Assembly (NCBI GenBank): GCA_008632985.1
Contig: QPGO01000263.1
Span: forward strand, 1 to 64,000
DNA from: Psammoneis japonica
Taxonomy: Eukaryota
Reading direction: 5' to 3'
DNA length: 64,000 nucleotides
Shown: in pieces, positions 1-64,000 of the stretch
How the letters are laid out: the number at the start of each line of letters is the position of its first letter
Numbering within the stretch: the stretch's first letter is position 1
Position numbers and translations under genes: made by a program
The notes under the pieces: model-generated
The model's input: only the letters and a program-made list of their open reading frames with translations
Databases searched by the model: none
Told to the model about the DNA's origin: nothing

Positions 1-1136
1 ATCAAGACAGGCTTGTGATGTGCACTTGATGTCCTTCTTGGGGTCTTGGTTGGCACACAATGATGGCATGTCATTTTTTGGGCATCACAATGTGCGTGCA
101 CGCCGATTGGAACAAAATGACGTGATGGAGCCTCGGGGACACTCCTGATGTTGGTGTTTGTCATGCAGTCTTGTCATTGTCCAAAGAAGACAAACCAGCA
201 AGTGTGCTGCAATCAGCTGGCTTTTTGACCCTTTTTGTCGAAATTTGCATGCCTCATGAGCCTCTTTTTGTGAGTCTGGTTGATGTGCGCAGGTGTCTGG
301 TCTACAATGGCCCTTTCTTCCTGCTCTGCAATGGTGTCATCTTCACTGTCTGTCATGTTATGCTGTCCATGTTATTTTGAGAGAATTTGGCAGTGTGCCT
401 TCCAGTCTGGGCTTTGCACTTGGTAAAATGGAGAAAGGGAGGAGGGAGGATGGTTTTGCCAGTCTCCTTGCAAATGCAACAAACTGCTGGTGACACTTGG
501 GGCCATGAAATTTGGCCGGGTGACTCACAAGTCTTTTGACATTGTTTGTTGATTTGGGAAATTGGTCTCTGAAATTTCAGTCTAGAGAGGAAATGGACAG
601 AACAGTGTGGGACCTGCTGAAGATTTGTGGCAAAGCATTTGGTGGGCATGCTGTTGCACGTCGACTGTGGAGTTAGTCAGCTGTGGGTGTGTGCTTTTTC
701 TGCATTTTTCATGAGCAGCGAAGCAGCAGACATTGCATTTAGATGGCCCATGGCACATCGCTGTTCTTTAGAGTGTTTGCTCTGCTGGCACTGGAGAGCA
801 GATCAAGAGCTGCAGCGCCAATCATCTGGTCATCGTGTGTGTGCATTGAACGCATTGCAGAGCCTGCAAATCTTCTCTCTCCTCCTCCTCTTTTTCCTCT
901 GCTTTTTTTTTCATAAACTTGGAGCCACCTGCATGACCAGACACATGCCAAATTTCTGATGTGCAGGGAGGAGCTGATTGAAAAATTGCAATGTTGCCCA
1001 TGTTGTGCTGCCGGTGCTCCTGGTGTTCCATTTTGTTGTTGTGTCCATGCCTCATTGCTGTCATCTTCACAAGACCTGTTTCATCAACTGTCTTTGCCAC
1101 ATGTGCCACATGTGACCGTGTGTTGTGCCACCCAGG

Positions 1137-1770
1137 TGCTTCCTCTGGCAAGCAATGGATGTCCATGGGGAAACACCATGTTGTTCTTTTTGGGCCATGT
1201 GGTGCAGTGCTGCTTCTGCACAGTGATGATTGCACTCACAACCTGATTCAATTTCAACATGGATCTTCACATCATGGTGGAATGCCGTGGCTCGCGACAA
1301 GAATGACAGCAAGAATTTGGCTGCTGACTGCCCAAAACCACTCATTTCAACAACAGTGCACCATGTGCTGGTTCTCCATCATCCCCTGAGATCGACAGTG
1401 CCATGACACAGGTCCTCACTCCACCATTGCCGTCAAGCCAAAGCACGCAAAACGAAAAAGACGATCTTCCATCAACAATGCAGACGCAAAAACAGGCCAA
1501 ACAATGTCATTTCTACACCATGCACAATTGCTTGTGGGTTGATTGATGAGTTGGAGGCCTGTCAGGGTGGTGGCAATGTGTTGCCATGTCAGCAGCGGTG
1601 GCATTTTGGTCATTGTGGTGTGTTTTGTGCCCATTTGTGTGAACTCTGTGACGGTGTGCATTCCGACCGCACAAACAAAAAACATGTGGAAGCAGTGCCA
1701 TTTTGTGTGGCCCAAAAAGAACAACATGGTGTTTCCCCGTGGACATTTGTCACTTGCTGGAGGGAGCATG
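1137..1770. repeat. Inverted repeat pair (about 85 bp arms at about 1137-1222 and 1683-1770)
   Basis: ggggaaacaccatgttgttctttttgggcca near 1167 is the reverse complement of tggcccaaaaagaacaacatggtgtttcccc near 1708. Confidence 0.8.
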
Positions 1771-2169
1771 GGAGTCGCCTCAGCAGGGAAACTCTTGCAT
1801 CATCTGGAGAAAGTCTCTCTTGACAAGAATCTCACCTGCGTTCTCTGTTTTGGGGCACGTCAGGTTGGTTGCAGTGTCTCCATCATTGCTTTTGATGCAA
1901 ACNACTGGCTCTCCCCAAAAGCTGCCATTAAAAAAGAAGGGTCCCCTGTCATGAGTTGTTGATCTCATCAAGACAAGTTTCTTCTGATTGAAATCCATGC
2001 AACCACTGTTGCTGATGGCATGAAGCATCACCATTCAAAGAAAGCAACCCCCAAAAAAATTGCCAAGACTGAACAAGCCAAGCTTGACTGTCCAGTGCTT
2101 TGAAAGAACATTTTTGAGAAAGCAGAGTGGACTCGTCCACCATCTGTTGCTCTGCAAGAGCTCTCTGAG

Positions 2170-4385
2170 TTGAAGAAACAGATGACATGTCTTGAAAAGA
2201 AGGTGACTGCAAAAGAGAGCTGCGCTCAAGAAGAGATTCCTTTGGATTTTGTCAACAACTTGGAGTTTGAGGTCAACAAGCTCAATGAGGACAGCAAGAT
2301 TCAAGCACATGCCAAGCCATTGGCAGCAAACACACAGGTGGATTGTGTCATTTGCAAGCAGGCTGCATGCCAAGAGATTGATGGCACCATCGCAAATGGC
2401 TTGGATTTTTGTGTTGCAGCCAGGAAGGACATGTTGCTCATCAAGGATTTCACGTTTGGGCACAGAAAGGGTTTGTCAGCTCTTCAGAACATGATGTTGG
2501 CAGCTTCAGTGGAATCTGTCTTGGTGGATGCAGTTCAAGATGGCATTGGGAAGGACGACACGAGTTGCACCACAAAATCCAAAACACCACTTTTCCAAAA
2601 GGAAGACCCAATGATGAGGGCAATGATTGCTGTTGAAATTGGGTGCAACACTCTGCCTGGCGGGGTCCCAAGTGTTGGCACCAAAAGCATTGAAGAGTTC
2701 TTCAGTGCCAAGCCCAATGCGTCTGTGGATGATCTTGCATTGCACTGCGAGAGCAAGTCATCCATGAACCCAACTGTGCTTTGTGCATTTGGTTTGGCCA
2801 TGATCTGTGAGCCTGGCAACACATGTGATGAGCCGGTGTTGCAAAAGACACATTCATTCATGGCCCTCCAACAGCTCTCCTGGATCATCTTAGAAAGTTT
2901 GCTGCTGGGACAGACATTGTGGTAGATGATTCTGTTGGCAGAAGTGACTGCTGCAGTTGTTGTGGCATTGGTCATGTGTTTGCCACCAGCAAGGACTTCA
3001 AATTGTGTTTGGAATGCAAGTCAACACTTTGCAAGCTTTGCGTCATGGATGCAAAGGAGGCAGACTCTGCAAGAGTCAATGTGCCACACTGCATGTCATG
3101 TCTGAGTGCTGCTGTGGGTGTTGACACCAAGGCGGAAGAGTCTCAGATGTCAACATCTAGGATGCATGAGGAACTTCTGTCTGCAAATGTGCGCGACATT
3201 GCCGACCTGTCCATCAATGAAGTGGAAGAGCTGCGTGATGCAACAGTCAATGGAAAACACAATGAGATTGATGGTTTGGATGACACTCAGTTTCCGGAGT
3301 GGCCTTCAAGTGAGACAAACAATTCATTGCATCTTCTAAAGAAAGTGCCGCTAGATTTTAGTGATGGAGCACAGTTCCTTCAAGCTGAGGAACTGGAGGA
3401 CAAAGAGATCTGCAGTGTGGTTTGCATTCTCTCTGAGCTTTTGAAGTTCTCTGGCTTGCTGGACAAGAGCAAAAGCATGCATGAGCAAGCTGTTCCTGAC
3501 ATTGTTGCTCATTTTGCTCGAGAATCAAGATGAGACAGTGGTGAGTGGCTGATGAAGCACACAAATTGGCACACTGCTGATCCTTGGTCTCAATCACTCG
3601 TGACAGCAACGGGTGCCATTTGTTGTGATTGCAACCTTGATGTGGCCTGCATTCTCATTGATGGAATGGCGGGGGCATCTGTGAAGGATGAGACACATGA
3701 AACAAGAGTGCACTTTTCTGCTGAAAGGCTCATTTGCTGCAGCTGCACATGCAAAGCTGGTTCACAGGGATTGGAGAAGGTCATCTGTGTTCATGCTCTC
3801 TCCATCAAACAGAAATTGTGTCATTTGCTTGTTGATGGTCCAGCTGAACATGCGGTGTGTGAGTTGTCCACTTGGTGGCAGGCGCCCAGTCCAGCTCTTA
3901 ATGCACAAGTGGCAACTGATCTTCAAACTGACATTCTTTACCTGCTCAGCGTGGTTGATGCCTCCAAATGGACTGGCTTGGCAGATGATGTTGCTGTTGG
4001 CACCATCTTGTCAAAACACTCCGTCAGAACTGAGAATGCAAAAGCACCGCCCATGCTGCTTCCAGTCAACACCGCATTCCAGCCACTCCACACCTGCCTT
4101 TTTCAAAATCTGGCACAGAAATTCATCAATGAGATCAAGGGTGCAATGGATGCTGTTCATTCAGTTGATCAATCTGCTTCTGTTTCTGCAGACCCATGCA
4201 ATGCTTCCACTGAAGCTCCAGACTGCGAGCACATCATTGCTGTGAAACTAACTTTGTGCAACATTCTTGAGCGGCACGAGAAAGCAGGCAACTTCCTCAA
4301 CTCCAGTTCAAAAAGAAAACAGCTGACTGCATTGGCAACCACCTGTCTGCCTTTTGAGCATCAACTGGGGCCCCCAAACTTGTGA
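2170..4385 (+). pseudogene. Decayed transposon-associated ORF with an H3TH-like nuclease motif and a SWIM-type zinc finger
   Basis: Consecutive broken ORFs: AVEIGCNTLPGGVPSVG (resembles GCD..PGG..GVG), a CxxC cluster, and CCSCTCKAGSQGLEKVICVHAL (CxC...CxH SWIM pattern). Confidence 0.45.
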
Positions 4386-7300
4386 CCAGGGACAGTGTCC
4401 AAATGTGCAACAAGCTGTCAATGGCATTGTTGGATGTGTGCAAAAGAGGATGGGTGGACCAGAATCCTGTGATTTGCAAGGTCAACTCACATGCCGGTAA
4501 AAAGACTGCCACAGAAAATGATGCAGATTCAATTGATGTGCAACACGAATCCAAACCGCTGGCCAAGAAGCAATGGAAAAGTGTGGCTGGTTGGGAACTG
4601 ATGAGCTGTTTCCTGGTGCAATGTCTGACTCTGATTGTTTCAATGAAACAGGAGTGTTGGAAGTGCAGCGTCAGTTTCAAGAGTGCGATGGCAGGGTGCC
4701 TTTCACCCTCATCCTTGACTGTGGCCATTGATCGACTTGGGCGGCGCGGCACAATGTCCAGTTTGTGCTGCAAGCAACATTTGCACAGAGTGACAAGAAG
4801 TTCTCCACCGTTGATGTGCTGAGAGCTGCAAGTGTTGCTGCTGATCCTTCTGGAAATGAACAGGCTGTGCGTGTTGGAAAAATGTCATCATTCGTGAAGC
4901 GAGGAATGGAGACGCACAAGAATGTTGTGCGATTGTGCAACGCCTGGCTTGCGCGGAGCTTCCAAGCCAACTTCATGTTCAAACTGGTGTTGCAGCTGTG
5001 GTTGACAACACTGCACTCAGAATTGGAGCTTGGTGGGCTGCCACCTGAAGCTGTGCTGGGCATGCCACACAGTTCAGGGCTGTGGCTGCTGGGTGATCTT
5101 GCATTGTTGTGTGAGTTGGCGCTGGCTGGGCACACCAGCTTTGGTGGAGTTGGGCTGGTTGCTGACTTTGTCACAGGAGGAAGACTTGGATTGCATGGAC
5201 TCAATTTGGGAACAAGATGAGTCACCAGAGGCAGAGCAGATGTGCCAGTCCAATTTGGTGCAGCCAAAGGTGCTGGGCTTTGCATGGGTTGGATGTGGGA
5301 AAGCCTGTGGGTGGGAGTCAGCTGTGTGACTGTTGAATGTCGGTGACAGGAGAAGGTCTTTGCTGCAGAGAGCTGCTTTGACTGCAGCTTGCGCAGTGCA
5401 AGGCTGCTGCTCAGAGCCATGCTGAGCATGTCACTCAGTGCAGGACCACATCTGCTTGGCAGTCTGGCCACAGTGTGAGACAGCAGTTTGGCATCACCAG
5501 CGCTGGTGGCAGAGTTGGATTGGGCATCAGATCTGGCACAGGAGGAGGAGTTCTTGGCCATGGACTCAGAGTGGGGTCAAGGAGGAGAGCAGCAGGTGGG
5601 CACACAGAAGGTGTTGCAGCTTTTTGGCTTGGTTTGGTTTTGTCCATTTGGGGATTCCCCAAAATGGGCAGGGTGAGGGGAGTCACTTTGCCCTTTTGGG
5701 GAAAACCTGGGAAATGAGGGCAATTTGGCAGGAAGGAATGCCTGAAAGGGCTCAGGGGAGGGGAACAAAAACAAGTGGAGTGCAGCAATGTGCAATGACC
5801 ACAGTTGGGCGGGTGTGCTTTCATCCCCACAACCATCCATCGTGGGCAACAACCACAACTGATTTGTCAACACATTGGCACAAAGTGGCCCCTTGTGGCA
5901 GAGTGAGAAAAGAACAAACTTTGTCATTCAATCATCAATGTCAATGTTGCTCATGCACAGCTCTGTTTTTGCCTTGGCCTTTGCTCTGGAGCCCTTGTTG
6001 TTTGCATTTGTGACCACATGACTCAAGAAGGAAAAAATGATCCACTGCATTCTGCACATGAGATGGGTCAAAGGGAAGAACAAGCACAACAATTCAATCT
6101 GCCACATTTTTGTTGGCCATGTGCAGCTCTGCTTTTGCCTCATCCTTTGCTCTGCATGCCCCATGGCTTGCATTTGTGGCTGCACAACCCTGCCGGCAGA
6201 GTGATTTGAGCAACCCACTTGACTCCAAACACAAGATGCATCAATTGGAAGAATGAGGCAGACTGTTCAATCTGCCATGCCATCATCATTGGCCATGCAT
6301 GGTTCCACTTTTGTCCTGGCCTTTGCCGTGTGCCTCATTGCTTGCATTTGTGGCTGCATGACAAAAGAACAACCGCTGATGTCTGACGATCAATTGCACT
6401 GGCATTTTGCACATGAGCAACCACATTTTATCTTGTGTTTGATGCTGCAGATCCCATTCAATTGACATTGTTGAATGCATTGAACGATGTCATGATTGAT
6501 CAACAAAAGCCATCACAAATGGGGTGCGAGCACGCCATGGCGTGTTGCCCATTTTTGTTGCGGTTGGTCAACTGTCTGGCTGCATGCGTCCCAGCACACA
6601 AAAGGCATGGAAATGCATGAGAGGGGAAGCACAGGGAACTGCCAATGCACAATTTTTTATCTGTGAGTTGAGCACATGTGTGATGAAGCATGGTTTGTGG
6701 CGGTTCCCCTGGAGTTCACACTTCCTGCAGAAAAACAGGGTGAAAGGTGGCAGTCCCGGGGATTTGGGGGAATCCTGCGGCAAAACCAAACCAAGGTTTT
6801 TGGGCATTGTTTGATTTGGTTGACAGTGTGCATGGATGAAGGTGCATCACATGGTGTGGGGAACTTGGGGTTGCAAAGGGAGAAGGGCAGCATCAAAGGC
6901 ACAAGAGATGGAACACCGCTTGCTCCTGCTGAAGTCACAGTGCATGGAACCAAACTTGGCACTGCAGAGAGAGCAGACAAAGCAATGTCAAAGGGAAGGA
7001 AAAATGAAAGTGCTTTCAAAATTGCCCTGAAGGCGATGCAGATCACCAGGTGGATGGTCAGTCTTGTTGGACTTTGTGTGGCCACAGGCAGCCAGTGGCT
7101 GAGGAGTTGGGCTGGGCATTGGATCAGGCAGAGGAGAGGAAAACTTGGCTGCAGACTCAGACCAGATGCAGGAGGAGATGAAGGAGGCAAAGGGGTGGGC
7201 ATGTGTCAATCCAATTTGAAGCTGGCAAAGGCTTTGGGTGGTCTGGTGCAGGAACGGGTTTGGGCAGCTCTGCTGGCTCTGGAGTTAGCCACAACATCAG

Positions 7301-8082
7301 ATCAGGGGCAGGATGAGTGCCTGAGGTTTTCACTTCAGAGCTGCACCTGGGCACTGGGCTGCCACCTCTTGGGTTGCACCAGTTGTGTCATTTGGCACAT
7401 GGGGTTGTGCACAACTTGGTGCAGCCTTGTTGCATCACCCAAATTTTCCACACGAGTTGTTTTCTGAAGTGCTGTCACATCATTTGGCACCTCCACTGCC
7501 TTGCTGTCTGCTGATGACACATTGTCCTCCTCAAAAGAATGGAGGAGTTTTCATCATGTGGGCCAGAACTTCAGCAAACCCTTGTGGTCAAGGGGCGTGC
7601 AAAAGAGGAGGACACTGTGCAGCCACACACTCATGTGCAGACCTTCCAGTCAATGAGTTTGACATTTTTTCAGCAACTGCCTCGTTGACATGATCTTGAC
7701 ACAAAGGGCATCACAACGGGAAGAAAAAATGAGCACTGTTGGCTGCTGCTGGGTGAATGACCAAAAACAGTTGTGCGCAATTTTCCACGGGGCTTGAGTC
7801 CTGCCACTTCAGCAGTTTTTCATCTTTTGCCAAAGCAACATGGCTCAAACCCCACAGAAATCATGTGGGGTGGACAACACTGCCCACAAAATTGGGGATT
7901 GTGATGCTTGTTGTGCGCGAGTCATGGCAGTCATTGGCACTGGCACTCACCACCAGCTTGCTGAGATCCACTGGCTGAGTGTGTCAACAAGGCTTGCCAG
8001 CCAACATTTTTGCAAAATTTGCTTGTTTTTGTGCAGGTGCACTGTCCAAGCAATGGCGCTGGGAGTGTGCAGGAGAGCTGAG

Positions 8083-8430
8083 GGCACCCAAGTTTTGCCC
8101 CAAAGGTGGGTGCCCAAGTTTCACCCCAAAGGGGGTGCCCAAGTTCACTCTAAAGCTGGGCTGTGCCCAAGTTTTGTTCCAAAGCTGGGCACCCAAGTTT
8201 TGCCCCAAAGTTGGGCACCCGCACAGGTTTTTCCCAAAAGTTGGGTTCCCCAGTCTCCCTCCCCCCTTCCCAAAGTTGTGCACCCAAGTTTTGCCCAAAG
8301 GTTGGCTCCCAAATTTGCCTCAAAGCTGGGTGCCCAAGTTTTGCCCTGAAGCTGGGCACCTCCAAGTTTTGCCCCAAAGTTGGGTGCCCAACTTTTGTCA
8401 CCAAGTTGGGCTTCTTGGTGCACCCAAACA
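8083..8430. repeat. Degenerate minisatellite of roughly 25 bp units (gggcaccc/gggtgccc + aagttttgccccaaag)
   Basis: More than 10 visible copies of cccaagtttt(g)cccaaag(c/t)tggg. Confidence 0.85.
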
Positions 8431-8519
8431 CAAGCCAGCTTGCCAGCAATGGGCAGCAGCTCTCAAGTGCTCATGGGGCCAGCATGGGCTGACTTTGACT
8501 TTGGAGATGTTGTGCAGAT

Positions 8520-9200
8520 CAGCAACAAGGGGCAACAAGCAAGTTCAAAAATGAACAAGAGCAGCTGCTCAAGGTTGCCAGCAGCACTGATGCTGACACA
8601 AGATGCTCTTTCTCAAGAGAAATTGTGGGTGCAAACCAAGCAAAGATCAAACAGTCATTTTGTGAGGAGAAACAATGGATTTTTTGAATCCAGCCATCTG
8701 GGTGACACAGACAGTGATGTCATCAAGAACGACCACAACTGCGGCACAAAGACTGCCCAAAACCTGTCTTGTCGCTGCTCAAGGATCGAGCAGTTGACAA
8801 AGCAGCAATGTGGGTGATGTCAGCTCACCCTTTGGACTGCCCTGTGGTGTGCATCAGTTGTGCCACCAGCACCAGTCAGTGGGGCCACAAGTGCTGGGGG
8901 TGCAAACAAACTGTGATGAGGCTGCACTCATCATGCATGGAGGCTCACCTTCAAACATGAAGCGGCGCTTGTCCAAACTTGCTCTTTTGCGTTGTTGCTG
9001 CCTGCAAAGAAGGAGCTGAAGCTGCTCCAAAGCTGCTGGAAGAGGAGCTCAAGTGGTGCCATCTGGGCTTCACAGCGCTTGTCTCAACTTGTTTTTGGAG
9101 CAGATGCTGCACTCAGGTGCCATGTTTAAAACAGCGGCCATGTGCTGTGACTCTGCTCCAGAGGTTTTGTTGGCAAGGGTTCTGTGATTTGCAACTTGCG
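8520..9200 (+). mobile_element. Possible LTR-retrotransposon RNase H/integrase remnant
   Basis: IKNDHN (cf. IYTDHKN) and LKWCH...LLQRFCWQG (cf. WYH...RFYW of the integrase Zn-binding region). Heavily degraded. Confidence 0.35.
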
Positions 9201-9394
9201 ACAAGAGAAAAAGAGGTGTGTGTCTGTTGCTCTCTTCTTTGTTTTGTCCAACACCATGCCACAGTCCATCAAAAAATTTCATCCACGAAGTTGAACATCT
9301 TTCATGCGCCGTTCATTGTTTGAGTCACCCGGCTGTGTCTTTCAGTGCAGCAGAAGTGCACAAGGCCTGCAGTCTGCCACACCGCACAGCACAG

Positions 9395-9630
9395 CACCGC
9401 ATGAAAAAACAGCAGCCGACCATGGACAAAACAATGACACCATGATGTGATTGACTGACAGAAACCGACAAGAGCACATTGTCAGTGACACACAGCAAAT
9501 TTTATGAGTGGGGGCCCAGCAGGGGCCGCATGAAAAAACAGCAGCCGACCATGGACAAACCAATGACACCATGTGATTGACTGACAGAAACTGACCAGAG
9601 CACATTATCAGTGATAGTAAATTTTATGCC
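9395..9630 (+). repeat. Tandem duplication of about 130 bp at the TE/gene boundary
   Basis: catgaaaaaacagcagccgaccatggacaaa...gcacatt(g/a)tcagtga...aattttatg occurs twice. Confidence 0.9.
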
Positions 9631-9942
9631 TGTCTTAATCATTGTAGCATTTTATTTTTAAATCAATTGATTGCATACAAAACCCCCAACGACTGAATTT
9701 CGCGATAGGAAACTTGATCTTAGAAACGACAAATTAACGCTTTAATAAATAATTGCGTCGAAAAGCGTTACACGAGAAAAAAACACGCAAGAGGCACGCG
9801 GAGTGAGCGAGCCCCCTTTTCCCGCTCAAATCGCCTCGATCTCTCCCGCAGTAGAAAATCATCTCACTTTTTTTCTTTGCTGGGTCGACCAAGCTCCTTT
9901 CGTACATTTTTTTGTAAAGCAGTAAAGAAAAGTTTGTTCAAC

Positions 9943-11599
9943 ATGAGTGGTAAGTCTCTATCTCTCGTACGGAACTTGTTCTTTTCCTCTGCGTTGTTTG
10001 CTCATTCGCTCGTTCCTCCTTACAGAGAAATCGGACTTGCACAAAGCTCTCAGCATCTTCAAGATGTTCTACTCCACCGTTCTCCTTGTGTTCTCGCTGG
10101 TGATCGTTATGGGCTTGATCTTCACAAGGCAGACGGCGTGGTCCGAGCAATACCATCCTGCTCTTGCCTTTATTATCCTTTGGGTGATGTTGATTTGGCT
10201 CTCGTTCGTCGAGGGCGGACAGGCTTCGTTGGTTGGACTTCACCCGATTGACCGTGAGCTCTACAAGGACACCCACCCGATCGCTTACAAGGGCAATGCC
10301 ATGACCCAACAGGGAGATAACCTCGATCGCTACCTTATGGGCCGTCAGTTCATGGTCATCTTTATCGTTTTCCTCATCAACAAGTGTGGAGCCCCCATCG
10401 AAGGTGCTGAACTCTGGGGATTGCCCAAGTGGATTGTCGACATCTTCCTTGTCACCGGATTCGCCATGATCCTCTTTACGGCACAGGTCGGGCAGTTGCA
10501 GTCGCAGGTCAACGCATCGCTCTGTATGCTTGACTACTTCAACGATTATGCAAACCTCTTCACGCTCTACACTGCCAGGGCGATTGAATTCACTGGTCTC
10601 ATGCACTTCTCCTACTTTATCCAGATTTGTGTTGGATACCTTGCTGGCAAGCCCATCGAATCCAAGGAGCCTCCGCGCAGCACCGGTCAATCTCTTTTCT
10701 TCTGGTTCCGTGTCCTTGTCTCGTTTGTCGTCCTCGGCTTTGCCTTGGCAGTCACCCTATCTGCTCTTTTCCAAGGACAAACCACCATGTGGGACGGTGT
10801 TCCCGAGGCAGTTGCCGTGATTCTTTTCTTCCTCCTCATGTCTGTCGTTGGTATGCTCGAAGGTATGCAGATTGCCTTCTTTGCCGTCGCCAAGCTTACC
10901 AAGGACGAGCGTGGAAGAGCCAAGTGTGCCAAGATGACTTGCGACCTCCTCTACAAGGGCAGGGGACACAACCTTCCCAATTTCATGATTGGCCGTCAGC
11001 TCAGCGTCGTGTCTTGCTTCTTCATTATCTCTCGTGTCACCACTGTCTCGATGGACGAGGGCAAGGGCAACCTGTGGGGTGTTAGCGATGGACTCCAAGA
11101 ACTCTTTGAAACTGGTTTCCTTGGTGCCACCATTACTACTATTCTCGGATCCATCTCGTGGCAGCTTGTCGCGTCTGCCTTTCCCATTGCCTTTTTGTCA
11201 AACCCCATCACCTACCTGTTCCTCCGCATCTGTCTATTTTTGGAGGCCACCGGTATTTGCTCTGGAGCATGGTTCCTTGCCAAGATTGACAAGAAGGTCC
11301 GAGGCTTTAAGCGTGACGAAGTCTACATTGGCACTGCTGAAGAACGTGCTGCGCGCAAGGGCGGCAAAGAAGACGAAGAAGAAAGTGTCGAGGCTGGCCA
11401 TTTGTACCCGGCTGTTCCACTCTTGCCCAAGGACGTAGAATACAATGACCTCTCTCTCGATCAAATCGAAGAACTCGAAAGCGAGATTGATGAACACATG
11501 AAGGAGCTGCAGGAGCGCAAAGCCGGTTTGACACTGCAGAAACAAAAGCTGATGAATCCAGACGGTTCAAGCGGCACTGATGACATTGAAGAACCCTAA
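9943..11599 (+). CDS. SIT: Silicon transporter (diatom SIT family); predicted intron 9950-10025
   Basis: About 10 hydrophobic segments, four GXQ motifs (EGGQ, GRQ, EGMQ, GRQ), CMLD motif and a C-terminal coiled coil. ATG AGT G|gtaagt...tacag|AG AAA gives MSEKSDLH. Confidence 0.97.
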
Positions 11600-11829
11600 G
11601 AGGGGATTCCCACTTATATCTAGGCCCCACAAACACATATGGCGCCCTTTCGATGTTGGTAGTATTTGCCTTTGTTCATAACACAATGGCACAGCATTTG
11701 CGTAATCCACCCGAATAAAATAATGTTTATTACATGAGGGACACTGTACTCTTTAAAATAATTGGACACTGCCATCATGCGCCGTAGCCAGCGCTGTACT
11801 TTTTAAAAAATGGTCAATCAGCAGTCCAC

Positions 11830-12800
11830 ACAAGTGCCGGTGACAAGAATGCCCGCCTGCGTCCTCTCAAGAAAGCAGACTGCAACAGGCGCCCAGAGTC
11901 TGTTGTCAGTGCACGCACACGAGAGGTGATGATAAGAACGGCATGCATGGACTCACTCTTTCACTGCTGCCAACTGACTGGAGTGCTGCTGCACCTGAAA
12001 CTCTGCACCTGGCTGGCAAAAAATGGAAAGGATGCTTGAGAGGGTTGCTGGTCAGGATGAGTGCTGGAGAACAACAACAGGACGACTTTTTGGAGCGATG
12101 CTGTTTTTGTGGAAACACCACGCCCAGTGGGCTGGAGTTCTGCACAACATGAAAAAGTGGCTGCTCTTCTTTGGGGAGGGTTGGTGAGAAAAGCCAGTGC
12201 AAGTGAGGGTGACAAAGACACCCTGTGTGCACCGTGTCCTCTCAACAAGAAAGCAGACCACGCAAAAAATGAATCGCTCAAAGTCTGTCAGTGACCACCG
12301 GGGAGGTGACAACAACAACATTGTGCATGGATTGTCCAGTTTGGGACTCCAATCTCCGCCGGTGGAGATTTGCTCCACTTGAAGATGTGTGACATGTCAT
12401 GCACTTTTGCAACAATGCAATGAACACAGCACAAAAATGTCACATCGTGTGCAATCTGCGCAGAGCACACCACATGCATTTGCTTGTTGGGAGCAAACTC
12501 CAAGGGTGCGGTGTTGTTGCTCCATTTGTGACAGCAATTCATGATGACCTCCATTGTCAAAGGTTGAGATTTAGTTCCTCTCCATTCACAGATGAAGCTT
12601 GCAAAAAACCCGGTGTTAAAAGTCGACATTGAACTTTCTAAATTGCAAAAAGGGTTCCCCCAGATTTTCGGTGAATGCACGTTCTAAAACAAAATCGTGC
12701 GGATGAAACATCACACACATCTGAAGTTGCTTCATTCACTGTGTTTGTGATGCAAGCAAGCAAATCTCCACCCATGGAGATTTGCTCAAGTCCAGTGGTT
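11830..12800. mobile_element. Degenerate dispersed-repeat block (TA/CG-depleted)
   Basis: 11945-12060 matches 19290-19400; 12340-12490 matches 30550-30700. Confidence 0.7.
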
Positions 12801-12879
12801 GAAGGGTCAAACCTCTGATGAAGCAACAAAACAGGCCATTCAGCATGAAAAGTTCCACAGCAAACCCAAAAAAACCAAA

Positions 12880-14597
12880 AAGAGAAAAAAGTGATGCAGC
12901 GCAAAGTCCGGGCTAAACCTGCACAAGGTGTTTGATCATCCCAGCTTGAGCCACTCCAATCATCAAGTGCAACAATTGTGTGAAATGGCAAAGAAGGCTG
13001 ACCAAATGGGAGACCGGGCCCTTTCCAAGCACATCTTGAATGAACTAAAAACGGCCACTCCGAACGATGCCCAGATCTGCAAATGATTGGCACAATTGGA
13101 GCAGGAAGAGGCAATGTCGATGCTGCTTGAGCTGTTCTTGAAACCACAGCCAACCTTTTTCCCATGAATGCCTGCCTCTGGAATGGACTTGGCAATCTCG
13201 AAGGCTTGATTGGCAATGCAGATGGACAAATCAAGCACTGCCACTTGGCCATTGACAAGGATCCCAGATCTCCTCACCCTGCCACGCCCTCGGCACTCTC
13301 CTGCACATGCAGGGTGAAACTGCCAGTGCCATGAAAATTTTGAAAAAGGGCATTGTGCATTGTCTCACCAACCATTGGCTCCACCATGCCCTTGGCATTT
13401 TGCATCGAGACGCCAAGAGGTTGCACGTGGCTTCCAAAAGTTGTCGCAAGGTGTCACATGCACACAAAAGGGTGACTGCACATCCAACCATTGTTCACAT
13501 TGGTGACATGCAAGCACATGCCACAACACAAGGCCCTTTTAAAACGGGGCGGATCGGTGTCGACAATGGCTGCACCAGAGTGTGGACCTAAAACAAGGGC
13601 CGCCACGCCAATGGGTGGGTGAGTCTCGCGCAGTTTGAAGAATCGTTGGACAACATTGACGCCGCCCGGTCGGCCTGCATCTCGGGGATTGCTTTGTTCG
13701 AGTGTGGATTGTTGGATCAAATGTCGAGCAGCGGCAAGCTAAACTTAACCGAGCGAGTTGTTGGAAGATCCCGTCGAGCTGTGCAACAAGTTGCTACGCA
13801 CCGTACCGTAGCATCGATCGGGAGATCGATTCATTAACGTGTATCACAACTGGGCGAGACTGGAAGAGTGTCATGGTACAATTGAGAGCTTTGAGGAGGA
13901 ATACGAACGTGCCATGCTCGCCTTTCCCACACAGTACAAGATCGCCTTGGACGCGGCAGAGTGCTACATCAAGACTTGCATGCACGACAAGGCCCAATTG
14001 CGATTCGCCGACGCGTGTCGTATTTCCAATCACACCGAACCGTATCGATTGTTTGCCGAATTTGAAATGTCAAATGGTGACTACCAGCTAGCACAGAGAA
14101 TGCTCTACTCCGGAGCCATGAAGATGCTCCAGTCTAACCACCAGCAAGGACTGGCGCAGCTATTTTATACGCGGGCCGTTTGCGAGTGGCATCTGGACAA
14201 CCTCCGCCACGCCGAAACGCTTTTCGAGTATGCACTGGAGGAACTAAAGGCTAGAAGGGTGTCGAGACTGTGATCCGTCATTTTGTATTCCAGGGCCAGG
14301 TTCGAATATTACCGAGAAGAGTGCACTCGAGCGCAACACTACATTGGCTTGTGCTTACAAGAAGATATGTTCCCCAGCAGAAATGTCCCCATTTGGGAAC
14401 TGTGGCAAGATGTGGCCATGGCACAGAAAGACCTTTTTTATGCGAGAGAGTGCGAAAAAGAGTCTATCAAAGCAGAACTCGATGCCGAACCATATCTATC
14501 GGACATTAAGATCTCCATGCGAAAGGATCCCTGGCATTACAGTTTGTTTGGGTACGGACCGAAAGATTTGCTTCTAGAATTGCCAGGCGATCGTTGA
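12880..14597 (+). pseudogene. TPR/HAT-repeat protein with a hypermutated 5' half, stops and frameshifts
   Basis: Helical repeat motifs (LWNGLGNLE, LHHALGIL, YHNWARLEE, LFAEFEMSNG) spread over several frames. TGA stops at 13084 and 13128 fall where CGA (Arg) would fit. Confidence 0.75.
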
Positions 14598-14770
14598 CAG
14601 AATGAACAAAGTACCGTAGAACGGAGGCGTTTATGTATATAGTTTAAAATAGAACCAGCAGTGAAGATATGCCAATAACGTGCTAACAAATAATGTTGTT
14701 CATGCCTCATGAGATTATTAACCTTGGTCTGGCACAGATCAACACATAAATCGTGCGCTACAATGTTGCA

Positions 14771-17262
14771 TCATGCTGAGAACGGCCAAGTGTAGCCGAA
14801 ATTCTCGAAGTCAGCCGCAAAGAGCTCAAGCATGATTTGTTTCGTACGCTTGTTCTCGGCAAATCGCTTAAAGTCAGGGTACGAAGGAGATTCGTTCTTG
14901 TGGATCATTTCCACATTGTCGCCTTCCTCACCCGATCCTCTGAGACACGGAATTGCCTCCAATAATTCACTCATGTCGCCACTGAGGCGCTCCAACTGAA
15001 AGATACGCTTTACCACAATCGTATCGGTATCATCCACCACCCAGCTTGTTTGCGTGCTATTGAATGATCTCGAATCTTGATTCCCGTGCCCTTTTGATCC
15101 AATCAAGTAATGCTTCGGACTCCCGGGTGGATATTCCTCATATAGAGTTCGAATCCATTCATGAAAGGCTTCAATCTTTTCTTCATCACTCATTTGATCA
15201 ACCGCTTCCCCATATGGAAGGAATCGATCCCTACAATCTTGTCCGTAGTGTTGTTCCGAACACATACTAGACAAAAAGAAGAAATTTGAGACTTGTCGAG
15301 CCAAGGGATGTCGCACCACGGCAAATGTGTAAGCGTTGTCCCATGCTTCCTGGCCATAGTGGTCAATGAAGGAGCGGGCGGTGGCGTGAAAGCTGCGATG
15401 TCCGCCCTCCCACCTCTCACTCACGTACTCCTCTCCGCATCTCTTGTGAAGCATGTCGATTAAAGAAGTCCCACCAGTCTTGTTGATATGCACAAAGAGA
15501 AACGGAATGCTCCTTGATGGCGTTGATTTCTTATGACGATCATGGTGATGATGTCTACGCTCATCAAAGGCAAACTTTTGGTATCGGCTAGACAACAGAG
15601 CCGCGGCACCAATCGAAAAGCCGTGATTGACAGTACCGTGTCCCCAAAATTCTGGAATATACATCAAGTCGCCAGGCTTTTGCAGGCAATACATAAACAA
15701 GAATCGTCCAACAGTTCCGAGCTCTTCCTTGCCGGCATTCCCGTCCAGCCACGAAATAGGGGCGGGCTGATTTTCCACTCCTTCATTCCAACATACAGAA
15801 TATTAATGGCAGCATTGTGCCAGTGTAGGGCGGCCCCCGCTTCGTCTCCACCAAAAAAGACTTGAAATACAAAGTCCTTGTCGCGGGGTCCAAACCAATT
15901 TTCAATAATCCGCCAACCACTATCTCCATCATAAGGGTTGCCATCATAGATTGGGTAGAGTTCGTCAAAATCTTTCGGTTCCGGATGAAACGCGTGTACC
16001 ATGGGAACGCCCGGCTGTTCGGGACATTGTTTCTTTTGTTCCATTTCGGCAATAGTGAGCTTTCGAGTGCAATGGTGTTGTCCCGTGTTGGACGGATAGG
16101 AACAGGGACCGACTTCGACGGGCATGTCGGGGTGGAAGCGTTTCGTTTGTTGCCACCGGCGCTTGGCAAATTGTTCAATCTCCGACCGTGGGGTTTGATT
16201 CCGAATGAGCACCGGTCGCCCCGTCAAAAAGTATTCTTTGAAAAAGGTGTCGCTGGACAATTCCCCCTCGACAATGTCTATTTCGCACGTTTCATCGACG
16301 GCAAAGCTCGTTTCCTTGTTCCATCCCATCTCTCCCGTTGATCCTTGGGTGCGTCTGAAATGGTGAGAGCGTCCCTGAGATGGTTCGGACTTCACGGTAA
16401 TGTTCAGTACGGTCTCCGCCTTGATGGGTCGAATGGGCGACCCTTTCATTAACACATAATCACGAATGGTACGACCAAAGGAATCAATCACCAAATCATT
16501 GTTGGAGCGTGATAGAATCTGGACAATTTCCGCATACCCGCCTCGAATGGCTTCCTGTATCGCATTGAGGCCACGCCGATGGGAAAATTCCTCCTTGAGA
16601 GGTGCCGAATAGAGAGGATCGGCGTCTTTTCGCTGCTTCATAATGGATCGCACCACACGTGGCATCCCCATGACGGTCGCCTGAATCAGATAGTCATTGA
16701 TTACATGTGTGGGGACGTCCGGGTGCAGCAACTCCACGTAGGCCATGCACTTGAGAAAGCAATCTTGTCGTTTCGAATGGGCAATGCCGCGGAAAAAGAA
16801 CAGGTCAATGCCGTTGGTGTATCCATTGTGGGGAGGATGGAGTATGGGATAAAAGTATTGGCAGGGACCGAGACTCTTCGTATCGCCGGATCCTTCGTGC
16901 TGGAGCCTCTTAAAGGTATGTTCATGGTGCCCATCATGTTCATAGCAGAATTCGTCGTCGGGCAACAAACGCGGACTATTATCGGTTCGCATTACATTGG
17001 GCCACGTCTTGTTGCTTTCCGCTTGCAGCTGGGCAAGTGGAGTATGCTTGGCCGGGATCTCCCACACGTGCGGTTGTTTCTCGGTCGAGGCCGTCGTGTT
17101 TTCCAAGCGAGCAGAGGAGCCCCAAAACAAGGTAACACAAAGAGCTTGAAAGCCAAATGCCAAGCAAGCGAGGGTGATCCTGCGCATCCACGGATTGGAG
17201 GGAAGCTTCAGAGTCGGCGTCATCATCCTGGAATCTCTGGAGCAACCACTGCCAACTCGCAA
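14771..17262 (-). CDS. Membrane-anchored or secreted ankyrin-like + JmjC/cupin + sulfotransferase-family protein (1-nt frameshift near 15700)
   Basis: N-terminal hydrophobic segment; AIQEAIRGGYAEIVQIL (ankyrin-like); GRPVLIR...FFGGDEAGAALHWHNAAINILYVGMKEW, continuing in the next frame as CLQKPGDLMYIPEFWGH (JmjC); FVHINKTGGTS...FAVVRHPLARQVSNF (PAPS-binding motifs). Confidence 0.75.
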
Positions 17263-17829
17263 ACTGAATATATACTCAGCCCCTGTCGATCAACCCCTGT
17301 CGATCAATTTGCACTCGAAAAGATGGATCCTTTTTGTTTTGAGTTTATCTACCAGGATGTTTTCCTTCCCAGCAGCAGAATCATCGTGCACCGCCGATCT
17401 TGGAAAAGCACAGAAAATTCAAGTCGTGTTCGAGAATTTTTGGGATCACAAATCACAACCGAGTTTTATTTCTATTTATCCAGCTACAAAGTTCGACATT
17501 GTCACAAGCACGCGGGGCTTTAACACGGTACCTTCATTTTCATATATATATTAAAGAGTTCAACGGACGTTGGTGTCATTTTTTGTTAACGGCTGCTGTC
17601 ATACATACGTACAGAAGAAGAGTAAAAAGAATCCGGTGTTCAGCGCGCGGGGTCCTGGCGCCCGAGTCGTGATGGACGGTGTAATTGATCGAGTCTTTAC
17701 TTGCCGTTCGAAAGATCCGGTCGTTTGAGACGGTTTTTGGTGCTGGGAAAAACCACCCCATGTGCAGATTTTAACGATCTTACAAGAAACTTCTGCATTA
17801 CAGTAACTGTGTTGAGATTGTAAGGTAGA

Positions 17830-20700
17830 GCGCCTCCATGCTTCTCTGGACCTGAAGTTCTGCACCTCCTGACAAAAAAAGTGAGGACAATCAAGGACAG
17901 TGCATGCACAGGTGCTGATTGTCACAGAGGTGCCTCTGTGCTTCTGCACCTGAAGCTCTGTTCCTGACAAAAAAAGTGAGGACACTGGAGAGGATTGCTC
18001 AACTGTGAAAAAAGTGAGGAGACACTCAAGAGGAGAGTCCACGCACACCAGGTGCCAACTGAGGCAGGGGCACTTCCATGCTTTTGCACCTGAAGCTCTG
18101 TTCCTGACAAAAAAAGTGAGGACACTGGAGAGGATTGCTTGCCAGGAAAAAGTGAGGAAATTGTTGTAGAATCCCTGCAACCGCCTCAGCTTGGCCGCAA
18201 TGTGCTGATGACATGTCACAGTGCGAAGCTGCCAAAACAGCCCCAACAACCCAGCACACAAATGTGCCTGATGCATGGAACACATGCAAGCATGTGTGTT
18301 TGTGCAGTGCTGCTGAGATGGCAGCCAGAAAACAGGGGGAACAAATCTGTGAATCTGGCCAAATCAGCCCATTTTGTTCTCCAGCACTGTGTGAACAGAT
18401 GAACAGAGGGCAGTGTTGGTGGGAATTTTTCAGCACATTGTCGACCCATGTTGGGTCACCGCAACTGATCCCATTGCTGCCAGTTGTCTGCCAAGAACAA
18501 AATGGGGGGAACTGGGACACCCTCTCATGATCATCCATGTGTCTGTCTTATCCACCTTCTCCAGAGCACTGCTGTCATGCGGTGAATGCTCCAAGAGCAT
18601 GGCCACCCACAAGGTTGTCCTCTCCTTGTGCTTGGCCTGCTGTCTTTGCATTGAACACTCAAGGATTGCTGGCCAGAGGAGCTGGTGTCCTCTCAAGAGA
18701 CAGCCAGCAGCAGGCGGCTCAAAAGAGTATCTGTCAGCAACCACCAAGAGGCAACAAGAACAACAACATGTGTGTGAGCTCACTCTTGCACAGATGCCAG
18801 CTGGTGAGAAACCTCCATGCTGCGCACCTGAGGATCTCTGCACTTGATGAAACAAAAAAGTGAGGACACTTGAGAGGGCTGCAGGCTGGGGAAAAAATTG
18901 AGGACACTCAACAGGGTTGCTGGGGCCAGAGGAGCCGGTGAACAACATGCCTTTTTGGGGCGGCTTTTTGATGGAAATTCCATGCCCAAGTGGGCCAGAA
19001 TTCTGCACAAGATGAAAAAAGTGAGGGCTCTCTGGAGAGAATTGGAGCAAGAAAAGAGCCGGGCACCACTCTGTGTGAGATGCAAACAGTCAACACCTCC
19101 ACATTTGTGCATGCCTGCTGGCACAGCTCTCCTTGCCCACAGCTCTTGAAGAAATGAACAAGAATGCCCTGCCAACAACAAAGCATTGGCACAGTGTGCC
19201 ACACACAGGTGCGCATGGCTTCAACAGCTGCCTGCCACATTTCTTGCTTTCTCTCCTGTGCCATCCAATGCTGCAAAGTTAAGTGCCATCATGGACTCAC
19301 TCTCTTCCTGCTGCCAACTGAAACTGGAGGCACGTCTGTGAGCAGAGTCCTGAAGTTCTGCACCTGTCAAAAAAGCAGGGACGCTTGAGAGGGTTGCACA
19401 CCAGAGCAAAAACCAGCAGGCTGGAGTTCAGCACAAGATGAAAAAAGCAATTGCACTCTGGGAAGGATTGGCAAGAGAAGCCAGCACCCAAGTGCTGCTC
19501 CATGCAAGATGCAGCAAGAAGACAGCACCTCAAAAAATGAGCCTGCTGGTGCATGGATCTCCCCATCCACAGCTCTTGCTCAAAGAAACAAACAACAGCA
19601 CAGTGAAAAATGCACTTTGGCATGGAACAAGCACGCCACACAGGCATGTGCTGGCTTCAATGTGGCTGCCCACCAATCTCTCCTGTGGCTCAAATCAACT
19701 GGCCATTTCCACAAGCAATCAAGGGACAATGATGCTCCAAGAGTGCACCCCCACACCCTTTCCAGGAGAAAGCAGGCTGCTTGGGTGAGTTGATCAGAGT
19801 TTGTCAGCACACACCTGGGAGGCAGCAGCAGCAACAACAATGTGAGTGGACACTCTTGCTCTTGTGCTGGCATGCCAACTGGAGGTGCCTCTCTGCACTG
19901 CTGCACCTGAAGCTCTGTGCCTGACGAAAAAACGTGAGGACATTGAAGAGGATTGACCGCTGATGGAGCTGGCACAATTGCATCTTACAATGACAGGACT
20001 CTTTGGACTTTAGAGTGATTTCTTCTGGAGACACTGCATGTGCCAGACTCTGGTTCTGTGCTGTGAAAAAAGTGATGGCTCTCATGAGAGGAACAGCTAG
20101 CCAGAGAAACTGGCATCTGACTGAGCACTGCCCCTGCAAGACATGAGCAGTCAATGCCTCCACAAGTGATCCTGCTGGCATGTGCCTCCCACCCCCCTCA
20201 ACACTCATGTGAGCTTTCATGAAGAGAGAAACAAGCCGGTCTTCATTTCATTGTCTGCCACAATGATTGAGTGTGCTTCCAGGACACGTGGGTGGCTTCT
20301 CCAGAGCTGTTTTGCATCTGGATGCATGTGGTGCTTGTCATGACATTTCCTGAGAATTTCCAAGACTCACATGCTGGACAACATGAGTGCAGTGCAGACA
20401 CTTTGAACTCTTCATTGGCAGAGCACGGCAAAGAAACCTGCAGAACAATTTTGCTTTTCTTGGGCCAGCAAACTTGTGAGCCGCCATGCTGCAGCATCAT
20501 CTTCCAAGCACACTCCCAAAGCCCATCAAAGTGCACAAGTCACTCTACCAAATGGTGTGCAGTTGCCCTCTGTTGACGACATTGGGGTGTTCCTCTGCAC
20601 TGTGCTCTGGCTGAACCTGCCAATTTTCAGGGAAAGTTGGTGAGATTGTTCAAGAAGAAATGAAGCTCAAGACTCAAGAGTTCATTGTTTGGTGGATGTT
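17830..20700. mobile_element. Degenerate repeat block with a recurring unit gcacctgaagctctgttcctgacaaaaaaagtgaggacac
   Basis: Unit seen at about 17850, 17946, 18086, 18825 and 19903; TA/CG-depleted. Confidence 0.75.
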
Positions 20701-21043
20701 TGGATGTGAATGCTGGCTGATGATTGATGACGGAAGGTCCATCCACCGGCACTGCCGCTGCGGCACAGCTGTCACCGCATCATAGCTGCTAGAGCTAGAG
20801 CAGAGCTGTTCGAGAGCCGAGAGTAGCTTCCGGTGGCACACAGCACAGCACGCACGCTGCGCACCGGCAGTTGGGACTGCGTCCGGCCGTCGGCCCGTGG
20901 ATGCTGAGTCATTCCTCAGTCGTGGTGTAGGTGGCGGAAAGGGAGAAAGTACAGCAGGCAAACGTGTGACGTTCCATTCGACCACCATGTTCGATGTTGC
21001 TTTCAATGTCTCTACATTATAGTTTAAGTTCATCACACCAACC

Positions 21044-21871
21044 ATGAAGTGCACTGCTATTATGTTTTCAGTGACATCCTTTGCGCAGGGTGTAGCTGGT
21101 CTGCAACCACCCGCCCACAAAAGAGCAACGTCCACGTTGTTGACGCCGCCAGTATCAAGACGCACCGCGTTTGGAGCAGCAGCCATCGTTGCAGCAGCCG
21201 CATCTATTTTGCCAGCTCGAGCCGCCGAAACCGTGGGAAAAGACCCGAGTTGCAACAGCAACTCTTGCTTGGGAGTGTGGGATGGCCTGCTTGCCGACTG
21301 TCCGCACACCATGAAGAACGGTGCAGGGTGTGTTTCTTCACAGGACGATACGCCTGGTGTGTTTGCAGAGCCCTGGGATTATTCGGAGGACGGCGATTTT
21401 GACGAAAAAGCGGTAATGAAGCGACTAATAACAGCAATTCAGTCTGTTACAGCCAAGCGAGGCGATACCGTGCGGTTTCTCCAGCAAGAGGGACGGTATC
21501 TCCGAGTCGCCTTTGCCGATGGCCGCAGTGACGAAAGGTCGGTTGGCGAATTTTACCTAACCCAAAATGACACTACGGTTCAATTCCGATTGGCAAGCAT
21601 GGATAGTGGAAGCTTCTCTTCCTTGAAAAATATGGAGCGTTCCGAACTCATTCGCAAGGAGCTTGGCTTTTTGAAGCTACCAGTGTTGCGGAATCGCAAG
21701 CGCTCTTTGTTTTTCGTGGAGTCGGATCTGGATACCTTTGGACCTGGTTCGGCTTTGCTTGGACCTCCGGCGGAAATGACAACAGGCGAACTCAATGGGC
21801 GACAAGACGTTGACCCAAAACTCAAAATTGACTTGCTACAGCAATTTCCTTTACAAAGTGGATCACAATAG
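21044..21871 (+). CDS. DUF1499-family protein, probably plastid/thylakoid-lumen targeted
   Basis: Signal-like N-terminus, twin-Arg SRRTAF...ARA motif, LADCP...GCVSSQDD, GRYLRV and VQFR motifs. Confidence 0.75.
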   Translation: MKCTAIMFSVTSFAQGVAGLQPPAHKRATSTLLTPPVSRRTAFGAAAIVAAAASILPARAAETVGKDPSCNSNSCLGVWDGLLADCPHTMKNGAGCVSSQDDTPGVFAEPWDYSEDGDFDEKAVMKRLITAIQSVTAKRGDTVRFLQQEGRYLRVAFADGRSDERSVGEFYLTQNDTTVQFRLASMDSGSFSSLKNMERSELIRKELGFLKLPVLRNRKRSLFFVESDLDTFGPGSALLGPPAEMTTGELNGRQDVDPKLKIDLLQQFPLQSGSQ

Positions 21872-21926
21872 AGAGTTGCTGGTACTACTTCAAGTTACTG
21901 CTATCCATCATACATCTATCCGGTTT

Positions 21927-23647
21927 TCAATGAGAAAACTGCCTCTTGTCATTGGCAGCCCGTTTGCCATAGGGATTCGAGGCACTAAAACCATGACCCG
22001 ACCCCGACTCGTATTTTCGCTTGTTGCCACCCTGCTTTCTGGATTTTTTCGTCCGTCCCTTGGTTCCAAAGGCCAAATCAACTCTAGGCGGCGTGGTGAA
22101 ACCAAAGGCGAGTCCCACCGCGGCAAGGTCCAATTCATGTACATTGAAAATGTCTCGCTGAGAATGACTAGCATAAGCTAATAGATAACTCCTGTACGCG
22201 TCCCGCGCAGCCCTGTTGAGATAGTAGTTCTTCTCAATCAACCGTTGTAGCTGCGACTGGACATTGGCCACCTTGTTTGCTGGAAACTCGTACTCGTTGA
22301 GTGAAACCTTGGCTGCCTTGAGGTATCGTAGAAATCCCGTTTCTTGCGGAGTCAAGAAGAGCAACGCTCTTCCACTTCCCGTGGCTCCACGAGCCGTACG
22401 TCCTACTCGATGAATGTACTCCTTGGGATCATCCGGCGGATCAAATTGCAAAATCCAATCGACCGATGGAATATCCAATCCCCTTGCCGCGACATCCGTA
22501 CAAAGCAAGGTCCCCTTGGTACTCTTGCAAAACTGGAAAAAGGTTGTGGTGCGCTTGACTTGCTTTTGTCGGCCATGAATGTCCATGACGGGAACATCAA
22601 TGTAATTCAACAATTCCGAATGGAACTTGACCGAGTTGCACGACGAAAAGAAAACCATAATTTTCTTGTTTCGGTTCTTTTTCAAAAAGGTAAAGAGCAA
22701 GAGAAAGCGTTGTTGCGAAGGGCACGTGACATATCCCTGTTCTAGTCCAGCCGCAGTGGCCAACTTGGTTTCGCTTGGAATCTCCACATAAACCGCAGTC
22801 TTTGTATTGATGGAGAGTCTCGCCAAGTCTTCCACCTTTTTGGTTTGCGTTGCAGAAAACAGCATGGTTTGTCTCTGTTTGGGTAAAATCTTGAGAATGG
22901 CACGCAAATCATCCTCAAACCCTTGTTCCAAAATTCTATCGGCTTCGTCCATGACGAGCGCCAATAGATTCCTATAAACAAAGCCCTTGGTGTTTTGCAA
23001 GTGATCCAACAAGCGGCCTGGCGTGCAAATGACAATACTGACACCCTTGGCCAATCGTTCCGCTTCGGTACGGCGATTCGCACCGCCCATGATTAATCCG
23101 TAGGTTTGCGAATGCTGTCGAGTTCCATTGGTGATTAAATCCTTGCACACACCAAAGATTTGAATTGCCAATTCTCTCGTGGGCGAAATCACAATGGCAC
23201 CGGTACCGTTGCGTGTCGAAAACTTGGCCTTGTACAAGAGCTCCAAGACGGGGATCAAAAAGGCCAAAGTCTTGCCACTGCCCGTCTTGGCAGCTCCAAT
23301 CAAATCTTGCCTGCCAGTAGGGACGGAATGGCCTTGTGTTGAATCTGCGTCATGCGTGTGAAGTCCAAAGCCTTGAGTGCCGACTGTGTAGCGTCGGATA
23401 GAGGTAGAGACTCAAAGGTGTCCTTGTCGGAACTGTAGAAATTCGGCTTTTCTGATGATTCGTCCTTGATTTCATCGTTTTTCTTGTCTTTGGGAGATGT
23501 TTCTTCTTCTGCTTGTTCGTCGTCGCTACTACTTGACGAGTCGTCATCGTCGCTGCTACTTGCAGACTTATTCTGTTCCTCCTCTTCCTCTTCACTGCTG
23601 CTGCTGCTGCTTTCCTCCACCTCTTCTTTCGTCTTTTTCTTCGCCAT
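21927..23647 (-). CDS. HAS1: DEAD-box RNA helicase HAS1/DDX18 (1-nt frameshift near 23306)
   Basis: Q motif, [41 protein letters not shown] and the HAS1-type C-terminus ([16 protein letters not shown]). The acidic N-terminus lies in the adjacent frame. Confidence 0.93.
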
Positions 23648-24003
23648 GGTTGCGGTGGTCCTTGATTGCTGCAAAAAGAGTTAGTGGTTGTTTGTGGTAC
23701 CGCAGCGGTAGTGGTCAGGATGGCGAATGGCGAATGGCGAAAGCAAACAACAGAAAAAATGAGAGATTGGGTGGTTCGCGTGAGAATTCAAGTGAGTTTC
23801 AAACATTGAATCATGGATTCCGTATCTATGTAGGATGTGTGTATAAAATGTAGTGCAACAAGAATCCCAAAATTCCCTCCGACACGACCGTCCAAGTGGG
23901 CCATTGCAATTTGATGAAGATGAAGTAAAGATGTTGAGCTTATTGTTATTTGCGTTACACAGGGAATGAATTGACGATAAAGTAGACTATCTACACTTCC
24001 ACA

Positions 24004-25046
24004 ATGACATCGATATCGCAAGGTGAAAAAGCATGCAACAATAGCATTGACGATTCAATTCAAAATCACCTCGTTGTTCTTTACAAAAGTGCCAAGAATG
24101 CAAAACGCAGGTTGCGACCTATTGTTGTCCTCGTTGTGCGTTTCGTTCTTGTTCGCTCAAGTGCTGCAAGGCTCACAAGGATCGGCAAAACTGCAATGGA
24201 AAGCGAGATCGAACCGCCTTTCAGAGTTTGGCATCCATGAATGATTCAACCCTGCAAAGCGACTATCACTTTTTGCAAGATGTCTTGCATCAAGTTACGA
24301 GTGGTAAACGATTGTCGAGTAGTATTGGAATACCAAAACAAACGAGACAACAGCAGCAGCACGAGAAACGAACGATAAGAGTCACGAAAGCAAACTGTTT
24401 CACAAGTACATCCCATCTTGATGCAGCAACAACAACATGAATTGCTAGTCCGACGGAAGAAGGTGAATTACTAGACGACGATGCGACGACGACGACGACG
24501 GAACCGCCAATGCCCAAACGACCAAGGCCTCAAAAAAGCCACAATAATGGCACTACTACTTGGATTCCACCCAAATGGCATCGACTCGTGACGCAAGCCA
24601 AGCAGCGCAAAACCAATTTGTTGCTCATGCCCATGGGAATGGAACGACACAAACAAAACACATCCTTTTTTCAAATCAAGCAAGATTGTATTTACTGGAG
24701 GGTGGAATTTGTCTTGCACAGAATGAAACGGAAAAGAAAACACTGGTGGCACCAAAGATATCTGAAAATGAGAATCTACTAGACGAACTCGTCAAGTTAC
24801 TAACGAGGGAATATCCCAACCAACCAACAGACAACATCCAGGAATGGACGCTCTTGCTCAAGAAGCTACCGTGCCCATCCAATCGCGTCAACTATGTCGA
24901 GTTGCGTCCCAAGGACGATACTACAAACCAAATTACACTCAGGGATGCACTTGCATGCATGACGGTTATTGAATTCCCAACCATTCATGTAGTCTTTCAT
25001 CAAGGCATTTACAGCATTATCCAAGAATGATTGCAGAGCTATAGAT
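24004..25046 (+). CDS. BCD1: Box C/D snoRNA protein 1 (zf-HIT, BCD1/ZNHIT6-like), with several apparent frameshifts
   Basis: From 24081: KCQECKTQVATYCCPRCAFRSCSLKCCKAHK..CNGKRDRT; then DYHFL, LLLMPMGMERHKQNTS, IYWRVEF and a C-terminal VIEFPTIHV. Confidence 0.8.
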
Positions 25047-25142
25047 TAAGAGTATGATAGTGATGCTCTACATGATCCTCTTACTTCTCGATACCGTATT
25101 GAAGGTGGGATGGATACCGTAGAATGTTCCAATGGGTCTTCA

Positions 25143-27082
25143 TCACCCTCGGCACCTCCTTCCATTCCCGCCATGATCGTCAAAGTCGGAAACGAAATCT
25201 TCTTTGGTGCACTTTTGAACTTCGCGCGTCTCGATTGGATACAAGGGCCGCGCCACACTTTGCTCGGCATTGTGGACGCTCGTGGGATTGCAAGTGCCAT
25301 CAACGTGGGTAAACAAAATCCGTTTGATCTGATTCAATTGTCCAATTGAAATAATCATGGGATCAAGCATGACCCACCAGTGTGTTCTCATACACGGAGG
25401 TTCCGTTATGCTTCCCCAATAATGGTAGAAGTAGATGTCTCTCATGATCGCAAATGAGTAGGGATTGAAGACGCCAGTTTCTACCGGTTGTTCTTGTAGT
25501 TTTTGCCGCGCAAGTTCGAGCAGATCGGGATCGACCGGCGAAGGAGCCATAGACAAATCCCGTTCTTTTGTTCGTAACTGCCGCCCTTGACTTTCAATAC
25601 ACTCCATAGTATCGTTATAGTACACTTTCAAAAATTCATCCAGCACTGTTTGGAACTCTTGGTTGTGTCCATTGGCCGTCGCTCGAATTGGCACACCGAT
25701 CGAACCCATCCTATGGGGGTCTCCTGCGTGCATATGAAGCAGTTGCAATTCGGCGTCAAATGCTTCTCCTTCAAACCTATGTTCTCCCGGTACTTTGACA
25801 TCAAAATTGAGCAAATCAGAAAGTGAAGTAGAGCTAGAAGGGTACCTGGGGAAATCGGCCACGGGAGGACGATCTCTTGTACACTCGCGTTCTTCGAAAT
25901 CGTTACACGGCCGGCGATTCATGACGACACTGAGCTTGTGGGGCAAAATTTGCTTCTCAAATATGTCACTAGCGATTGGGTGCTTGCCGCACTGAATAGT
26001 GTGCCAAATTAGTGGAAACAAATGGCAAAAACAACAACCGCGAGCATCAGAAAAGGGCCGGAAAGATGAGATGGAAAACAGCAACACAATTATTTGTGGT
26101 AATCGGTGCAAAAGCAACTTACAGAATTTCGAATTTCATGGGGGGCTTCGCATTCAATGGTTGCAGTTAAATTCTTTGGCGATTGACTTCGACTACTCCC
26201 GTCACATCTATTCCTTGTCGGATCGTCCCGGAAATATCCCCTCCATGGTCCAAACCCATTTCGTCCAATTTCGCGCAATGGGTGACGACTCGTATCAACC
26301 CGATACCATGCATCAGGGCCGTAATCCTCATCATTTATGTCGTAGTTGAAATAACCCCGACCAGGATCTAGGGGGACAGGATTAGGATCCATATAGAATG
26401 GGCTTTCAGTTGGTGAAGGTGTCGACGATGGCTCGCTAGTCGGCTCAGATGAAGGACTAGCCGATGGGATAACACTAGGTGCCGAACTAGGGACAGCTGA
26501 CCGGCTTGGACTTGAGGTAGGAGCAGTTGTCGGGGAAGGAGACATGGTCGGCGCAGTTGTTGACGGGGGCGTAAATTGAGGCGGTCCCAGTGTCAGAGAA
26601 GTAGGCGGTCCCAGGGTCAGAGAAGGAGGCTTTCCCAGAGTCAGAGTATATTCTAATGAGAGCCAATCGACGATGGGACCTCTGCCAGCGGTTGCCAGCA
26701 GCTTCACGGTGTGACTGCCTTGGCTGAAAAACACAATCCTCGAATCTGTATTCCAGTTTGCCCAATCATTCGTCGCTGTCTCCGCAACAGTACCTATTTT
26801 GGTTTCGTCAATAACAAGATCCAAAGGATGGGCATCCAGGGCGGCATATCGAACAACCATGTCATAGGTTCCGGGTTGGGAAATGTCAACGGTCCACAAC
26901 ACGGAGCAACCAGCACTGTCCAAGTCTGCGTATCCTAGTCCTTCAGACCCTGGGATTATCTGGCAGTCGTTTATGGTGGCATCCTCGGCTTGGTACGTCT
27001 CTACCAAACCTGCCACCGCGGTTAGAGAGGTCAAGAGAATCAGAAGCAACATGGCAAGTCTGTTGCCGCACACAGGTGTCAT
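25143..27082 (-). CDS. Secreted CBM6/CBM35-like + Pro/Ser/Thr linker + alpha-carbonic anhydrase-like protein, copy A; intron 25992-26122
   Basis: Signal peptide; YQAEDA...GTYDMVVRYA...T.DWANW; YGPDAW, QSPKNL, PGEH..EGEAFDAELQLLH, YWGSITEPPC, ARPL. The GTAAGT...CAG intron joins the two ORFs. Confidence 0.85.
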
Positions 27083-29689
27083 CGTTGCTACTGTACAGCC
27101 GCTTCCATCTCAAAATGCGGTTTCGTTTCCAAAATTTTTGTGCGTGTGTTGGCTGCCGACGTTATTTCCTGTTCAGTTTTTGCGATACTATGTACATAGC
27201 ATATATAGGCATACTCGGAGTCGTGTAAGCTCAAAGAAAAGTAGTATGGTTGAAAGAGAGTGCAACGGAATGATGGTCGTGTCAAATATCTACATTCATG
27301 TCGTACTGTATTTACTGTATCATATTAAAAACTTACTGTACTGTACATGGCGTACGTTCTTGGTTCGCAAGTAGTACAGTAGGGCCCTCTAGTAGCTAGC
27401 TATGATACCGTGCACCGTGAGTCCACGTGTCGACCGTACAGTACGTCGCGCTCGAGAGTCGAGACCCGTCGTGCGCACCCCTTGCTTCGCAAGTGGTCTG
27501 TGGGATGTGGGTGTCGTGTGCGGTCATGTGCGATGACATCACATGCGTTGAGTCGGACACATTCACATTCTTGCGAACATGTGTGCATGCGTTTGAGGTT
27601 TGGAAGGCCACAATCGATGCATCAGCGGAAAGCGAAGCAGCGTTGGACTCATGCGCAGGCATGCTGCAGAGGGCGAAGGAATGCATTGGTCAACACAAGT
27701 GATGGAAGCAGGTGGAGACATCGCCATCAGACAAGATGCAAAGTTGGGTGAGACATGTGGCTTGGTGAACATTTGAGAGGCAGTCTTGGTGACATTGGAG
27801 GACTGGTGGTTGCATTGAAACTCAAGTGATTCCACCACCTTAAGAAGGACAAAAACACAACGGACAGTCAGCGCAACAACCGCGGAGACAGAACGAACGG
27901 AGTGGCGTGACAACAGGGCAAAGTCACACCTGAGAATTGTCAAATGTGGACATGCCAAAGTTTCTAGAAGCAACCAAGGTTTTGTTTGCATCATCTCCAT
28001 GATGGTTGCATGGTGGTCAGCAAACAAACGTGTCTTCCGCAACAGCGTTTGTGTTGTGTTGCCGCTTGTCCAAAAATGCACAGAAAGCTTTGATCTTCAC
28101 GTTGAGTCAAATGATCCACACATGGCAGCAGTGTTGCAGCAAGCCCACCAAGCAAAAGAGTGAGGATTTTGGATGCACATGATGGGCGTGAAAACACACA
28201 AAACAAACCAGCCCCAAACTGGGAGGAGACGTTTGGCAGAAAGGTTTTTCTTTGCCTCGCAGCTCAACAAAGTGCTCCATGCAATGGAGCAGCATGACAA
28301 TGCTTTGTGAAACTGCCAAGCCATTGCCTCAACAGCAGCCTGCTTAAGATTTGGGGAGGCCAAAGCTGTGAACCACATGAAGCAGGAACAAACGGCAGTC
28401 TCACATGAGCCTTCCACAAATGAAACAAAGGCGTTTGACACGGCATCGCTTGCATCAATGTCAAACAACTGCCAAATTTGATCTGTGGAAATGTCACCTT
28501 CTTTGTGAGAATGGGTTGGCTGAGCATCCAGCCAGTTGCCCTTTAAGAGTGGGTCATGCTCATGGCAAAGGACACAAACAGCATGGCCATCACCAGATGG
28601 TTCATCCGCGTGCCAATTGAACATCGCAGCAAAACGTTTTGTGTCTTTCATGTCTTTTAGTTGCAAATGCATGTGGTTGTTGTGTGGGATTGCAGCTCAC
28701 ACATGCAACACAGCACAGGAGCAAAGGATGTCACAGTGCTTGACCTTGTGAAACACAGAATTGTCTGCCCCACCACAACAGCAGCAGCACCGCTGCCTTG
28801 GTGAGTGCAAAGGCCCGCCAGTTGTGTTGCAGTGTCAACTCTTTTTCTTCTGGTGTCTTTTGGCAGGCCTGGCTGGAACCTGTTGCTTCAGTGGTGAAAA
28901 AGAACTCTTTGTCAATGCAAACAGCAGTGGAGGGAGAGAGCCAGCATGTGCAGTGGTGAGCACGGGCTTCCATGTCAACAGAAAACTGTCATGGGAAGAA
29001 GAAATCAAAAGAACAATCTTGGAGCCAACCGGCAATTGAAGGACATCCTCCAGAATTAAAAGATGGTGCTGGCATGTGAGGAGTTGCGTCAAGTCTGACA
29101 ACTCCCAATCAACGTGGTCAGGGAGTGACTTTTTCTGATGATCCTTTTGAAGACAACGTTGCATGGGGGCGGGTGGGTCGGATTCTTCACTGGAAGCATT
29201 TTGCTTGCTGTTGGACGGCTGTTTGGGCTTGCGTTTCTCATCAAAATTTTGCAGTGCCTTTTTCATCAATGTGGGAATGTTGGGTCATGGTGAGAAAGAA
29301 CCAGAAGAAAAAGATGCATCAACAAGAGGGTCTCAGAAAAACGAAAACAAGGCAGATTTGTCCAGCTCCAACATTGCCTCTCCTTTGGTTTTCTGTTTTT
29401 TGGTTTGACTGCAAAGCTGTGCACCTGGTGGCTTGAGAATCTGCCCTTCTGTGCCTTGAACAACATCACACAAATGCTTGGAGGGAAGACGTTCAAGAGA
29501 GTCAACAACTGGAGTGTGGACCAATTGCAAGTTGGAGCCTGTGCAACAGGCATGGGATCTGGAGAAGAAAAGGTGATGTCTTCTGGATCACATGCCAGTT
29601 GTGTTTGAGTGACCACTGCTGGAGCAAGTTGGTTGCTGTCTGCATGGGGTGTGCAGCAGTGTTGGGAGGGGTTGGGGACAATGGAGGAG

Positions 29690-30200
29690 ACATCGGCATG
29701 GTGGCATTTGTGACAGCATCTGTGGCAGGTGCTGGGGCAAATTGGAAAACTGTGTGAGTTGGCAGCATTTGGTTGTGGATGCCATTGGCACAAGACAACA
29801 ACAGCGTCAACATTGCCTGTGGCAGCAATGGCAGGAGCAACAGCATCGGGCATGCAGGTGGACCCAAACACAGGTGCGACATTGGCACTCATGACAGCAT
29901 CTGTTGGAGGCAGCAGAGGGTGGAAATGACAGTGTGAGTTGGCGCCATTCATTTGTGGATGTCATTGGCACAAGCCAGCGACAGTGTCAACATTGCCTTT
30001 GGCAGCAATGGCATGAGCAACAGCATCAGGCATGCCAGTTGAAAGAAATGCAGGCACAGTGTTGGCATTCAGGATGGCATCTGTGGGAGGTGGTTTGGCA
30101 AGGAAACAAAACAGCGTGAGTTGGCAGCATCTTGTTTTGCCTGCATCAGGCCATTCAGAACAGAAGCAATGGCATCACCTGTTGTGTCAGTGTCATTTGC
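29690..30200. repeat. Tandem repeat of about 180 bp, about 2.5 copies
   Basis: gtgagttggc(a)gc(c)att... recurs near 29754, 29934 and 30116, with a shared caacattgcct.tggcagcaatggca segment. Confidence 0.8.
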
Positions 30201-33200
30201 AACAGTGTCAGTGGGAACAGTGTCCTGGGAAGGTGTTGGGGAAGAATTGCGAGGCATCATCATGGTCGATCTGAGTTGATGCGTGCATTTTTTGCGGTGT
30301 GGAAATGGCCAAAAAAGTGTCTTTGTCTGGGGTTGAGAATGTGGTTCAGGATTTTTCCTGTTGCTGTTGGCATTTGTGCACAAATGCAAAATTTGGCAAC
30401 ATTTCATCATGTAAAAAATTCATGACGTGAACATTGTGCATCACCATGACATCAAAACCACATTCTCCACTTGCAAAAGGGCACATCTTGCACATGCGCT
30501 GGTGCGGCCACTTGTGGAAATCAGGGTGTGTGCAACCGTTCTGCCACCACAGAGCACAAATCTCCATGGGTGGAGATTTGCTCCCACTTTTGGAATTGTG
30601 GTGTGTCATGCATTTGCATGTTCATGCAATGAACATGGTGCAAAAATGTCACATCATGCACAATCTTCATAAAACATGCCACAGGCATTTGCTTGCCCAC
30701 TCCCCAGCATTTGGAAGAAAGAAAATGTTCAGACACTGACAAATTTTACATGCATGAAATTTGACACTGAGGTCTGCATGTGAACCTTGGCATCAGCATC
30801 TGAGCTCTTTCTTCCTCCCAGATTTGAAGACACCTTTTCACAAATCAAGCCACATCAAAAAAATGCTGCGCTTTCACCACAAGAGGGAACATGACAGCTC
30901 ACATGGCAGCACCACAGCCAATTGGGCAGAGCTTGGCAGGGTTGTTGGGATCTTTGTGAAGGGCTGTGAAGCAGTTGGCCAACAGAATTGTGCAGATTGC
31001 AGGAGGCAGAGTGTTGGACTGGACAAGCCTGGGTGGGTCTTTGAAGTGGAGAGGTGGGGAAGCATTTGTGTTTTGGTTGGGTTGAGGTCTTAAAAAGAGC
31101 ACATGCCTTGAGCCTCAAGAAGAAGGTCAGCAGAGTCTGCAAAGGGTCCAGCAGCTGCACCTGGCATGCATTTGCTGAGGGCAGAGAGCAAGTCTTCATC
31201 AGACAAATCTGGAGAAGCAGGAGGTTGTGCAGGGTTTTGGGTGGTGTTGGGTGGATGAGAATGTGGGACAGTTGATGTGAGGTGGACACAGGGATTCAAT
31301 GATGGAGTCAACAGCAGTGATTGGCAGATTTGATGCAGCTTGGCAACACACAATGCCAAGATTGTCAAAATCAGCTGAGCCTGTTGAGTGGTGTGGCAGC
31401 AGCTTGAGGTGGAGAAGTCAGGGGCGGTGTGAGTTTGTGTGAGCAGAGGTGAGATTGTGCATGTGGCGCTGCAAAGTTTGCACATGTGGCATTGATTGAG
31501 CACTGCTGCCAAGTCATCACCACCAAGTCAACTGCTGCTCCAGCACCACTGCGGTGGCAGCTGTGCTGAGACTGTTGTTTTTGCTGAGACTGTTGTCAAA
31601 AACACATTTTGACATGCCAGTCTGCAACTGACAATTGCAAATCCTAATCTGTGCATTGTGTCAAATGCATGTGCATCCCATCTGACAGCATCCAGCTCTC
31701 AATCACTGCCAATGAGTCCAACACAGGCACCTGCAGCATCAATCAACTTGACTTTTGGATTCTCCATGGCACCGCATGTTCAATCTTCTGACTTGAGGTC
31801 CACACAAAGGATCCTGGACCCATCATGACCACCCAAAAAATGCACCTTGTTCATTTTCCTGGTGGAGACCTGCGTTGGCAAGGGGATGATGGCCTTGGAA
31901 GACAGGACCTCAGAGTCAGACTGCCCCATTGAAGACAGCTCATCTGAAAGAGCTTCAAGGTGCTTGCAGACATCATGAAGTTCATCATTGCCACCATGGT
32001 TTCCCCCTTTGGCAGTGGCTTCATTGATGAGAACTGCGTGGAGAGTGTCCATGTCCATGGAGTGCTGTGGCCATTGGAAGGCACAACTGAGCATCCGTCC
32101 ATTGCCCACAACAGACAGCTGGATGCCAGGAAGGTCTGTGGTGCAAACACCAAATGAAGCTTCAATGACCAACACAACATGATTGGTTTTGGCAACAGAA
32201 TCCTTGCAAGTGGCTTGCAAAGCCATGGGCTTGAAGCTCTGCCAACCTCCTTGCCCACCACATCTCCACCACAGAAGCAACACTGGCTCCATTCATGACA
32301 GCAGTGGCATCATTGTGTTGTTCACAGAGGAGCTGGAGCCAATGCCATTGTCTGACCAGTGCTGTCAAGGCTGCCTGAGAACAGCTCTTTGTCACATGAA
32401 TGCGGTGACAATCAAAACTCACCATCGGGGTTCTTGTTGTTGTTGTTGTTCATTGTTTGATGAAGATTGAATCCAGTTTCATTTTTGAGCCTGCACAAGC
32501 CAGCATGGAGCTTGTCCAGTGGACAGCGCATGAACTTTGGGCGCAGCTGCTGGATCTCTTTTGGTGTCACTCCAGCACTTGTCCTGCCATCCATTGGCAG
32601 CATCTCTTTTTTAAGAGTTTGCAGTTGGTGGGCCCCTTGTGCCATGCTGCTCAAAGGGGGGTGGCAGCCTTCATGTCAAGAACTGATTTGGTTTGTTGGT
32701 TGAGTTTGGGCATGATTTCTTTTGTTTTTTCTTTTTCATGTGAGGATGGATGGTGCACAGTTGAGAGATGTCAAGATCAGCATTTGTGTTGATGGGCAGC
32801 AATGAGAACCCCATGTTTGAATGGGTGACAACCAACCCACCTCACCACTGTCCCTGGGGGACACTCTTTTCAAATTTGAAAAATTCCAGCCGCCAAAATG
32901 AGATTTGAGAGAACACCAACTGCCAAAATTGAGAAAGGGCCTCTTGAAATCAAAGATTTCCTCAAGACCACATGAAAAATGTTTGGAGTCCATGCAAAAA
33001 CTGTTCCCAAATTGCACCCAAAACAATTTTCAGCACAAGAACAATGACTTTGGGCCATCTCAACTGAAGAATCAGTGGCTAAATCCTCAGTTTCAGCTTG
33101 CATTGGCAATGGTGCTGATGGCAAACTGGCACCTGCAGCTTGTTTTGGCTTTTCATTGGCACATTTCTGTGCACTTTTTGTCTGTGAACAGGTGATTTCA

Positions 33201-33599
33201 TTTTGATTTGCAGAACAAGAATGCTTTTTTGATGCCCCATCAACCATGCTTAAAATTCTGCATCACATGTTGTGTCTCAACTGCCATGTTGGTTGAGCTA
33301 ACAGCATGAGTTGGAATGGTCATTCTACCAGGTTCCGGTTGATGAAATGATTCCCAAAGTTGCCATTTGCAAACGTCCTGAAGTCACCATTCTGAAACCA
33401 TGCCCGAATTGCTCTTTTTTTGAATTTTTTGTCACACACAACGGAGTCTCACATGGGGGGGCCTCTTCAAGTGAGAACACCAACTGCACGAAGATGACAA
33501 AACACAACTGTCAACAACAGCTGGATTGGCACAAATGGTGCCACAGAAAAAGTCTTTAAAACACACAATTGTGCATGCTGCCAATTGCAAATCATGAGT

Positions 33600-34388
33600 C
33601 TGCCCAGAGTCTGCCCAGAGTCTGCCCAAAGAGGCTGTGGAGCACTTGGCACAGACGATCATTCAGATGCCAAAAGGGTGCAGTGTGGAATCCTTGGTTC
33701 ACATCATGCTTCTGTGCCTCACAAGAAGCAGCATCTGAGTTGTGGGGGCTTCTGATTGACAATGGGAAAATGCCACAAGAAATTTTGCTCATTCACCTGC
33801 TCTGTGTTTTCTCAAATTGTGTGAATCTCAGGCAGTCATTGCTGGCATCTGCAATGAAATCCATTCACTGGGAAGACTGCTTCATTGACAACAATGGCAA
33901 CACATGTTTGGCGACACTTGACAGCACTGATTTCAAAATCTATGAGCCATCACCATTCAATTCAATGTGGTTCTCCCACAATTGCTGGGCTGCAGTGTGA
34001 AATTGGAGCATGCACTCAAACAGGGTGGATTGTTTGGGTCAATGGGCCACACCCAGCTGGGTTGGCAGATCTGAGTGTTGCTTGCAAATGGATCATTGAA
34101 GAGCTTGAAGATGGCAAGATGCATCTGGCTGACAGTGGCTGCAGCAATGGGAGCCAGCACAGCATGACTCCATCTGGCCCAAGAAATGCAGATGAGGCCA
34201 TGAAAACCACATTGAGGGCAAGGCATGAGGCTGTGAATGGGTGTCCCAAGCATTTCAGAATGCTTCGGAACAGATGCCACCACACAAAGGAAACACATTG
34301 CCGTGTGCTTCATGCTGTGGCCAACATCACACAGTTGGCCCTCATGATGGGTGACTCACCATTTGACATGGAGCATTTTGACAACTGA
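33600..34388 (+). mobile_element. PIF/Harbinger-type DDE transposase pseudogene (DDE_Tnp_4-like)
   Basis: LDSTDFKIYEP..WFSH, GLQCEIG..TGWIVWVNGPHPAG, LADSGC and RARHEAVNG correspond to DGTD, LRYE, GPYPAG, ADxGY and RARHETVN. Confidence 0.85.
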
Positions 34389-34499
34389 CATCAACAGCAG
34401 AAGAAGGCAAATTGTTGCCAAGATGATGTTGCCATGAATGTTTCTTGATCTCATGGCCAATGCAATGCTCTCACACAAGTCAATTGCAAGCAAAAGCAA

Positions 34500-36780
34500 A
34501 CCCCTCCTCTCTGCATTTTTCATCTCCAATTTCTGCAGATGATGGGGACCAGATGCCGATGCCGAGTGACAAAACAACAGCCTTGTCTCACACCAAGCTT
34601 GTGGTCAGTTGACTCCATTTCTCTTCAACTGAAGTGGCACATTGCTGGAGCTCTCACCACCACCACAAACACATCAGCCTTCACCCAATGACTTTTCCAA
34701 GATGGACAATTTGGCATTGACATCAAGAGAGGCCTTGACTGCCTTGCACACATGCCACACATGCCAATGTTGAGCAATGTCTCAACACCAAAGCACCCTC
34801 TCTTTTCTCTCTCTTGACCTTGTCAACTTTTTCTGGAGGCACATGCAACAGGGGACCAACAAACTGCCCAAAAATTCCATCTTCTCACACTCATCTTTGA
34901 CATTTTCCATGATGCACCCAACACATGCTGGTGTCATGACCCCACTGGTGCCTGGAAATCCTTTCTCCAACCAGAAGACTTTTGTCAAGACTGTCCTCTA
35001 GCCTTGCCCTTTGCTGCTCTTGTCTCCTCAGCACTCATCTCAAATGTCCAGACTCTCTGAACTTCATGAATGCCTCCCCTCAACCAACATCATGACCGCC
35101 TCTTTAAATTGGATGACACTGGCACCTGGCTCCCACATGCAAAACTGCCATGGTTCCTTGAATGTCTCATGACTGTTGGACCCCAATGTGGCTTTCTCAT
35201 CTCAGCCATGACAAGATCACCATCCTGCTGACCTCCACATTTTGGGCTCCTCCCCCCTCTCTGACCTGTCCTCAGCCAGTGCCACCACTCTGTGCCAAGC
35301 ACTGTTCTTCATGGATCCAAACAACAATCCGGCCTCATCTCCCAAAATTGCTGCAAGCCACCACATCCATGGCCAGCCCATTGGCAGCATTGTCTTCACA
35401 CAAACATTCCTGGCACAAAAATTTGCAACTCTCCACACCAACCTCAACTGTCTCTCATCTTCACTCCAAGATGCTCAAACCAAGAGATCCCTGTGCTGCA
35501 CATGTGCCATCTTCTCCATGCCCTGCACCTCCTGGTCTCCAATGTTTGTCACAACTTTGATCCACACAACCCCACTCCATCACCACATGGTCCTCTCCCT
35601 TTCAACATGACACTTGACAACACTCCAGTGCGTTTTTGAAACACAATCTCGCTGCCCACTCCCAACCCTTGCCACCCCATGCCTTGCTCTTCTCTCACAC
35701 ACTTGCATCTGAGCCAGCAGCATTGACTGTCACTCCATCTCAGCCAGCGCCATGCCCTTCCTTGTTGCTCAACTTAACTGCTTCTTTTGCTGCTCCACCC
35801 ATGGTCTCATCACATCCTCTGGTGATCCTCTCCCATTCCACATTCTGTGCCCAATCTCCATGCACCTGGGCCACCTCCAGACAATCACTGCACCTCTGTC
35901 TTCTGCCCCATCTGGACTCTTTGCCCCTTCCCTTGCCAACCTTGTTGAAACATCTTCACTCAAAACCCCACTCCAAACCCTGCATCATGCCCAGCACTTC
36001 AAACATCAATGTGAGACCAACTTTGACTGAGTGGTCCATCCCACATCATCAAGGCCATCCCTTCTTCCCTTTTGCCCCCCCCCCCCCCCCTTGCAAGCCT
36101 CCCACTTTGCTCCTTCACCCGCTAGACATCAAGCCAACGCTGCATCCCAACCATCTTCAGGCTCATGCTCCTGCACAAACTGCATGTCCAAATCTCCTCT
36201 GATCAACTTGACTCCATCTCCTGCTCACCCACTGTAACGGCACTGTTGACCCATGCGCTGGCATTCATGCTTTTTGCTGCCATGCCTTCAGACACAAGAT
36301 CGCCCTGTCTGGTGCACTCCACAACAGCTCATTTGCAATGCTCCAGACAATTGGCCCCTGCACTGACTCTTCCGCTGCACAACACAAACCAGCAAACCTC
36401 ATGCTGCACTCACCACTCAAACACCCTTCTGATGTCAGTGTAAAACTCACCCCTGCTTTCTCCACCACTTCTCCTCCAGGACACGGCTGCCTCAACAGAG
36501 ACATTGTGGTCCCTGCACCAACACTCCCAGCTCCTGGCTTGCCTGCCCCTGCTCAAAGCCCCTTTGCCAAGGCACACCACATGAGCACCAAGCAGAAATT
36601 CCATGGCACCCATGAAACTCAGTGTGGAACAACTGTGATCACCTCTCTGAATGCCACTGGGGTCCACCTGACCCCTTTCACCATTGACCGCCTTGGCACC
36701 CCTGGATGCTTTGCTCACCGCCTGCTCTTTGGAGCCAACCAAGATCACCCTGCACCAGTCCCACCGGCCCCACCCTGGAC
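34500..36780 (+). mobile_element. Decayed non-LTR retrotransposon (RT plus restriction-like endonuclease C-terminus)
   Basis: ttttgtcaagactgtcctcta (cf. FxQGCPL), GQPIGS..F, HPSDV and LTPFTIDRLGTPG..AHRLL. Many stops. Confidence 0.5.
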
Positions 36781-36861
36781 ATACGAATCCTCCTTGCAAC
36801 ACTCATCAGCCCATGCTGCCTACACCAATGCCCAGCTGTCTGCATCTGAACAAATGACACA

Positions 36862-37057
36862 TCACATCAAGGAATGGATGCTCTTGCTCAAGAAGCTACC
36901 GTGTCCATCTAATCGCGTCCACTATGTCGCGCTGCGTCCCAAGGACTATAAAATAAACCAAGTGACATGCATGACGGTTATTGAATTCCCAACCATTCAT
37001 GTAGTCTTCAATCAAGACGATTTACAGCGTTATTCAAGAATAATTGCAGAGCTATAA
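36862..37057 (+). pseudogene. Duplicated 3' end of BCD1
   Basis: IKEWMLLLKKLPCPSNRVHYVALRPKD...VIEFPTIHV is nearly identical to 24835-25040. Confidence 0.85.
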
Positions 37058-37119
37058 CCAGAGAATAAATTGTGTGCGCGTCACTAGAGACAATTTAAGA
37101 ATATTGTGGTGACGTTCTA

Positions 37120-37235
37120 CTTCTCTTACTTTTCGATCAAGGGATCACTGAATTCATTGTGAAGCTTCTTCATGTGATATATCGTCGGGATCGAAACCGT
37201 TTTGAAGCTACCGTAGGATGGGCCGCACCTGAAAT
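37120..37235 (-). pseudogene. Decayed copy of the last exon of the isochorismatase gene
   Basis: gggatcactgaattcattgtgaagctt..catgtg..accgttttgaag..ggatgggccgcacctg aligns by eye to 40060-40144. Confidence 0.65.
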
Positions 37236-37303
37236 AAATATGCTAAACGTCCAGAAGTGAGATTGAAGATACTGCAGAATGATCCAATGGGTCTTTATCA
37301 CCC

Positions 37304-39263
37304 TCAACACTTTCTTCCTTGCGAGCCACGATCGTCGAAGTCGGAAATGAAATCATCTTTGGTGCACTTTTGAACTTCGCGCGTCTCGATTGGGTACAAG
37401 GGCCGCGCCACACTTTGCTCGGCATTGTGGACGCTCGTGGGATAGCAAGTGCCATCAACGTGGGTAAACAAAATCCGTTTGATCTGATTCAATTGTTCAA
37501 TTGAAATAATCATGGGATCAAGCATGACCCACCAGTGTGTTCTCATACACGGAGGTTCCGTTATGCTTCCCCAATATCTGTAGAAGTAGATGTCTCTCAT
37601 GAACGCAAATGAGTAGGGATCGAAGTTGCCATTTTCTACCGGTTGTTCTTGTAGTTTTTGCCGCGCAAGTTCGAGCAGATCGGGATCGACCGGCGAAGGA
37701 GCCATAGACAAATCCCGTTCTGTCGTTCGTAACTGCCGCCCTTGACTTGCAATACACTCCATAGTATCGTTGTAGTACACTTTCAAAAATTCATCCAGCA
37801 CTGTTTGGAACTCTTGATTGTGTCCATTGGCCGTCGCTCGAACTGGAACACCGATCGAACCGACTCGCTCGGGTACCCCTGCGTGCATATGAAGCAGTTG
37901 TAGTTCGGCGTCAAATGCTTCCCCTTCAATGGTATGTTCTCCCGGTACTTTGATGTCAAAATTGAGCAAATCAGAATGTGGAGTCACGCGACTAGAGTAC
38001 TTGGGGAAATCGGCCATGGGTGGTCGATCTCTTCTGCACCTGGGATTTTCGTAATCGCCACACGGCCGGCGATTCATGACGATACTGAGCTTATGGGGCA
38101 AAATTTGCTTTTCAAATTTGTCACTAGCGATCCCGTACTTGCCGCACTGAATAGTACGCCAAAATAGTAAAAAGATATAATAGTTAAACCAGCCGTGAGC
38201 ATCAGAAGAGGGCGGAAAAGATGAGATGGAACACAGCAACACACTCATTCGCGGTATCGGTGCAAAAGCCACTTACATCACTCCGGATTTCGTGGCCTGC
38301 TTCGCATTCAATGTTTGCAGTTAAATTCTTTGGCGATTGACGTCGATCACTCCCGCCCGGAGTGATCGAACTCCCGCCACACTTATTCTCCGTCGGATCG
38401 TTCCTGAAATATCCCTCCCACGGTCCAAACCCATTTCGTCCAACTTCGCGCAATGGGTGACGACTCGTATCGACCCGATGCCATGCTTCAGGGCCATAAT
38501 CCTTATCATTCAGGTCGTAGTTGAAGTAGCCCCGACCGGGATTGAGGGGGACAGGATTTGGATCGACATATAATGGGCTTGAAGTTGGCGATGGGGTTGA
38601 GGATGGCACGCTACTAGGTTCAGTTGATGGACTAGTTGAAGGAACATCACTGGGTGCCGAACTAGGGACAGCTGACCGGCTTGGACTTGAAGAAGGAGCA
38701 GTTGACGGGGAAGGAGACACGGTCGGCGCAGTTGTTGACGGGGGCGTAAATTGAGGCGGTCCCAGTGTCAGAGGAGGCGGTCCAAGAGTCAGAGGAGGAG
38801 GCTTTCCAAGTGTCAGAGTATACTCTAATGAGAGCCAATCGACGAAGGGACCTCTACCTGCGGTTGCCAGCAGCTTCACGGTGTGACTGCCTTGGCTGAA
38901 AAACACAATCCTCGAATCTGTATTCCAGTTTGCCCAATCATTCGTCGCTGCCTCCGTAACAGTACCTGTTTTGGCATCGTCAATAACAAGATCCAAAGGA
39001 TGGGCATCCATGGAGGCATATCGAACGATCATGTCATAGGTTCCGGGTTGGGAAATGTCAACAGTCCACAACACGTAGCAGCCAACACTGTCCAAGTCTG
39101 CGTATCCTCGTCCTTCATATCCAGCGTGTGAATCCATTATCTCGCATTTTTGCATGGTGGCATCCTCCGCTTGGTACGTCTCTCTCAAACCTGACACCGC
39201 GGTTAGAGAGGTCAAGAGAATCAGAAGCAACATGGCGAGTCTGTTGCTGCACACAGGTGTCAT
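37304..39263 (-). CDS. Secreted CBM + alpha-carbonic anhydrase-like protein, copy B; intron 38147-38276
   Basis: Close paralog of 25143-27082 with the same domain order and intron position. Confidence 0.85.
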
Positions 39264-39669
39264 CGTTGCTACAGCCGCTTCCATCCCAATCTTGCGTTTT
39301 ATCTTCAAACAAAGTAGAGAGTTAAAGAGCCTCTACTCTACTCTAGCTACTACTAGAGACCTTATCTATTGAGAGAGGAGAGGTAGGGCCCTCTCTCTAG
39401 AGACTAGCCTACCGTACTGAGGAGAACTGAGCATGGACGTTTCCCGCATTTTTTCGATCCAATAATTGGTGTCGCACACTCGAGTCGTGATTTCTCACAG
39501 AAAAGTAGTATCGTTGAAACAGACCACAACGGATTGATGAGCAATTGATAGCATATTTAATCTTTAATCATGGCGAATACTTATTTTTGTCGGACCTTCT
39601 TGGTTCGCGCCAAACGACTCACTCCGTGCTTCCACTTTTTCAAAGTCCCATGAATATTGGATGGATTGA

Positions 39670-40015
39670 AACGAGTAAAAACGACACAAACAAAACAACA
39701 TCTTCTTGAAGTGAAACAAGACTGCATCTACTGGAAGGCGGAATTTTTTCTTGTACATGAGGAAAGCAAGAATAAAGCCAAAGATTTCGAACCGTGAGAA
39801 TCTAGTGGACGACTTCGGCGATGTCCCGAGCAACCGAAAGAAAAATCAACCAACAGTGGGTTACGTCCCTACGTTCTCCCAATCGAGCCAAAAATGTTGA
39901 ATTCTATCCCAAGGATGATACCAACCAAACCACAATTTCATCGAATTCCCCACACGCATTTTCCTCAAGACCGATTAGTAACAGCATTATCGAGAATCCG
40001 CGTCACTATGCAAGC
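39670..40015 (+). pseudogene. Older decayed BCD1 3' fragment
   Basis: acgacacaaacaaaac..caagactgcatctactggaaggcggaattt and cccaaggatgataccaaccaaa..gaattccccac match 24643-25000. Confidence 0.7.
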
Positions 40016-40037
40016 TTTAAAATACAATAATGATCAT

Positions 40038-40775
40038 CTAATCCTCTTTCTTCTCGACCAGGGGATCATTGAATTCGTTTGGAAGCTTCATGTGCGCTAC
40101 CGTCAGCTTTGATACCGTTTTAAAGTTGGGATGGTCCGCGCCTGTTGAATTGCAATCGAGAGAGGAAAAACAATCATATTAGTGCCAAGAAGTGAGAAAT
40201 GTGAAAGGGCCTTGCACAAACATGCATTCGAGTTACTTACTTTGCATCAGCATAAAAGCCGCGGACTGTGCGGTAGTCAGAAAGGCTCCACTGTCTGCCA
40301 AACGTCGCAAGGCAATCTCGCGGTCAAAGGGTTGTTGACTGCTGACGCCGTCGACAATAATGTGCACGTCGTGACCCTGCTCCAACAAATCAAGAGCCGT
40401 TTGCTGCACACACACGTGCGCTTCAATTCCAAACAAAATGTACGAGGTGCGCTTCTTCTCCTGCAAATGTTGCGATACCTCGGGTGTCAACATGCTAAAG
40501 AGTTTCTTTTCAAAAATCGGAACCTTGTCCATTAACTCTTGCGATGTAAAACAATCCTTAATGGTTGGCCCAAACACCTTTGTGTACTGCTGTGTCGCGA
40601 CAACTGGTATATCCAGGGCATCTGCCACGCCAGTGAGATACTTGGCTGTGTTGATCACGGTTTCTCCTCGGTAAATGAGGGGGCGGAAACGCTCCTGAAT
40701 GTCGCACAAGAGCATGGCTGTGTTGGCCGGTACCAGCTTTCCGACGTTTCTAGCTGTTGCGGATAACGATGTCAT
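40038..40775 (-). CDS. Isochorismatase-family protein (ISOC-like); intron 40142-40240
   Basis: LLCDIQERFRP, KKLFSM, GIEAHVCVQQTALDL. The splice gives ..MQS|ADHPNFK..EKKED*. Confidence 0.9.
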
Positions 40776-41518
40776 TTTCGTAAATCTTTGTCTGAAGAAA
40801 TTATCAACACCAGAAGAACAACACGGACAGGGACCCGCAGGAGCAACGAGAAAAGAAACGAGGAAAAATTTTTAAAAGTGAGATTGACCAATACAGATTG
40901 TAGGATAGATTTTATCTTCGTAAAATAAAAAGTAATTTTGTGTTCAATGCAGGCATCTTGAACAATGTGGTAGCCGAGAGATTTTGGGCCTACATCCGTC
41001 GGTTTATCACCCGAACTCCGCTCACCTGCTACTTGCGCGGCAGTGCCTTATAAACGCTGAAACATGGGATGAAAGCAAAAGCACCCACAGGATGACGACA
41101 GCTGTCCCTACTCTCATGTTCGTACCTCCTTTTTCTTAATCCGATTGGTATGCCTGGTTCAGCTGCTTCCACTTTCCTCTATCATCGATCATCGAATCAT
41201 TGCGGTCTGAGGTCGTCGAAATAAAACGACGCCGTTGTCGGAGGGCGGTCGGGCCGGTCGGAGGGAAGAAGTGACGTCATTCAGGTAGAGACGGATAGAC
41301 GCTTCGAATCATTCGACTACTCTGACTCATTGCAACCGATCATTTTTCTTTGCGACAACAACCACAAACTAACAACATGACACATCAACCTGCAGAGCAA
41401 ACTCACTCATCCACATCACTAATCGAACGATTGACTCACTAGCTGCCTTGATCGTATTCGTCGCTTACCGTGGAAACAAAGTTTGAAAGAAAGGATTGAG
41501 AAAACCAAAACGACAAGA

Positions 41519-42628
41519 ATGAGCAGAGGTATGATGCTACGGGCTTGGCAGCTCGCGCTTGTAGCGATAGGACTTTTGTCATTGCCTGTAAACGCAGTCA
41601 ACAGTCGCGGTACTCACAAGAGTGGTTGGCTAGTAAAGAGGCCTGGTTATTTGAATTATGCATTAAAGAGTTTGTTTCGCGGAGGAGCTGGGCAAGACGG
41701 GGGAGAAGAAAAAGCTCAAGAAATTGTTCCAACGCCTCTCGAGACGACCAGCAAAGAAAATAGCAACAAGAGGACAATGTACAATGTTTCAGTATGTTCC
41801 AAACAGGGTGATCGGATATACATGGAAGATGAATACTTTTGCAGTCGCGGCGGTGATTTCTGTGCGGTATTTGACGGGCATGGCGGCAAGGCCGTGAGTC
41901 GCTATCTGCGTCAAAATCTTTATGCCAACCTAATCGCGGCGCTTCCTGCCGGAGTCAACCGTCGAGATGACGACCCACAATCCGACATGCCTACTGTATT
42001 AGATTTCTCCAATGCATTGGCTCAAAGCATTGAAAAGGTAGATCAAGAGGTACAGCGCATTAGTCACTGGAGTTATCAGGGGAGCACCGCCGTCTGCGTT
42101 TGGCTTCACGAGGACAGGAGGAGTGGTTCTTCGGCCAAAACGATTCTGGCTGCAAATGTCGGTGACAGTCGTGCGGTTCTTAGTCGTGCTGGTGTGGCGA
42201 TTGATTTGACACGCGATCATAAACCAAATGACCCAATAGAAAAGGCACGAATTGAGGCTAGGGGTGGGGAGGTTGTCAATGCAGGTGGCGTCTATCGAAT
42301 CAACGGGAACCTGGCGCTGTCTCGTGCCATTGGAGACCGATCAGAACGACCCTCTGTGAGTGGTGAACCAGAGATTCGATCCGAGTTGCTTGATGAAACA
42401 TGCGACGGGTTCATCATTCTTGGTTCGGATGGTCTGTGGGACGTCATGGGTTCCCAAGAAGCAGTGTCGTTTGTACACGCAAAGCTTGAAGAAACGCGGA
42501 ATTTGTCTGGCGAAGCCTCTGTGGATGAATCAAGAATTGCAACGTTGGTTACTGATGAAGCGCTACGTCGCGGTTCCGTCGACAATGTGACCGTTGTCAT
42601 TATATGGCTAAACATCAATGGCGAATGA
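41519..42628 (+). CDS. PP2C-family Ser/Thr phosphatase with an N-terminal signal-like peptide
   Basis: GDRIYMED, VFDGHGG, GSTA, ANVGDSRAVL, DHKP, LALSRAIGD, GSDGLWD, DNVTV. Confidence 0.93.
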   Translation: MSRGMMLRAWQLALVAIGLLSLPVNAVNSRGTHKSGWLVKRPGYLNYALKSLFRGGAGQDGGEEKAQEIVPTPLETTSKENSNKRTMYNVSVCSKQGDRIYMEDEYFCSRGGDFCAVFDGHGGKAVSRYLRQNLYANLIAALPAGVNRRDDDPQSDMPTVLDFSNALAQSIEKVDQEVQRISHWSYQGSTAVCVWLHEDRRSGSSAKTILAANVGDSRAVLSRAGVAIDLTRDHKPNDPIEKARIEARGGEVVNAGGVYRINGNLALSRAIGDRSERPSVSGEPEIRSELLDETCDGFIILGSDGLWDVMGSQEAVSFVHAKLEETRNLSGEASVDESRIATLVTDEALRRGSVDNVTVVIIWLNINGE

Positions 42629-42990
42629 AGCTGTTGTGACAGGCTTACAAAAAGATCGTTTTTCTCGTTTGAATGTATGAAAGTTCAAACGCTGCTGTGC
42701 GCAAGTGGCTATCCTGTAATGCCATTTGGCCAGCCTGACGGAAACGGCATTCTCGGTTACGCTACTCCCTCATTCGGCTTGCGAGTCATGGTGCAGCAAG
42801 GGATCCTACTGGTTATTTGAAAGTTAGCACGGAGAAATGACTACCATAATATGGCTCCCACGGCGTTTTCGGTACTCTTCTCCAGCAAGAGAGTAATAGA
42901 GGATGCTTATTAAATAATGTAAACTCTCTACTAGCGATAAAGTATGTCCTATGAATAGCTGTTTGATGGAATGAGAGGTCCCCCGAGCAT

Positions 42991-44127
42991 TCACGTTGCT
43001 GTAGGTTCTGTGCTGTGCTGCTTCTTGTGAGAAGCCCCATACATCATTCCTAATCTTCCTATGTTGTCAACGCTTCGCTTTCGTTCGTTGGGAAAGCGGG
43101 CCTCCTGCGCTTCGGCAGCATTCCGTAGCAAACATTCTGCCGCTACATAGGTTTGCCTTAGCTCCGGAGCCTTCTCGCGCAAACATTGGCTAGTCTTTTC
43201 CCGAGGCTTCTGTCCTAGAACTTCTCTCCAAACACCACCCCTTTGTTCCAGAAACCTCCCCCCATTGCTATACACCATATTTACAATATGTTGCGCAATA
43301 ATGGCTTTCTGATTCTTTGCGGAAGTGAGATACGCCCGTTGATGCTGACGAATCAGTTGCCTGTATTTGACGTTGCCCACGTGAGCATTGCTTACGCCAC
43401 CTCGACCAAGCAGCACATCAGCATCTGTAGGAGTAATTTCTACAGCTGAAGTTTCCTTTCTCGTCTTTAAACTTGTCTCGGATGCTTGTGCATTGAAAAC
43501 TACAGTTTCGGGAAGCTTGGAAATCTGATGTTTCGTATACAACCACTGTGCTTCCTCCAACGAAGAATTGCTTTTCTCTCGAAGCGCTTGGCATGTCTTT
43601 TCCCTTGCTTTGTCACCAATATCCCTCCACCGGAACAATCCTGTGCGCGCGTCACGGTGCAAATCGACCTTCTTCAGGAACCTTCCACCGCTGCTTCTTA
43701 TACTTTTAACAATCCCATCCGCTATTTCAGCTTTCACAAGCGCTTTGGCAGATACATAAGTTGGTTGGCAGTGTGACACAAGGGTTCGGAAATGAACATT
43801 ACCGGGGTGAGCATTCGTGCCGGCACCTCGTCCGCACAACACGTCTTGGTCCGTTATTGTTGTGATGTAGTCAATGTTTGCCTCGTCGTCTGCGGGAAAG
43901 TCTAAGGATGCAACTTCCAAAAGAGGATCATCATTCGTTTGAGGACTACGAAGTGGCGAAAGAATGGGGGAACATGACGAGGTTGGCGAAATCAATTGTC
44001 GTGGTTGCTCTCTCGTTCCACCAAGAAGCGGCTGAATCCCACTTGCATCATTCTGATTTCGTTTCGTTTCTCCTTGATCGATTTCGTTTTTTTCTCCACT
44101 CGTCTTCTCAATGTTAGTATGTCCCAT
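42991..44127 (-). CDS. Protein with two DUF6824-type domains
   Basis: Two copies of DVL(C/L)GRG...HxGN..(F/Y)R...GGRFL...REKT.Q.LRE. Confidence 0.85.
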   Translation of the reverse strand: MGHTNIEKTSGEKNEIDQGETKRNQNDASGIQPLLGGTREQPRQLISPTSSCSPILSPLRSPQTNDDPLLEVASLDFPADDEANIDYITTITDQDVLCGRGAGTNAHPGNVHFRTLVSHCQPTYVSAKALVKAEIADGIVKSIRSSGGRFLKKVDLHRDARTGLFRWRDIGDKAREKTCQALREKSNSSLEEAQWLYTKHQISKLPETVVFNAQASETSLKTRKETSAVEITPTDADVLLGRGGVSNAHVGNVKYRQLIRQHQRAYLTSAKNQKAIIAQHIVNMVYSNGGRFLEQRGGVWREVLGQKPREKTSQCLREKAPELRQTYVAAECLLRNAAEAQEARFPNERKRSVDNIGRLGMMYGASHKKQHSTEPTAT

Positions 44128-44503
44128 TTCTCTAATCTAGCATAATGTATTGGTTGTGATGACGCGTCTTTTAGTTCTCAACGATAGTTTGTCACCATTT
44201 TCCATCGGCGTTCTGTTTTTGTGATGTGAGCTTCTCATTCAAGTCAAATCGTGTTCGGGTTCAAAAATCCATTTATTCATGCTTGAAGGTTTTTCATAAA
44301 ACACGTCAGACGTCGTGTCATGTCGATCGCGTGCGCGGTCCGCTCGGTCGTGCGCGCGCGCGCTCTGTGCGTGTTGCGGAGGCACGCGACATGTTGGATG
44401 TTGACATGTTGTTGCGGTTGTTGTTTGTTGCGCGTTGTTTGTGTTCACGAAGTGTTGTTTTCGAGATTCGCCTTCTGAGGTCGTTATTATAGTTCTTCAA
44501 TCT

Positions 44504-45211
44504 ATGGTTGAAGCGATGGATGAAGGAAACGCTACGGCGAATACTATGCTGGAGGTGGAGACGCTCCGCGAAAGACTTCTGACACAAGTCGGTGGAGGTG
44601 GCGGTGGACCGCGCGGCTCTCTCTCCAAGTGTGCCACCAAGTACCGCGATTACTTGAATGAGGCTCAATCCGCAGATTCTACGGCGACAGAACAAGTTGA
44701 ATCCTCAAAGCATGAATTGGAAAGAGAAGTTTTGCTCTATCAAATAGAAATGCGAAAGGTAGCACTCATGGCTCGAGCCGCGCAATTGGAAAGCGATGCT
44801 TGCGATCGACAGCAACTAGAGCTGAACGAGAGTGTGCAAGAATGCCAAAACAATATATCAGAGCTTCAGAAGATTTGGGCGAACGAAAAAGAAAAAAGAA
44901 GAAATCGCGAGGAGTACGAAGCATTAGCGAAACTTGCAAACAACCGGCCTCCACGAAGAGTGTTGCAAGAGAAACTCACCGCTGTTCAGAAAGACATGAG
45001 CGAACTTGAAAAACAAGAGGAAGCAAACAAGTCGGAAATTGCAGCTCGCGAAAAGCAATACCAGCTGTTATTGCAGTGCATTCTTGACCTCAAAAGCAGC
45101 CTGAACAAACAAACTGAAGATCTGAATGACGGTTTAGGAAAAGAGCCAGAGGGCGATGCGGATAGCGAAACGGAAGAGGGCGGGATTTTAGAAATGGACA
45201 CCGCCCCTTAG
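44504..45211 (+). CDS. THOC7: THO complex subunit 7-like coiled-coil protein
   Basis: LRERLL near the N-terminus, coiled coil, EKRRNREEYEALAK...PPR, and REKQYQLLL..I.DL. Confidence 0.7.
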   Translation: MVEAMDEGNATANTMLEVETLRERLLTQVGGGGGGPRGSLSKCATKYRDYLNEAQSADSTATEQVESSKHELEREVLLYQIEMRKVALMARAAQLESDACDRQQLELNESVQECQNNISELQKIWANEKEKRRNREEYEALAKLANNRPPRRVLQEKLTAVQKDMSELEKQEEANKSEIAAREKQYQLLLQCILDLKSSLNKQTEDLNDGLGKEPEGDADSETEEGGILEMDTAP

Positions 45212-45970
45212 ATGCTTCCTCCAATAATGATTGAATCTTACCGGTAGAATTGTGTGTCAGATACGTTTTACGGAGTGTACCGAAATCTTTTGTAGACGAT
45301 TTGGAACTCTCTAGAGTGGAAAGCCTCCGCACTGTGGTAACTTCAATCAATGTAGAAGGAGAAGGCCGGTTGTAAAGTAGCATTTTCCAGTTCTTTCTCG
45401 TTGAAAATCTGAATAAGTATCACAAAATGTGCAATCAAAGAGTATATTCCGACATCTCAACCTGAATTTTTACATGAGTTCTAGAGCGAAACAGTCGTAC
45501 TCATTTATTGTTATGCATCTCTACCGTGGATTACACCAGATCGAAAGGAAAAACTTCAAACTTAACCGTAAGGGTATCAACACCAAAAAGTCAGTCTCCT
45601 GCAATCACATTACCTTGTTTCCTTTTCGTGCTCAGTCACTCGAGAAATATTAATCTTCTCGTCGCACGAAGAAACAGCAGTTCAGAACAAGACAGGTATA
45701 GAACGGTTGTACTCTACAGGAATCGGATTTATGAAAGGCATATAGAAGTAAGCACAAGTTACAGTAGCATGCTCGTAAGAGTCTCCATTGACAGGGAATC
45801 ACTCTCCCACGAGTATTAATCTAAGGTAGTTTCCTTTGGCGACTCTTCTTGAGAATAAGATCTTCACGTCCCACAAACAACGGACATAAAGGTACAGGAC
45901 AGTGCATGGCTTGCAACAAAATTGCTGCAACTAGCCCCAGAGCTATGTGTTGAGGCTTTGTAGGGCTTCT

Positions 45971-48900
45971 CTAGTAGGAGTCAATAGAGTTGCTCCTTCC
46001 ACCCTTGCCCTTGCTTGGCGGCGGGGACGGAGGAGTTGGGTCAGTACTACTACCACTGCTGCTGCTGCTTCTTGAACTAGACGATCCCTTGCTCCTACTG
46101 CTACTTTCAAAGGAGCCTCCCTCGCTCTTGCTGCTAGAACCCGAAGAGCCACTGCTGCTACTACTGCTTGATGGCTTCGGGGGTGATGGAGTGGAAGGAA
46201 TAATTGGATCAGTGCTGCTGCTGCCTGAACTAGGCGATCCCTTGCTCCTGCCGCTGTTCAAGCCAGAGGAACCACCCTTGCTCTTGCTGGTAGAACCTGA
46301 CAAGCCGCTGTTGCTACTACTGCTTGATGGCCTCGGGGGTGATGGCGGGGAAGGAGGAGTTGGACCAGTGCTGCCGCTGCTTGAACTAGACGATCCCTTG
46401 CTCCTGCGGCTGCTCGAGCCAGAGGAACCGCCCTTGCTCTTGCTGGTAGAACCCGACAAGCTGCTGCTGCTGCTGCTACGGCTTGGTGGTATTGGGGGTG
46501 AGGGCAGGGAAGGAGGAATTGGATCAGATCCGCTGCTGCTTGAACTCGACGATCCCTTACTCTTACTGCTGCTCCCAGAGGAGCCTCCCTTGCTCTTGCT
46601 GCTGCTTGAGCCAGAGGAACCACCCTTGCTCTTGCTGCTAGAACCTGAAGAGCTGCCGCCGCTGCTGCTGCTACTGCTTGGTGGGATTGGGAATGATGGC
46701 GGGAAAGGAAGAGCTGGATCAGTGCTGCTACTGCTGCTGCTTGAACTAGATGACCCCTTGCTCTTACTGCTGCTTCCAGAGGATCCAGAGGAGCCTCCCT
46801 TGCTCTTGCTACTGCGCGAGCCAGAGAAACCACCCTTGCTTCCAGAGGAGCCCCCCTTGCTCTTGCTGCTGCTTGAGCCGGAGGAGCCGCCCTTGCTCTT
46901 GCTGCTAGAACCTGAAGAGGTGTTGCTGCTGCTACTACTGCTTGGTGGGATGGGGAATGATGGCGGGAAAGGAAGAGCTGGATCAGTGCTGCTGCTGCTG
47001 CTGCTTGAACTGGATGACCCCTTACTCTTACTGCTGTTCCCAGAGGAGCCTCCCTTGCTCTTGCTGCTGCGCGAGCCAGAGGAACCACCCTTGCTTCCAG
47101 AGGAGCCCCCCTTGCTCTTACTGCTAGAGGAACCACCCTTGCTCTTGCTGCTAGAACCTGAAGAGCTGCTGCTGCTTTTACTGCTTGGTTGGATGGGGAA
47201 TGATGGCGGGAAAGGAATACCTGGATCAGTACCGCTGCTACTGCTGCTGCTGCTACTTGAACTAGATGACCCCTTGCTCTTACTGCTGCTCCCAGAGGAG
47301 CTAGAGGAGCCTCCCTTGCTCTTGCTGCTGCGCGAACCAGAGGAACCACCCTTGCTTTTGCTGCTGGAACCTGAAGAGCTGCTACTGCTACTGCGTGGTG
47401 GGACGGGGGATGATGGCGGGAAAGGAAGAGCTGGGTCAGGGCTGCTACTGCTTGAACTAGACGATCCTTTGCTCTTGCTGCTGCTTCCAGACGAGCCTCC
47501 CTTGCTCTTGCTGCTTCTCGAGCTAGAGGAACCACCTTTGCTGCTACTACTCCTTGATCTCAACGAGCTGCTGCTGCTGCTGCTTGAGCTACTCGAACTG
47601 GGCGCTGCCGGCATCGGGGGTGGCGGCGGGCCATCACTGCTGCTGCTGCTGCTGCTGCTTGAGCTACTCGAACTGGGCAGTGCCGGTGTTGGAGGAGTTG
47701 GCACAGGCGGGTACACAGTACCCGGAGGACTGTCGCTGCTGCTGCTGCTGCTGCTGCTTGGAGGTGACAGTGCCGGAGGAGAGCCGTCGCTGCTACTCCT
47801 GCTGCTACTGCTACTTGAGCTACTTGCACTGGGCACTGCCGGCATCGGGGGTGGGGGTGGCGGTTTGCCATCGCTGCTCCTGCTTGAGCTACTCGAGCTG
47901 GGTAGTACCGGTGTAGGAGGAGGTGGTGCAGGCGGATACACAGTACCTGTGGACGATGACGAACTGGACGAAGACGAGCTGCTTCCTGAACCGCCTTTGC
48001 CACCAGCTTTACCCTTGCTTCTTGAGCCTCCTTTGCTTCCAGCACCGCCTTTGCTACCAGATGCTGATGAGTATCCCTTGCTGCCAGATCCTCCTTTGCT
48101 AGCAGAACTACTAGAACCCCCTTTTCCACTCTGTCCACCCTTATTCTTTCCTTTGCCAGAGCTTGAACGACCTTTACCCTTCCCGTGCTCAAAATTGTCA
48201 CTAGAAGACCTACTATGGCCTTTTCCTTTCCCACCTTTACCTTTTCCCTTGCTGCTGCTGGACGATGTACCCTTGCCCTTGGGAGGTGGATGCGTTGGAG
48301 TCGGTGGTGTTGGCATGGGTGGTGTTGGCGTTGGGGGTGGCAAAACGGTCGGGCATGGCGTGGGAGGCTTTGTTGGCGGCGGCACTGGCGGTAAAATCGG
48401 CTGAAACGGAATTGTTGGAGTTGGCGTTGGCGGTGTTGTTGGTTCTGGCGTTGGTGGCGGCAAAACTGGCTCGAACGGAGTCAACGTTGGCTGCGTTGTT
48501 GGTGGAGTTGTCGGTGCTGGCGTTGGCGGAGGCAAAACTGGCTCAAATGGAATCGGCGTTGGTTCTGGCGTTGGTGGAGGAGGAGTTGGTTCTGGCGTTG
48601 GGGGAGGAACAATTTTTTCTGGTGCTGACGGTGCGGGTGTCGGGGCAGGCGTTGGAGTAGGAGTAGGCTGTGCAGTTGGGCCAAACGTGACAACTTGTTC
48701 CGGCGCTGACGGTGCGGGTGTCGGAGGCGGTGTCGGGACAGGCGTCGGAGGAGGAGAAGGCTGCTTAGTAGGGTTCAACGTGACAACGGCGTCCGGTGCT
48801 GACGGTGCGGGTGTCGGAGGCGGCGTCGGGGCAGGCGTCGGAGGAGGATTGGGCTGCACAGTAGGGCTCAATGTGACAACTTGTTCCGGTGCTGACGGTG

Positions 48901-49636
48901 CGGGTGTCGGAGGCGGCGTCGGGGTAGGCGTCGGAGGAGGAGAAGGCTGCTTAGTAGGGCTCAACGTGACAACGGCGTCCGGTGCTGACGGTGCGGGTGT
49001 CGGGGGCGGTGTCGGGGCAGGCGTCGGAGGACGAGTAGGCTGCACAGTCGGGCCAAACGTGACAACGGAATCCGGTGCTGACGGTGCGGGTGTCGGAGGC
49101 GGTGTCGGGGTAGGCGTTGGAGGAGGAGTAGGCTGCGTAGTGGGGCTCAAAGTGATAACGGGAGCCGGTGCCGTTGGTTCTGGCGTTGGGGCAGGCGTCG
49201 GAGGAGGAGTAGGCTGCGTAGTGGGGCTCAACGTGACAACGAGAGCTGGAGCTGACGGTGCGGGTGTTGGCGGCGGTGTCGGTGCAGGTGTTGGCTCTGG
49301 GGTCGGTGGTGGAGTCGGTGACGGGGATGGCTCTAGTGTTGGCTCGGGCGTTGGTTCCAAGGTAGTCACTAGTTCGTTACTAGGTGCTGGAGTTGGAGCA
49401 GGGCTGGGAAACCTCCAAATGAGTTCCGACGATTTCGTAGGCGCACATGTAGCCTCGCCTTCCAGCTCTCGAATCGTTCCTCTTAGGTTCGTTTTGCTTG
49501 CCAAAGCTCTGTGGATTGACTTCAAGAACGAATTGATCCTTCCTTTGACTTCGACTCCTGTCGGAAGAAGATTTCCATTTGTAGCAACAGAGGAACCACA
49601 AACGAGGACGTACACAAGCGTGACTCCTACCTTCAT
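45971..49636 (-). CDS. Secreted Pro/Thr-rich and Ser/Lys/Gly-rich low-complexity protein (silaffin-like cell-wall candidate)
   Basis: Signal peptide [24 protein letters not shown] motifs; PTPAPT repeats; KGKGKGGK; many [10 protein letters not shown] and DPALPFPPS modules. Confidence 0.75.
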
Positions 49637-49644
49637 GTTGTATT

Positions 49645-49666
49645 TTCTCTCTCTCTCTCTCTCTCT
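49645..49666. repeat. (TC)n microsatellite just upstream of the start codon
   Basis: About ten tc units. Confidence 0.8.
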
Positions 49667-50269
49667 ATTGAAGGGAAGTTTGCGGCTGATGTCGGATCGT
49701 TTGGTCGTTTTGTGTTCGTGTTCGATGCAACTGAACAAGAGTTTGATGTGCGCAATGATCCGATTTTGTGAGTTCCTTGCCAAATTTGTGATTTCCAACG
49801 CATAAAGGCGTATTCGCGACTAATTGACGCCGCATGCTTTTATATATATTATATTCTTCTTAAACTTCGAATACACTATTTACTTTTTTTGCCTAAGTAT
49901 CTTTTTTTGATGTATTCATGACTATATATTAGAAATCAAGGGTCATTATGTGACACCTGGAAATAATTTTGGCGCTCCAACGCTTGATCTTGCCAACGCG
50001 TGAATGTTGTGTGTGCCGAGAGGAGGTGCGCGTCGCATCTTCGCAAGCGCACCACGCACCCGCCAGCGAAACTTTTCGACAAAAAAACACGCGCGGAGGC
50101 AAGAGATTGGAGGTATTCAGACCGACAAAATGGGCGAAACGACGACAGCTATTCACAAGCTGTTGAATGGCAGTCACTACGCTCAACAGTCCTATTTGCA
50201 TAGCACTCATTGCTACTCTCTCTTTTGATAGATCCGCGACCAGAATCATCCCAGAATCTCCACGTAAGA

Positions 50270-51165
50270 ATGAAACCATCCAAGCCAAAAGAGAACACGC
50301 TTCCGACGTTTGTTTTACCTGGAGATGACGTCTCACACATGGTAATACCGAACAAGGCCCCAAAGAAAGTACCAAAACTGGGTGTGGGGTTGTCGTTTCG
50401 GGATGAAAAGGTCTATGCCACTTTGGCCGGGCGCTTGGAGCACAATCGTTCCAGTCATACCTGGTTTGTGTTGCAGTCCATACGTCGCTACGTTGTTGCA
50501 GAGGAAGATCGCGTGTTGGGAATTGTGGAGGACCGAGCTGGCTCCAGAGGAAGTGGAGGTGATATGTATCGAATCAACATTGGTGGGCCTCACCCAGCTT
50601 TACTGTGTGCTCTCGATTTTGAGGGCGCTACGAAACGAAACAAACCCTTCTTTTCTACTGGGGATTTGATTTATGCTCGTGTGGCGTCTGCCTCCTACGT
50701 TATGGATCCTGTGTTATCCTGCAAAGTGGGCCCTCGTGATGCTGGTGTTCCGCGTAAGGATTGGATGACGGATGAAGGGCTTTATGGGCAACTAAAAGGG
50801 GGGACCGTGCAGCGAATATCACTGGGCCTTGCGCGGGAATTGCTACATCCGAGCTGTGTTGTTTTGGAGGAGCTGGCAAAGCACAATTTAGCCTTTGAAC
50901 TCTGTGTTGGTGTCAATGGATTGCTTTGGGTGCGTGCTCAAATATTGAATTTTTGGATTGCTTTAAAGATCACACAAAAAGGTTTCTCATGCTCCGCTTG
51001 TGACGTTTGGTACAGGTGCACAGTGAACGACCAGAATACACAATACTTATCATGAATGCTATCGCAAACAGCGAGGTAATGACGGTGCAACAAGTTCGAG
51101 CCATGGTCAAGGCGCTCGTTGCGACCATCAGGAGTCAGGTGCAAGAAGATGATATGGACGATTGA
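50270..51165 (+). CDS. RRP40: Exosome component RRP40 (EXOSC3); intron 50930-51015
   Basis: VLPGD, LGVGL, RRY....DRVLGIV, LDFEGATKRNKP, GDLIYARV, FELCVGVNGLLW|VHS. Confidence 0.9.
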
Positions 51166-51559
51166 GTGAAATGAATCATCACTGGAAAGCTCTCTCTAGT
51201 CGAATCGTTGACCTGTGCGGTGATTATTCAGCGATCTTTTCTTGTACAGCAAGGAGGGACAGAGATGGTTATTGACAGAGGAACGACAACCTAGGGCCAT
51301 TCTCGAAGCATGGCAACCGCGGTCTGATGAGTAGTGTGAGTGAAAGCTGTGGCTCATAATAGTAGTCCCTATTCGCTGTTGTTGAATCAACTTGATTGTA
51401 CAACGCTCTCTATGCTCTAGAGAGTGCATTGTGTTTTCTTTCAATTTCCCCGCCTTTCACAACACAGTACCTCTCTCCTCTTGCTACACGATTCAATACG
51501 AAACCATTCTTCTTGGTGATTTAGTGCTCCTGGTTTTGAAACGTTGTTTCTCTCCCTCT

Positions 51560-54500
51560 CATCACCAGACTTTGCACAGAAACCACATTGTTGGCCATGC
51601 ACAGGGTGCCCTCAGAAACTTGCCCACGGAGTTTGGCTGCCTCATGCACCAAGCAGGCAGTTGAGTTTTGGCAGTGCAACAGATTGTGGTTGACTGCAAT
51701 TCAGAGAACATTTCTGACTGGGCTTGTTTGGCTAAGAAATGTTCAGTCATGTGAAAGCCACCTTCACTTCATGCAGCTGCATGATCCTGTTCATCCACAA
51801 AAATGAAAAACATTTCTCCAAGTTTCCAGCTTGCTTGGGACTTGGTGAATGCTGTGCAGCATGTGCCTTGCATGTTCAGTCTTTGCACATCCAATGTGCA
51901 ACATCAGTGGCCAGTCACCATTTGACATTTTTGTGTGAGGATCACTTGCAGTTGACACTCAGCAATCATGCCAATGCTTCTGCTCACTGGGGTGAGCATG
52001 AGCTCACATGGGCATGCACAACAATGTGCACTTCTGCAGCTCTGTCTTCACTTCCAAAGTTTGAGTTCACAGGACATGGCTGGCATCTGCCAGCAGCCAG
52101 CTTCACATGCTGCGTGCTCATTCCTCATGACATGGGTCATGAAACACCAGCATGGTCTGCCAACAATGAGGCAGATGAATCTGCCTTGGATTGTGTGTGT
52201 CTGTCAGTGCACCATCCTGTGAATGCAGTGCGCCATTGTCATTGATTTGTGAGACTCTGACAGGGCCGCACAACAGTCAGTCCTGCACCTGGATTTTTGT
52301 TTTTGTTTGACAAGCACCAGTTGTTCAATCCTGTGTTTGCAGCTTTGTCTCTTGGCCTTTCCTCATTTGTTGTTCAAGCAGACAAAGCTCTTGTTTTTTG
52401 TCTTGTGTGTTTCCACTTTCCTCACTTGTTGCATCTGTGACAGTGTCAGTCACAGCTCATGCAGCAAACACCATGACCATGGAGAGCAAACCATGGCCAC
52501 ACCATGTTCATTTCTGATCATTCAATGTGTGCGCTCTGCCACTGTGGCATTTGCAAGTGGATTTCTCCATTTGCTTGTGGGTTTCTTTTGGAAGCCACAG
52601 TTGTCTTCTTGAGTCACACATGACTAAATTTGGCCATTTGCTTGATTTCTTCTTGGTCAAAAACAGCGTTTCTCAGTCGTGGATGTCTGCACAGCCAGGT
52701 GGGCTGGATGACATTTGCCACAATGCCAGCATGATCAGCAGACAATTCAGTGATTTCAAACCATCCGCTTGCTGGATCAATCACAGTCACTGAACACAAA
52801 TGCAAGGGTGTCTCATTCTTGCACTTGATTGTGTGTGCTCTCCTGATCACATCTCTGCACAGAGGAGGGTCTGCCAAGGGGCAATCTCTGCCACCTTTTC
52901 TGGAAGTTTCTCACATCTTAGATTTCATCATTTTGTCTTTTGACATTTTTGCGTCTGGAGCATGCAGAGTGCACTGCAGCTCTCACATTGTGCCATCAGA
53001 AGTGCTGGGCAAGGGCAATTTCCACACATGTGGTCTCTCCTGGATGACACAATTAAAATTGTGTGTGGCACCACTTGGTCTGCTGCCTCTGCACTGACTC
53101 TGGGACACAAATTTTGTCCTGACAACACAAGCCAACTGTCTGCCAAACATTGGCTCTCTCCCATGGAATGACCATGTGGAGCAAAGGATGCACTCCACAT
53201 CCACAGGTGATTCAGCATCCATGGGATTACTCTCCACAATGATGGGGGGCTGTTTTGAGACATCTGGGGCAGTTGGCAACCAAACTTCAATGGCCTTTGA
53301 CACAACTTAACTCAGCAGGGCCATGTTCTTTGGATGTCAAATGCAAGTGCATGATGCACTCAGTGTTGAGTGCTTCACAAGTGAGACTTTTATGCTCAGC
53401 ACATGCAACAATTCAGTGACCAAGAAGAGCTGGCCTGAACTCTTTTATGGAGTCTTGACAATTGCAAGCAATTCTTGCTCTGTCACTGTGTGGCTCAACT
53501 GAGCACTGGCAAGCTTTCAGCTGTAAAATGCCACAAGTTTGTCATTTTGAAATGGCTTGTCAGCCAAAATCCCAATGCACCGGAAGCACATCTTCTGACA
53601 CCAATCACTTGACAATTCATGAGTGCTTCCTTTTCAATGGGAGATGGGAGTCTGCTCCAACTTGGAGGTCCTGGCTGCAAGTCTTGTGAGGGGTGCTGAA
53701 ACATGTGATCTTTGCAGCCATGTATCCTGGCAGCAGCTGACCATGCCGATGAATGACCAGAGTTCTTTCTTGATCTTCAGTTGGGCAATGTGCTGGTGCA
53801 TGGCCTTGACCTTTCTTCTCAAGGGTTGAGTGCCTTCATGAGTGACCTCATGTCCAAGATGCTTCAAGTGCATTTGGCAGAACAGCAGTGACTTTGAGGC
53901 ACTGGCCTCAAGTCAAGTGTCTTGAAGCCCCCCCTTGAGCATGGTGTCCACCTTCTTGAGGTGGTCACCCAACATGCTTTTTGTGATGACCAGCATGTCC
54001 TGAATGTGTGGGATGGGATGGGGCATCTGCTTCATCCTCTTCTTGTTAAAATTGCAAAAACCATTGATGAGCTGCACTCTGTTTGATCTGTTTTGGGGAC
54101 AAACAGCGGCAACGCCCATTTTGAGTGGTTTGTTTTCTTCAATGTGCTGATCTTGCACAGATGCTTGGTCTCATTGCTCAGCATCTGCTCACACAAATGT
54201 GATGCTTTGTGTGGTCTTGCACAGCATGGCTTGGTGTCATCCTTCAATTGGATGTGTGGCAAGGCTCACCCATGCTCACCTGACACTCTGTCAAATGATG
54301 GCTTGCACTTCTTTAGAGTCTGAAGCATTTTTTTACAATGTCAATGCTTTTTGCATTTTTGACTGCCAATGACAAATCTTCTGTGTGGTGCTTTGCTGTG
54401 AGAACAGTCAAGATTCTCCCACTGTCACTTTTCAATTGTGTCAATTCTTCAACATGAGAGACATGGTTGTTTGTCTTGAACACTCCTGGAACAGTTTTTC

Positions 54501-56800
54501 AACTTGATGAAGATTTTTGTTTTTCCTTTACAGCACATGGCTTTCAAGGTCACAAACAATGTTGGTGCAACAACCTGTTGGAGTTCTTTTTTCTGTTTTC
54601 CAGGCAGGCCTGCAGCACAAGTTCTGCCAGAGAGTTGAAAAGCAGTGTTGAGACATTCATTCAAACTGCCAAACTTTTTAGGACTGTCATGCCAGCCTCC
54701 TCTTCAGACTGTTTGGTGCCCTTCATCTTTGCCATCACAAATTTCCAAAAGCACCAGTGACTCACAAATGGACTCAGCTCTTTGTCTTGAATCTTGTGCT
54801 TTTTCATTTCTTGCTCTCAGGTGCTTTCTTCAATGCCTGGTTGATGGCAGTGCTCAGCTTTTCTTTGCTGTTTTCCTTTTTTGGTCATGGATGGATGACA
54901 GATGGATGCAAAGTCTTTGTGCACTTTGCTCAATGCTGCAAAGTTTAACACTTGTCAGTTGGCCAAATGACCACAATTTGTGCAACACAACAAGTGCATT
55001 TTGGAGCTGCCCTTGTGACTTGTGATGAGCAATTCTGGGCTGTTTTTGCCTTGGACTCTCTTCTTCAGCACCTTGGTTTTTGGAGCCACCTTTTGAAGTC
55101 TGTCCTCAACAGCTTGAACTTGCTCAATCCACTCACAATGAGTTCTGAAATTGTGTGAGAAAGTGATGGGTCAAAGCATTGAAGAACTGTGTGCTTTTGC
55201 CATGCACTTGGAACTTCACACTCAAACAAATTGACAAGAAATTCATAATTTGGCAATGGCATCAGGGCATTTCCTCTCCTTCTGCAATTGGAGGGATGTT
55301 GTTTGAGTGGCCACTGATCTCAACAGCCCTGTTTGCACAGTCCTGAGTCCTTGTCTTGGCTGGCTTGTGTGTGAGACACCTCAAGTGGTGCTTCTGAAGT
55401 GGCACCAGCACCCTCTTGGGTGCCATGCTTGCAGTGACCACTTTCTTTCACTCAGCACAATTTGTGTTTCTCTCAGTGGCATTTTTAAATGCCTTGTTGT
55501 TGCACATCATGAAAGCATCTCCCTCCAAGAGCCTGTGAGCCAATGAGTGCTTTTCTGGCCCAGTTGTGATGTTTTGTCAGAGAGTGACTTGCTCAGAGTT
55601 TTGGGTGCAGAGTGGCCACTCTTTGCACATTCCAGCCCTGAGGTGCAGCACTCACAACTCACACACTGGATTGTTTTGTTTTTGTCTCCTTCTTCTTCTG
55701 GGAATGCTGCCAAAGGGGAACAGGAGGCGCAGTCCTCTTCTTCATGATCACAGGGTTGGATGTCTGGGCTGAACAAGCACGCACTTTGTTGGACATGTTG
55801 ATTTGTAAAAAGTTTCTCAACACACTTGCTGGAGGGATGGTGCATTCCAGCTCCAGAAGAGGCAGGACCTCACACTGCTGACATTGAATTTTTTTTGTCA
55901 TGTGACACATTTCATGCATGCACACATCTGCATGATTTCGGTGTCATTTTTTGTGTCATTTTGCAGTGCAGTCATTCAGCTGTCCATTCAACAATTCTTT
56001 AGATAGTTTTTTGTGCAAAGGGATTCTCCAATGTCTGTGGAGTTGCATGGAGCAGGAAGATTTTCAAAAACTGTGAGCATTCACCAGAGGTGCAGTTGCA
56101 CTTTAAAATTGGTTGTTTGTTCAGATGTCAAAGACAATGCATTCATTGCCCAGTGTGCAAACTGCAGAGCTCACACGCAGAATTCTGTGTGCCCATGTCA
56201 CACAGAGTTCCACCTGGAGACAGAGTGCATCTAATGTTGCTGAGTTCAGGTTGGTGGGTGGATTGTGGTTGATTGCAATTCTGAGAACATTTCTGAGTCA
56301 GCTCATTTGGCCAAGAAATGCTGCTTGGTCTCGTGAGAAAGCCACAGCTGCTTGGTCTCATGAGAAAGCCACATTCACTTCACACAGCTGCACAACAGCT
56401 TTCATCCATGAACAAAGAGGCAGCATTGCTCCAAGTTCAGCTTGGGACTTGGTGAGTGCTGCACAGCACCACATGCCTTGCATGTTCAGTTTTCACACAT
56501 CCAACGTGTGACATGAATGGCCAGCTGCTGTGCGCATGACAACTTTGCATTGACAACTTGCAACTGCTGACACTTGGCAATCATGCCAATGCCCTTGCTC
56601 ACACACCAAATTGAGCACAAGCTTGCATGGACATGCATGCCATGCACTTCTGTGGCTCTCGCTTCACTTCTGAAGTTTGAGTTCACAGGGATGATGTGGC
56701 TGGCATCTGCCAAAAATCAGCATCACATGCTGCAGGACATCAAACACAAAGCTTGCCACTCTTCCCCTTGAAGCTCAATGGCCTGCAGTGCCTGGTGTGT
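51560..56800 (-). mobile_element. Degenerate Ty3/gypsy LTR retrotransposon with diverged LTR-like direct repeats (about 51630-52110 and 56200-56730)
   Basis: PCCARPH..KWALPLFVPK, PHPIPHIQDML, LKHLGH..ELWSFIGMVSCCQD (RT); VIDPASGWFEI..TWLCRHPR (integrase). The flanks share ttgtggttga.tgcaattc.gagaacatttctga and tttgagttcacagg. Confidence 0.85.
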
Positions 56801-57443
56801 TGAAGTCATCCCATCCATCATCCACCCTGGTGCTGCAGAGTTGCGTGAGTGAGGGAGACACCAAACAAGTGTGCCAGCATGCAGGCAATGACCATTGTGT
56901 GTGTTTAAAATAACACCCCCAGCATTCTGTGGCACCTTTGAGGGTGATCATTTCCAGCTTTTTTGGCACACGTTTTGTCAAAATGGCCCATGGCTAAGAT
57001 TTCAGATCTCAAAAGGGGCACAGTGCAGTGCCTCTCTGGAAGCACTCCATGTGCCCGCCATTGAGTGGCAAAACAGGCGGCAGGTCTTCTCAAGTTCTTG
57101 TTGCAGCATTGCTGCTGCACCAAAGAGTGGGGCACACGGCCAGAGTCAAGAGCTGGAGCCAAACCTTCCTTTTCCACCTGCTTTGGCAGAGTTGTGGAGC
57201 AAGGCCTGATCTGCCACGTCACAACCATTTCTGCTTTGAGCTTGCGCGGCGCGAGTGATGAAGCTGTTTCATTGGTTTTTGAGACTTGAGACCATCGCCA
57301 TCGTCAATCGCTCGGCCATTGGATAGCAGACCAATGATTTGCAGCAAACGCTGTAAGTAACGGAACTGGCATACCGGTGCCTTATACCTTATGGAGCTGT
57401 GTGGATGTGAAGGAGACGGAAGCACTTTTGGATTGGTAACAGC

Positions 57444-59920
57444 ATGTCCATAATAGAAGCAGATGAAAATGATCAACACGCCAGGGGAGACGAGGAATTT
57501 CTCGATAGCTTCACCGAGGATTCCAATCTGAGCGACCCTTGCCGCCGTATCTGCGTTGTAACGACAGCCGCTTTACCCTGGCGTACGGGAACGGCTGTCA
57601 ATCCTCTCCTGAGAGCGCTTTATCTGACTCGTGGCCGTCCAAAACACTTTGTTACTCTTGTAATCCCGTGGTTGGATGACGAGGAATCGCAGAACAAGCT
57701 CTACGGAGAAGTCTTTGCTAGTCAAAAGGAACAAGAGGAATGGATTCGTCACTATGCGTGTGAACGAGCAAAGTGTCCTACCGAAGAGGAGGCTTTGAAG
57801 ATTTTATTTTATGATGCAACATACCAAAAATCGTTCGGTTCAATTTTTCCTGTGGTGGACATTTGCAATCTCATTCCTGAAGCCGACATTGCCATTCTGG
57901 AGGAACCTGAGCATGTAAGACGGCGATTGTATGCGTTTCAAATCGGCAACAGTTTCGTGTGTTTTGATCTTTTGCTTTACAAACCCTACGCTCTAATGTT
58001 TTGGCACGTTGCCTTTGTTGTTACTTCTCATCCTTGTTGAACTACCTGGTAGCTGAATTGGTTTCGTGTGCCATCAAAGTCGCCATTACTTGCCGCCAAA
58101 GACTTCTTCCGTGGAGTTTCCGGACTTTCGTCGGATAGCAATCAAGATAAACAGAGTACAAGTCAACGCCAAATACAAGGTGGTCAAGCCGACAAAAGCA
58201 AGGAAGCTGCAGCCGAAGAATACGAAAGCATCGGCGACGAGCCCGATCAGACAGTTGAGGAGAAGGAGGCAAACAACGAAGAATCAGAAAGCGCCACGCA
58301 AAACACATTGACTAAATCACATGGTCGGACCCAAGAGGAGATTGCAGAGCTTGGCTGGAAATATAGATTTCGTCATGTTGTTGGAATCCTTCATACGAAC
58401 TACTCTGCTTACATGAAACAGTATGGTGTCGGAACGTCATTGATCGGTGCGCCAGCTATTGGAATTCTCAGCTCGATTGTTGTCAAAGCTTATTGTCACC
58501 GGGTGATTCGGCTCAGTGCAGTGCTTCCGTCCTTAGCTCCAGGAAAAGAAATCACGTCAAATGTTCACGGGGTTCGTGCAGAATTTCTTGAAGAACATAC
58601 CGCAGCAGACGAAGCAAAAGAGATTGCCAATGAAGATGACGACGAAGAGACGCCATCGACTATCTATTTCATTGGGAAAATAATATGGGCCAAGGGCTTC
58701 GATAAGCTGTTGAAGATCCAAGACTTGTATCACCGCGCGACCGGCGATTACTTCCCGATGGATGTGTATGGCGCAGGATCAGATGAAAAGGCCATCAAAC
58801 GAGCTTTTTTTGGTCGGCACGGTTCCCAACAAGACATTGAGTCAGAGTCGGAAGAGTCTGAGGGTATTGTAAACGAGGAGTTTGAAACCAGTCAAGATGC
58901 ACTCGCTGCTGCTGTCTTTGAGTCATCTCTGTCTCTGCGTGAGCGTGTTTATACGGCAGAGTCAGATCAGTTCATCCAACAAGCAGGGTTCGAAGTTTCA
59001 ATTTCAGACTCAAGAGAGGATGCACCAGAAAGACAATCCAGCCCGCTATCAATCCTTGGCGATTTGTCGGGGAAGTCTCTTGGGACAGCCTTGTCGACAT
59101 CGCTGGCGGTATACAAGTTGGCGGATGCTGCGGTTTGTAATGGAATGTCACTCGCTCTTACCTGGGATGAAGGAGACGAAGACTCGAGTGGGACGAAACG
59201 GAGCCCTGGATTTGTGTTTGACTTGCCCCAGTCGCTTCACGAGTGGCGACGGAATCCGATACCCGCAAGATTTCTTGGTGTTCGCGATCACGCTCAACTC
59301 AACAGTGTACCGCAGCAAAGAGTATTCTTGAATCCTTCCATTACAGAAGTCCTATGCACCACCACTGCTGAGGCACTCGCGATGGGGAAGTTCGTCATTA
59401 TTCCAAAACATGGTGAGTGTGTGTTGTCTTGTAGGGTCGATTTGTTGATTCTTTTGATTCGGCACTGACACTTCCTGCTATTATGTTATTTGAAAATGAA
59501 GCATCGAACGAGTTCTTTCTTCCGTTTCGGAACTGTTTAGCATACGAGACACCCGAAGAATGCGTAGAAAAGATTCAGTGGGCACTGTCGCACGAGCCAC
59601 ATGTGTTGACGGCTGAAGAAAAGAGCTGCTTTACTTGGGAGGCCGCAACTGAGAGATTGTATGAGGCTTCTGGTATCACAAAAAGAGAGCATAAAAATTC
59701 CCGGGAAGGGAACAATGGCGATAAAGCTGGGCGCATGACGCTTGCACGGCTTCACGTCGAATTCGGGAAGAAAGGACAGTTCATCGGAAATTTATTCATG
59801 GGCGGTGACAAGGACAAAGAGGACGATGAATCGAGCGAAAAGGCTTCTCTTGACAATGATAATGAGGTCTACAATTCAAAAGGCACAACTTCTCCTGACA
59901 GAGCTGACGACATCGGCTAA
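57444..59920 (+). CDS. DGD: Digalactosyldiacylglycerol synthase; introns 57915-58052 and 59413-59501; the true start may lie upstream
   Basis: VVTTAALPWRTGTAVNPLLRALYL, ILEEPEH|LNW, VGILHTNY, CHRVIRLSA, NVHGVR, GKIIWAKG, FLNPSITEVLCTTTAEALAMGK. Confidence 0.92.
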
Positions 59921-60534
59921 CACACGGCATGCGATCAAATACCGATAGTAATGATAACAAACTCTAGCCTGACAAACGGACGTCTAATATATTATCATCG
60001 TTTACCGCAAATCCAGACGCTATCATCTCGATGAGAATCATTGTCTAGCTCCATACAAAAGAGTGAATCGTACATTGGTTTCCCTCTAGCGACAACATTC
60101 AAGCACATGCATGGGACGGTACCTCTCGCATCACTCACTCGATACGTTCTCCAAGGAATAATAATCACGTTGTTGCCAGCGTAACCGTGGAGGAACAGCT
60201 CGCCCATTCCGTATTGCGGGCGAACAGTCGAAATGACGATCCAGAGCGTTTTGACGACAGGCCTTGAGGCATACCGTGAATAAGCATACCCTGGCTTGAA
60301 GACCAGGAAAGAAAGTAGAGAACTGACCCAAAACATAGATGAAGGGGGGGGGGGGGTACTATGTACAAAAACAGAAACGACGACAACAAAACATGCCGCG
60401 ACATTCCGCAAGCGCTACGACCGTCATCGTAGTCCATTGACATACGTACGGAATGAATAACACGCCCATAAAGATTGCTATGTTGTACTTTTAGTATTTC
60501 TACTTCTATGGTAAATGAGGACAGTTTCAATAGC

Positions 60535-61365
60535 CAAAGAGGACAGCACATTGTACACGAGCAAATAAGTGCCCAAGACTTCGAAAGCATCAATTCGTTC
60601 TCTCTAACGGACTCGTCGTTTTGGGATTTGATGTTTCGAGTGGAGAACTCTAGATTTGGTCATGAGGGGCGGGAACCTGCGGCAGGAACGTTTCAGCAGC
60701 ATGACATCCCTTTTGAGTCCTCAACACCAGAAGCATCAAATTTCCAAGGTCTCTGCACCCGTTATTGCGACGTCATTGACTTTCTTGATCATGGGCACTC
60801 TTTCGTGCATGCAAAGCGAGTTGTGAGTTGTGAGAGCTTTCATGGTAAATGGTAAATGTGGACAGCTTTAACAGCAGTGACCTGATGGGTCAAGCGAACA
60901 GGCAACTTACCATGGTCGAAGACACAGGAGTAACATGGACTCCCAAGCCGAAGACACGCATTCGATTTTAACTGGCAACACCTGCTCCACCGATTTCAAC
61001 CGCATAAGAGTTCTGAAGCAACTTTGACAATAACATAAAAGAGAGGACATCACATTGTATGCGAATAAATGAGTGCCCAACACTTCGAAAGCATCAATTC
61101 TTTCTCTCTAACGGGCTCGTCGTTTTGGGATTGGATTTTTCGGGTGAAGGTGAAGGAGAAGTTCAGATTCGGTCTGATGGGCGCTGGCATCCGATTCGCA
61201 AATGGTACGGACACTTTCTACCACCATGACCTTCTTCTTCACTCCTCTCTCGAACACTCCAAAAGCATCAAATTTCCAAGGTCGCTGCACCCGTTATTGC
61301 GACGTCATTGCCTTCTCGATGTGCATGCAAAAACGCGTTGTGGATGAGTTTGTGAGAGCTTTCGG
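60535..61365 (+). repeat. Diverged direct repeat of about 300 bp (60535-60845 and 61045-61365)
   Basis: Shared agtgcccaa.acttcgaaagcatcaattc..tctctctaacgg.ctcgtcgttttgggat and aagcatcaaatttccaaggtc..tgcacccgttattgcgacgtcattg. Confidence 0.85.
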
Positions 61366-61368
61366 AAA

Positions 61369-61451
61369 NNNNNNNNNNNNNNNNNNNNNNNNNNNNNNNN
61401 NNNNNNNNNNNNNNNNNNNNNNNNNNNNNNNNNNNNNNNNNNNNNNNNNNN
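61369..61451. other. Assembly gap (N run)
   Basis: 83 N bases. Confidence 1.
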
Positions 61452-61732
61452 GTGGGAAACGGAGGGGGCGCGCGAGGAAAAAAGTTCGTCCGTTGAATCT
61501 TGGCTGTGAATCGTGAGAGTGCGTTAAGTCGTGCGTCAAGTCGTGCGTTGAGTCGTCTTGAAATTTGAAAAAAAATCAAAAATCAATCGAAACACGAAAG
61601 CTCACGCGATGAGCGATGGAAACATGTTACCGTCGCACGCGAATCCTCATACGGAAGGCCTTTTCTCCTACTGTACTGTGGAGGATACTGTAGAGAAGTT
61701 TCCTGAATACCCAAAGTGCAGTGGATGGCAGA

Positions 61733-62359
61733 ATGGTTAAGAAGCGAAGTTTTGAGGGAGGAACTGCCGACGACGCAACAGTTGTAGACAGCGCAAGCGA
61801 CGACGAAGGTGGAAAAGACTTTGAGAGTGTGGCTATTGCTCCAAACCTACCGGCATCATCAAGATTTGGCAGTGCTGGCAAAGGTGAACCATCAAGGAAG
61901 AAGAAACGAGGGCGTCCTCGAAAGATCCGATCGCCCAAATTCTCCATCTCGGACACGCCCATGTTTTCATGCACCGGATCTTCCATTGAATTTGACGTTG
62001 TCGGAAAGCCAATGCCAAAGTCAAGACCAAAGCATGGGTGGAATGGAAATGTTTACAATCCAAACCAAGCTGATGAGAAAGAGTTTGCAAGTGTAGCATC
62101 AGATCTCTGCCGATCAAGACTAGATTCAGTGCCAAAGTTCCGTGACGGTGTGTTGTTGAAGGCTCGGATTGAATTTACTTTTCCTGGGAAGAGTCTCAAG
62201 GATACAGGAGACATTGACAATCTCTGTAAGTTTGTTTTGGACAGCTTAAACACAGTGTTGTATCAAGATGATTGGCAAGTGTCGCACTTGTCGGCGAAAA
62301 AGGTACTTGCTTCGTCCGAATCTGCCGGACGTACAGCAGTCGAATTGAAGCGAATTTGA
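61733..62359 (+). CDS. RusA-family Holliday junction resolvase with an AT-hook/NLS-like N-terminus
   Basis: FDVVGKPMPKSRP..YNP and GDIDNLCKFVLDSLNTVLYQDDWQV..LSAKK match the RusA DxDN..K...D.L....DD signature. KKKRGRPRK lies upstream. Confidence 0.85.
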   Translation: MVKKRSFEGGTADDATVVDSASDDEGGKDFESVAIAPNLPASSRFGSAGKGEPSRKKKRGRPRKIRSPKFSISDTPMFSCTGSSIEFDVVGKPMPKSRPKHGWNGNVYNPNQADEKEFASVASDLCRSRLDSVPKFRDGVLLKARIEFTFPGKSLKDTGDIDNLCKFVLDSLNTVLYQDDWQVSHLSAKKVLASSESAGRTAVELKRI

Positions 62360-62767
62360 AACAAATAATTCTATACGATTATAACAAGCACTGTATCACC
62401 TACTCACTTGACGTGTGCCTAGAGTAGTCATGTTTTATTTTAGCCCACTTGTGTCGTGAGACAAGCACTTGCTTCGTCTGAATCGGCTGGACGCACGGTC
62501 GTCTCTCTGAACCAAATTTGAAATAGATAGTGTGTTATTTCACTTGGCATGTGCTGTGCCTTACTTTGGTGCACTTCTTTGACTGGCAAGTTGTGGAGCC
62601 GTCGGCATGAAAAGCACACATTTTTCGTCTGAATAGATCGGACGCATGACAATCTGGCGGACGCAAAATCTGGAGTCGTTGCACCGCACCAAATTTGAAA
62701 TAGACAGTTCCACAAGCTTCTGTTGGTGCAGTAACACACAATTACTTTACATACATTTTACTTTCAC

Positions 62768-64000
62768 CTAATTCTTTGCATGTGGGTTCACGGGTTTTTT
62801 CGGACTAGTTCCAGAAGCTTTGGATACAACCTTTTTCACAAACCCTGCCAAGACGCTCGTTCGCTGCTCGCCGATGGTTGACATGTTCTGATTCTTCTTG
62901 TACGCTATAACTCGAGCACCTAGACCTATGAAGGTAGGCTGTGCTCTTCCCTTCTTCTTGTTATCCAGGGGGCTCTTCATGCCAGCGTCTTCTTCCATCT
63001 TTCTCATTTTTTGCAGGCAAGTGTTTTGCACGGCGTAACAAACATTGTGGAATTCGACGGATGCATGGTCATGAATGCGTGTCGTATGCCACTGGTCTTC
63101 CGTCATGACGTGTTCTAGGAGCTCCATAGCTGCTTTAAACTTCTGTGGCTCTGCTTCACTGTTTGGAAACTTGAGGTGCAAAAGCCGCTCCTTGGATGAC
63201 GAAGAAAGGTGTCCATGCTGCTTGAAGAAACTTAGGCATACATGCAGAGAGATTTTTGCGCCTGTACTGTTTACCAAGCCATCCACTTGCTCCTGCAATG
63301 TCAGTTTCTTTTTCTTTTTGTTTGAAAACTTCTTACTCACAACTCCGGCCGAGAACAGTGTCGCGACAGCGGGAGGTCGTTGCTTTCGCGTGGAGGCCGT
63401 GACAGGCTGAGTCGCAGTGGCTGACTCGTCAGAATCCACACGACGTCGAGAAGCAGCCGGCGCGTCACCATCATCAGCAGCAGTAGCATCAGCATCTGGT
63501 GGGCTTGCAGCATAGGCAGCCACATTGTTGTTTTGAGTGGAGCCGGCGTTTTCATCAATAACGTTGCACTCGATGCCGCCGTCTCGATTGGATATTTTTT
63601 CGTCCGCAAAATCCGTCGTGCTATCTTCCTCCTCCGATGATAGGAGTTCAATATTCCTTTTCTTACTGGACTGATTGGCCTCAAGCTGAGCCATCTCCAA
63701 GTTGCGAATCGCGTGGGCTTGCTCGGAAAGCTCGGTACGTTGTGCATCACACACTGATAATACACGAGACAGTAGCTCATTCTGCTGCTTTATCTGTAAA
63801 GCAAGGTTGATGTCACTTGAAAGATCCGGGTTGCGGTCTTGAAAGCTAGCGTCTATTTTCTTTCCCCAGATCCGAAGCACTTGTGAGGTGTCAGCCGTGT
63901 CACCATCACGAATCTTCGCTTCTGCTGCAGCACGCTCCAACGTGTACACGATTTGATGGTTTTGACGAAGCTCCTTCGAAACTTCAGCGTGATGCCGAAT
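62768..64000 (-). CDS. Hypothetical protein, 5' end probably outside the window; possibly mobile-element associated
   Basis: Long ORF of normal composition with a coiled coil and a basic C-terminus; no confident family match. Confidence 0.55.
   Translation of the reverse strand: MRHHAEVSKELRQNHQIVYTLERAAAEAKIRDGDTADTSQVLRIWGKKIDASFQDRNPDLSSDINLALQIKQQNELLSRVLSVCDAQRTELSEQAHAIRNLEMAQLEANQSSKKRNIELLSSEEEDSTTDFADEKISNRDGGIECNVIDENAGSTQNNNVAAYAASPPDADATAADDGDAPAASRRRVDSDESATATQPVTASTRKQRPPAVATLFSAGVVSKKFSNKKKKKLTLQEQVDGLVNSTGAKISLHVCLSFFKQHGHLSSSSKERLLHLKFPNSEAEPQKFKAAMELLEHVMTEDQWHTTRIHDHASVEFHNVCYAVQNTCLQKMRKMEEDAGMKSPLDNKKKGRAQPTFIGLGARVIAYKKNQNMSTIGEQRTSVLAGFVKKVVSKASGTSPKKPVNPHAKN

Follow-up and report, generated by a model that had tools for sequence, protein, structure and literature searches.

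The question raised by this locus is why TpA has almost vanished from five stretches of diatom DNA while the genes between them keep an ordinary composition. The analysed window comprises 64,000 nucleotides of Psammoneis japonica contig QPGO01000263.1, in which five blocks (29.4 kb pooled) were delimited by TA-gap segmentation, and the non-block DNA within the window was used for comparison. A sequence-only reading had described sharply bounded, TA-free and CpG-poor blocks between normal genes, with about 26 TpA in positions 1-9400. This description was accurate: the recount gave exactly 26 TpA (with 131 CpG), and the observed/expected (o/e) ratio of TA was 0.04-0.08 in the individual blocks versus 0.57 outside. 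For the pooled blocks, the ratios were 0.05 for TA, 0.21 for CG and 1.83 for CpA/TpG, as compared with 0.94 for CG in non-block DNA, and the individual blocks ranged from 0.11 to 0.46 for CG and from 1.54 to 2.09 for TG and CA. The pooled blocks contained 97 TA, while mononucleotide shuffling (200 replicates) gave 1927 on average and never fewer than 1844. One-kilobase windows held 0-9 TA within the blocks (n = 99, median 3) and 17-61 outside (n = 117, median 37), the two ranges being disjoint. The TA edges were resolved to about 100 bp, and the CG edges mostly fell at the same place, with exceptions. There was almost no sequence common to the five blocks (Table 1).

Table 1. Features of the window; counts are followed by o/e ratios in parentheses.
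Feature	Position	Strand	TA	CG	Description
Block 1	1..9606		27 (0.04)	135 (0.23)	TA-free, CpG-poor, degenerate repeat DNA; truncated by window start; TG o/e 1.77, CA o/e 1.88
Tandem duplication, ~110 bp	9397..9635	+			Spans right edge of block 1; copies 88% identical
Block 2	11933..13740		9 (0.08)	50 (0.46)	TA-free, CpG loss milder
Block 3	17826..20783		9 (0.05)	30 (0.16)	TA-free, CpG-poor
Block 4	27442..36782		25 (0.04)	113 (0.20)	TA-free, CpG-poor
Harbinger/PIF-type DDE transposase relic	33860..34385	+			In block 4; C-terminal half, two reading frames
Block 5	51522..57324		27 (0.07)	36 (0.11)	TA-free, CpG loss strongest of the five
LTR-like direct repeat, left arm	51682..52113	+			In block 5; 69.4% identity to right arm
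LTR-like direct repeat, right arm	56261..56733	+			In block 5; paired with left arm

TpA occurred at 3.3/kb in the pooled blocks versus 37.7/kb outside (-34.4, an 11-fold drop), and CpG at 12.3/kb versus 56.0/kb (-43.7), while TG+CA reached 228.2/kb versus 145.0/kb (+83.2). If the ancestral repeats had a composition like that of genes, the surplus of TpG and CpA (+83/kb) matches the summed deficits of TpA and CpG (-78/kb). The G+C content was 0.489 in the blocks and 0.487 outside, AT and the remaining dinucleotides were near constant, and none besides TA, CG, TG and CA shifted by more than about 10/kb. AA/TT was not depleted (78.4/kb versus 77.3/kb), and because AA/TT was left intact, the target is strictly TpA.

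A protein family was matched by 1 of the 65 block ORFs of at least 120 aa, none of the 150 block ORFs of 70-119 aa matched any TE family with a convincing E-value, and the search of the block 1 ORFs for Pfam families found none. Because recognisable TE or viral proteins were absent across most of the 29 kb, the evidence for foreign, silenced DNA covers a small part of it. A foreign origin is seen for the Harbinger relic; the LTR-like pair and the repeated segments hint at one. In DNA run X1, 962 contigs resembled block parts at 90-99% across 20 kb, which indicates that repeat families exist. The earlier description of the process as TE-restricted was not borne out: a repeat or TE origin is apparent only for the relic, the LTR-like pair and the related X1 contigs, and over the greater part of the 29 kb no family was recognised. 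Block 3 contains short tandem repeats (17832-18158). Block 4 occupies the interval separating two tandem carbonic-anhydrase/CBM6 gene copies, and the homology of these flanking duplicates ends 75-170 bp outside the block.

The relic in block 4 was compared with its protein family. It matched Pfam DDE_Tnp_4 with an E-value of 2e-4, which is under the curated cut-off, and 701 homologues passed E<=1e-3, with a best value of 2.5e-28; by tblastn, residues 128-305 of a homologue mapped onto it. It carries a frame shift, lacks one half and shows many non-YR changes. At the three Tyr columns conserved in the family, the relic has Cys or His in every case (TGT, TGC and CAT), and four of the six consensus Arg columns were changed (CAG, TGC, TGT and CAC, encoding Gln, Cys, Cys and His), both retained Arg codons being AGG. 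With Tyr replaced by Cys/His and Arg by Cys/His/Gln/Trp, such relics are hidden from profile searches. Among the 150 best representative public homologues, 12 were Tyr-poor (<1%); in the three Tyr columns, 32 of their cells were filled, and 28 of these held Cys/His. The nearest relatives of these 12 were mostly Tyr-bearing, and therefore the loss of Tyr was repeated in origin. A Tyr-free public homologue (P0160) likewise had Cys/His at all four Tyr of the part aligned with its 77% identical relative P0186.

Direction and place of the change were seen in comparisons between copies. At the right edge of block 1, the TA-free zone terminates within the local duplication, and at 3 sites a TA of the outer copy corresponds to TG or CA in the inner one. 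Within the blocks, 19 repeat alignments that overlap in part (2617 columns) gave 59 adjacent double differences of the CA<>TG type and 6 of the next class, while alignments outside the blocks (n = 30, 10433 columns) gave 17 CA<>TG against 13, 12 and 11 for other classes. The non-redundant in-block pairs (n = 9) contained 45 TG<>CA doublets, and the LTR-like arms of block 5 contained 17, which account for 34 of their 85 mismatched bases. Since the copies differ chiefly by TG versus CA doublets, each copy was converted separately and in place. The 45 doublets per ~1543 aligned bases lie, by our own arithmetic, between the expectation for CG ancestors only (~34) and that for TA plus CG ancestors (~60). 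From such doublets alone, TA and CG ancestors are indistinguishable. Runs tests on the order of TG and CA gave z from -1.04 to +0.98 over the five blocks, with autocorrelation near 0; the two outcomes are randomly interleaved, so both strands were targeted. The surviving TA were unevenly distributed among contexts (blocks versus outside: chi-square 187, p 1.5e-35), with 51 of 93 lying within TTAA or CTAA/TTAG versus 117 of 1297 outside, and no survivors in ATAT or GTAC, which occurred 77 and 104 times outside. The mass balance, the changed Tyr codons of the relic, the doublets and the edge duplication together bear out the earlier proposal of a second, TpA-specific A:T>G:C process.

CpG decay acted on the same DNA. 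Deamination of 5-methylcytosine converts CpG to TpG/CpA, and TpA is not removable that way. The signature of this decay is present in the blocks, both in the CG o/e (0.21 versus 0.94) and in the change of Arg CGN to TGN/CAN at four of six columns. Leftover CpG lies mainly within G+C-rich flanks. In the first 300 bp of block 4 (27442-27741), TA o/e was 0.07 and CG 1.05, and at the right end of block 2 (13341-13740), the values were 0.09 and 0.74. Three environmental contigs have TA-free stretches at ordinary CpG; in L031:1-1570, TA was 0.02 and CG 0.51 versus CG 0.56 in the remainder, and in L020:3850-5100, TA was 0.08 and CG 0.61 versus 0.77. In several Tyr-free relics, none of the four Arg has been lost. 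These relics and contigs indicate that the TpA process is separable from CpG decay. In L031, the TA-free part adjoins an apparently unconverted transposase gene and does not cover it. The methylation of TEs in diatoms and DNMT5 are the subject of PMC9998398; the blocks resemble CpG decay in methylated TEs in the change of CpG to TpG/CpA, the gain of TG/CA and the confinement to repeats, but such decay does not remove TpA, and the TpA footprint here reaches into DNA with normal CpG.

Sequencing runs were found for one sample only, possibly that of the assembly itself. The k-mer contigs from X1 showed 0 differences over 4987-5654 and 6758-7969, so the block bases recurred in contigs built from reads; since X1 is possibly the source of the assembly, this match is no independent support. 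Of the 38 differences listed in block 1, 19 were single CG<>TG/CA changes; CpG thus dominates the current variation and is still polymorphic. TA<>TG/CA transitions numbered 2 and TG<>CA doublets 1. In this one run, current TpA conversion in block 1 showed no excess over ordinary transitions at the abundant TG/CA sites, and therefore present-day TpA activity is unsupported.

The same signature has been measured in Bigelowiella natans, in which silent NCLDV and virophage inserts undergo TpA-restricted hypermutation (Mettrop et al., bioRxiv 10.64898/2026.01.13.699255, 2026 preprint). According to the main text of this preprint, mutation-accumulation lines had 231 mutations within two silent viral inserts, of which 230 were A>G or T>C changes at TpA, the de novo TpA rate was about 1000-fold over that of the genome in some lines only, and DDE endonuclease and reverse transcriptase domains were overrepresented among TpA-depleted coding sequences. 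The two systems share the restriction to TpA, the A>G/T>C change with TpG/CpA as the product, the confinement to delimited regions, which are inserted DNA in B. natans and may be so in the diatom, and long-term TpA depletion with a gain of CpA+TpG. They differ in that live rates were obtained in a rhizarian chlorarachniophyte, whereas the diatom shows a fossil footprint only; TpA still makes up 3.3% of dinucleotides in the B. natans NCLDV insert, far from saturation, in contrast to the diatom blocks (TA o/e 0.04-0.08). The diatom blocks add a strong CpG loss and a next-base hierarchy (TAY > TAG > TAA), and the words 'diatom', 'CpG', 'trinucleotide' and 'flanking' are all absent from the main text of the preprint. 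Our literature search found no report of TpA hypermutation in diatoms, in agreement with the earlier statement on this group. So far, a TA-targeted mutation process has been reported from one unrelated alga only, and the diatom blocks would be a second case.

We consider it probable, at roughly 0.8, that a targeted TpA mutation process acted on the blocks. The five blocks would be old non-coding remnants of inserted repeats, including one Harbinger-type relic and one LTR-like pair, in which two context-specific transition processes, both ending at TpG/CpA, would have acted in place after insertion. The first would be a TpA-specific A:T>G:C change, restricted to the block domains and almost complete, by which each strand of the palindrome was hit independently, giving TpG when A was changed and CpA when T was changed. 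Survival depends on the next base, with TA before A persisting best, before G less, and before a pyrimidine nearly never. The second would be ordinary CpG decay to TpG/CpA, most simply by 5-methylcytosine deamination and still polymorphic; the two footprints overlap but are separable. The data establish the composition of the blocks, their limits, the direction of the change, its independence between copies, its action on both strands and its dinucleotide specificity. Beyond this, we infer that the first process is of the same kind as the B. natans hypermutation, enzyme-driven and aimed at silent foreign DNA.

An untargeted neutral equilibrium, in which TpA is hypermutable to TpG/CpA genome-wide and selection retains TA in genes and flanks, would suit non-coding, old blocks whose LTR-like arms are just 69% identical and whose ORF families are gone. 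It is nevertheless very unlikely, as 3.3 TA versus 228 TG+CA per kb requires a TA loss ~70x the reverse rate per site (own arithmetic). Such a rate would also erase weakly selected TA in introns, promoters and synonymous or junction positions, yet all 117 non-block windows are within the TA range given above, the SIT promoter is already rich in TA less than 100 bp from the block 1 edge, and four-fold and intron sites beside the TA-free blocks in this window have normal TA. It is, if anything, more improbable that the repeats were already TA-free before spreading, for example as non-coding elements constrained against TA. The repeat families among the X1 contigs would agree with such inheritance, but the five blocks are each TA-free with almost nothing in common, the transposase relic derives from a Tyr-bearing family, the doublets between copies point to separate conversion, and the TA state differs between the copies of the edge duplication.

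We give hardly any credence to a systematic miscalling of modified bases (5mC, or modified A or T) as TG/CA. CpG and TpA are both palindromes able to bear symmetric modifications, and the reads come from one sample, possibly that of the assembly; against this stand the identical bases in the X1 contigs, the sites polymorphic between CG and TG/CA within the same run, the frame shift, missing half and non-YR changes of the relic, the Tyr>Cys/His changes in 12 of the best 150 homologues, which stem from other public data sets, and the measurement of the B. natans process by resequencing (10.64898/2026.01.13.699255). Editing before integration, by ADAR-like A>I conversion of element RNA or by cDNA deamination later copied into the genome, is just as hard to credit. 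ADAR-type enzymes prefer U before the edited A, according to the Discussion of the same preprint. Such editing would accept either U or A on the 5' side, but AA is undepleted here; TG and CA occur equally often and in random order along one strand, the affected sequences include the relic of a DNA transposon, and the TA-free zone stops inside a local duplication. Moreover, LTR arms are identical at integration by the mechanism of LTR synthesis, and those of the LTR-like pair in block 5 disagree at 17 TG/CA sites. Another chemistry for the same targeted process is also conceivable, but we regard it as unlikely. TET/JBP-type thymine oxidation would produce 5-hydroxymethyl- or 5-formyl-uracil in TpA, whose mispairing with G results in T>C; a preference for TpA is known for J-type thymine modification and for the 5-hydroxymethyluracil of dinoflagellates. 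Error-prone patch repair by Pol eta would be triggered by T:G mismatches from 5mC deamination. That TpA is palindromic like CpG with both strands equally hit, and that the two footprints are co-located, would agree with these chemistries. However, the Pol eta candidate of the sequence-only reading fits poorly because AA/TT is not depleted, whereas its WA motif predicts a loss of AA too; it also predicts a mixed A>G/T/C outcome, and here TG+CA alone cover the deficit. The TA-free DNA with ordinary CpG argues against any dependence on 5mC deamination.

For the enzyme of the targeted process, the likeliest candidate, though at well below even odds, is an ADAT2/TadA-type DNA adenine deaminase; the natural tRNA target of these enzymes, A34, is preceded by an invariant U33. 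We would stop a little short of an even bet that the TpA-directed DNA-editing defence of B. natans also exists in diatoms, being ancient within SAR or wider and working here alongside CpG methylation. Under such a shared defence, both YpR palindromes of invading DNA would be pushed irreversibly to TpG/CpA, all Tyr codons and all TAA/TAG stop codons would be eliminated, and the next-base hierarchy would be the enzyme's own specificity.

Fungal RIP, known from Neurospora and others, is triggered by duplication and changes C to T mainly at CpA, by which TpA is created. Like the present process, it is a context-specific transition hypermutation that ruins repeats where they have inserted, on both strands, but the diatom blocks lose TpA. 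The earlier name 'reverse RIP', in the sense of repeat-induced, was not supported: a 2-kb duplicate of 87.6% identity (25113-27113 / 37268-39289) and a long coding tandem array (46-49.3 kb) have normal TA (o/e 0.55-0.84), which speaks against a RIP-like duplication trigger. The APOBEC3 and ADAR enzymes of animals work before integration, with single-stranded cDNA or double-stranded RNA as substrate, in a strand-biased and clustered manner. The likeness lies in the deaminase-type editing of invaders with dinucleotide-biased transition footprints, whereas the action in the diatom is post-integration, strand-symmetric and unclustered.

If the targeted reading is correct, TpA hypermutation would not be peculiar to one chlorarachniophyte, but would also shape the repeat DNA of diatoms, which are major phytoplankton amenable to genetics, and would occur in further organisms sampled by public metagenomes. 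With a second lineage so distant from the first, the enzyme would become traceable by presence and absence across genomes, and any proposed enzyme would have to account for both the next-base preference and a TpA loss separable from that of CpG. Old invasions unseen by protein searches could be scanned for by TA o/e < 0.1 together with TG/CA near 1.8. TA-free DNA has TGA stops only, and therefore gives long spurious ORFs in annotation.

The TA content of the window fell into two classes of DNA with no intermediates when it was scanned in 1-kb windows, i.e., 0–9 TA per window inside the five TA-free, CpG-poor blocks (n = 99) and 17–61 in the non-block DNA (n = 117). The pooled blocks contained 97 TA, whereas 200 shuffles averaged 1927 and never fell below 1844. 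The observed/expected (o/e) ratios by block were 0.04–0.08 for TA and 0.11–0.46 for CG. The block edges were resolved by TA to about 100 bp, and TA was normal in the introns, the promoters and the genes adjoining the blocks. The sequence-only reading had described sharp bounds and normal TA in adjacent genes; its manual count of 26 TpA in 1–9400 was reproduced exactly. The observation of TA-free blocks is confirmed. Contigs derived from the reads of X1, a DNA run that is possibly the assembly's own source, showed no differences from the block sequence over 4987–5654 and 6758–7969. The summed contig depth, which is not a copy number, had maxima at 5337–6670 and 12007–13340. The assembly has gaps of 83 N at 61369–61451 and of a single N at 1903. 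Judged from its genes, the window is nuclear diatom DNA.

TA-free blocks and named genes of the window, and TA-free stretches on environmental (metagenome) contigs carrying transposase relatives
Feature	Position	TA o/e	Basis or remark
Block 1	1-9606		TA-gap segmentation
Block 2	11933-13740		TA-gap segmentation
Block 3	17826-20783		TA-gap segmentation
Block 4	27442-36782		TA-gap segmentation
Block 5	51522-57324		TA-gap segmentation
Silicon transporter gene	9944-11711		ORF 9947-11599 matches silicon transporter family, E 8e-209
Glycosyltransferase	58068-59468		best named homologues are diatom proteins: Asterionellopsis-like, Attheya, Nitzschia, Fistulifera, Cylindrotheca and Amphora
Stretch on L031	1-1570	0.02	TG/CA raised, CpG about as in rest of contig
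Stretch on L020	3850-5100	0.08	TG/CA raised, CpG about as in rest of contig
Stretch on L017	268-967	0.00	TG/CA not raised, CpG about as in rest of contig

The dinucleotide balance indicated what became of the lost sites. The blocks contained 3.3 TA and 12.3 CG per kb, against 37.7 and 56.0 in the non-block DNA, while TG+CA rose from 145.0 to 228.2 per kb, and this gain of 83.2 is close to the summed deficits of TA and CG (78.1). The G+C content (0.489 in blocks and 0.487 outside) and AA/TT (78.4 and 77.3 per kb) were steady. By this balance, both YpR palindromes were converted to TG/CA by transitions. The A:T>G:C component is strictly TpA-specific, and a WA-type or general A>G bias is ruled out by the same AA/TT densities.

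The direction of the change was seen in a transposon relic. A Pfam search of the 65 block ORFs of at least 120 aa gave one weak match, to DDE_Tnp_4, in the ORF at 33858–34385 of block 4. An exhaustive HMMER search with this ORF found 701 homologues at E ≤ 1e-3 (best, 2.5e-28), and by tblastn the relic corresponds to the C-terminal half of a transposase of the Harbinger type, with the coding sequence divided between two frames. In the alignment with 150 homologues, the relic reads TGT, TGC and CAT at all three consensus Tyr columns, and CAG, TGC, TGT and CAC at four of the six consensus Arg columns; the two Arg that were kept are both AGG. Furthermore, in a 110-bp tandem duplication at the edge of block 1, three sites are TG/CA in the inner copy and TA in the outer copy. 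The dinucleotide balance, the relic and this duplication support the core proposal of the sequence-only reading, that a second, A:T>G:C process targets TpA. Its restriction of the process to transposable elements was supported in part, by the transposase relic, but no other element family was found in the scanned block ORFs. Those of 70–119 aa (150 of 165 scanned) gave only chance-level Pfam matches, such as zf-Tnp_2 at E 0.019, and no second relic was detected in the blocks by tblastn with long homologues. The six block ORFs of at least 230 aa are, by arithmetic from the TGA density, about as many as expected by chance.

The TA that survived in the blocks were in non-random contexts (chi-square 187, p 1.5e-35). 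TTAA (23) and CTAA/TTAG (28) made up 55% of 93 surviving in-block TA, as compared with 9% outside, while ATAT and GTAC were absent from the blocks and occurred 77 and 104 times outside. The ratios of the classes are, by arithmetic, consistent with survival multiplied over the two strands, in the order TAA > TAG > TAY. The leftover block CpG were mostly in G+C-rich flanks (GCGC at 0.51 and CCGC/GCGG at 0.36 of the non-block density), and CpG in A/T flanks was nearly lost (about 0.12 for ACGA/TCGT and TCGA).

Comparison of repeat copies within the blocks showed that adjacent double differences were dominated by CA↔TG, with 59 cases against 6 for the next class (19 partly overlapping alignments, 2617 columns). 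In non-block repeat pairs, CA↔TG occurred 17 times among many similar classes (10433 columns). Between the LTR-like arms at 51682–52113 and 56261–56733, 17 such doublets accounted for 34 of the 85 mismatched bases. These doublets indicate that two copies resolved the same ancestral palindrome differently, one to TG and the other to CA, and hence that the conversion occurred in place, after copying. They fail to distinguish TA from CG ancestors; the 45 doublets in nine non-redundant pairs lie between the CG-only and the TA+CG expectations.

Several explanations of the blocks were weighed. Along each block, TG and CA followed one another at random (runs-test z, −1.04 to +0.98; autocorrelation about 0). 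Strand-coordinated runs of about 10 events would be expected to give a lag-1 correlation of about 0.1, which is estimated to be detectable at n of about 2000. Both strands were hit without clustering, and the random order argues against single-strand deamination at an RNA stage, at a cDNA stage or coupled to transcription. A genome-wide TpA bias, with the blocks at equilibrium, is another explanation, but a bias sufficient to bring the blocks to equilibrium would also erase the TA of the introns, promoters and adjoining genes. The process was named a candidate 'reverse RIP' in the sequence-only reading, a label that is supported only in part, as induction by repeats is not supported. A trigger of this kind is argued against by a 2-kb gene duplicate flanking block 4 (87.6% identity) and a long coding tandem array at 46–49.3 kb, both of which have ordinary TA. 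The duplicate is a carbonic anhydrase + CBM6/CBM35 gene, with tandem copies at 24643–27275 and 36857–39608 and block 4 exactly between them; the homology of the two copies stops short of the block. The array region (45971–49798) consists of G+C-rich (0.58–0.59) tandem repeats with periods of 93, 156 and 264, and is open on both strands, with ORFs of 1275 aa and 804 aa and no Pfam family. It is strand-asymmetric (TG o/e 1.65–1.69 vs CA 0.50–0.63), and is probably a gene for a repetitive secreted or cell-wall protein.

TpA-specific hypermutation is separable from CpG loss, judging from two block segments, 27442–27741 (TA o/e 0.07, CG 1.05) and 13341–13740 (0.09 and 0.74). Twelve of the 150 best relic homologues are poor in Tyr, with Cys/His at the Tyr columns, and several of them retain all four Arg. 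Their closest relatives mostly have Tyr, and in one pair with 77% identity every one of the four Tyr differs. According to a profile search, three of the Tyr-free homologues derive from ENA assemblies. The family members with names are diatoms and unconverted; Mayamaea, Seminavis and Coscinodiscus retain Tyr. No converted transposase was present at any of 31 metagenome loci with transposase relatives. TA-free stretches of 363–768 bp occurred at four of these loci, and stretches of 700–1320 bp in L031, L020 and L017. The TA-free part of L031 weakly matches a response-regulator receiver domain (E 2.9e-4), and the adjoining transposase ORF retains Tyr.

A similar signature was described in mutation-accumulation lines of Bigelowiella natans, in a bioRxiv preprint of April 2026 (10.64898/2026.01.13.699255). 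According to its main text, 231 of 302 nuclear mutations were within two integrated viral regions, where 230 of the 231 changed a TpA by A>G or T>C, at a rate of about 6e-7 per site per generation in some lines only. TpA-depleted coding sequences were enriched in DDE endonuclease and reverse transcriptase domains, and the authors proposed an ADAT2-like DNA adenine deaminase. The window finding joins this recently described kind of TpA hypermutation; since its signature matches those measurements, the window shows that signature as a saturated fossil, and in a second lineage that is distant from the first. By word search, the preprint's main text mentions neither diatoms, CpG nor a flanking-base preference, and beyond that text the window shows TpA loss that is both co-located with CpG decay and separable from it, and that follows the hierarchy TAY > TAG > TAA. 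No description of TpA depletion in the repeats of diatoms came up in literature searches, in agreement with the sequence-only reading, which knew of none in diatoms; the sole word-start match to 'TpA' in PMC4504042 was 'Tpase-like'.

The X1 contigs that cover block 1 had 38 listed differences from the window. Of these, 19 were CG↔TG/CA, indicating that CpG decay is still polymorphic. Two were TA↔TG/CA transitions and one was a TG↔CA doublet, numbers that are uninformative on current activity as few TA are left. One X1 contig, over 2063–4686, had 29 differences in 2625 bases, against 3 in 3869 for a contig over the genes at 13612–17479, and thus either polymorphism is much higher in block 1 or the first contig derives from a closely similar second copy. 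A contig of X2, a second run listed as 'DNA?', joins 9948 to 10025 with GT..AG ends within the silicon transporter gene, and X2 therefore behaves like an RNA run. It covers genic bins only, and its absence over blocks 1–3 carries no weight on silencing.

Follow-up and report, generated by a model that had tools for sequence, protein, structure and literature searches.

Several described systems alter DNA at dinucleotide steps or favour particular neighbours of a target base. Adenosine deaminases of the ADAR type, known for editing retroelements, and of the TadA/ADAT type prefer a 5'-U/T neighbour (U-A-C in the anticodon loop for the latter), and very-short-patch repair depletes CTAG in enterobacteria by correcting T:G to C:G. 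Fungal RIP changes C to T mainly at CpA, so that TpA arises (PMC3318451). Diatom DNMT4 enzymes, reported for 31 of 60 species, cluster with RID, the RIP factor of fungi, their function being given there as not known (PMC9998398). In dinoflagellates, thymine gives way to 5-hydroxymethyluracil, with a preference for TA and TC dinucleotides; the modified base is made by a TET/JBP enzyme and described as marking and silencing transposable elements (PMC11572971). We found no description of a purge of TA from diatom DNA in the literature searched.

The window analysed here, a stretch of 64,000 nucleotides, is nuclear DNA of a diatom, as indicated by the presence of a silicon transporter gene (9947–11596, + strand; Pfam Silic_transp, E 8e-209). 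This gene lies in a normal island and is spanned by run X2 contigs that leave out 9948–10025, which has GT..AG ends. The window contains one N and one 83-N gap, as is usual in scaffolded accurate-read assemblies. Five TA-poor blocks, together 29.4 kb, are silenced transposon relics. Across them TA stands at an observed/expected ratio (O/E) of 0.05 and CG at 0.20, while TG and CA are each at 1.83-fold expectation. TA and CG are the only steps lost, as AA/TT (O/E 1.20 in blocks versus 1.18 in islands) and AT (0.86 versus 0.92) are unchanged, and the blocks have a GC content of 48.8%, compared with 48.6% for the islands. Counts of TG and CA per kb are alike in most segments and differ only locally. 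Block edges are sharp (<100 bp), and islands and introns are unaffected.

The first block (1–9600), in which the pattern was noticed, retains 27 TA, with per-kb O/E values of 0.00–0.13 for TA, 0.09–0.40 for CG and 1.6–2.2 for TG/CA; at its right edge the last sparse TA lies at 9503, and dense TA starts at 9606. It is covered by run X1 contigs with a likeness of at least 99% across long pieces, and present-day X1 depth marks some parts as single copy and others as multicopy. The second block (11810–13535; 7 TA) is multicopy, with an X1 word depth of 1422–2084 at 12007–13340 compared with ~58 on single-copy islands, and its CG loss is partial (O/E 0.37–0.71). The third (17830–20780; 8 TA) has a TA O/E of 0.03–0.15. 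The fourth (27445–36780; 24 TA) is flanked by both copies of a duplicated gene pair and begins with ~400 bp (27445–27840) that lack TA while CG is still dense. The fifth (51525–57300; 26 TA) has the lowest CG of all blocks (O/E 0.03–0.15) and 4.5 TA per kb, versus 2.6–2.8 per kb in the first, third and fourth.

We favour, at a probability of roughly one half, an explanation in which silenced transposon relics have undergone in-place transitions at TA and CG steps, with TA half-sites responding to their flanks. Aligned relatives and repeat copies show that TA and CG steps became TG/CA in place. A Harbinger/PIF-type DDE transposase relic in the fourth block (33858–34385, + strand; Pfam DDE_Tnp_4, E 2e-4, under the curated cut-off) matches 701 relatives at E <= 1e-3, the top one reaching 2.5e-28. 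At three columns where relatives conserve Tyr (46/53, 54/60 and 37/50), the relic reads TGT, TGC and CAT, and at conserved Arg columns it reads TGC, TGT and CAC, all of which encode Cys or His. Against the relative P0152 (59% identical), six of seven Tyr are now Cys or His. Taking the three Tyr columns across the relic and 13 Tyr-poor relatives, we counted 19 Cys, 15 His, 2 Tyr, 1 Arg and 1 Phe, an asymmetry of products that is at most weak, and the choice between Cys and His at a single column varies from copy to copy.

Repeat pairs within the blocks carry the same signature. An LTR-like direct repeat in the fifth block (51682–52113 and 56261–56733, both + strand; 76% identity over 425 aligned bases) sets CA opposite TG at 18 steps (21 in a wider alignment), and seven further in-block pairs, totalling 997 bases, do so 37 times. 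Across the right edge of the first block lies a tandem duplicate (9397–9628, + strand) whose copies are 94% identical. The inner copy (9397–9506) is converted, and the outer (9526–9628) keeps its TA, so that ATTATC, ATAG and AGTAAA outside correspond to ATTGTC, ACAG and AGCAAA inside; TTTTATG is retained by both. As a control, the gene duplicate encoding a carbohydrate-binding module and a carbonic anhydrase (25113–27113, − strand, paired with 37268–39289; 89% identity over 1992 aligned bases) is not hypermutated, with CA opposite TG once and 52 TA and 92 CG conserved. The Tyr and Arg replacements, together with CA opposite TG between copies, thus reflect independent conversions and not a native composition. 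This makes it extremely unlikely that the blocks arose through faulty assembly, through miscalling of modified bases, or by import of DNA that lacked TA from the outset. The window sequence does come from a single study, and some long-read base callers miscall systematically at modified bases. Contigs of the deep-read run X1 (word depth about 58–125) reproduce the blocks, with 0–29 differences in long pieces, although X1 is possibly the window's own assembly data and hence not independent support. The replacements at Tyr and Arg set against 150 relatives, the opposed CA and TG steps, and the single N and 83-N gap typical of an accurate-read scaffold assembly all count against error or import.

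The blocks share with fungal RIP dense transitions confined to transposon DNA, sharp edges, changes on both strands, destroyed coding capacity and a dinucleotide context. Unlike RIP, they lose TpA through A:T-to-G:C transitions, and GC is not lowered. A TpA O/E of 0.05, nearly equal GC content and Tyr codons TAY turned into TGY or CAY run counter to the rise in TpA and fall in GC that RIP produces, and fungal-type C-to-T transitions were accordingly rejected. A dependence on duplication is not apparent at the 2-kb gene duplicate adjoining the fourth block (89% identity), which is untouched; the first block is part single-copy and part multicopy by present-day depth.

Methylation-driven CpG decay accounts for the CG component, with its CG-to-TG/CA changes, Arg replaced by Cys or His, and ongoing polymorphism. 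Among the 38 haplotype differences listed for the first block, 20 set CG against TG/CA, indicating that CG decay is still under way, while only two involve TA against TG/CA, so that TA removal today is not demonstrated. CpG decay explains nothing about TA. The loss of TA goes further than that of CG, and it is present where CG remains dense, namely at 27445–27840 and in the second block. GC-biased gene conversion, which is blind to neighbours and raises GC, is rejected because GC, AA/TT and AT are unchanged and TA is lost; a sequence-only reading of this DNA had, from the flank context, likewise preferred an enzyme to such conversion. By analogy, the A-to-G direction, the T required 5' of the A and the TadA-like benefit of a 3' pyrimidine resemble ADAR and TadA-type deaminases. 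Those enzymes act on RNA and mark one strand, whereas here DNA copies are converted in place with TG about equal to CA. RNA A-to-I editing fixed through retrotransposition was likewise rejected, since TG and CA are both elevated and not on the sense strand only, a Harbinger-type DNA transposon is affected, and one Tyr column gives Cys or His depending on the copy.

Exact counts confirm that the TA left in the blocks carry a real flank bias. The sequence-only reading had tallied by eye 15 YTAR, 7 YTAY, 4 RTAR and no RTAY in positions 1–9400, and the exact count returned the same figures (26 TA). Moving the edge to 9600 adds TTAT at 9503, giving 15/8/4/0, and the absence of RTAY among these 27 sites has p 0.0027 under a first-order composition model and p 0.00015 under island proportions. 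The second block (six YTAR and one RTAR) and, in the same class order, the third (3/3/1/1), fourth (17/3/4/0) and fifth (15/5/5/1) repeat the bias on their own (n = 65: 41 YTAR, 22 mixed, 2 RTAY; p 4e-8 versus composition, 3e-22 versus islands). Islands show the reverse pattern (n = 1307: 202 YTAR, 741 mixed, 364 RTAY; blocks versus islands, p 1e-27). All five blocks hold 56 YTAR, 19 YTAY, 15 RTAR and 2 RTAY (n = 92), where composition predicts 28.5, 22.7, 22.7 and 18.1; with the mixed classes pooled, 56/34/2 stands against 28.5/45.4/18.1 (p 3e-10). A null in which TA are drawn randomly from the TG/CA contexts of the blocks gives p 5e-18, and trimming 300 bp off each block edge leaves 55/17/14/2 (n = 88).

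A pyrimidine before T is equivalent to A or G following A on the partner reading; each TA provides two half-sites. The −1 base is T or C in 146 of the 184 half-sites, and TA makes up 2.6% of pyrimidine-purine steps in the blocks after T, 1.5% after C and 0.5% after either G or A. The earlier purine/pyrimidine rule holds at −1 and is incomplete beyond it, as T also occupies −2 in 52% and −3 in 43% of half-sites, extending the bias into T runs. Survival figures rest on proxies for the ancestral contexts (composition, islands and TG+CA contexts); with composition as the proxy, we estimate that 9.4% of YTAR, 3.6% of mixed and 0.5% of RTAY sites remain. Sites of the YTAR class were thus converted too, contrary to the proposal that they are hit on neither strand. 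The corresponding hazards per half-site are 1.18 and 2.62, and this 2.2-fold difference suffices to produce the pattern.

The two half-sites behave independently. With p(Y at −1) = 0.79, independence predicts 57.9/30.2/3.9 (YTAR/mixed/RTAY) against the observed 56/34/2, and T at −2 is independent on the left and right of YTAR sites (17/25/14). A multiplicative half-site model fits best (deviance 12.4–12.6, 12 df). With two parameters its negative log likelihood is −106.9, compared with −102.6 when creation is additive and −102.8 when creation is uniform and removal additive; a four-parameter version of the last has a deviance of 23.3 (p 0.025). Four polarised sites, three in the edge duplicate and one at a Tyr codon preceded by C, have a flank that is permissive on one side and protective on the other, and the product matched the prediction at all of them (4/4). 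The suggested 5'-TAY-3' target on either strand therefore stands as two independent half-sites with a graded preference, and falls as a strict rule in which YTAR is untouched and the flank fixes the product. A strict rule is rejected by the conversion of YTAR, by two cases in Tyr-poor relatives where Asp-Tyr (a pyrimidine before T) became Asp-His, and by a Cys:His ratio of 19:15 where about 3:1 is expected (hand arithmetic). Overall, the interpretation in the sequence-only reading is partly supported.

The same bias could arise if a flank-blind purge, perhaps an early burst, had been followed by re-creation, most present TA being new products of C-to-T change after a pyrimidine in CA/TG steps (YCA to YTA, or TGR to TAR on the other strand), with dipyrimidine damage by sunlight or a deaminase that favours TC/CC as candidate causes. 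We regard this as possible, though doubtful. If TA are created after Y alone, an additive model is acceptable (deviance 15.5, 12 df, p 0.22; rates fitted as 1 for T, 0.36 for C, 0.04 for G and 0 for A). In mixed sites, T occupies −2 on the Y side in 71% (24/34), and in YTAR half-sites in 53% (59/112; Fisher p 0.077), close to the hand-worked predictions of 75% and 51%; such an excess at mixed sites is what one-sided creation predicts, and argues against pure removal. Remaining CG is also rarer after Y (YCGR 0.14 and RCGY 0.34 of island density), so that a single preference for C-to-T after pyrimidines would account for both biases, although the CG bias weakens when composition replaces islands (0.157 versus 0.228). 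The two TA polymorphisms, at 2302 (TTCAA/TTTAA) and 3360 (TTTAG/TTTGG), both lie at dipyrimidines. TA density, moreover, does not drop as CG depletion grows, and its not being lowest in the CG-poorest fifth block is easier to reconcile with a steady state or with TA accumulating anew than with survival alone.

Several observations weigh against re-creation as the main source. The multiplicative model is ahead by 4.3 log-likelihood units at two parameters each, and the additive model predicts 45 YTAR and 45 mixed sites against the observed 56 and 34. T at −2 is enriched independently on both sides of YTAR sites, in contrast to the ~12/34/10 expected under one-sided creation (hand-worked), and the 4/4 polarised sites indicate that removal itself tracks the flank. 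A rough haplotype estimate over 2063–4686 (3 non-CpG transitions per 2.6 kb; ~10 of ~45 CG lost per lineage) gives, with wide uncertainty, ~2.5 TA gained in the first block during the time its CG has been decaying, against 10 present. A sunlight-type signature would agree with the pyrimidines before TA and the greater loss of YCG than of RCG, but less well with the poorer additive fit.

Under the favoured explanation, targeted transitions in silenced relics would convert TA and CG, both of them self-complementary pyrimidine-purine steps, into TG/CA, more quickly and more completely at TA than at CG. Both strands of a TA step would offer half-sites converted separately, each ~2- to 3-fold slower where a pyrimidine precedes T, chiefly T at −1 and −2. 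As the purge is almost complete, this modest difference in rate would leave mostly Y-TA-R (typically Tn-TA-An) and hardly any R-TA-Y. The residue pattern points to a sequence-selective mutating activity without description in the literature searched. We infer that the agent is an enzyme on the DNA of silent chromatin, the candidates being an adenine deaminase at 5'-TA, with 5'-TAY as its best target, and an activity that modifies thymine at 5'-(R)TA.

Oxidised thymines mispair with G, and the primary event could lie on thymine instead of adenine, a modified T at TpA in silent chromatin pairing with G and yielding T-to-C changes favoured after a purine. T-to-C at RTA is A-to-G at TAY on the other strand, and every count fits both chemistries equally. 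Dinoflagellate 5-hydroxymethyluracil offers an apparent precedent, being aimed at T in TpA of transposons, linked to silencing and found in a related algal supergroup (PMC11572971), although its described role is that of an epigenetic mark, not a mutational purge, and it is not known from diatoms. Nothing in the present data points to such a modification or enzyme in diatoms, and we consider a thymine origin unlikely.

More tentatively, diatoms may possess a transposon-directed hypermutation of A:T pairs, in which an enzyme recruited to silent chromatin turns TpA on either strand into TpG/CpA, working best near 5'-R-T-A-Y-3' and sparing refractory Tn-TA-An sites, earlier and more thoroughly than methyl-CpG decay. 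Such a system would be a purine-side (or thymine-side) counterpart to fungal RIP; among natural mutators serving genome defence, it would be the first to raise GC at its target.

Selection for functional words, namely the stops TAA/TAG, TTAA/TWA target sites or polyadenylation-like signals, is a very unlikely reason for the remaining TA. TAR on either strand does cover both stop codons, and TTAA is the commonest remaining word (22/92). Recognisable coding capacity in the blocks is nevertheless limited to the one weak transposase relic: among 129 stop-to-stop frames scanned (20 with a length of 146 aa or more, 109 with 90 aa or more), 126 lacked any Pfam match at E <= 0.01, the other three being that relic and two weak non-transposon matches (BCD1 and DUF3678). 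The sites are evenly spread without clustering, some are polymorphic between haplotypes, and a bias graded T > C > G = A that extends to −2 and −3 is unlike discrete functional words. Very-short-patch repair resembles the present pattern in removing a TA-containing word through a repair or mismatch bias, whereas the enterobacterial loss concerns one tetranucleotide genome-wide; in the blocks, CTAG belongs to the best-preserved words (7 observed versus 5.8 expected).

Segmentation by composition in 1-kb steps divides the window into five nearly TA-free blocks, B1 (1-9600), B2 (11810-13535), B3 (17830-20780), B4 (27445-36780) and B5 (51525-57300), and into ordinary gene-bearing islands (9601-11809, 13536-17829, 20781-27444, 36781-51524 and 57301-64000). 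Across the blocks (29.4 kb), the observed/expected ratio (O/E) is 0.05 for TA, 0.20 for CG and 1.83 for TG and CA at a GC content of 48.8%; the corresponding island values are 0.58, 0.95, 1.16 and 48.6%. Block boundaries are sharp: at the right edge of B1, the final sparse TA lies at 9503 and dense TA starts at 9606, and at the left edge of B4, dense TA extends as far as 27442, with the next TA only at 27841. A silicon transporter gene (9947-11596; Pfam Silic_transp, E 8e-209), together with frames matching DUF6824, DEAD-box helicase, PP2C and carbonic anhydrases with carbohydrate-binding modules in Pfam, shows that the window is diatom nuclear DNA. B4 is flanked by a gene pair for a carbohydrate-binding module protein and a carbonic anhydrase that is present in two direct copies (24643-27275 and 36864-39765, 89% identical), both without hypermutation.

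The TA sites that remain in the blocks, each listed individually with its flanks, are confirmed to be biased in context. Positions 1-9400 hold 15 YTAR, 7 YTAY, 4 RTAR and 0 RTAY sites (26 in total; Y, pyrimidine; R, purine), exactly the tally that a sequence-only reading had made by eye, and moving the end of B1 from 9400 to its true edge at 9600 gains one TTAT. All five blocks together contain 56 YTAR, 19 YTAY, 15 RTAR and 2 RTAY sites (92 in total), versus 28.5, 22.7, 22.7 and 18.1 expected from composition when the TA number is fixed and xT and Ay frequencies are taken from the blocks themselves. The island pattern is the reverse, with strand-averaged counts of 202, 370.5, 370.5 and 364 (1307 in total), so that the RTAY deficit noted by eye holds when NTAN words are counted in blocks and islands (2 of 92 versus 364 of 1307). 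The departure is significant relative to composition (p 3e-10), to islands (p 1e-27) and to a null in which TA is placed randomly on block TG/CA contexts, which are themselves nearly even by class (p 5e-18). It replicates in B2-B5 without B1 (41 YTAR, 22 mixed, that is YTAY or RTAR, and 2 RTAY; p 4e-8) and is unchanged when 300 bp are cut off the block edges (55 YTAR, 17 YTAY, 14 RTAR, 2 RTAY). Clustered unmutated patches were rejected as the source of the remaining TA, as the sites are not clustered; selection on functional words keeping TA was likewise rejected. Within the islands, TTAA and CTAA/TTAG reach only 0.35-0.46 of first-order expectation, and GTAC, CTAC/GTAG and ATAC/GTAT are over-represented, the opposite of the block pattern.

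Viewed as 184 half-sites, each one strand's view of a TA, the residual sites carry T at -1 in 97 cases, C in 49, G in 21 and A in 17, and the T share is 52% at -2 and 43% at -3. TA makes up 5.0% of block pyrimidine-purine steps preceded by TT, 3.1% after TC, 2.1% after CT, 1.6% after GT and 0.2% after AA or AG, so Tn-TA-An describes the residue better than Y-TA-R alone. The two half-sites behave independently, since p(Y) = 0.79 predicts 57.9 YTAR, 30.2 mixed and 3.9 RTAY sites and 56, 34 and 2 are observed. Relative to an unbiased T-A step by composition, TA survival differs by class (YTAR 9.4%, mixed sites 3.6%, RTAY 0.5%), which translates into per-half-site hazards of 1.18 and 2.62, a 2.2-fold ratio. 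YTAR is thus far from spared, and the earlier proposal that it is hit on neither strand does not hold. The measured rule is that T at -1/-2 protects and a purine at -1 permits, independently on the two strands and with an approximately 2-fold difference in rate; this modest preference, multiplied by a near-complete purge, is enough to produce the flank pattern.

The direction of change can be read from a transposon relic. Pfam searches of 129 stop-to-stop block frames (20 of at least 146 aa and 109 of at least 90 aa) returned matches for three, leaving 126 without a match at E <= 0.01. One is a Harbinger/PIF transposase relic at 33858-34385, with a weak match to DDE_Tnp_4; the other two weakly match BCD1 and DUF3678, neither transposon-related. 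A word-indexed protein search found no relative of frame 3534-4382, metagenome contigs yielded none for frame 2104-2922, and a protein atlas search with block frames gave sub-threshold leads only, with SWIM at 0.85. Tyr is missing from all block frames, and Cys and His are abundant. Spurious open frames as long as 299 aa appear on both block strands, in several reading frames, because TAA and TAG are gone and TGA is the sole stop. When the transposase frame was used in an exhaustive profile search, 701 relatives reached E <= 1e-3, the best with 2.5e-28. When the relic is aligned with 60 of them, three columns in which most relatives have Tyr (46/53, 54/60 and 37/50) read TGT, TGC and CAT in the window, and three Arg columns (40/59, 34/60 and 49/59) read TGC, TGT and CAC. 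Compared with P0152, the closest relative found (59% identical), Cys or His replaces six of the seven aligned Tyr. These columns show that TA changed to TG or CA, and CG to TG or CA. Among the best 150 of the 701 relatives, drawn from a public representative library, 13 are nearly Tyr-free (P0003, P0010, P0041, P0044, P0066, P0093, P0102, P0104, P0109, P0117, P0131, P0133 and P0139), so the same purge has left its mark on many further copies or genomes. These 13 and the window copy have 19 Cys, 15 His, 2 Tyr, 1 Arg and 1 Phe in the three Tyr columns, and the choice between Cys and His differs from copy to copy. Sorted by the residue before the Tyr column, x = R gives 4-5 Cys and 7-8 His and x = Y gives 1-4 Cys and 2 His, too few for power.

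The flank bias could be imposed when TA is removed or when TA is re-created, and we place the probability that it arises in removal at about 0.5. Three Poisson models were compared across the 16 flank contexts, each with 12 df: multiplicative survival gives a deviance of 12.4-12.6, additive creation from xCAy/xTGy at a rate set by the base preceding C gives 15.5, and uniform creation balanced by additive removal gives 23.3 (p 0.025); in two-parameter fits, multiplicative survival is ahead by 4.3 log-likelihood units. Flank-blind removal followed by re-creation of the TA seen now through biased C-to-T change seems the less probable account. It draws on the share of T at -2, which is 24/34 on the Y side of mixed sites versus 59/112 in YTAR (p 0.077), and on the most CG-depleted block not being the lowest in TA density. 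Surviving CG also shows a mirror bias (0.14 of island density for YCGR, 0.34 for RCGY) that a single C-to-T preference after pyrimidine would cover, although against composition expectation this CG bias is just 0.157 versus 0.228. Weighing against re-creation, besides the lead of the multiplicative fit, T at -2 is independent on the two sides of YTAR sites (17 / 25 / 14), as removal bias predicts. The observed products also favor biased removal. At the right edge of B1 lies a tandem duplicate whose outer copy sits beyond the purged domain; from outer to inner copy, ATTATC becomes ATTGTC, ATAG becomes ACAG and AGTAAA becomes AGCAAA, all products that the flank rule gives for one-sided sites (one permissive and one protective flank), and TTTTATG is unchanged in both copies. 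With the sole pyrimidine-preceded Tyr codon of the transposase relic, which became TGC, the predicted product is seen in 4/4 cases, a 1 in 16 chance without a flank rule. Both biases may contribute.

Conversion occurred in place and separately in each copy, as repeats within the blocks show. In B5, an LTR-like direct-repeat pair (51682-52113 and 56261-56733, with 76% identity across 425 bases) has CA facing TG at 18 to 21 positions, and seven other in-block repeat pairs have 37 such positions in 997 aligned bases; the island gene duplicate (2 kb, 89% identical) has one in 1992 bases. Flanks at the B5 positions are 5 R..R, 4 R..Y, 3 Y..Y and 2 Y..R, a small set with CG-derived sites mixed in. 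Conserved Arg is kept in 61/86 cells across the 13 Tyr-poor relatives and the window copy while the Tyr columns are nearly all Cys or His, indicating that TA conversion is more complete than CG conversion. Consistently, TA is gone and CG is still dense (O/E up to 0.7) in B2 and at 27445-27840, so the TA purge does not depend on CpG decay and either precedes or outpaces it. In the rightmost part of B4 (34445-36780), conversion is locally strand-asymmetric: C exceeds G (GC skew about -0.4 to -0.5), CA stands at 133 versus 88-90 TG per kb, and frames are His-rich. Ten metagenome loci surrounding silicon transporter relatives (45-75% identity) contain no TA-free stretch and so offer no orthologous blocks for comparison.

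Contigs of X1, a public DNA run, match the blocks with high likeness, which argues against a consensus artefact; X1 may be the assembly's source and is therefore not independent support. Its word depth is ~58 on island contigs, ~115-125 where B1 is unique and 1200-2000 on 5337-6670 and on 12007-13340 (the latter in B2), so the blocks are partly multicopy families and B2 is high-copy. Base-calling artefact and foreign native composition were both rejected as sources of TA-poor blocks. Among the 40 of 156 window-X1 differences that are listed, 38 fall in B1. CG faces TG/CA in 20 of these, implying that CpG decay is continuing, and TA faces TG/CA in two, both in YTAR context; ongoing TA loss is not shown by these haplotype differences. 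Two more form the adjacent pair 3546-3547, TG in the window and CA in X1, which would follow from separate conversion of one ancestral CG or TA in each lineage, and the remaining 14 are other changes. Among public sequencing runs, B1 is listed from a single study, with no RNA run among those listed. X2, a second run, has no contig cover on B1-B3 and is uninformative on their expression; its contigs omit 76 bases with GT..AG ends (9948-10025) right where the silicon transporter frame begins, likely an intron, and in skipping it X2 behaves like an RNA run.

As to mechanism, general GC-biased conversion, already doubted in the sequence-only reading, is not the cause, given that GC is unchanged and AA, TT and AT steps are untouched. 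RNA editing fixed via retrotransposition was also rejected, as both products arise, the two strands are affected to the same degree and the changes are also seen in the relic of a DNA transposon. The proposed activity would act on DNA, be confined to silent transposon chromatin and produce A:T-to-G:C transitions at TpA. By one route, A would be deaminated at 5'-TA, better with a 3' pyrimidine; by the other, T would be modified at (R)TA and then mispair with G. The A-to-G target of 5'-TAY suggested earlier survives as a graded flank preference and fails as a strict rule, and the (R)TA thymine route fits the same sequences; having the same outcome, the two cannot be separated by sequence. TadA-type deaminases use U-A-C as substrate, which the deamination route would resemble. 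For thymine modification at TpA, there is a precedent in dinoflagellate transposons, which bear 5-hydroxymethyluracil at TA and TC (PMC11572971). Diatoms possess DNMT4 enzymes, relatives of the fungal RIP factor RID (PMC9998398); diatom DNMT4 could serve the CG half of the process, not the TA half. Searches of the open literature, chiefly of abstracts, turned up no report of TA being purged from diatom repeats.

Known repeat-directed hypermutation proceeds by C-to-T change, as in RIP, methyl-CpG decay and APOBEC activity. We class the TA purge as a form of repeat-directed hypermutation with a usable flank fingerprint; erasing TpA in DNA by A:T-to-G:C transitions would be a different chemistry from these C-to-T systems, and an ecologically dominant group of algae would then have an as yet unknown enzyme. 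The flank rule tells enzyme action apart from repair bias and could serve to recognize a candidate deaminase or thymine-modifying enzyme in vitro. TA-free, Tyr-free block frames mislead gene finders with false long ORFs that have TGA stops only, and the signature is usable for dating and mapping silenced DNA in diatom genomes. Within an island, an open frame of 1282 residues (45974-49819, minus strand), lacking a Pfam match and built of 93- to 264-base tandem repeats, has local O/E values of 1.65 for TG, 0.5 for CA and 0.36-0.45 for CG at 58-59% GC, and looks like a repetitive gene rather than a purged block.

Follow-up and report, generated by a model that had tools for sequence, protein, structure and literature searches.

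The window analysed here, a stretch of 64,000 nucleotides (64 kb) from the diatom Psammoneis japonica, encodes a silicon transporter (Pfam Silic_transp, E = 8e-209) and a transposase-like reading frame from which tyrosine is absent. In line with its origin, Bacillariophyta make up the protein-atlas clusters nearest to the window. An earlier note on this DNA had read the frame as a DDE transposase relic with systematic replacement of tyrosine by cysteine or histidine, and had proposed that these replacements give the direction of mutation. The locus raises two questions: is the frame truly the remnant of such an enzyme, and if codons have been lost in one direction, is this a property of the gene or of the DNA around it? 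The best overall explanation, which we hold to be quite probable, is that a dead transposon lies within an island that was purged in place by two context-specific transition processes.

The transposase relic

The relic occupies approximately 33665–34388 on the plus strand and is frameshifted, its two halves lying in different frames. Its parts are:

33858–34388, plus strand: stop-to-stop ORF of 176 aa, with 0 Tyr, 8 Cys and 15 His
33665–33982, plus strand: N-terminal half of the relic, in the frame of ORF 33560–34000 (tblastn frame 2)
33979–33987, plus strand: +1 frameshift with ~4 residues missing, joining both halves
33984–34388, plus strand: DDE core, carrying GLQCEIG, GPHPAG and MHLADSGC, with a TGA stop at 34386–34388
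33987–34007, plus strand: motif GLQCEIG
34044–34061, plus strand: motif GPHPAG
34119–34142, plus strand: motif MHLADSGC

These limits come from tblastn with 29 homologues of at least 270 aa, which find one copy only in the window. The N-terminal half corresponds to homologue residues ~30 to ~175; the N-terminal ~30 residues of the transposase were not detectable by tblastn. Residue 167 of homologue P0004 ends at 33979 in frame 2 and its residue 172 begins at 33984 in frame 3, and a break near 33979–33987 is common to most of the other homologues. The C-terminus of the relic, at 34385, is the normal C-terminus of the family. The interval 33885..34388 given earlier for the relic covers the catalytic core, but the relic extends further upstream, in another frame, to ~33665.

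Against the Pfam profile DDE_Tnp_4 (PF13359) the relic scores 21.4 bits (E = 2e-4; gathering score 24.8) over profile positions 29–156 of 158. Searched with phmmer, 1.84 billion representative proteins yield 701 relatives at E ≤1e-3, including 105 at ≤1e-10, the best of them with E = 2.5e-28 and 43% identity. Three of six full-length relatives score above the Pfam cut-off (P0014, 26.1 bits; P0024, 38.5 bits; P0028, 28.8 bits) and the other three (P0004, P0035, P0038) are without a Pfam match, which points to a divergent branch of the PIF/Harbinger-type family. Judged by these similarities, the identification as a DDE transposase relic is borne out, and the frame is a supported candidate for a DDE_Tnp_4 (PIF/Harbinger-type) transposase remnant. 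All three motifs named in the earlier note are present in the same plus-strand frame, and the forms it had given as expected do exist in homologues: GLRYEIG in P0022 and P0023, NGPYPAG in P0014 and P0018, and KYLADGGY in P0001.

The motifs of the relic follow one another as they do in PIF/Harbinger transposases (PF13359), and the family's conserved Asp, Asp and Glu are present in it as well. The three retained acidic residues are Asp 33920, in the first Asp motif (LDSTD) of the N-terminal half, where the column is 100% Asp; Asp 34131 (96%); and Glu 34227 of RARHE (94%). We take these columns to be the catalytic triad of the DDE_Tnp_4 family. Their codons contain neither TA nor CG. The relic differs from working members of the family in scoring below the Pfam cut-off, in its frameshift, and in being without detectable terminal inverted repeats: within 31500–36500 there is no convincing frame of such repeats with a 3-bp target duplication around the gene, and the 13 inverted pairs that do occur there are weak (14–26 nt, 73–93% complementary). 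Loss of inverted repeats is expected after heavy mutation, so this counts against an intact element and not against the ancestry.

Conserved tyrosine and arginine columns

The two halves of the relic were aligned separately with the 150 relatives listed of the 701. Thirteen of these, nearly Tyr-free, were left out, and the 137 that are not Tyr-poor served as the reference set. With a conserved column defined by a consensus residue of at least 60%, there are 83 such columns, of which the relic keeps 55 and has altered 28.

Tyrosine is encoded solely by TAY, so that Cys or His in a conserved Tyr column polarises the mutation without an outgroup genome. Tyr is retained at none of the four conserved Tyr columns (three are now Cys or His and one is Phe):

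33996, plus strand: former Tyr codon, now TGT (Cys); column 94% Tyr
34140, plus strand: former Tyr codon, now TGC (Cys); column 94% Tyr
34374, plus strand: former Tyr codon, now CAT (His); column 78% Tyr
33809, plus strand: former Tyr codon, now TTC (Phe), not a transition; column 93% Tyr

At 33996, 34140 and 34374 the change is from TAY to TGY or CAY, exactly as transitions of TA to TG or CA predict and as had been claimed. The replacement by Cys or His holds for these three columns and fails at 33809. Three further codons, each a single transition away from TAY, are probable former tyrosines:

34050, plus strand: CAC, the H of GPHPAG; column 63% Phe, 26% Tyr
34122, plus strand: CAT, the H of MHLAD; column 43% Val, 20% Tyr
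34275, plus strand: TGC; a Phe/Tyr or Val/Tyr column

The first two had been assigned to Tyr in the earlier note. They are indeed one step from TAY, but lie in columns that are mainly Phe or Val, and an ancestral Tyr at either is plausible rather than certain. Overall, the ORF at 33858–34388 has no Tyr against a mean of 3.8% in the 137 homologues. In the reference set itself, Cys or His occupies the two best Tyr columns (both 94% Tyr) in 3/110 and 6/137 sequences; the observation that would have told against the earlier reading, intact homologues with Cys or His at these positions, is thus not borne out.

Arginine behaves in a parallel way. It is lost at five of seven conserved Arg columns, every time by CGN to TGN or CAN (33878 TGC, 33993 CAG, 34083 TGC, 34242 TGT and 34278 CAC, all on the plus strand), and the two arginines retained, at 34215 and 34221, are AGG codons without CpG. 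The change at 33993 is the Arg to Gln replacement that had been attributed to CpG loss, an attribution with which the whole set agrees. Tabulated against the homologues, Tyr is kept at 0/4 columns and Arg at 2/7, compared with 53/72 for all other conserved columns (Fisher's exact test against the latter, p = 0.007 for Tyr and p = 0.024 for Arg).

The same steps also act across codon borders. Where the preceding codon ends in C, CpG has become CpA, turning Gly 33923 into Ser, Glu 34116 into Lys and Val 34368 into Met; where it ends in T, TpA has become TpG, turning Ile 34077 into Val (all on the plus strand). In total, 12 of the 28 altered columns are single transitions that destroy TA or CG, and 16 are not. 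Residues lost from columns conserved at 94–100% include Gly 33923, Glu 34116 and Lys 33980.

At the DNA level, the core (402 nt) has 0 TA and 2 CG, whereas in 44 metagenomic relatives the homologous segment of ~400 nt holds 34.5 TA per kb at the median and 10.7 at the least. Over 33560–34388 (829 bp) there are 1 TA, 4 CG, 105 CA and 103 TG. Within the relic the changes fall on the two strands alike, with 3–4 TGY/TG outcomes and 1–3 CAY. Read in this way, the relic would be a fossil, at the level of protein, that settles which way the changes ran. The earlier statement that it offers protein-level evidence of mutation direction is correct, and this is the cleanest evidence of direction obtainable without a second genome; it turns the compositional oddity of TA-free DNA into a demonstrated directional mutation process.

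Islands purged of TA and CG

Beyond what the earlier note described, the protein pattern is one symptom of a purge of TA and CG that affects the whole surrounding island. There are five such islands, totalling 27,904 bp of the 64-kb window (no strand is assigned to them):

27443–36860: purged island with the transposase relic, ~9.4 kb, delimited by dinucleotide counts and a paralogous flank
1–9450: purged island, edges approximate (500-bp bins)
11950–13500: purged island, edges approximate (500-bp bins)
17950–20500: purged island, edges approximate (500-bp bins)
51450–57000: purged island, flanked by LTR-like direct repeats (51682–52113 and 56261–56733)

Between these sharp-edged islands lie genes of normal composition, namely those for the silicon transporter, a helicase, a PP2C phosphatase and carbonic anhydrases. 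The relic island is flanked by the two copies of a 2-kb tandem gene duplicate (25113–27113 and 37268–39289, 87.6% identical). The label of transposon island rests on the transposase relic, one LTR-like pair and raised read depth; the foreign character of the islands rests on the first two of these.

The five islands (27,904 bp) compare with gene-bearing DNA (30,007 bp) as follows:

TA per kb (ratio to expectation): islands 3.2 (0.049); gene-bearing DNA 37.7 (0.55)
CG per kb (ratio to expectation): islands 11.1 (0.19); gene-bearing DNA 56.9 (1.0)
CA plus TG per kb: islands 229.4; gene-bearing DNA 145.1
All pyrimidine-purine steps per kb: islands 243.8; gene-bearing DNA 239.7
GC content: islands 0.486; gene-bearing DNA 0.477

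Together, TA and CG are down by 80 per kb in the islands, CA and TG are up by 84 per kb, and the CpA and TpG ratios reach 1.8–1.9. This matched loss and gain, with a steady GC content and a steady total of pyrimidine-purine steps, is as expected from transitions within TA and CG alone. For the whole window the ratios are 0.33 for TA and 0.60 for CG, and the distribution is bimodal: bins of 500 bp contain either 0–5 TA or at least 10, and intermediate values are confined to island edges or to two unrelated bins. The left edge of the relic island is abrupt, with 38 TA in 27002–27442, the final one at 27442, and none in 27443–27800. The right edge lies at ~36780–36900, where the flank at 36864–37056, which is paralogous to 24834–25043, retains TA and CG.

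With TA gone, TAA and TAG stops vanish from the islands, resulting in 222 ORFs of at least 70 aa. These long, spurious ORFs could be mistaken for genes. When 220 of the 222, from all five islands, were scanned against Pfam, the transposase was the one recognisable gene relic in 27.9 kb, and no other Pfam family was found; sub-threshold matches to TPR_10 and DUF3678 were taken as chance. Purged islands thus defeat homology-based annotation of transposons, with one Pfam-recognisable relic left in these 27.9 kb. For 30001–39000 there is no RNA entry on record, which bears on expression in neither direction.

The TA dinucleotides that survive in the islands are strongly biased in context. Of 90 survivors, 50 are in TTAA, TTAG or CTAA, contexts that account for 9.6% of TA in normal DNA. 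Relative to normal DNA, survival is 0.46–0.58 for TTAA, TTAG and CTAA, 0.13 for CTAG, 0.05–0.11 for the mixed contexts TTAT/ATAA and TTAC/GTAA, and 0–0.03 for ATAT, GTAC, ATAC/GTAT, ATAG/CTAT and GTAG/CTAC. The bias reflects either a preference of the process for purine-T-A-pyrimidine or a regeneration of TA by C to T changes at dipyrimidines. It provides a testable fingerprint for a putative enzyme.

An excess of CA over TG was tried as a clue to the chemistry and set aside, as it is tied arithmetically to the GC skew for any mixture of TA- and CG-derived sites. As a separate observation, the C-richness at 34.5–38 kb (GC skew −0.2 to −0.3) exceeds what the CA-over-TG excess explains.

Repeats within the islands show when and where the changes occurred. 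The LTR-like pair is 69% identical, with 60 transversions and 60 gap columns in ~550, which indicates that the islands are old. Its copies have 18 sites with CA opposite TG, against 10 for the five other classes of double transition combined, and six further island repeat pairs have 36 such sites against 17 other double transitions. The control, the 2-kb gene duplicate, has 1 among 15 double transitions. If each ancestral TA or CG becomes CA or TG at random in each copy, half of the sites will disagree; the 18 disagreements in ~430 bp then imply ~36 ancestral sites, and the normal density of 94.6 per kb predicts ~41. The excess of CA opposite TG means that the changes at TA and CG came after duplication, at the present location and separately in each copy. 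The loss of TA and CG is very probably directional and in situ. Read depth is raised at 29.6–30.9 kb and 31.3–34.4 kb, and 33945–34378 is among the bins in which contigs at least 90% alike give a depth of 3- to 18-fold, indicating related sequence elsewhere in the genome. Should those copies share the purged state, some of the purging came before some of the duplication.

TA loss and CpG loss are separable, a point on which the earlier note was silent. CG is at normal density in 27444–27722, 280 bp that lie within the TA-free zone, and TA is more depleted than CG in every island. The 13 nearly Tyr-free sequences among the 150 relatives listed, all from metagenome or run assemblies, carry Cys or His at three core Tyr columns in 10/10, 11/13 and 10/12 cases and retain their Arg (7.4% on average, the other relatives having 6.9%). 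Among the 44 loci fetched from metagenomic relatives, the first 1570 bp of L044 hold 2 TA against 55 CG, L021 is free of TA over 268–966, and L010 is partly purged. Across the 44, fewer TA in the transposase segment tends to go with fewer Tyr, and several loci have Cys or His at Tyr columns, yet L026 and L032, among the TA-poorest, keep Tyr at the one column aligned. No Pfam family scores above threshold in 26 ORFs from the TA-free blocks of L044, L021, L029 and L032, where there is one sub-threshold match (Response_reg). The different edges of TA and CG loss, the low-Tyr relatives that keep Arg, and L044 all separate the TA purge from CpG decay. From these sequences, the purge of TA would thus be a process of its own, present in several environmental genomes, with CpG loss an addition in this diatom; CpG loss looks like a second, ordinary process.

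Candidate processes and related systems

The course of events that we propose would begin with a PIF/Harbinger-type (DDE_Tnp_4) DNA transposon that inserted between two tandem gene copies and then died. The surrounding foreign or repeat island would later have been altered in place by two context-specific transition processes, whose direction, dinucleotide contexts, timing after duplication, sharp edges and mutual independence are shown by the sequence itself. One of them, almost complete, would convert TpA to TpG or CpA (A:T to G:C); the other, less complete and with a slightly different boundary, would convert CpG to TpG or CpA (G:C to A:T). Tyr codons (TAY) would in this way become Cys (TGY) or His (CAY), and CGN Arg codons would become Cys, His or Gln, with AGG Arg spared. 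The CpG process is presumably deamination of 5-methylcytosine in transposon DNA that we suppose to be methylated. The TpA process may be a hypermutation targeted by chromatin or foreignness, by analogy with Bigelowiella natans. Between passive decay and a dedicated, targeted process, we lean towards the latter; adenine deamination at 5'-TA-3' on either strand, again by analogy, is a tentative suggestion for its chemistry.

The analogy is with TpA hypermutation of two integrated viral regions in B. natans, as described in the available text of a preprint (Mettrop et al., bioRxiv 10.64898/2026.01.13.699255, 2026). There, in mutation-accumulation lines, changes arise at ~6e-7 per site per generation, 1000 times background, in some lines only; nearly all of them are A to G or T to C, and every one lies at TpA. 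Coding sequences poor in TpA show an enrichment of DDE endonuclease and reverse transcriptase domains, and as the mechanism the authors put forward that an ADAT2-like enzyme deaminates adenine (10.64898/2026.01.13.699255). The diatom islands are similar in their A:T to G:C changes of TpA to TpG or CpA on either strand, in a confinement to presumably foreign or selfish DNA that spares neighbouring genes of normal composition, and in the clustering of windows that are poor in TpA and rich in CpA plus TpG. They differ in that B. natans is a chlorarachniophyte (Rhizaria), the preprint text as available dealing with neither diatoms nor CpG (10.64898/2026.01.13.699255); in that its viral regions have a TpA ratio of 0.45 and a measured rate, whereas the diatom islands, at 0.05, are known as an end state only; in that the diatom islands also lose CpG (0.19) and so are not a TpA-only case; and in their target, transposon-like islands rather than identified viruses. 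In the literature searched there was no report of TA purging in diatoms, the sole precedent being the B. natans preprint. What appears to be new, on the evidence of sequence, is that a recently described signature occurs in another lineage, where it has reached its end state and is joined by CpG decay.

Decay of methylated CpG accounts for part of the pattern. Transposons of Phaeodactylum are CpG-methylated by DNMT5a, according to the available text of PMC9998398. A CpG ratio of 0.19 with a matching gain of TpG and CpA, confined to repeat islands, and the CGN to TGN or CAN changes at Arg codons of the relic are like such decay. It covers the smaller half of the signal, however, cannot remove TpA, and has a boundary unlike that of the TA purge.

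A wider reading joins several claims, and taken jointly we find it evenly poised between right and wrong: diatoms would own a DNA-editing defence, active and aimed at transposon or foreign DNA, which turns TpA into TpG or CpA and leaves such DNA almost TA-free; it would be of the same kind as the B. natans system, and hence widespread in the SAR supergroup; it would fully erase RTAY and leave half of YTAR, with no need for cytosine methylation; and the relic and its Tyr-less metagenome relatives would be its protein fossils. If the active defence were real, a major group of phytoplankton would have a defence like RIP that runs in the opposite direction and by another chemistry. This defence would also be tied to B. 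natans, the single experimental case, and would point to adenine-editing immunity as old or recurrent among eukaryotes.

The serious rival, though a rather unlikely one, is passive chronic decay. Silent, unrepaired heterochromatin in which TpA carries a modified base or one prone to damage (such as hydroxymethyluracil, base-J-type thymine or a UV TA photoproduct) and CpG carries 5-methylcytosine would drift to an equilibrium of CA and TG. The age of the islands, as seen from the 60 transversions and 60 gap columns of the LTR-like pair, means that a slow passive bias over a long time could yield the same end state; CpG decay in methylated transposons is ordinary, and the YTAR survivors fit TA regeneration at dipyrimidines as well as they fit an enzyme's preference. 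Against this, a TA ratio of 0.05 requires forward change to run tens of times faster than reversal, an effect beyond that of mammalian CpG decay, the TA edge at 27442/27443 is razor-sharp, and the 500-bp bins are bimodal for TA. The same signature in B. natans is episodic and arises at 1000 times the background rate, as the available preprint text describes it (10.64898/2026.01.13.699255).

Three other explanations were weighed beside the targeted process that we prefer. RIP of ascomycete fungi changes C to T at CpA and makes AT-rich DNA that is rich in TpA and stop codons. The islands resemble its products in being transition-only, dinucleotide-specific and sharp-edged beside normal genes, with irreversible inactivation of repeats and transposons. 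A process of this type, with homology-detected duplicates mutated by a DNMT-like (RID/DNMT4) enzyme, has in its favour the repeats within the islands and the relationship of diatom DNMT4 enzymes to fungal RID (available text of PMC9998398). It is nevertheless very improbable: the polarity is opposite, TpA (ratio 0.05) being destroyed and CpA and TpG made, with GC unchanged and TAA and TAG stops vanishing; a cytosine enzyme cannot yield A:T to G:C; and duplication is no trigger, the 2-kb duplicate (87.6% identical) beside the island being normal in both TA and CG, with 1 CA-opposite-TG site. Editing at the RNA level, with double-stranded transcripts that an ADAR-like enzyme edits from A to I at UA and that are then reverse transcribed and re-integrated, could draw on the preference of ADARs for a 5' U (as cited in the available text of 10.64898/2026.01.13.699255) and on the LTR-like pair that bounds one island. 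We give it little credence, as the relic is that of a DNA transposon without an RNA intermediate, the purge runs continuously over non-coding DNA up to a sharp genomic edge, the members of the LTR-like pair changed independently after integration, and the strands are hit equally in the relic.

It is similarly far-fetched that the pattern is an artefact of modified bases misread in sequencing or polishing, or that the relic belongs to a subfamily with native Cys or His at the Tyr columns. Some long-read base callers do miscall methylated bases, and a few non-degraded homologues have Cys or His at Tyr columns (the 3/110 and 6/137 above). However, independently built contigs from a public run, at ~60-fold word depth, match the island: the six longest (769–1776 nt) have 0–1 difference each, and one, covering 27026–28268, spans the left edge with 1 difference. 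The run represents a single sample, probably that of the assembly, so that these contigs exclude a polishing artefact better than one of chemistry; the Tyr-less relatives in unrelated metagenome assemblies disfavour the latter. A native variant is at odds with a frameshifted ORF that has no Tyr and has lost the highly conserved Gly, Glu and Lys at 33923, 34116 and 33980. Four differences between single contigs and the assembly fall within the island (27726, 29744, 30965 and 33013); all four are at CG/CA, TG/TA or TG/CG, a hint of a mutation rate above background but a number too small to weigh.

TA and CG loss at the island edge, and the TA that survive

The two depletions that mark the purged islands are separable at the edge of the island holding the transposase relic (∼27443–36860). 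Directly within this edge, the 280 bp from 27444 to 27722 contain no TA at all, while their 22 CG represent a normal CG density. Across all five islands, 50 of the 90 surviving TA lie in TTAA, TTAG or CTAA, and RTAY contexts have been erased totally. This bias in survival reflects either the preference of an enzyme, or the regeneration of TA through C to T changes at dipyrimidines.

Three metagenome contigs in which the transposase has relatives also hold nearly TA-free, CG-rich blocks, and these blocks contain no recognisable protein family:

L044, 1–1570
L021, 268–966
L029, 1–362

Surroundings and copy number of the relic island

The relic island is flanked by the two copies of a tandemly duplicated gene pair, encoding carbonic-anhydrase and CBM6/CBM35 domains. 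The copies are 87.6% identical, and TA and CG are normal in both. Four further genes, lying between islands, are also of normal composition.

25113–27113, minus strand, gene pair, one copy
37268–39289, minus strand, gene pair, other copy
9947–11599, plus strand, silicon transporter
21927–23411, minus strand, DEAD-box helicase carrying a C-terminal extension of the SPB4 type
41435–42628, plus strand, PP2C phosphatase
42991–44136, minus strand, protein with two DUF6824 domains

In the independently built contigs, word depth at 29605–30906 and 31341–34378 is 3–18 times the single-copy level, so that the island is partly repeated elsewhere in the genome at a likeness of at least 90%. The plus strand of 34500–38000 is strongly C-rich (GC skew −0.2 to −0.3), a skew exceeding that accounted for by the excess of CA over TG, and the tract contains spurious long ORFs rich in proline, serine and histidine (e.g. 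35618–36202).

A repetitive open frame and an assembly gap

One long frame shows a compositional phenomenon distinct from that of the islands:

45971–49819, minus strand, open frame of 1282 aa made up of internal tandem repeats

Its strand asymmetry is strong (TG/CA of 3–5) at a GC content of 0.55–0.59, and the repeats, at 46020–47590 and 48610–49300, are 68–83% alike. It has no match in Pfam, and is probably the gene of a repetitive secreted or cell-wall protein. The window includes an assembly gap, a run of 83 N at 61368–61451, and a lone N at 1903.
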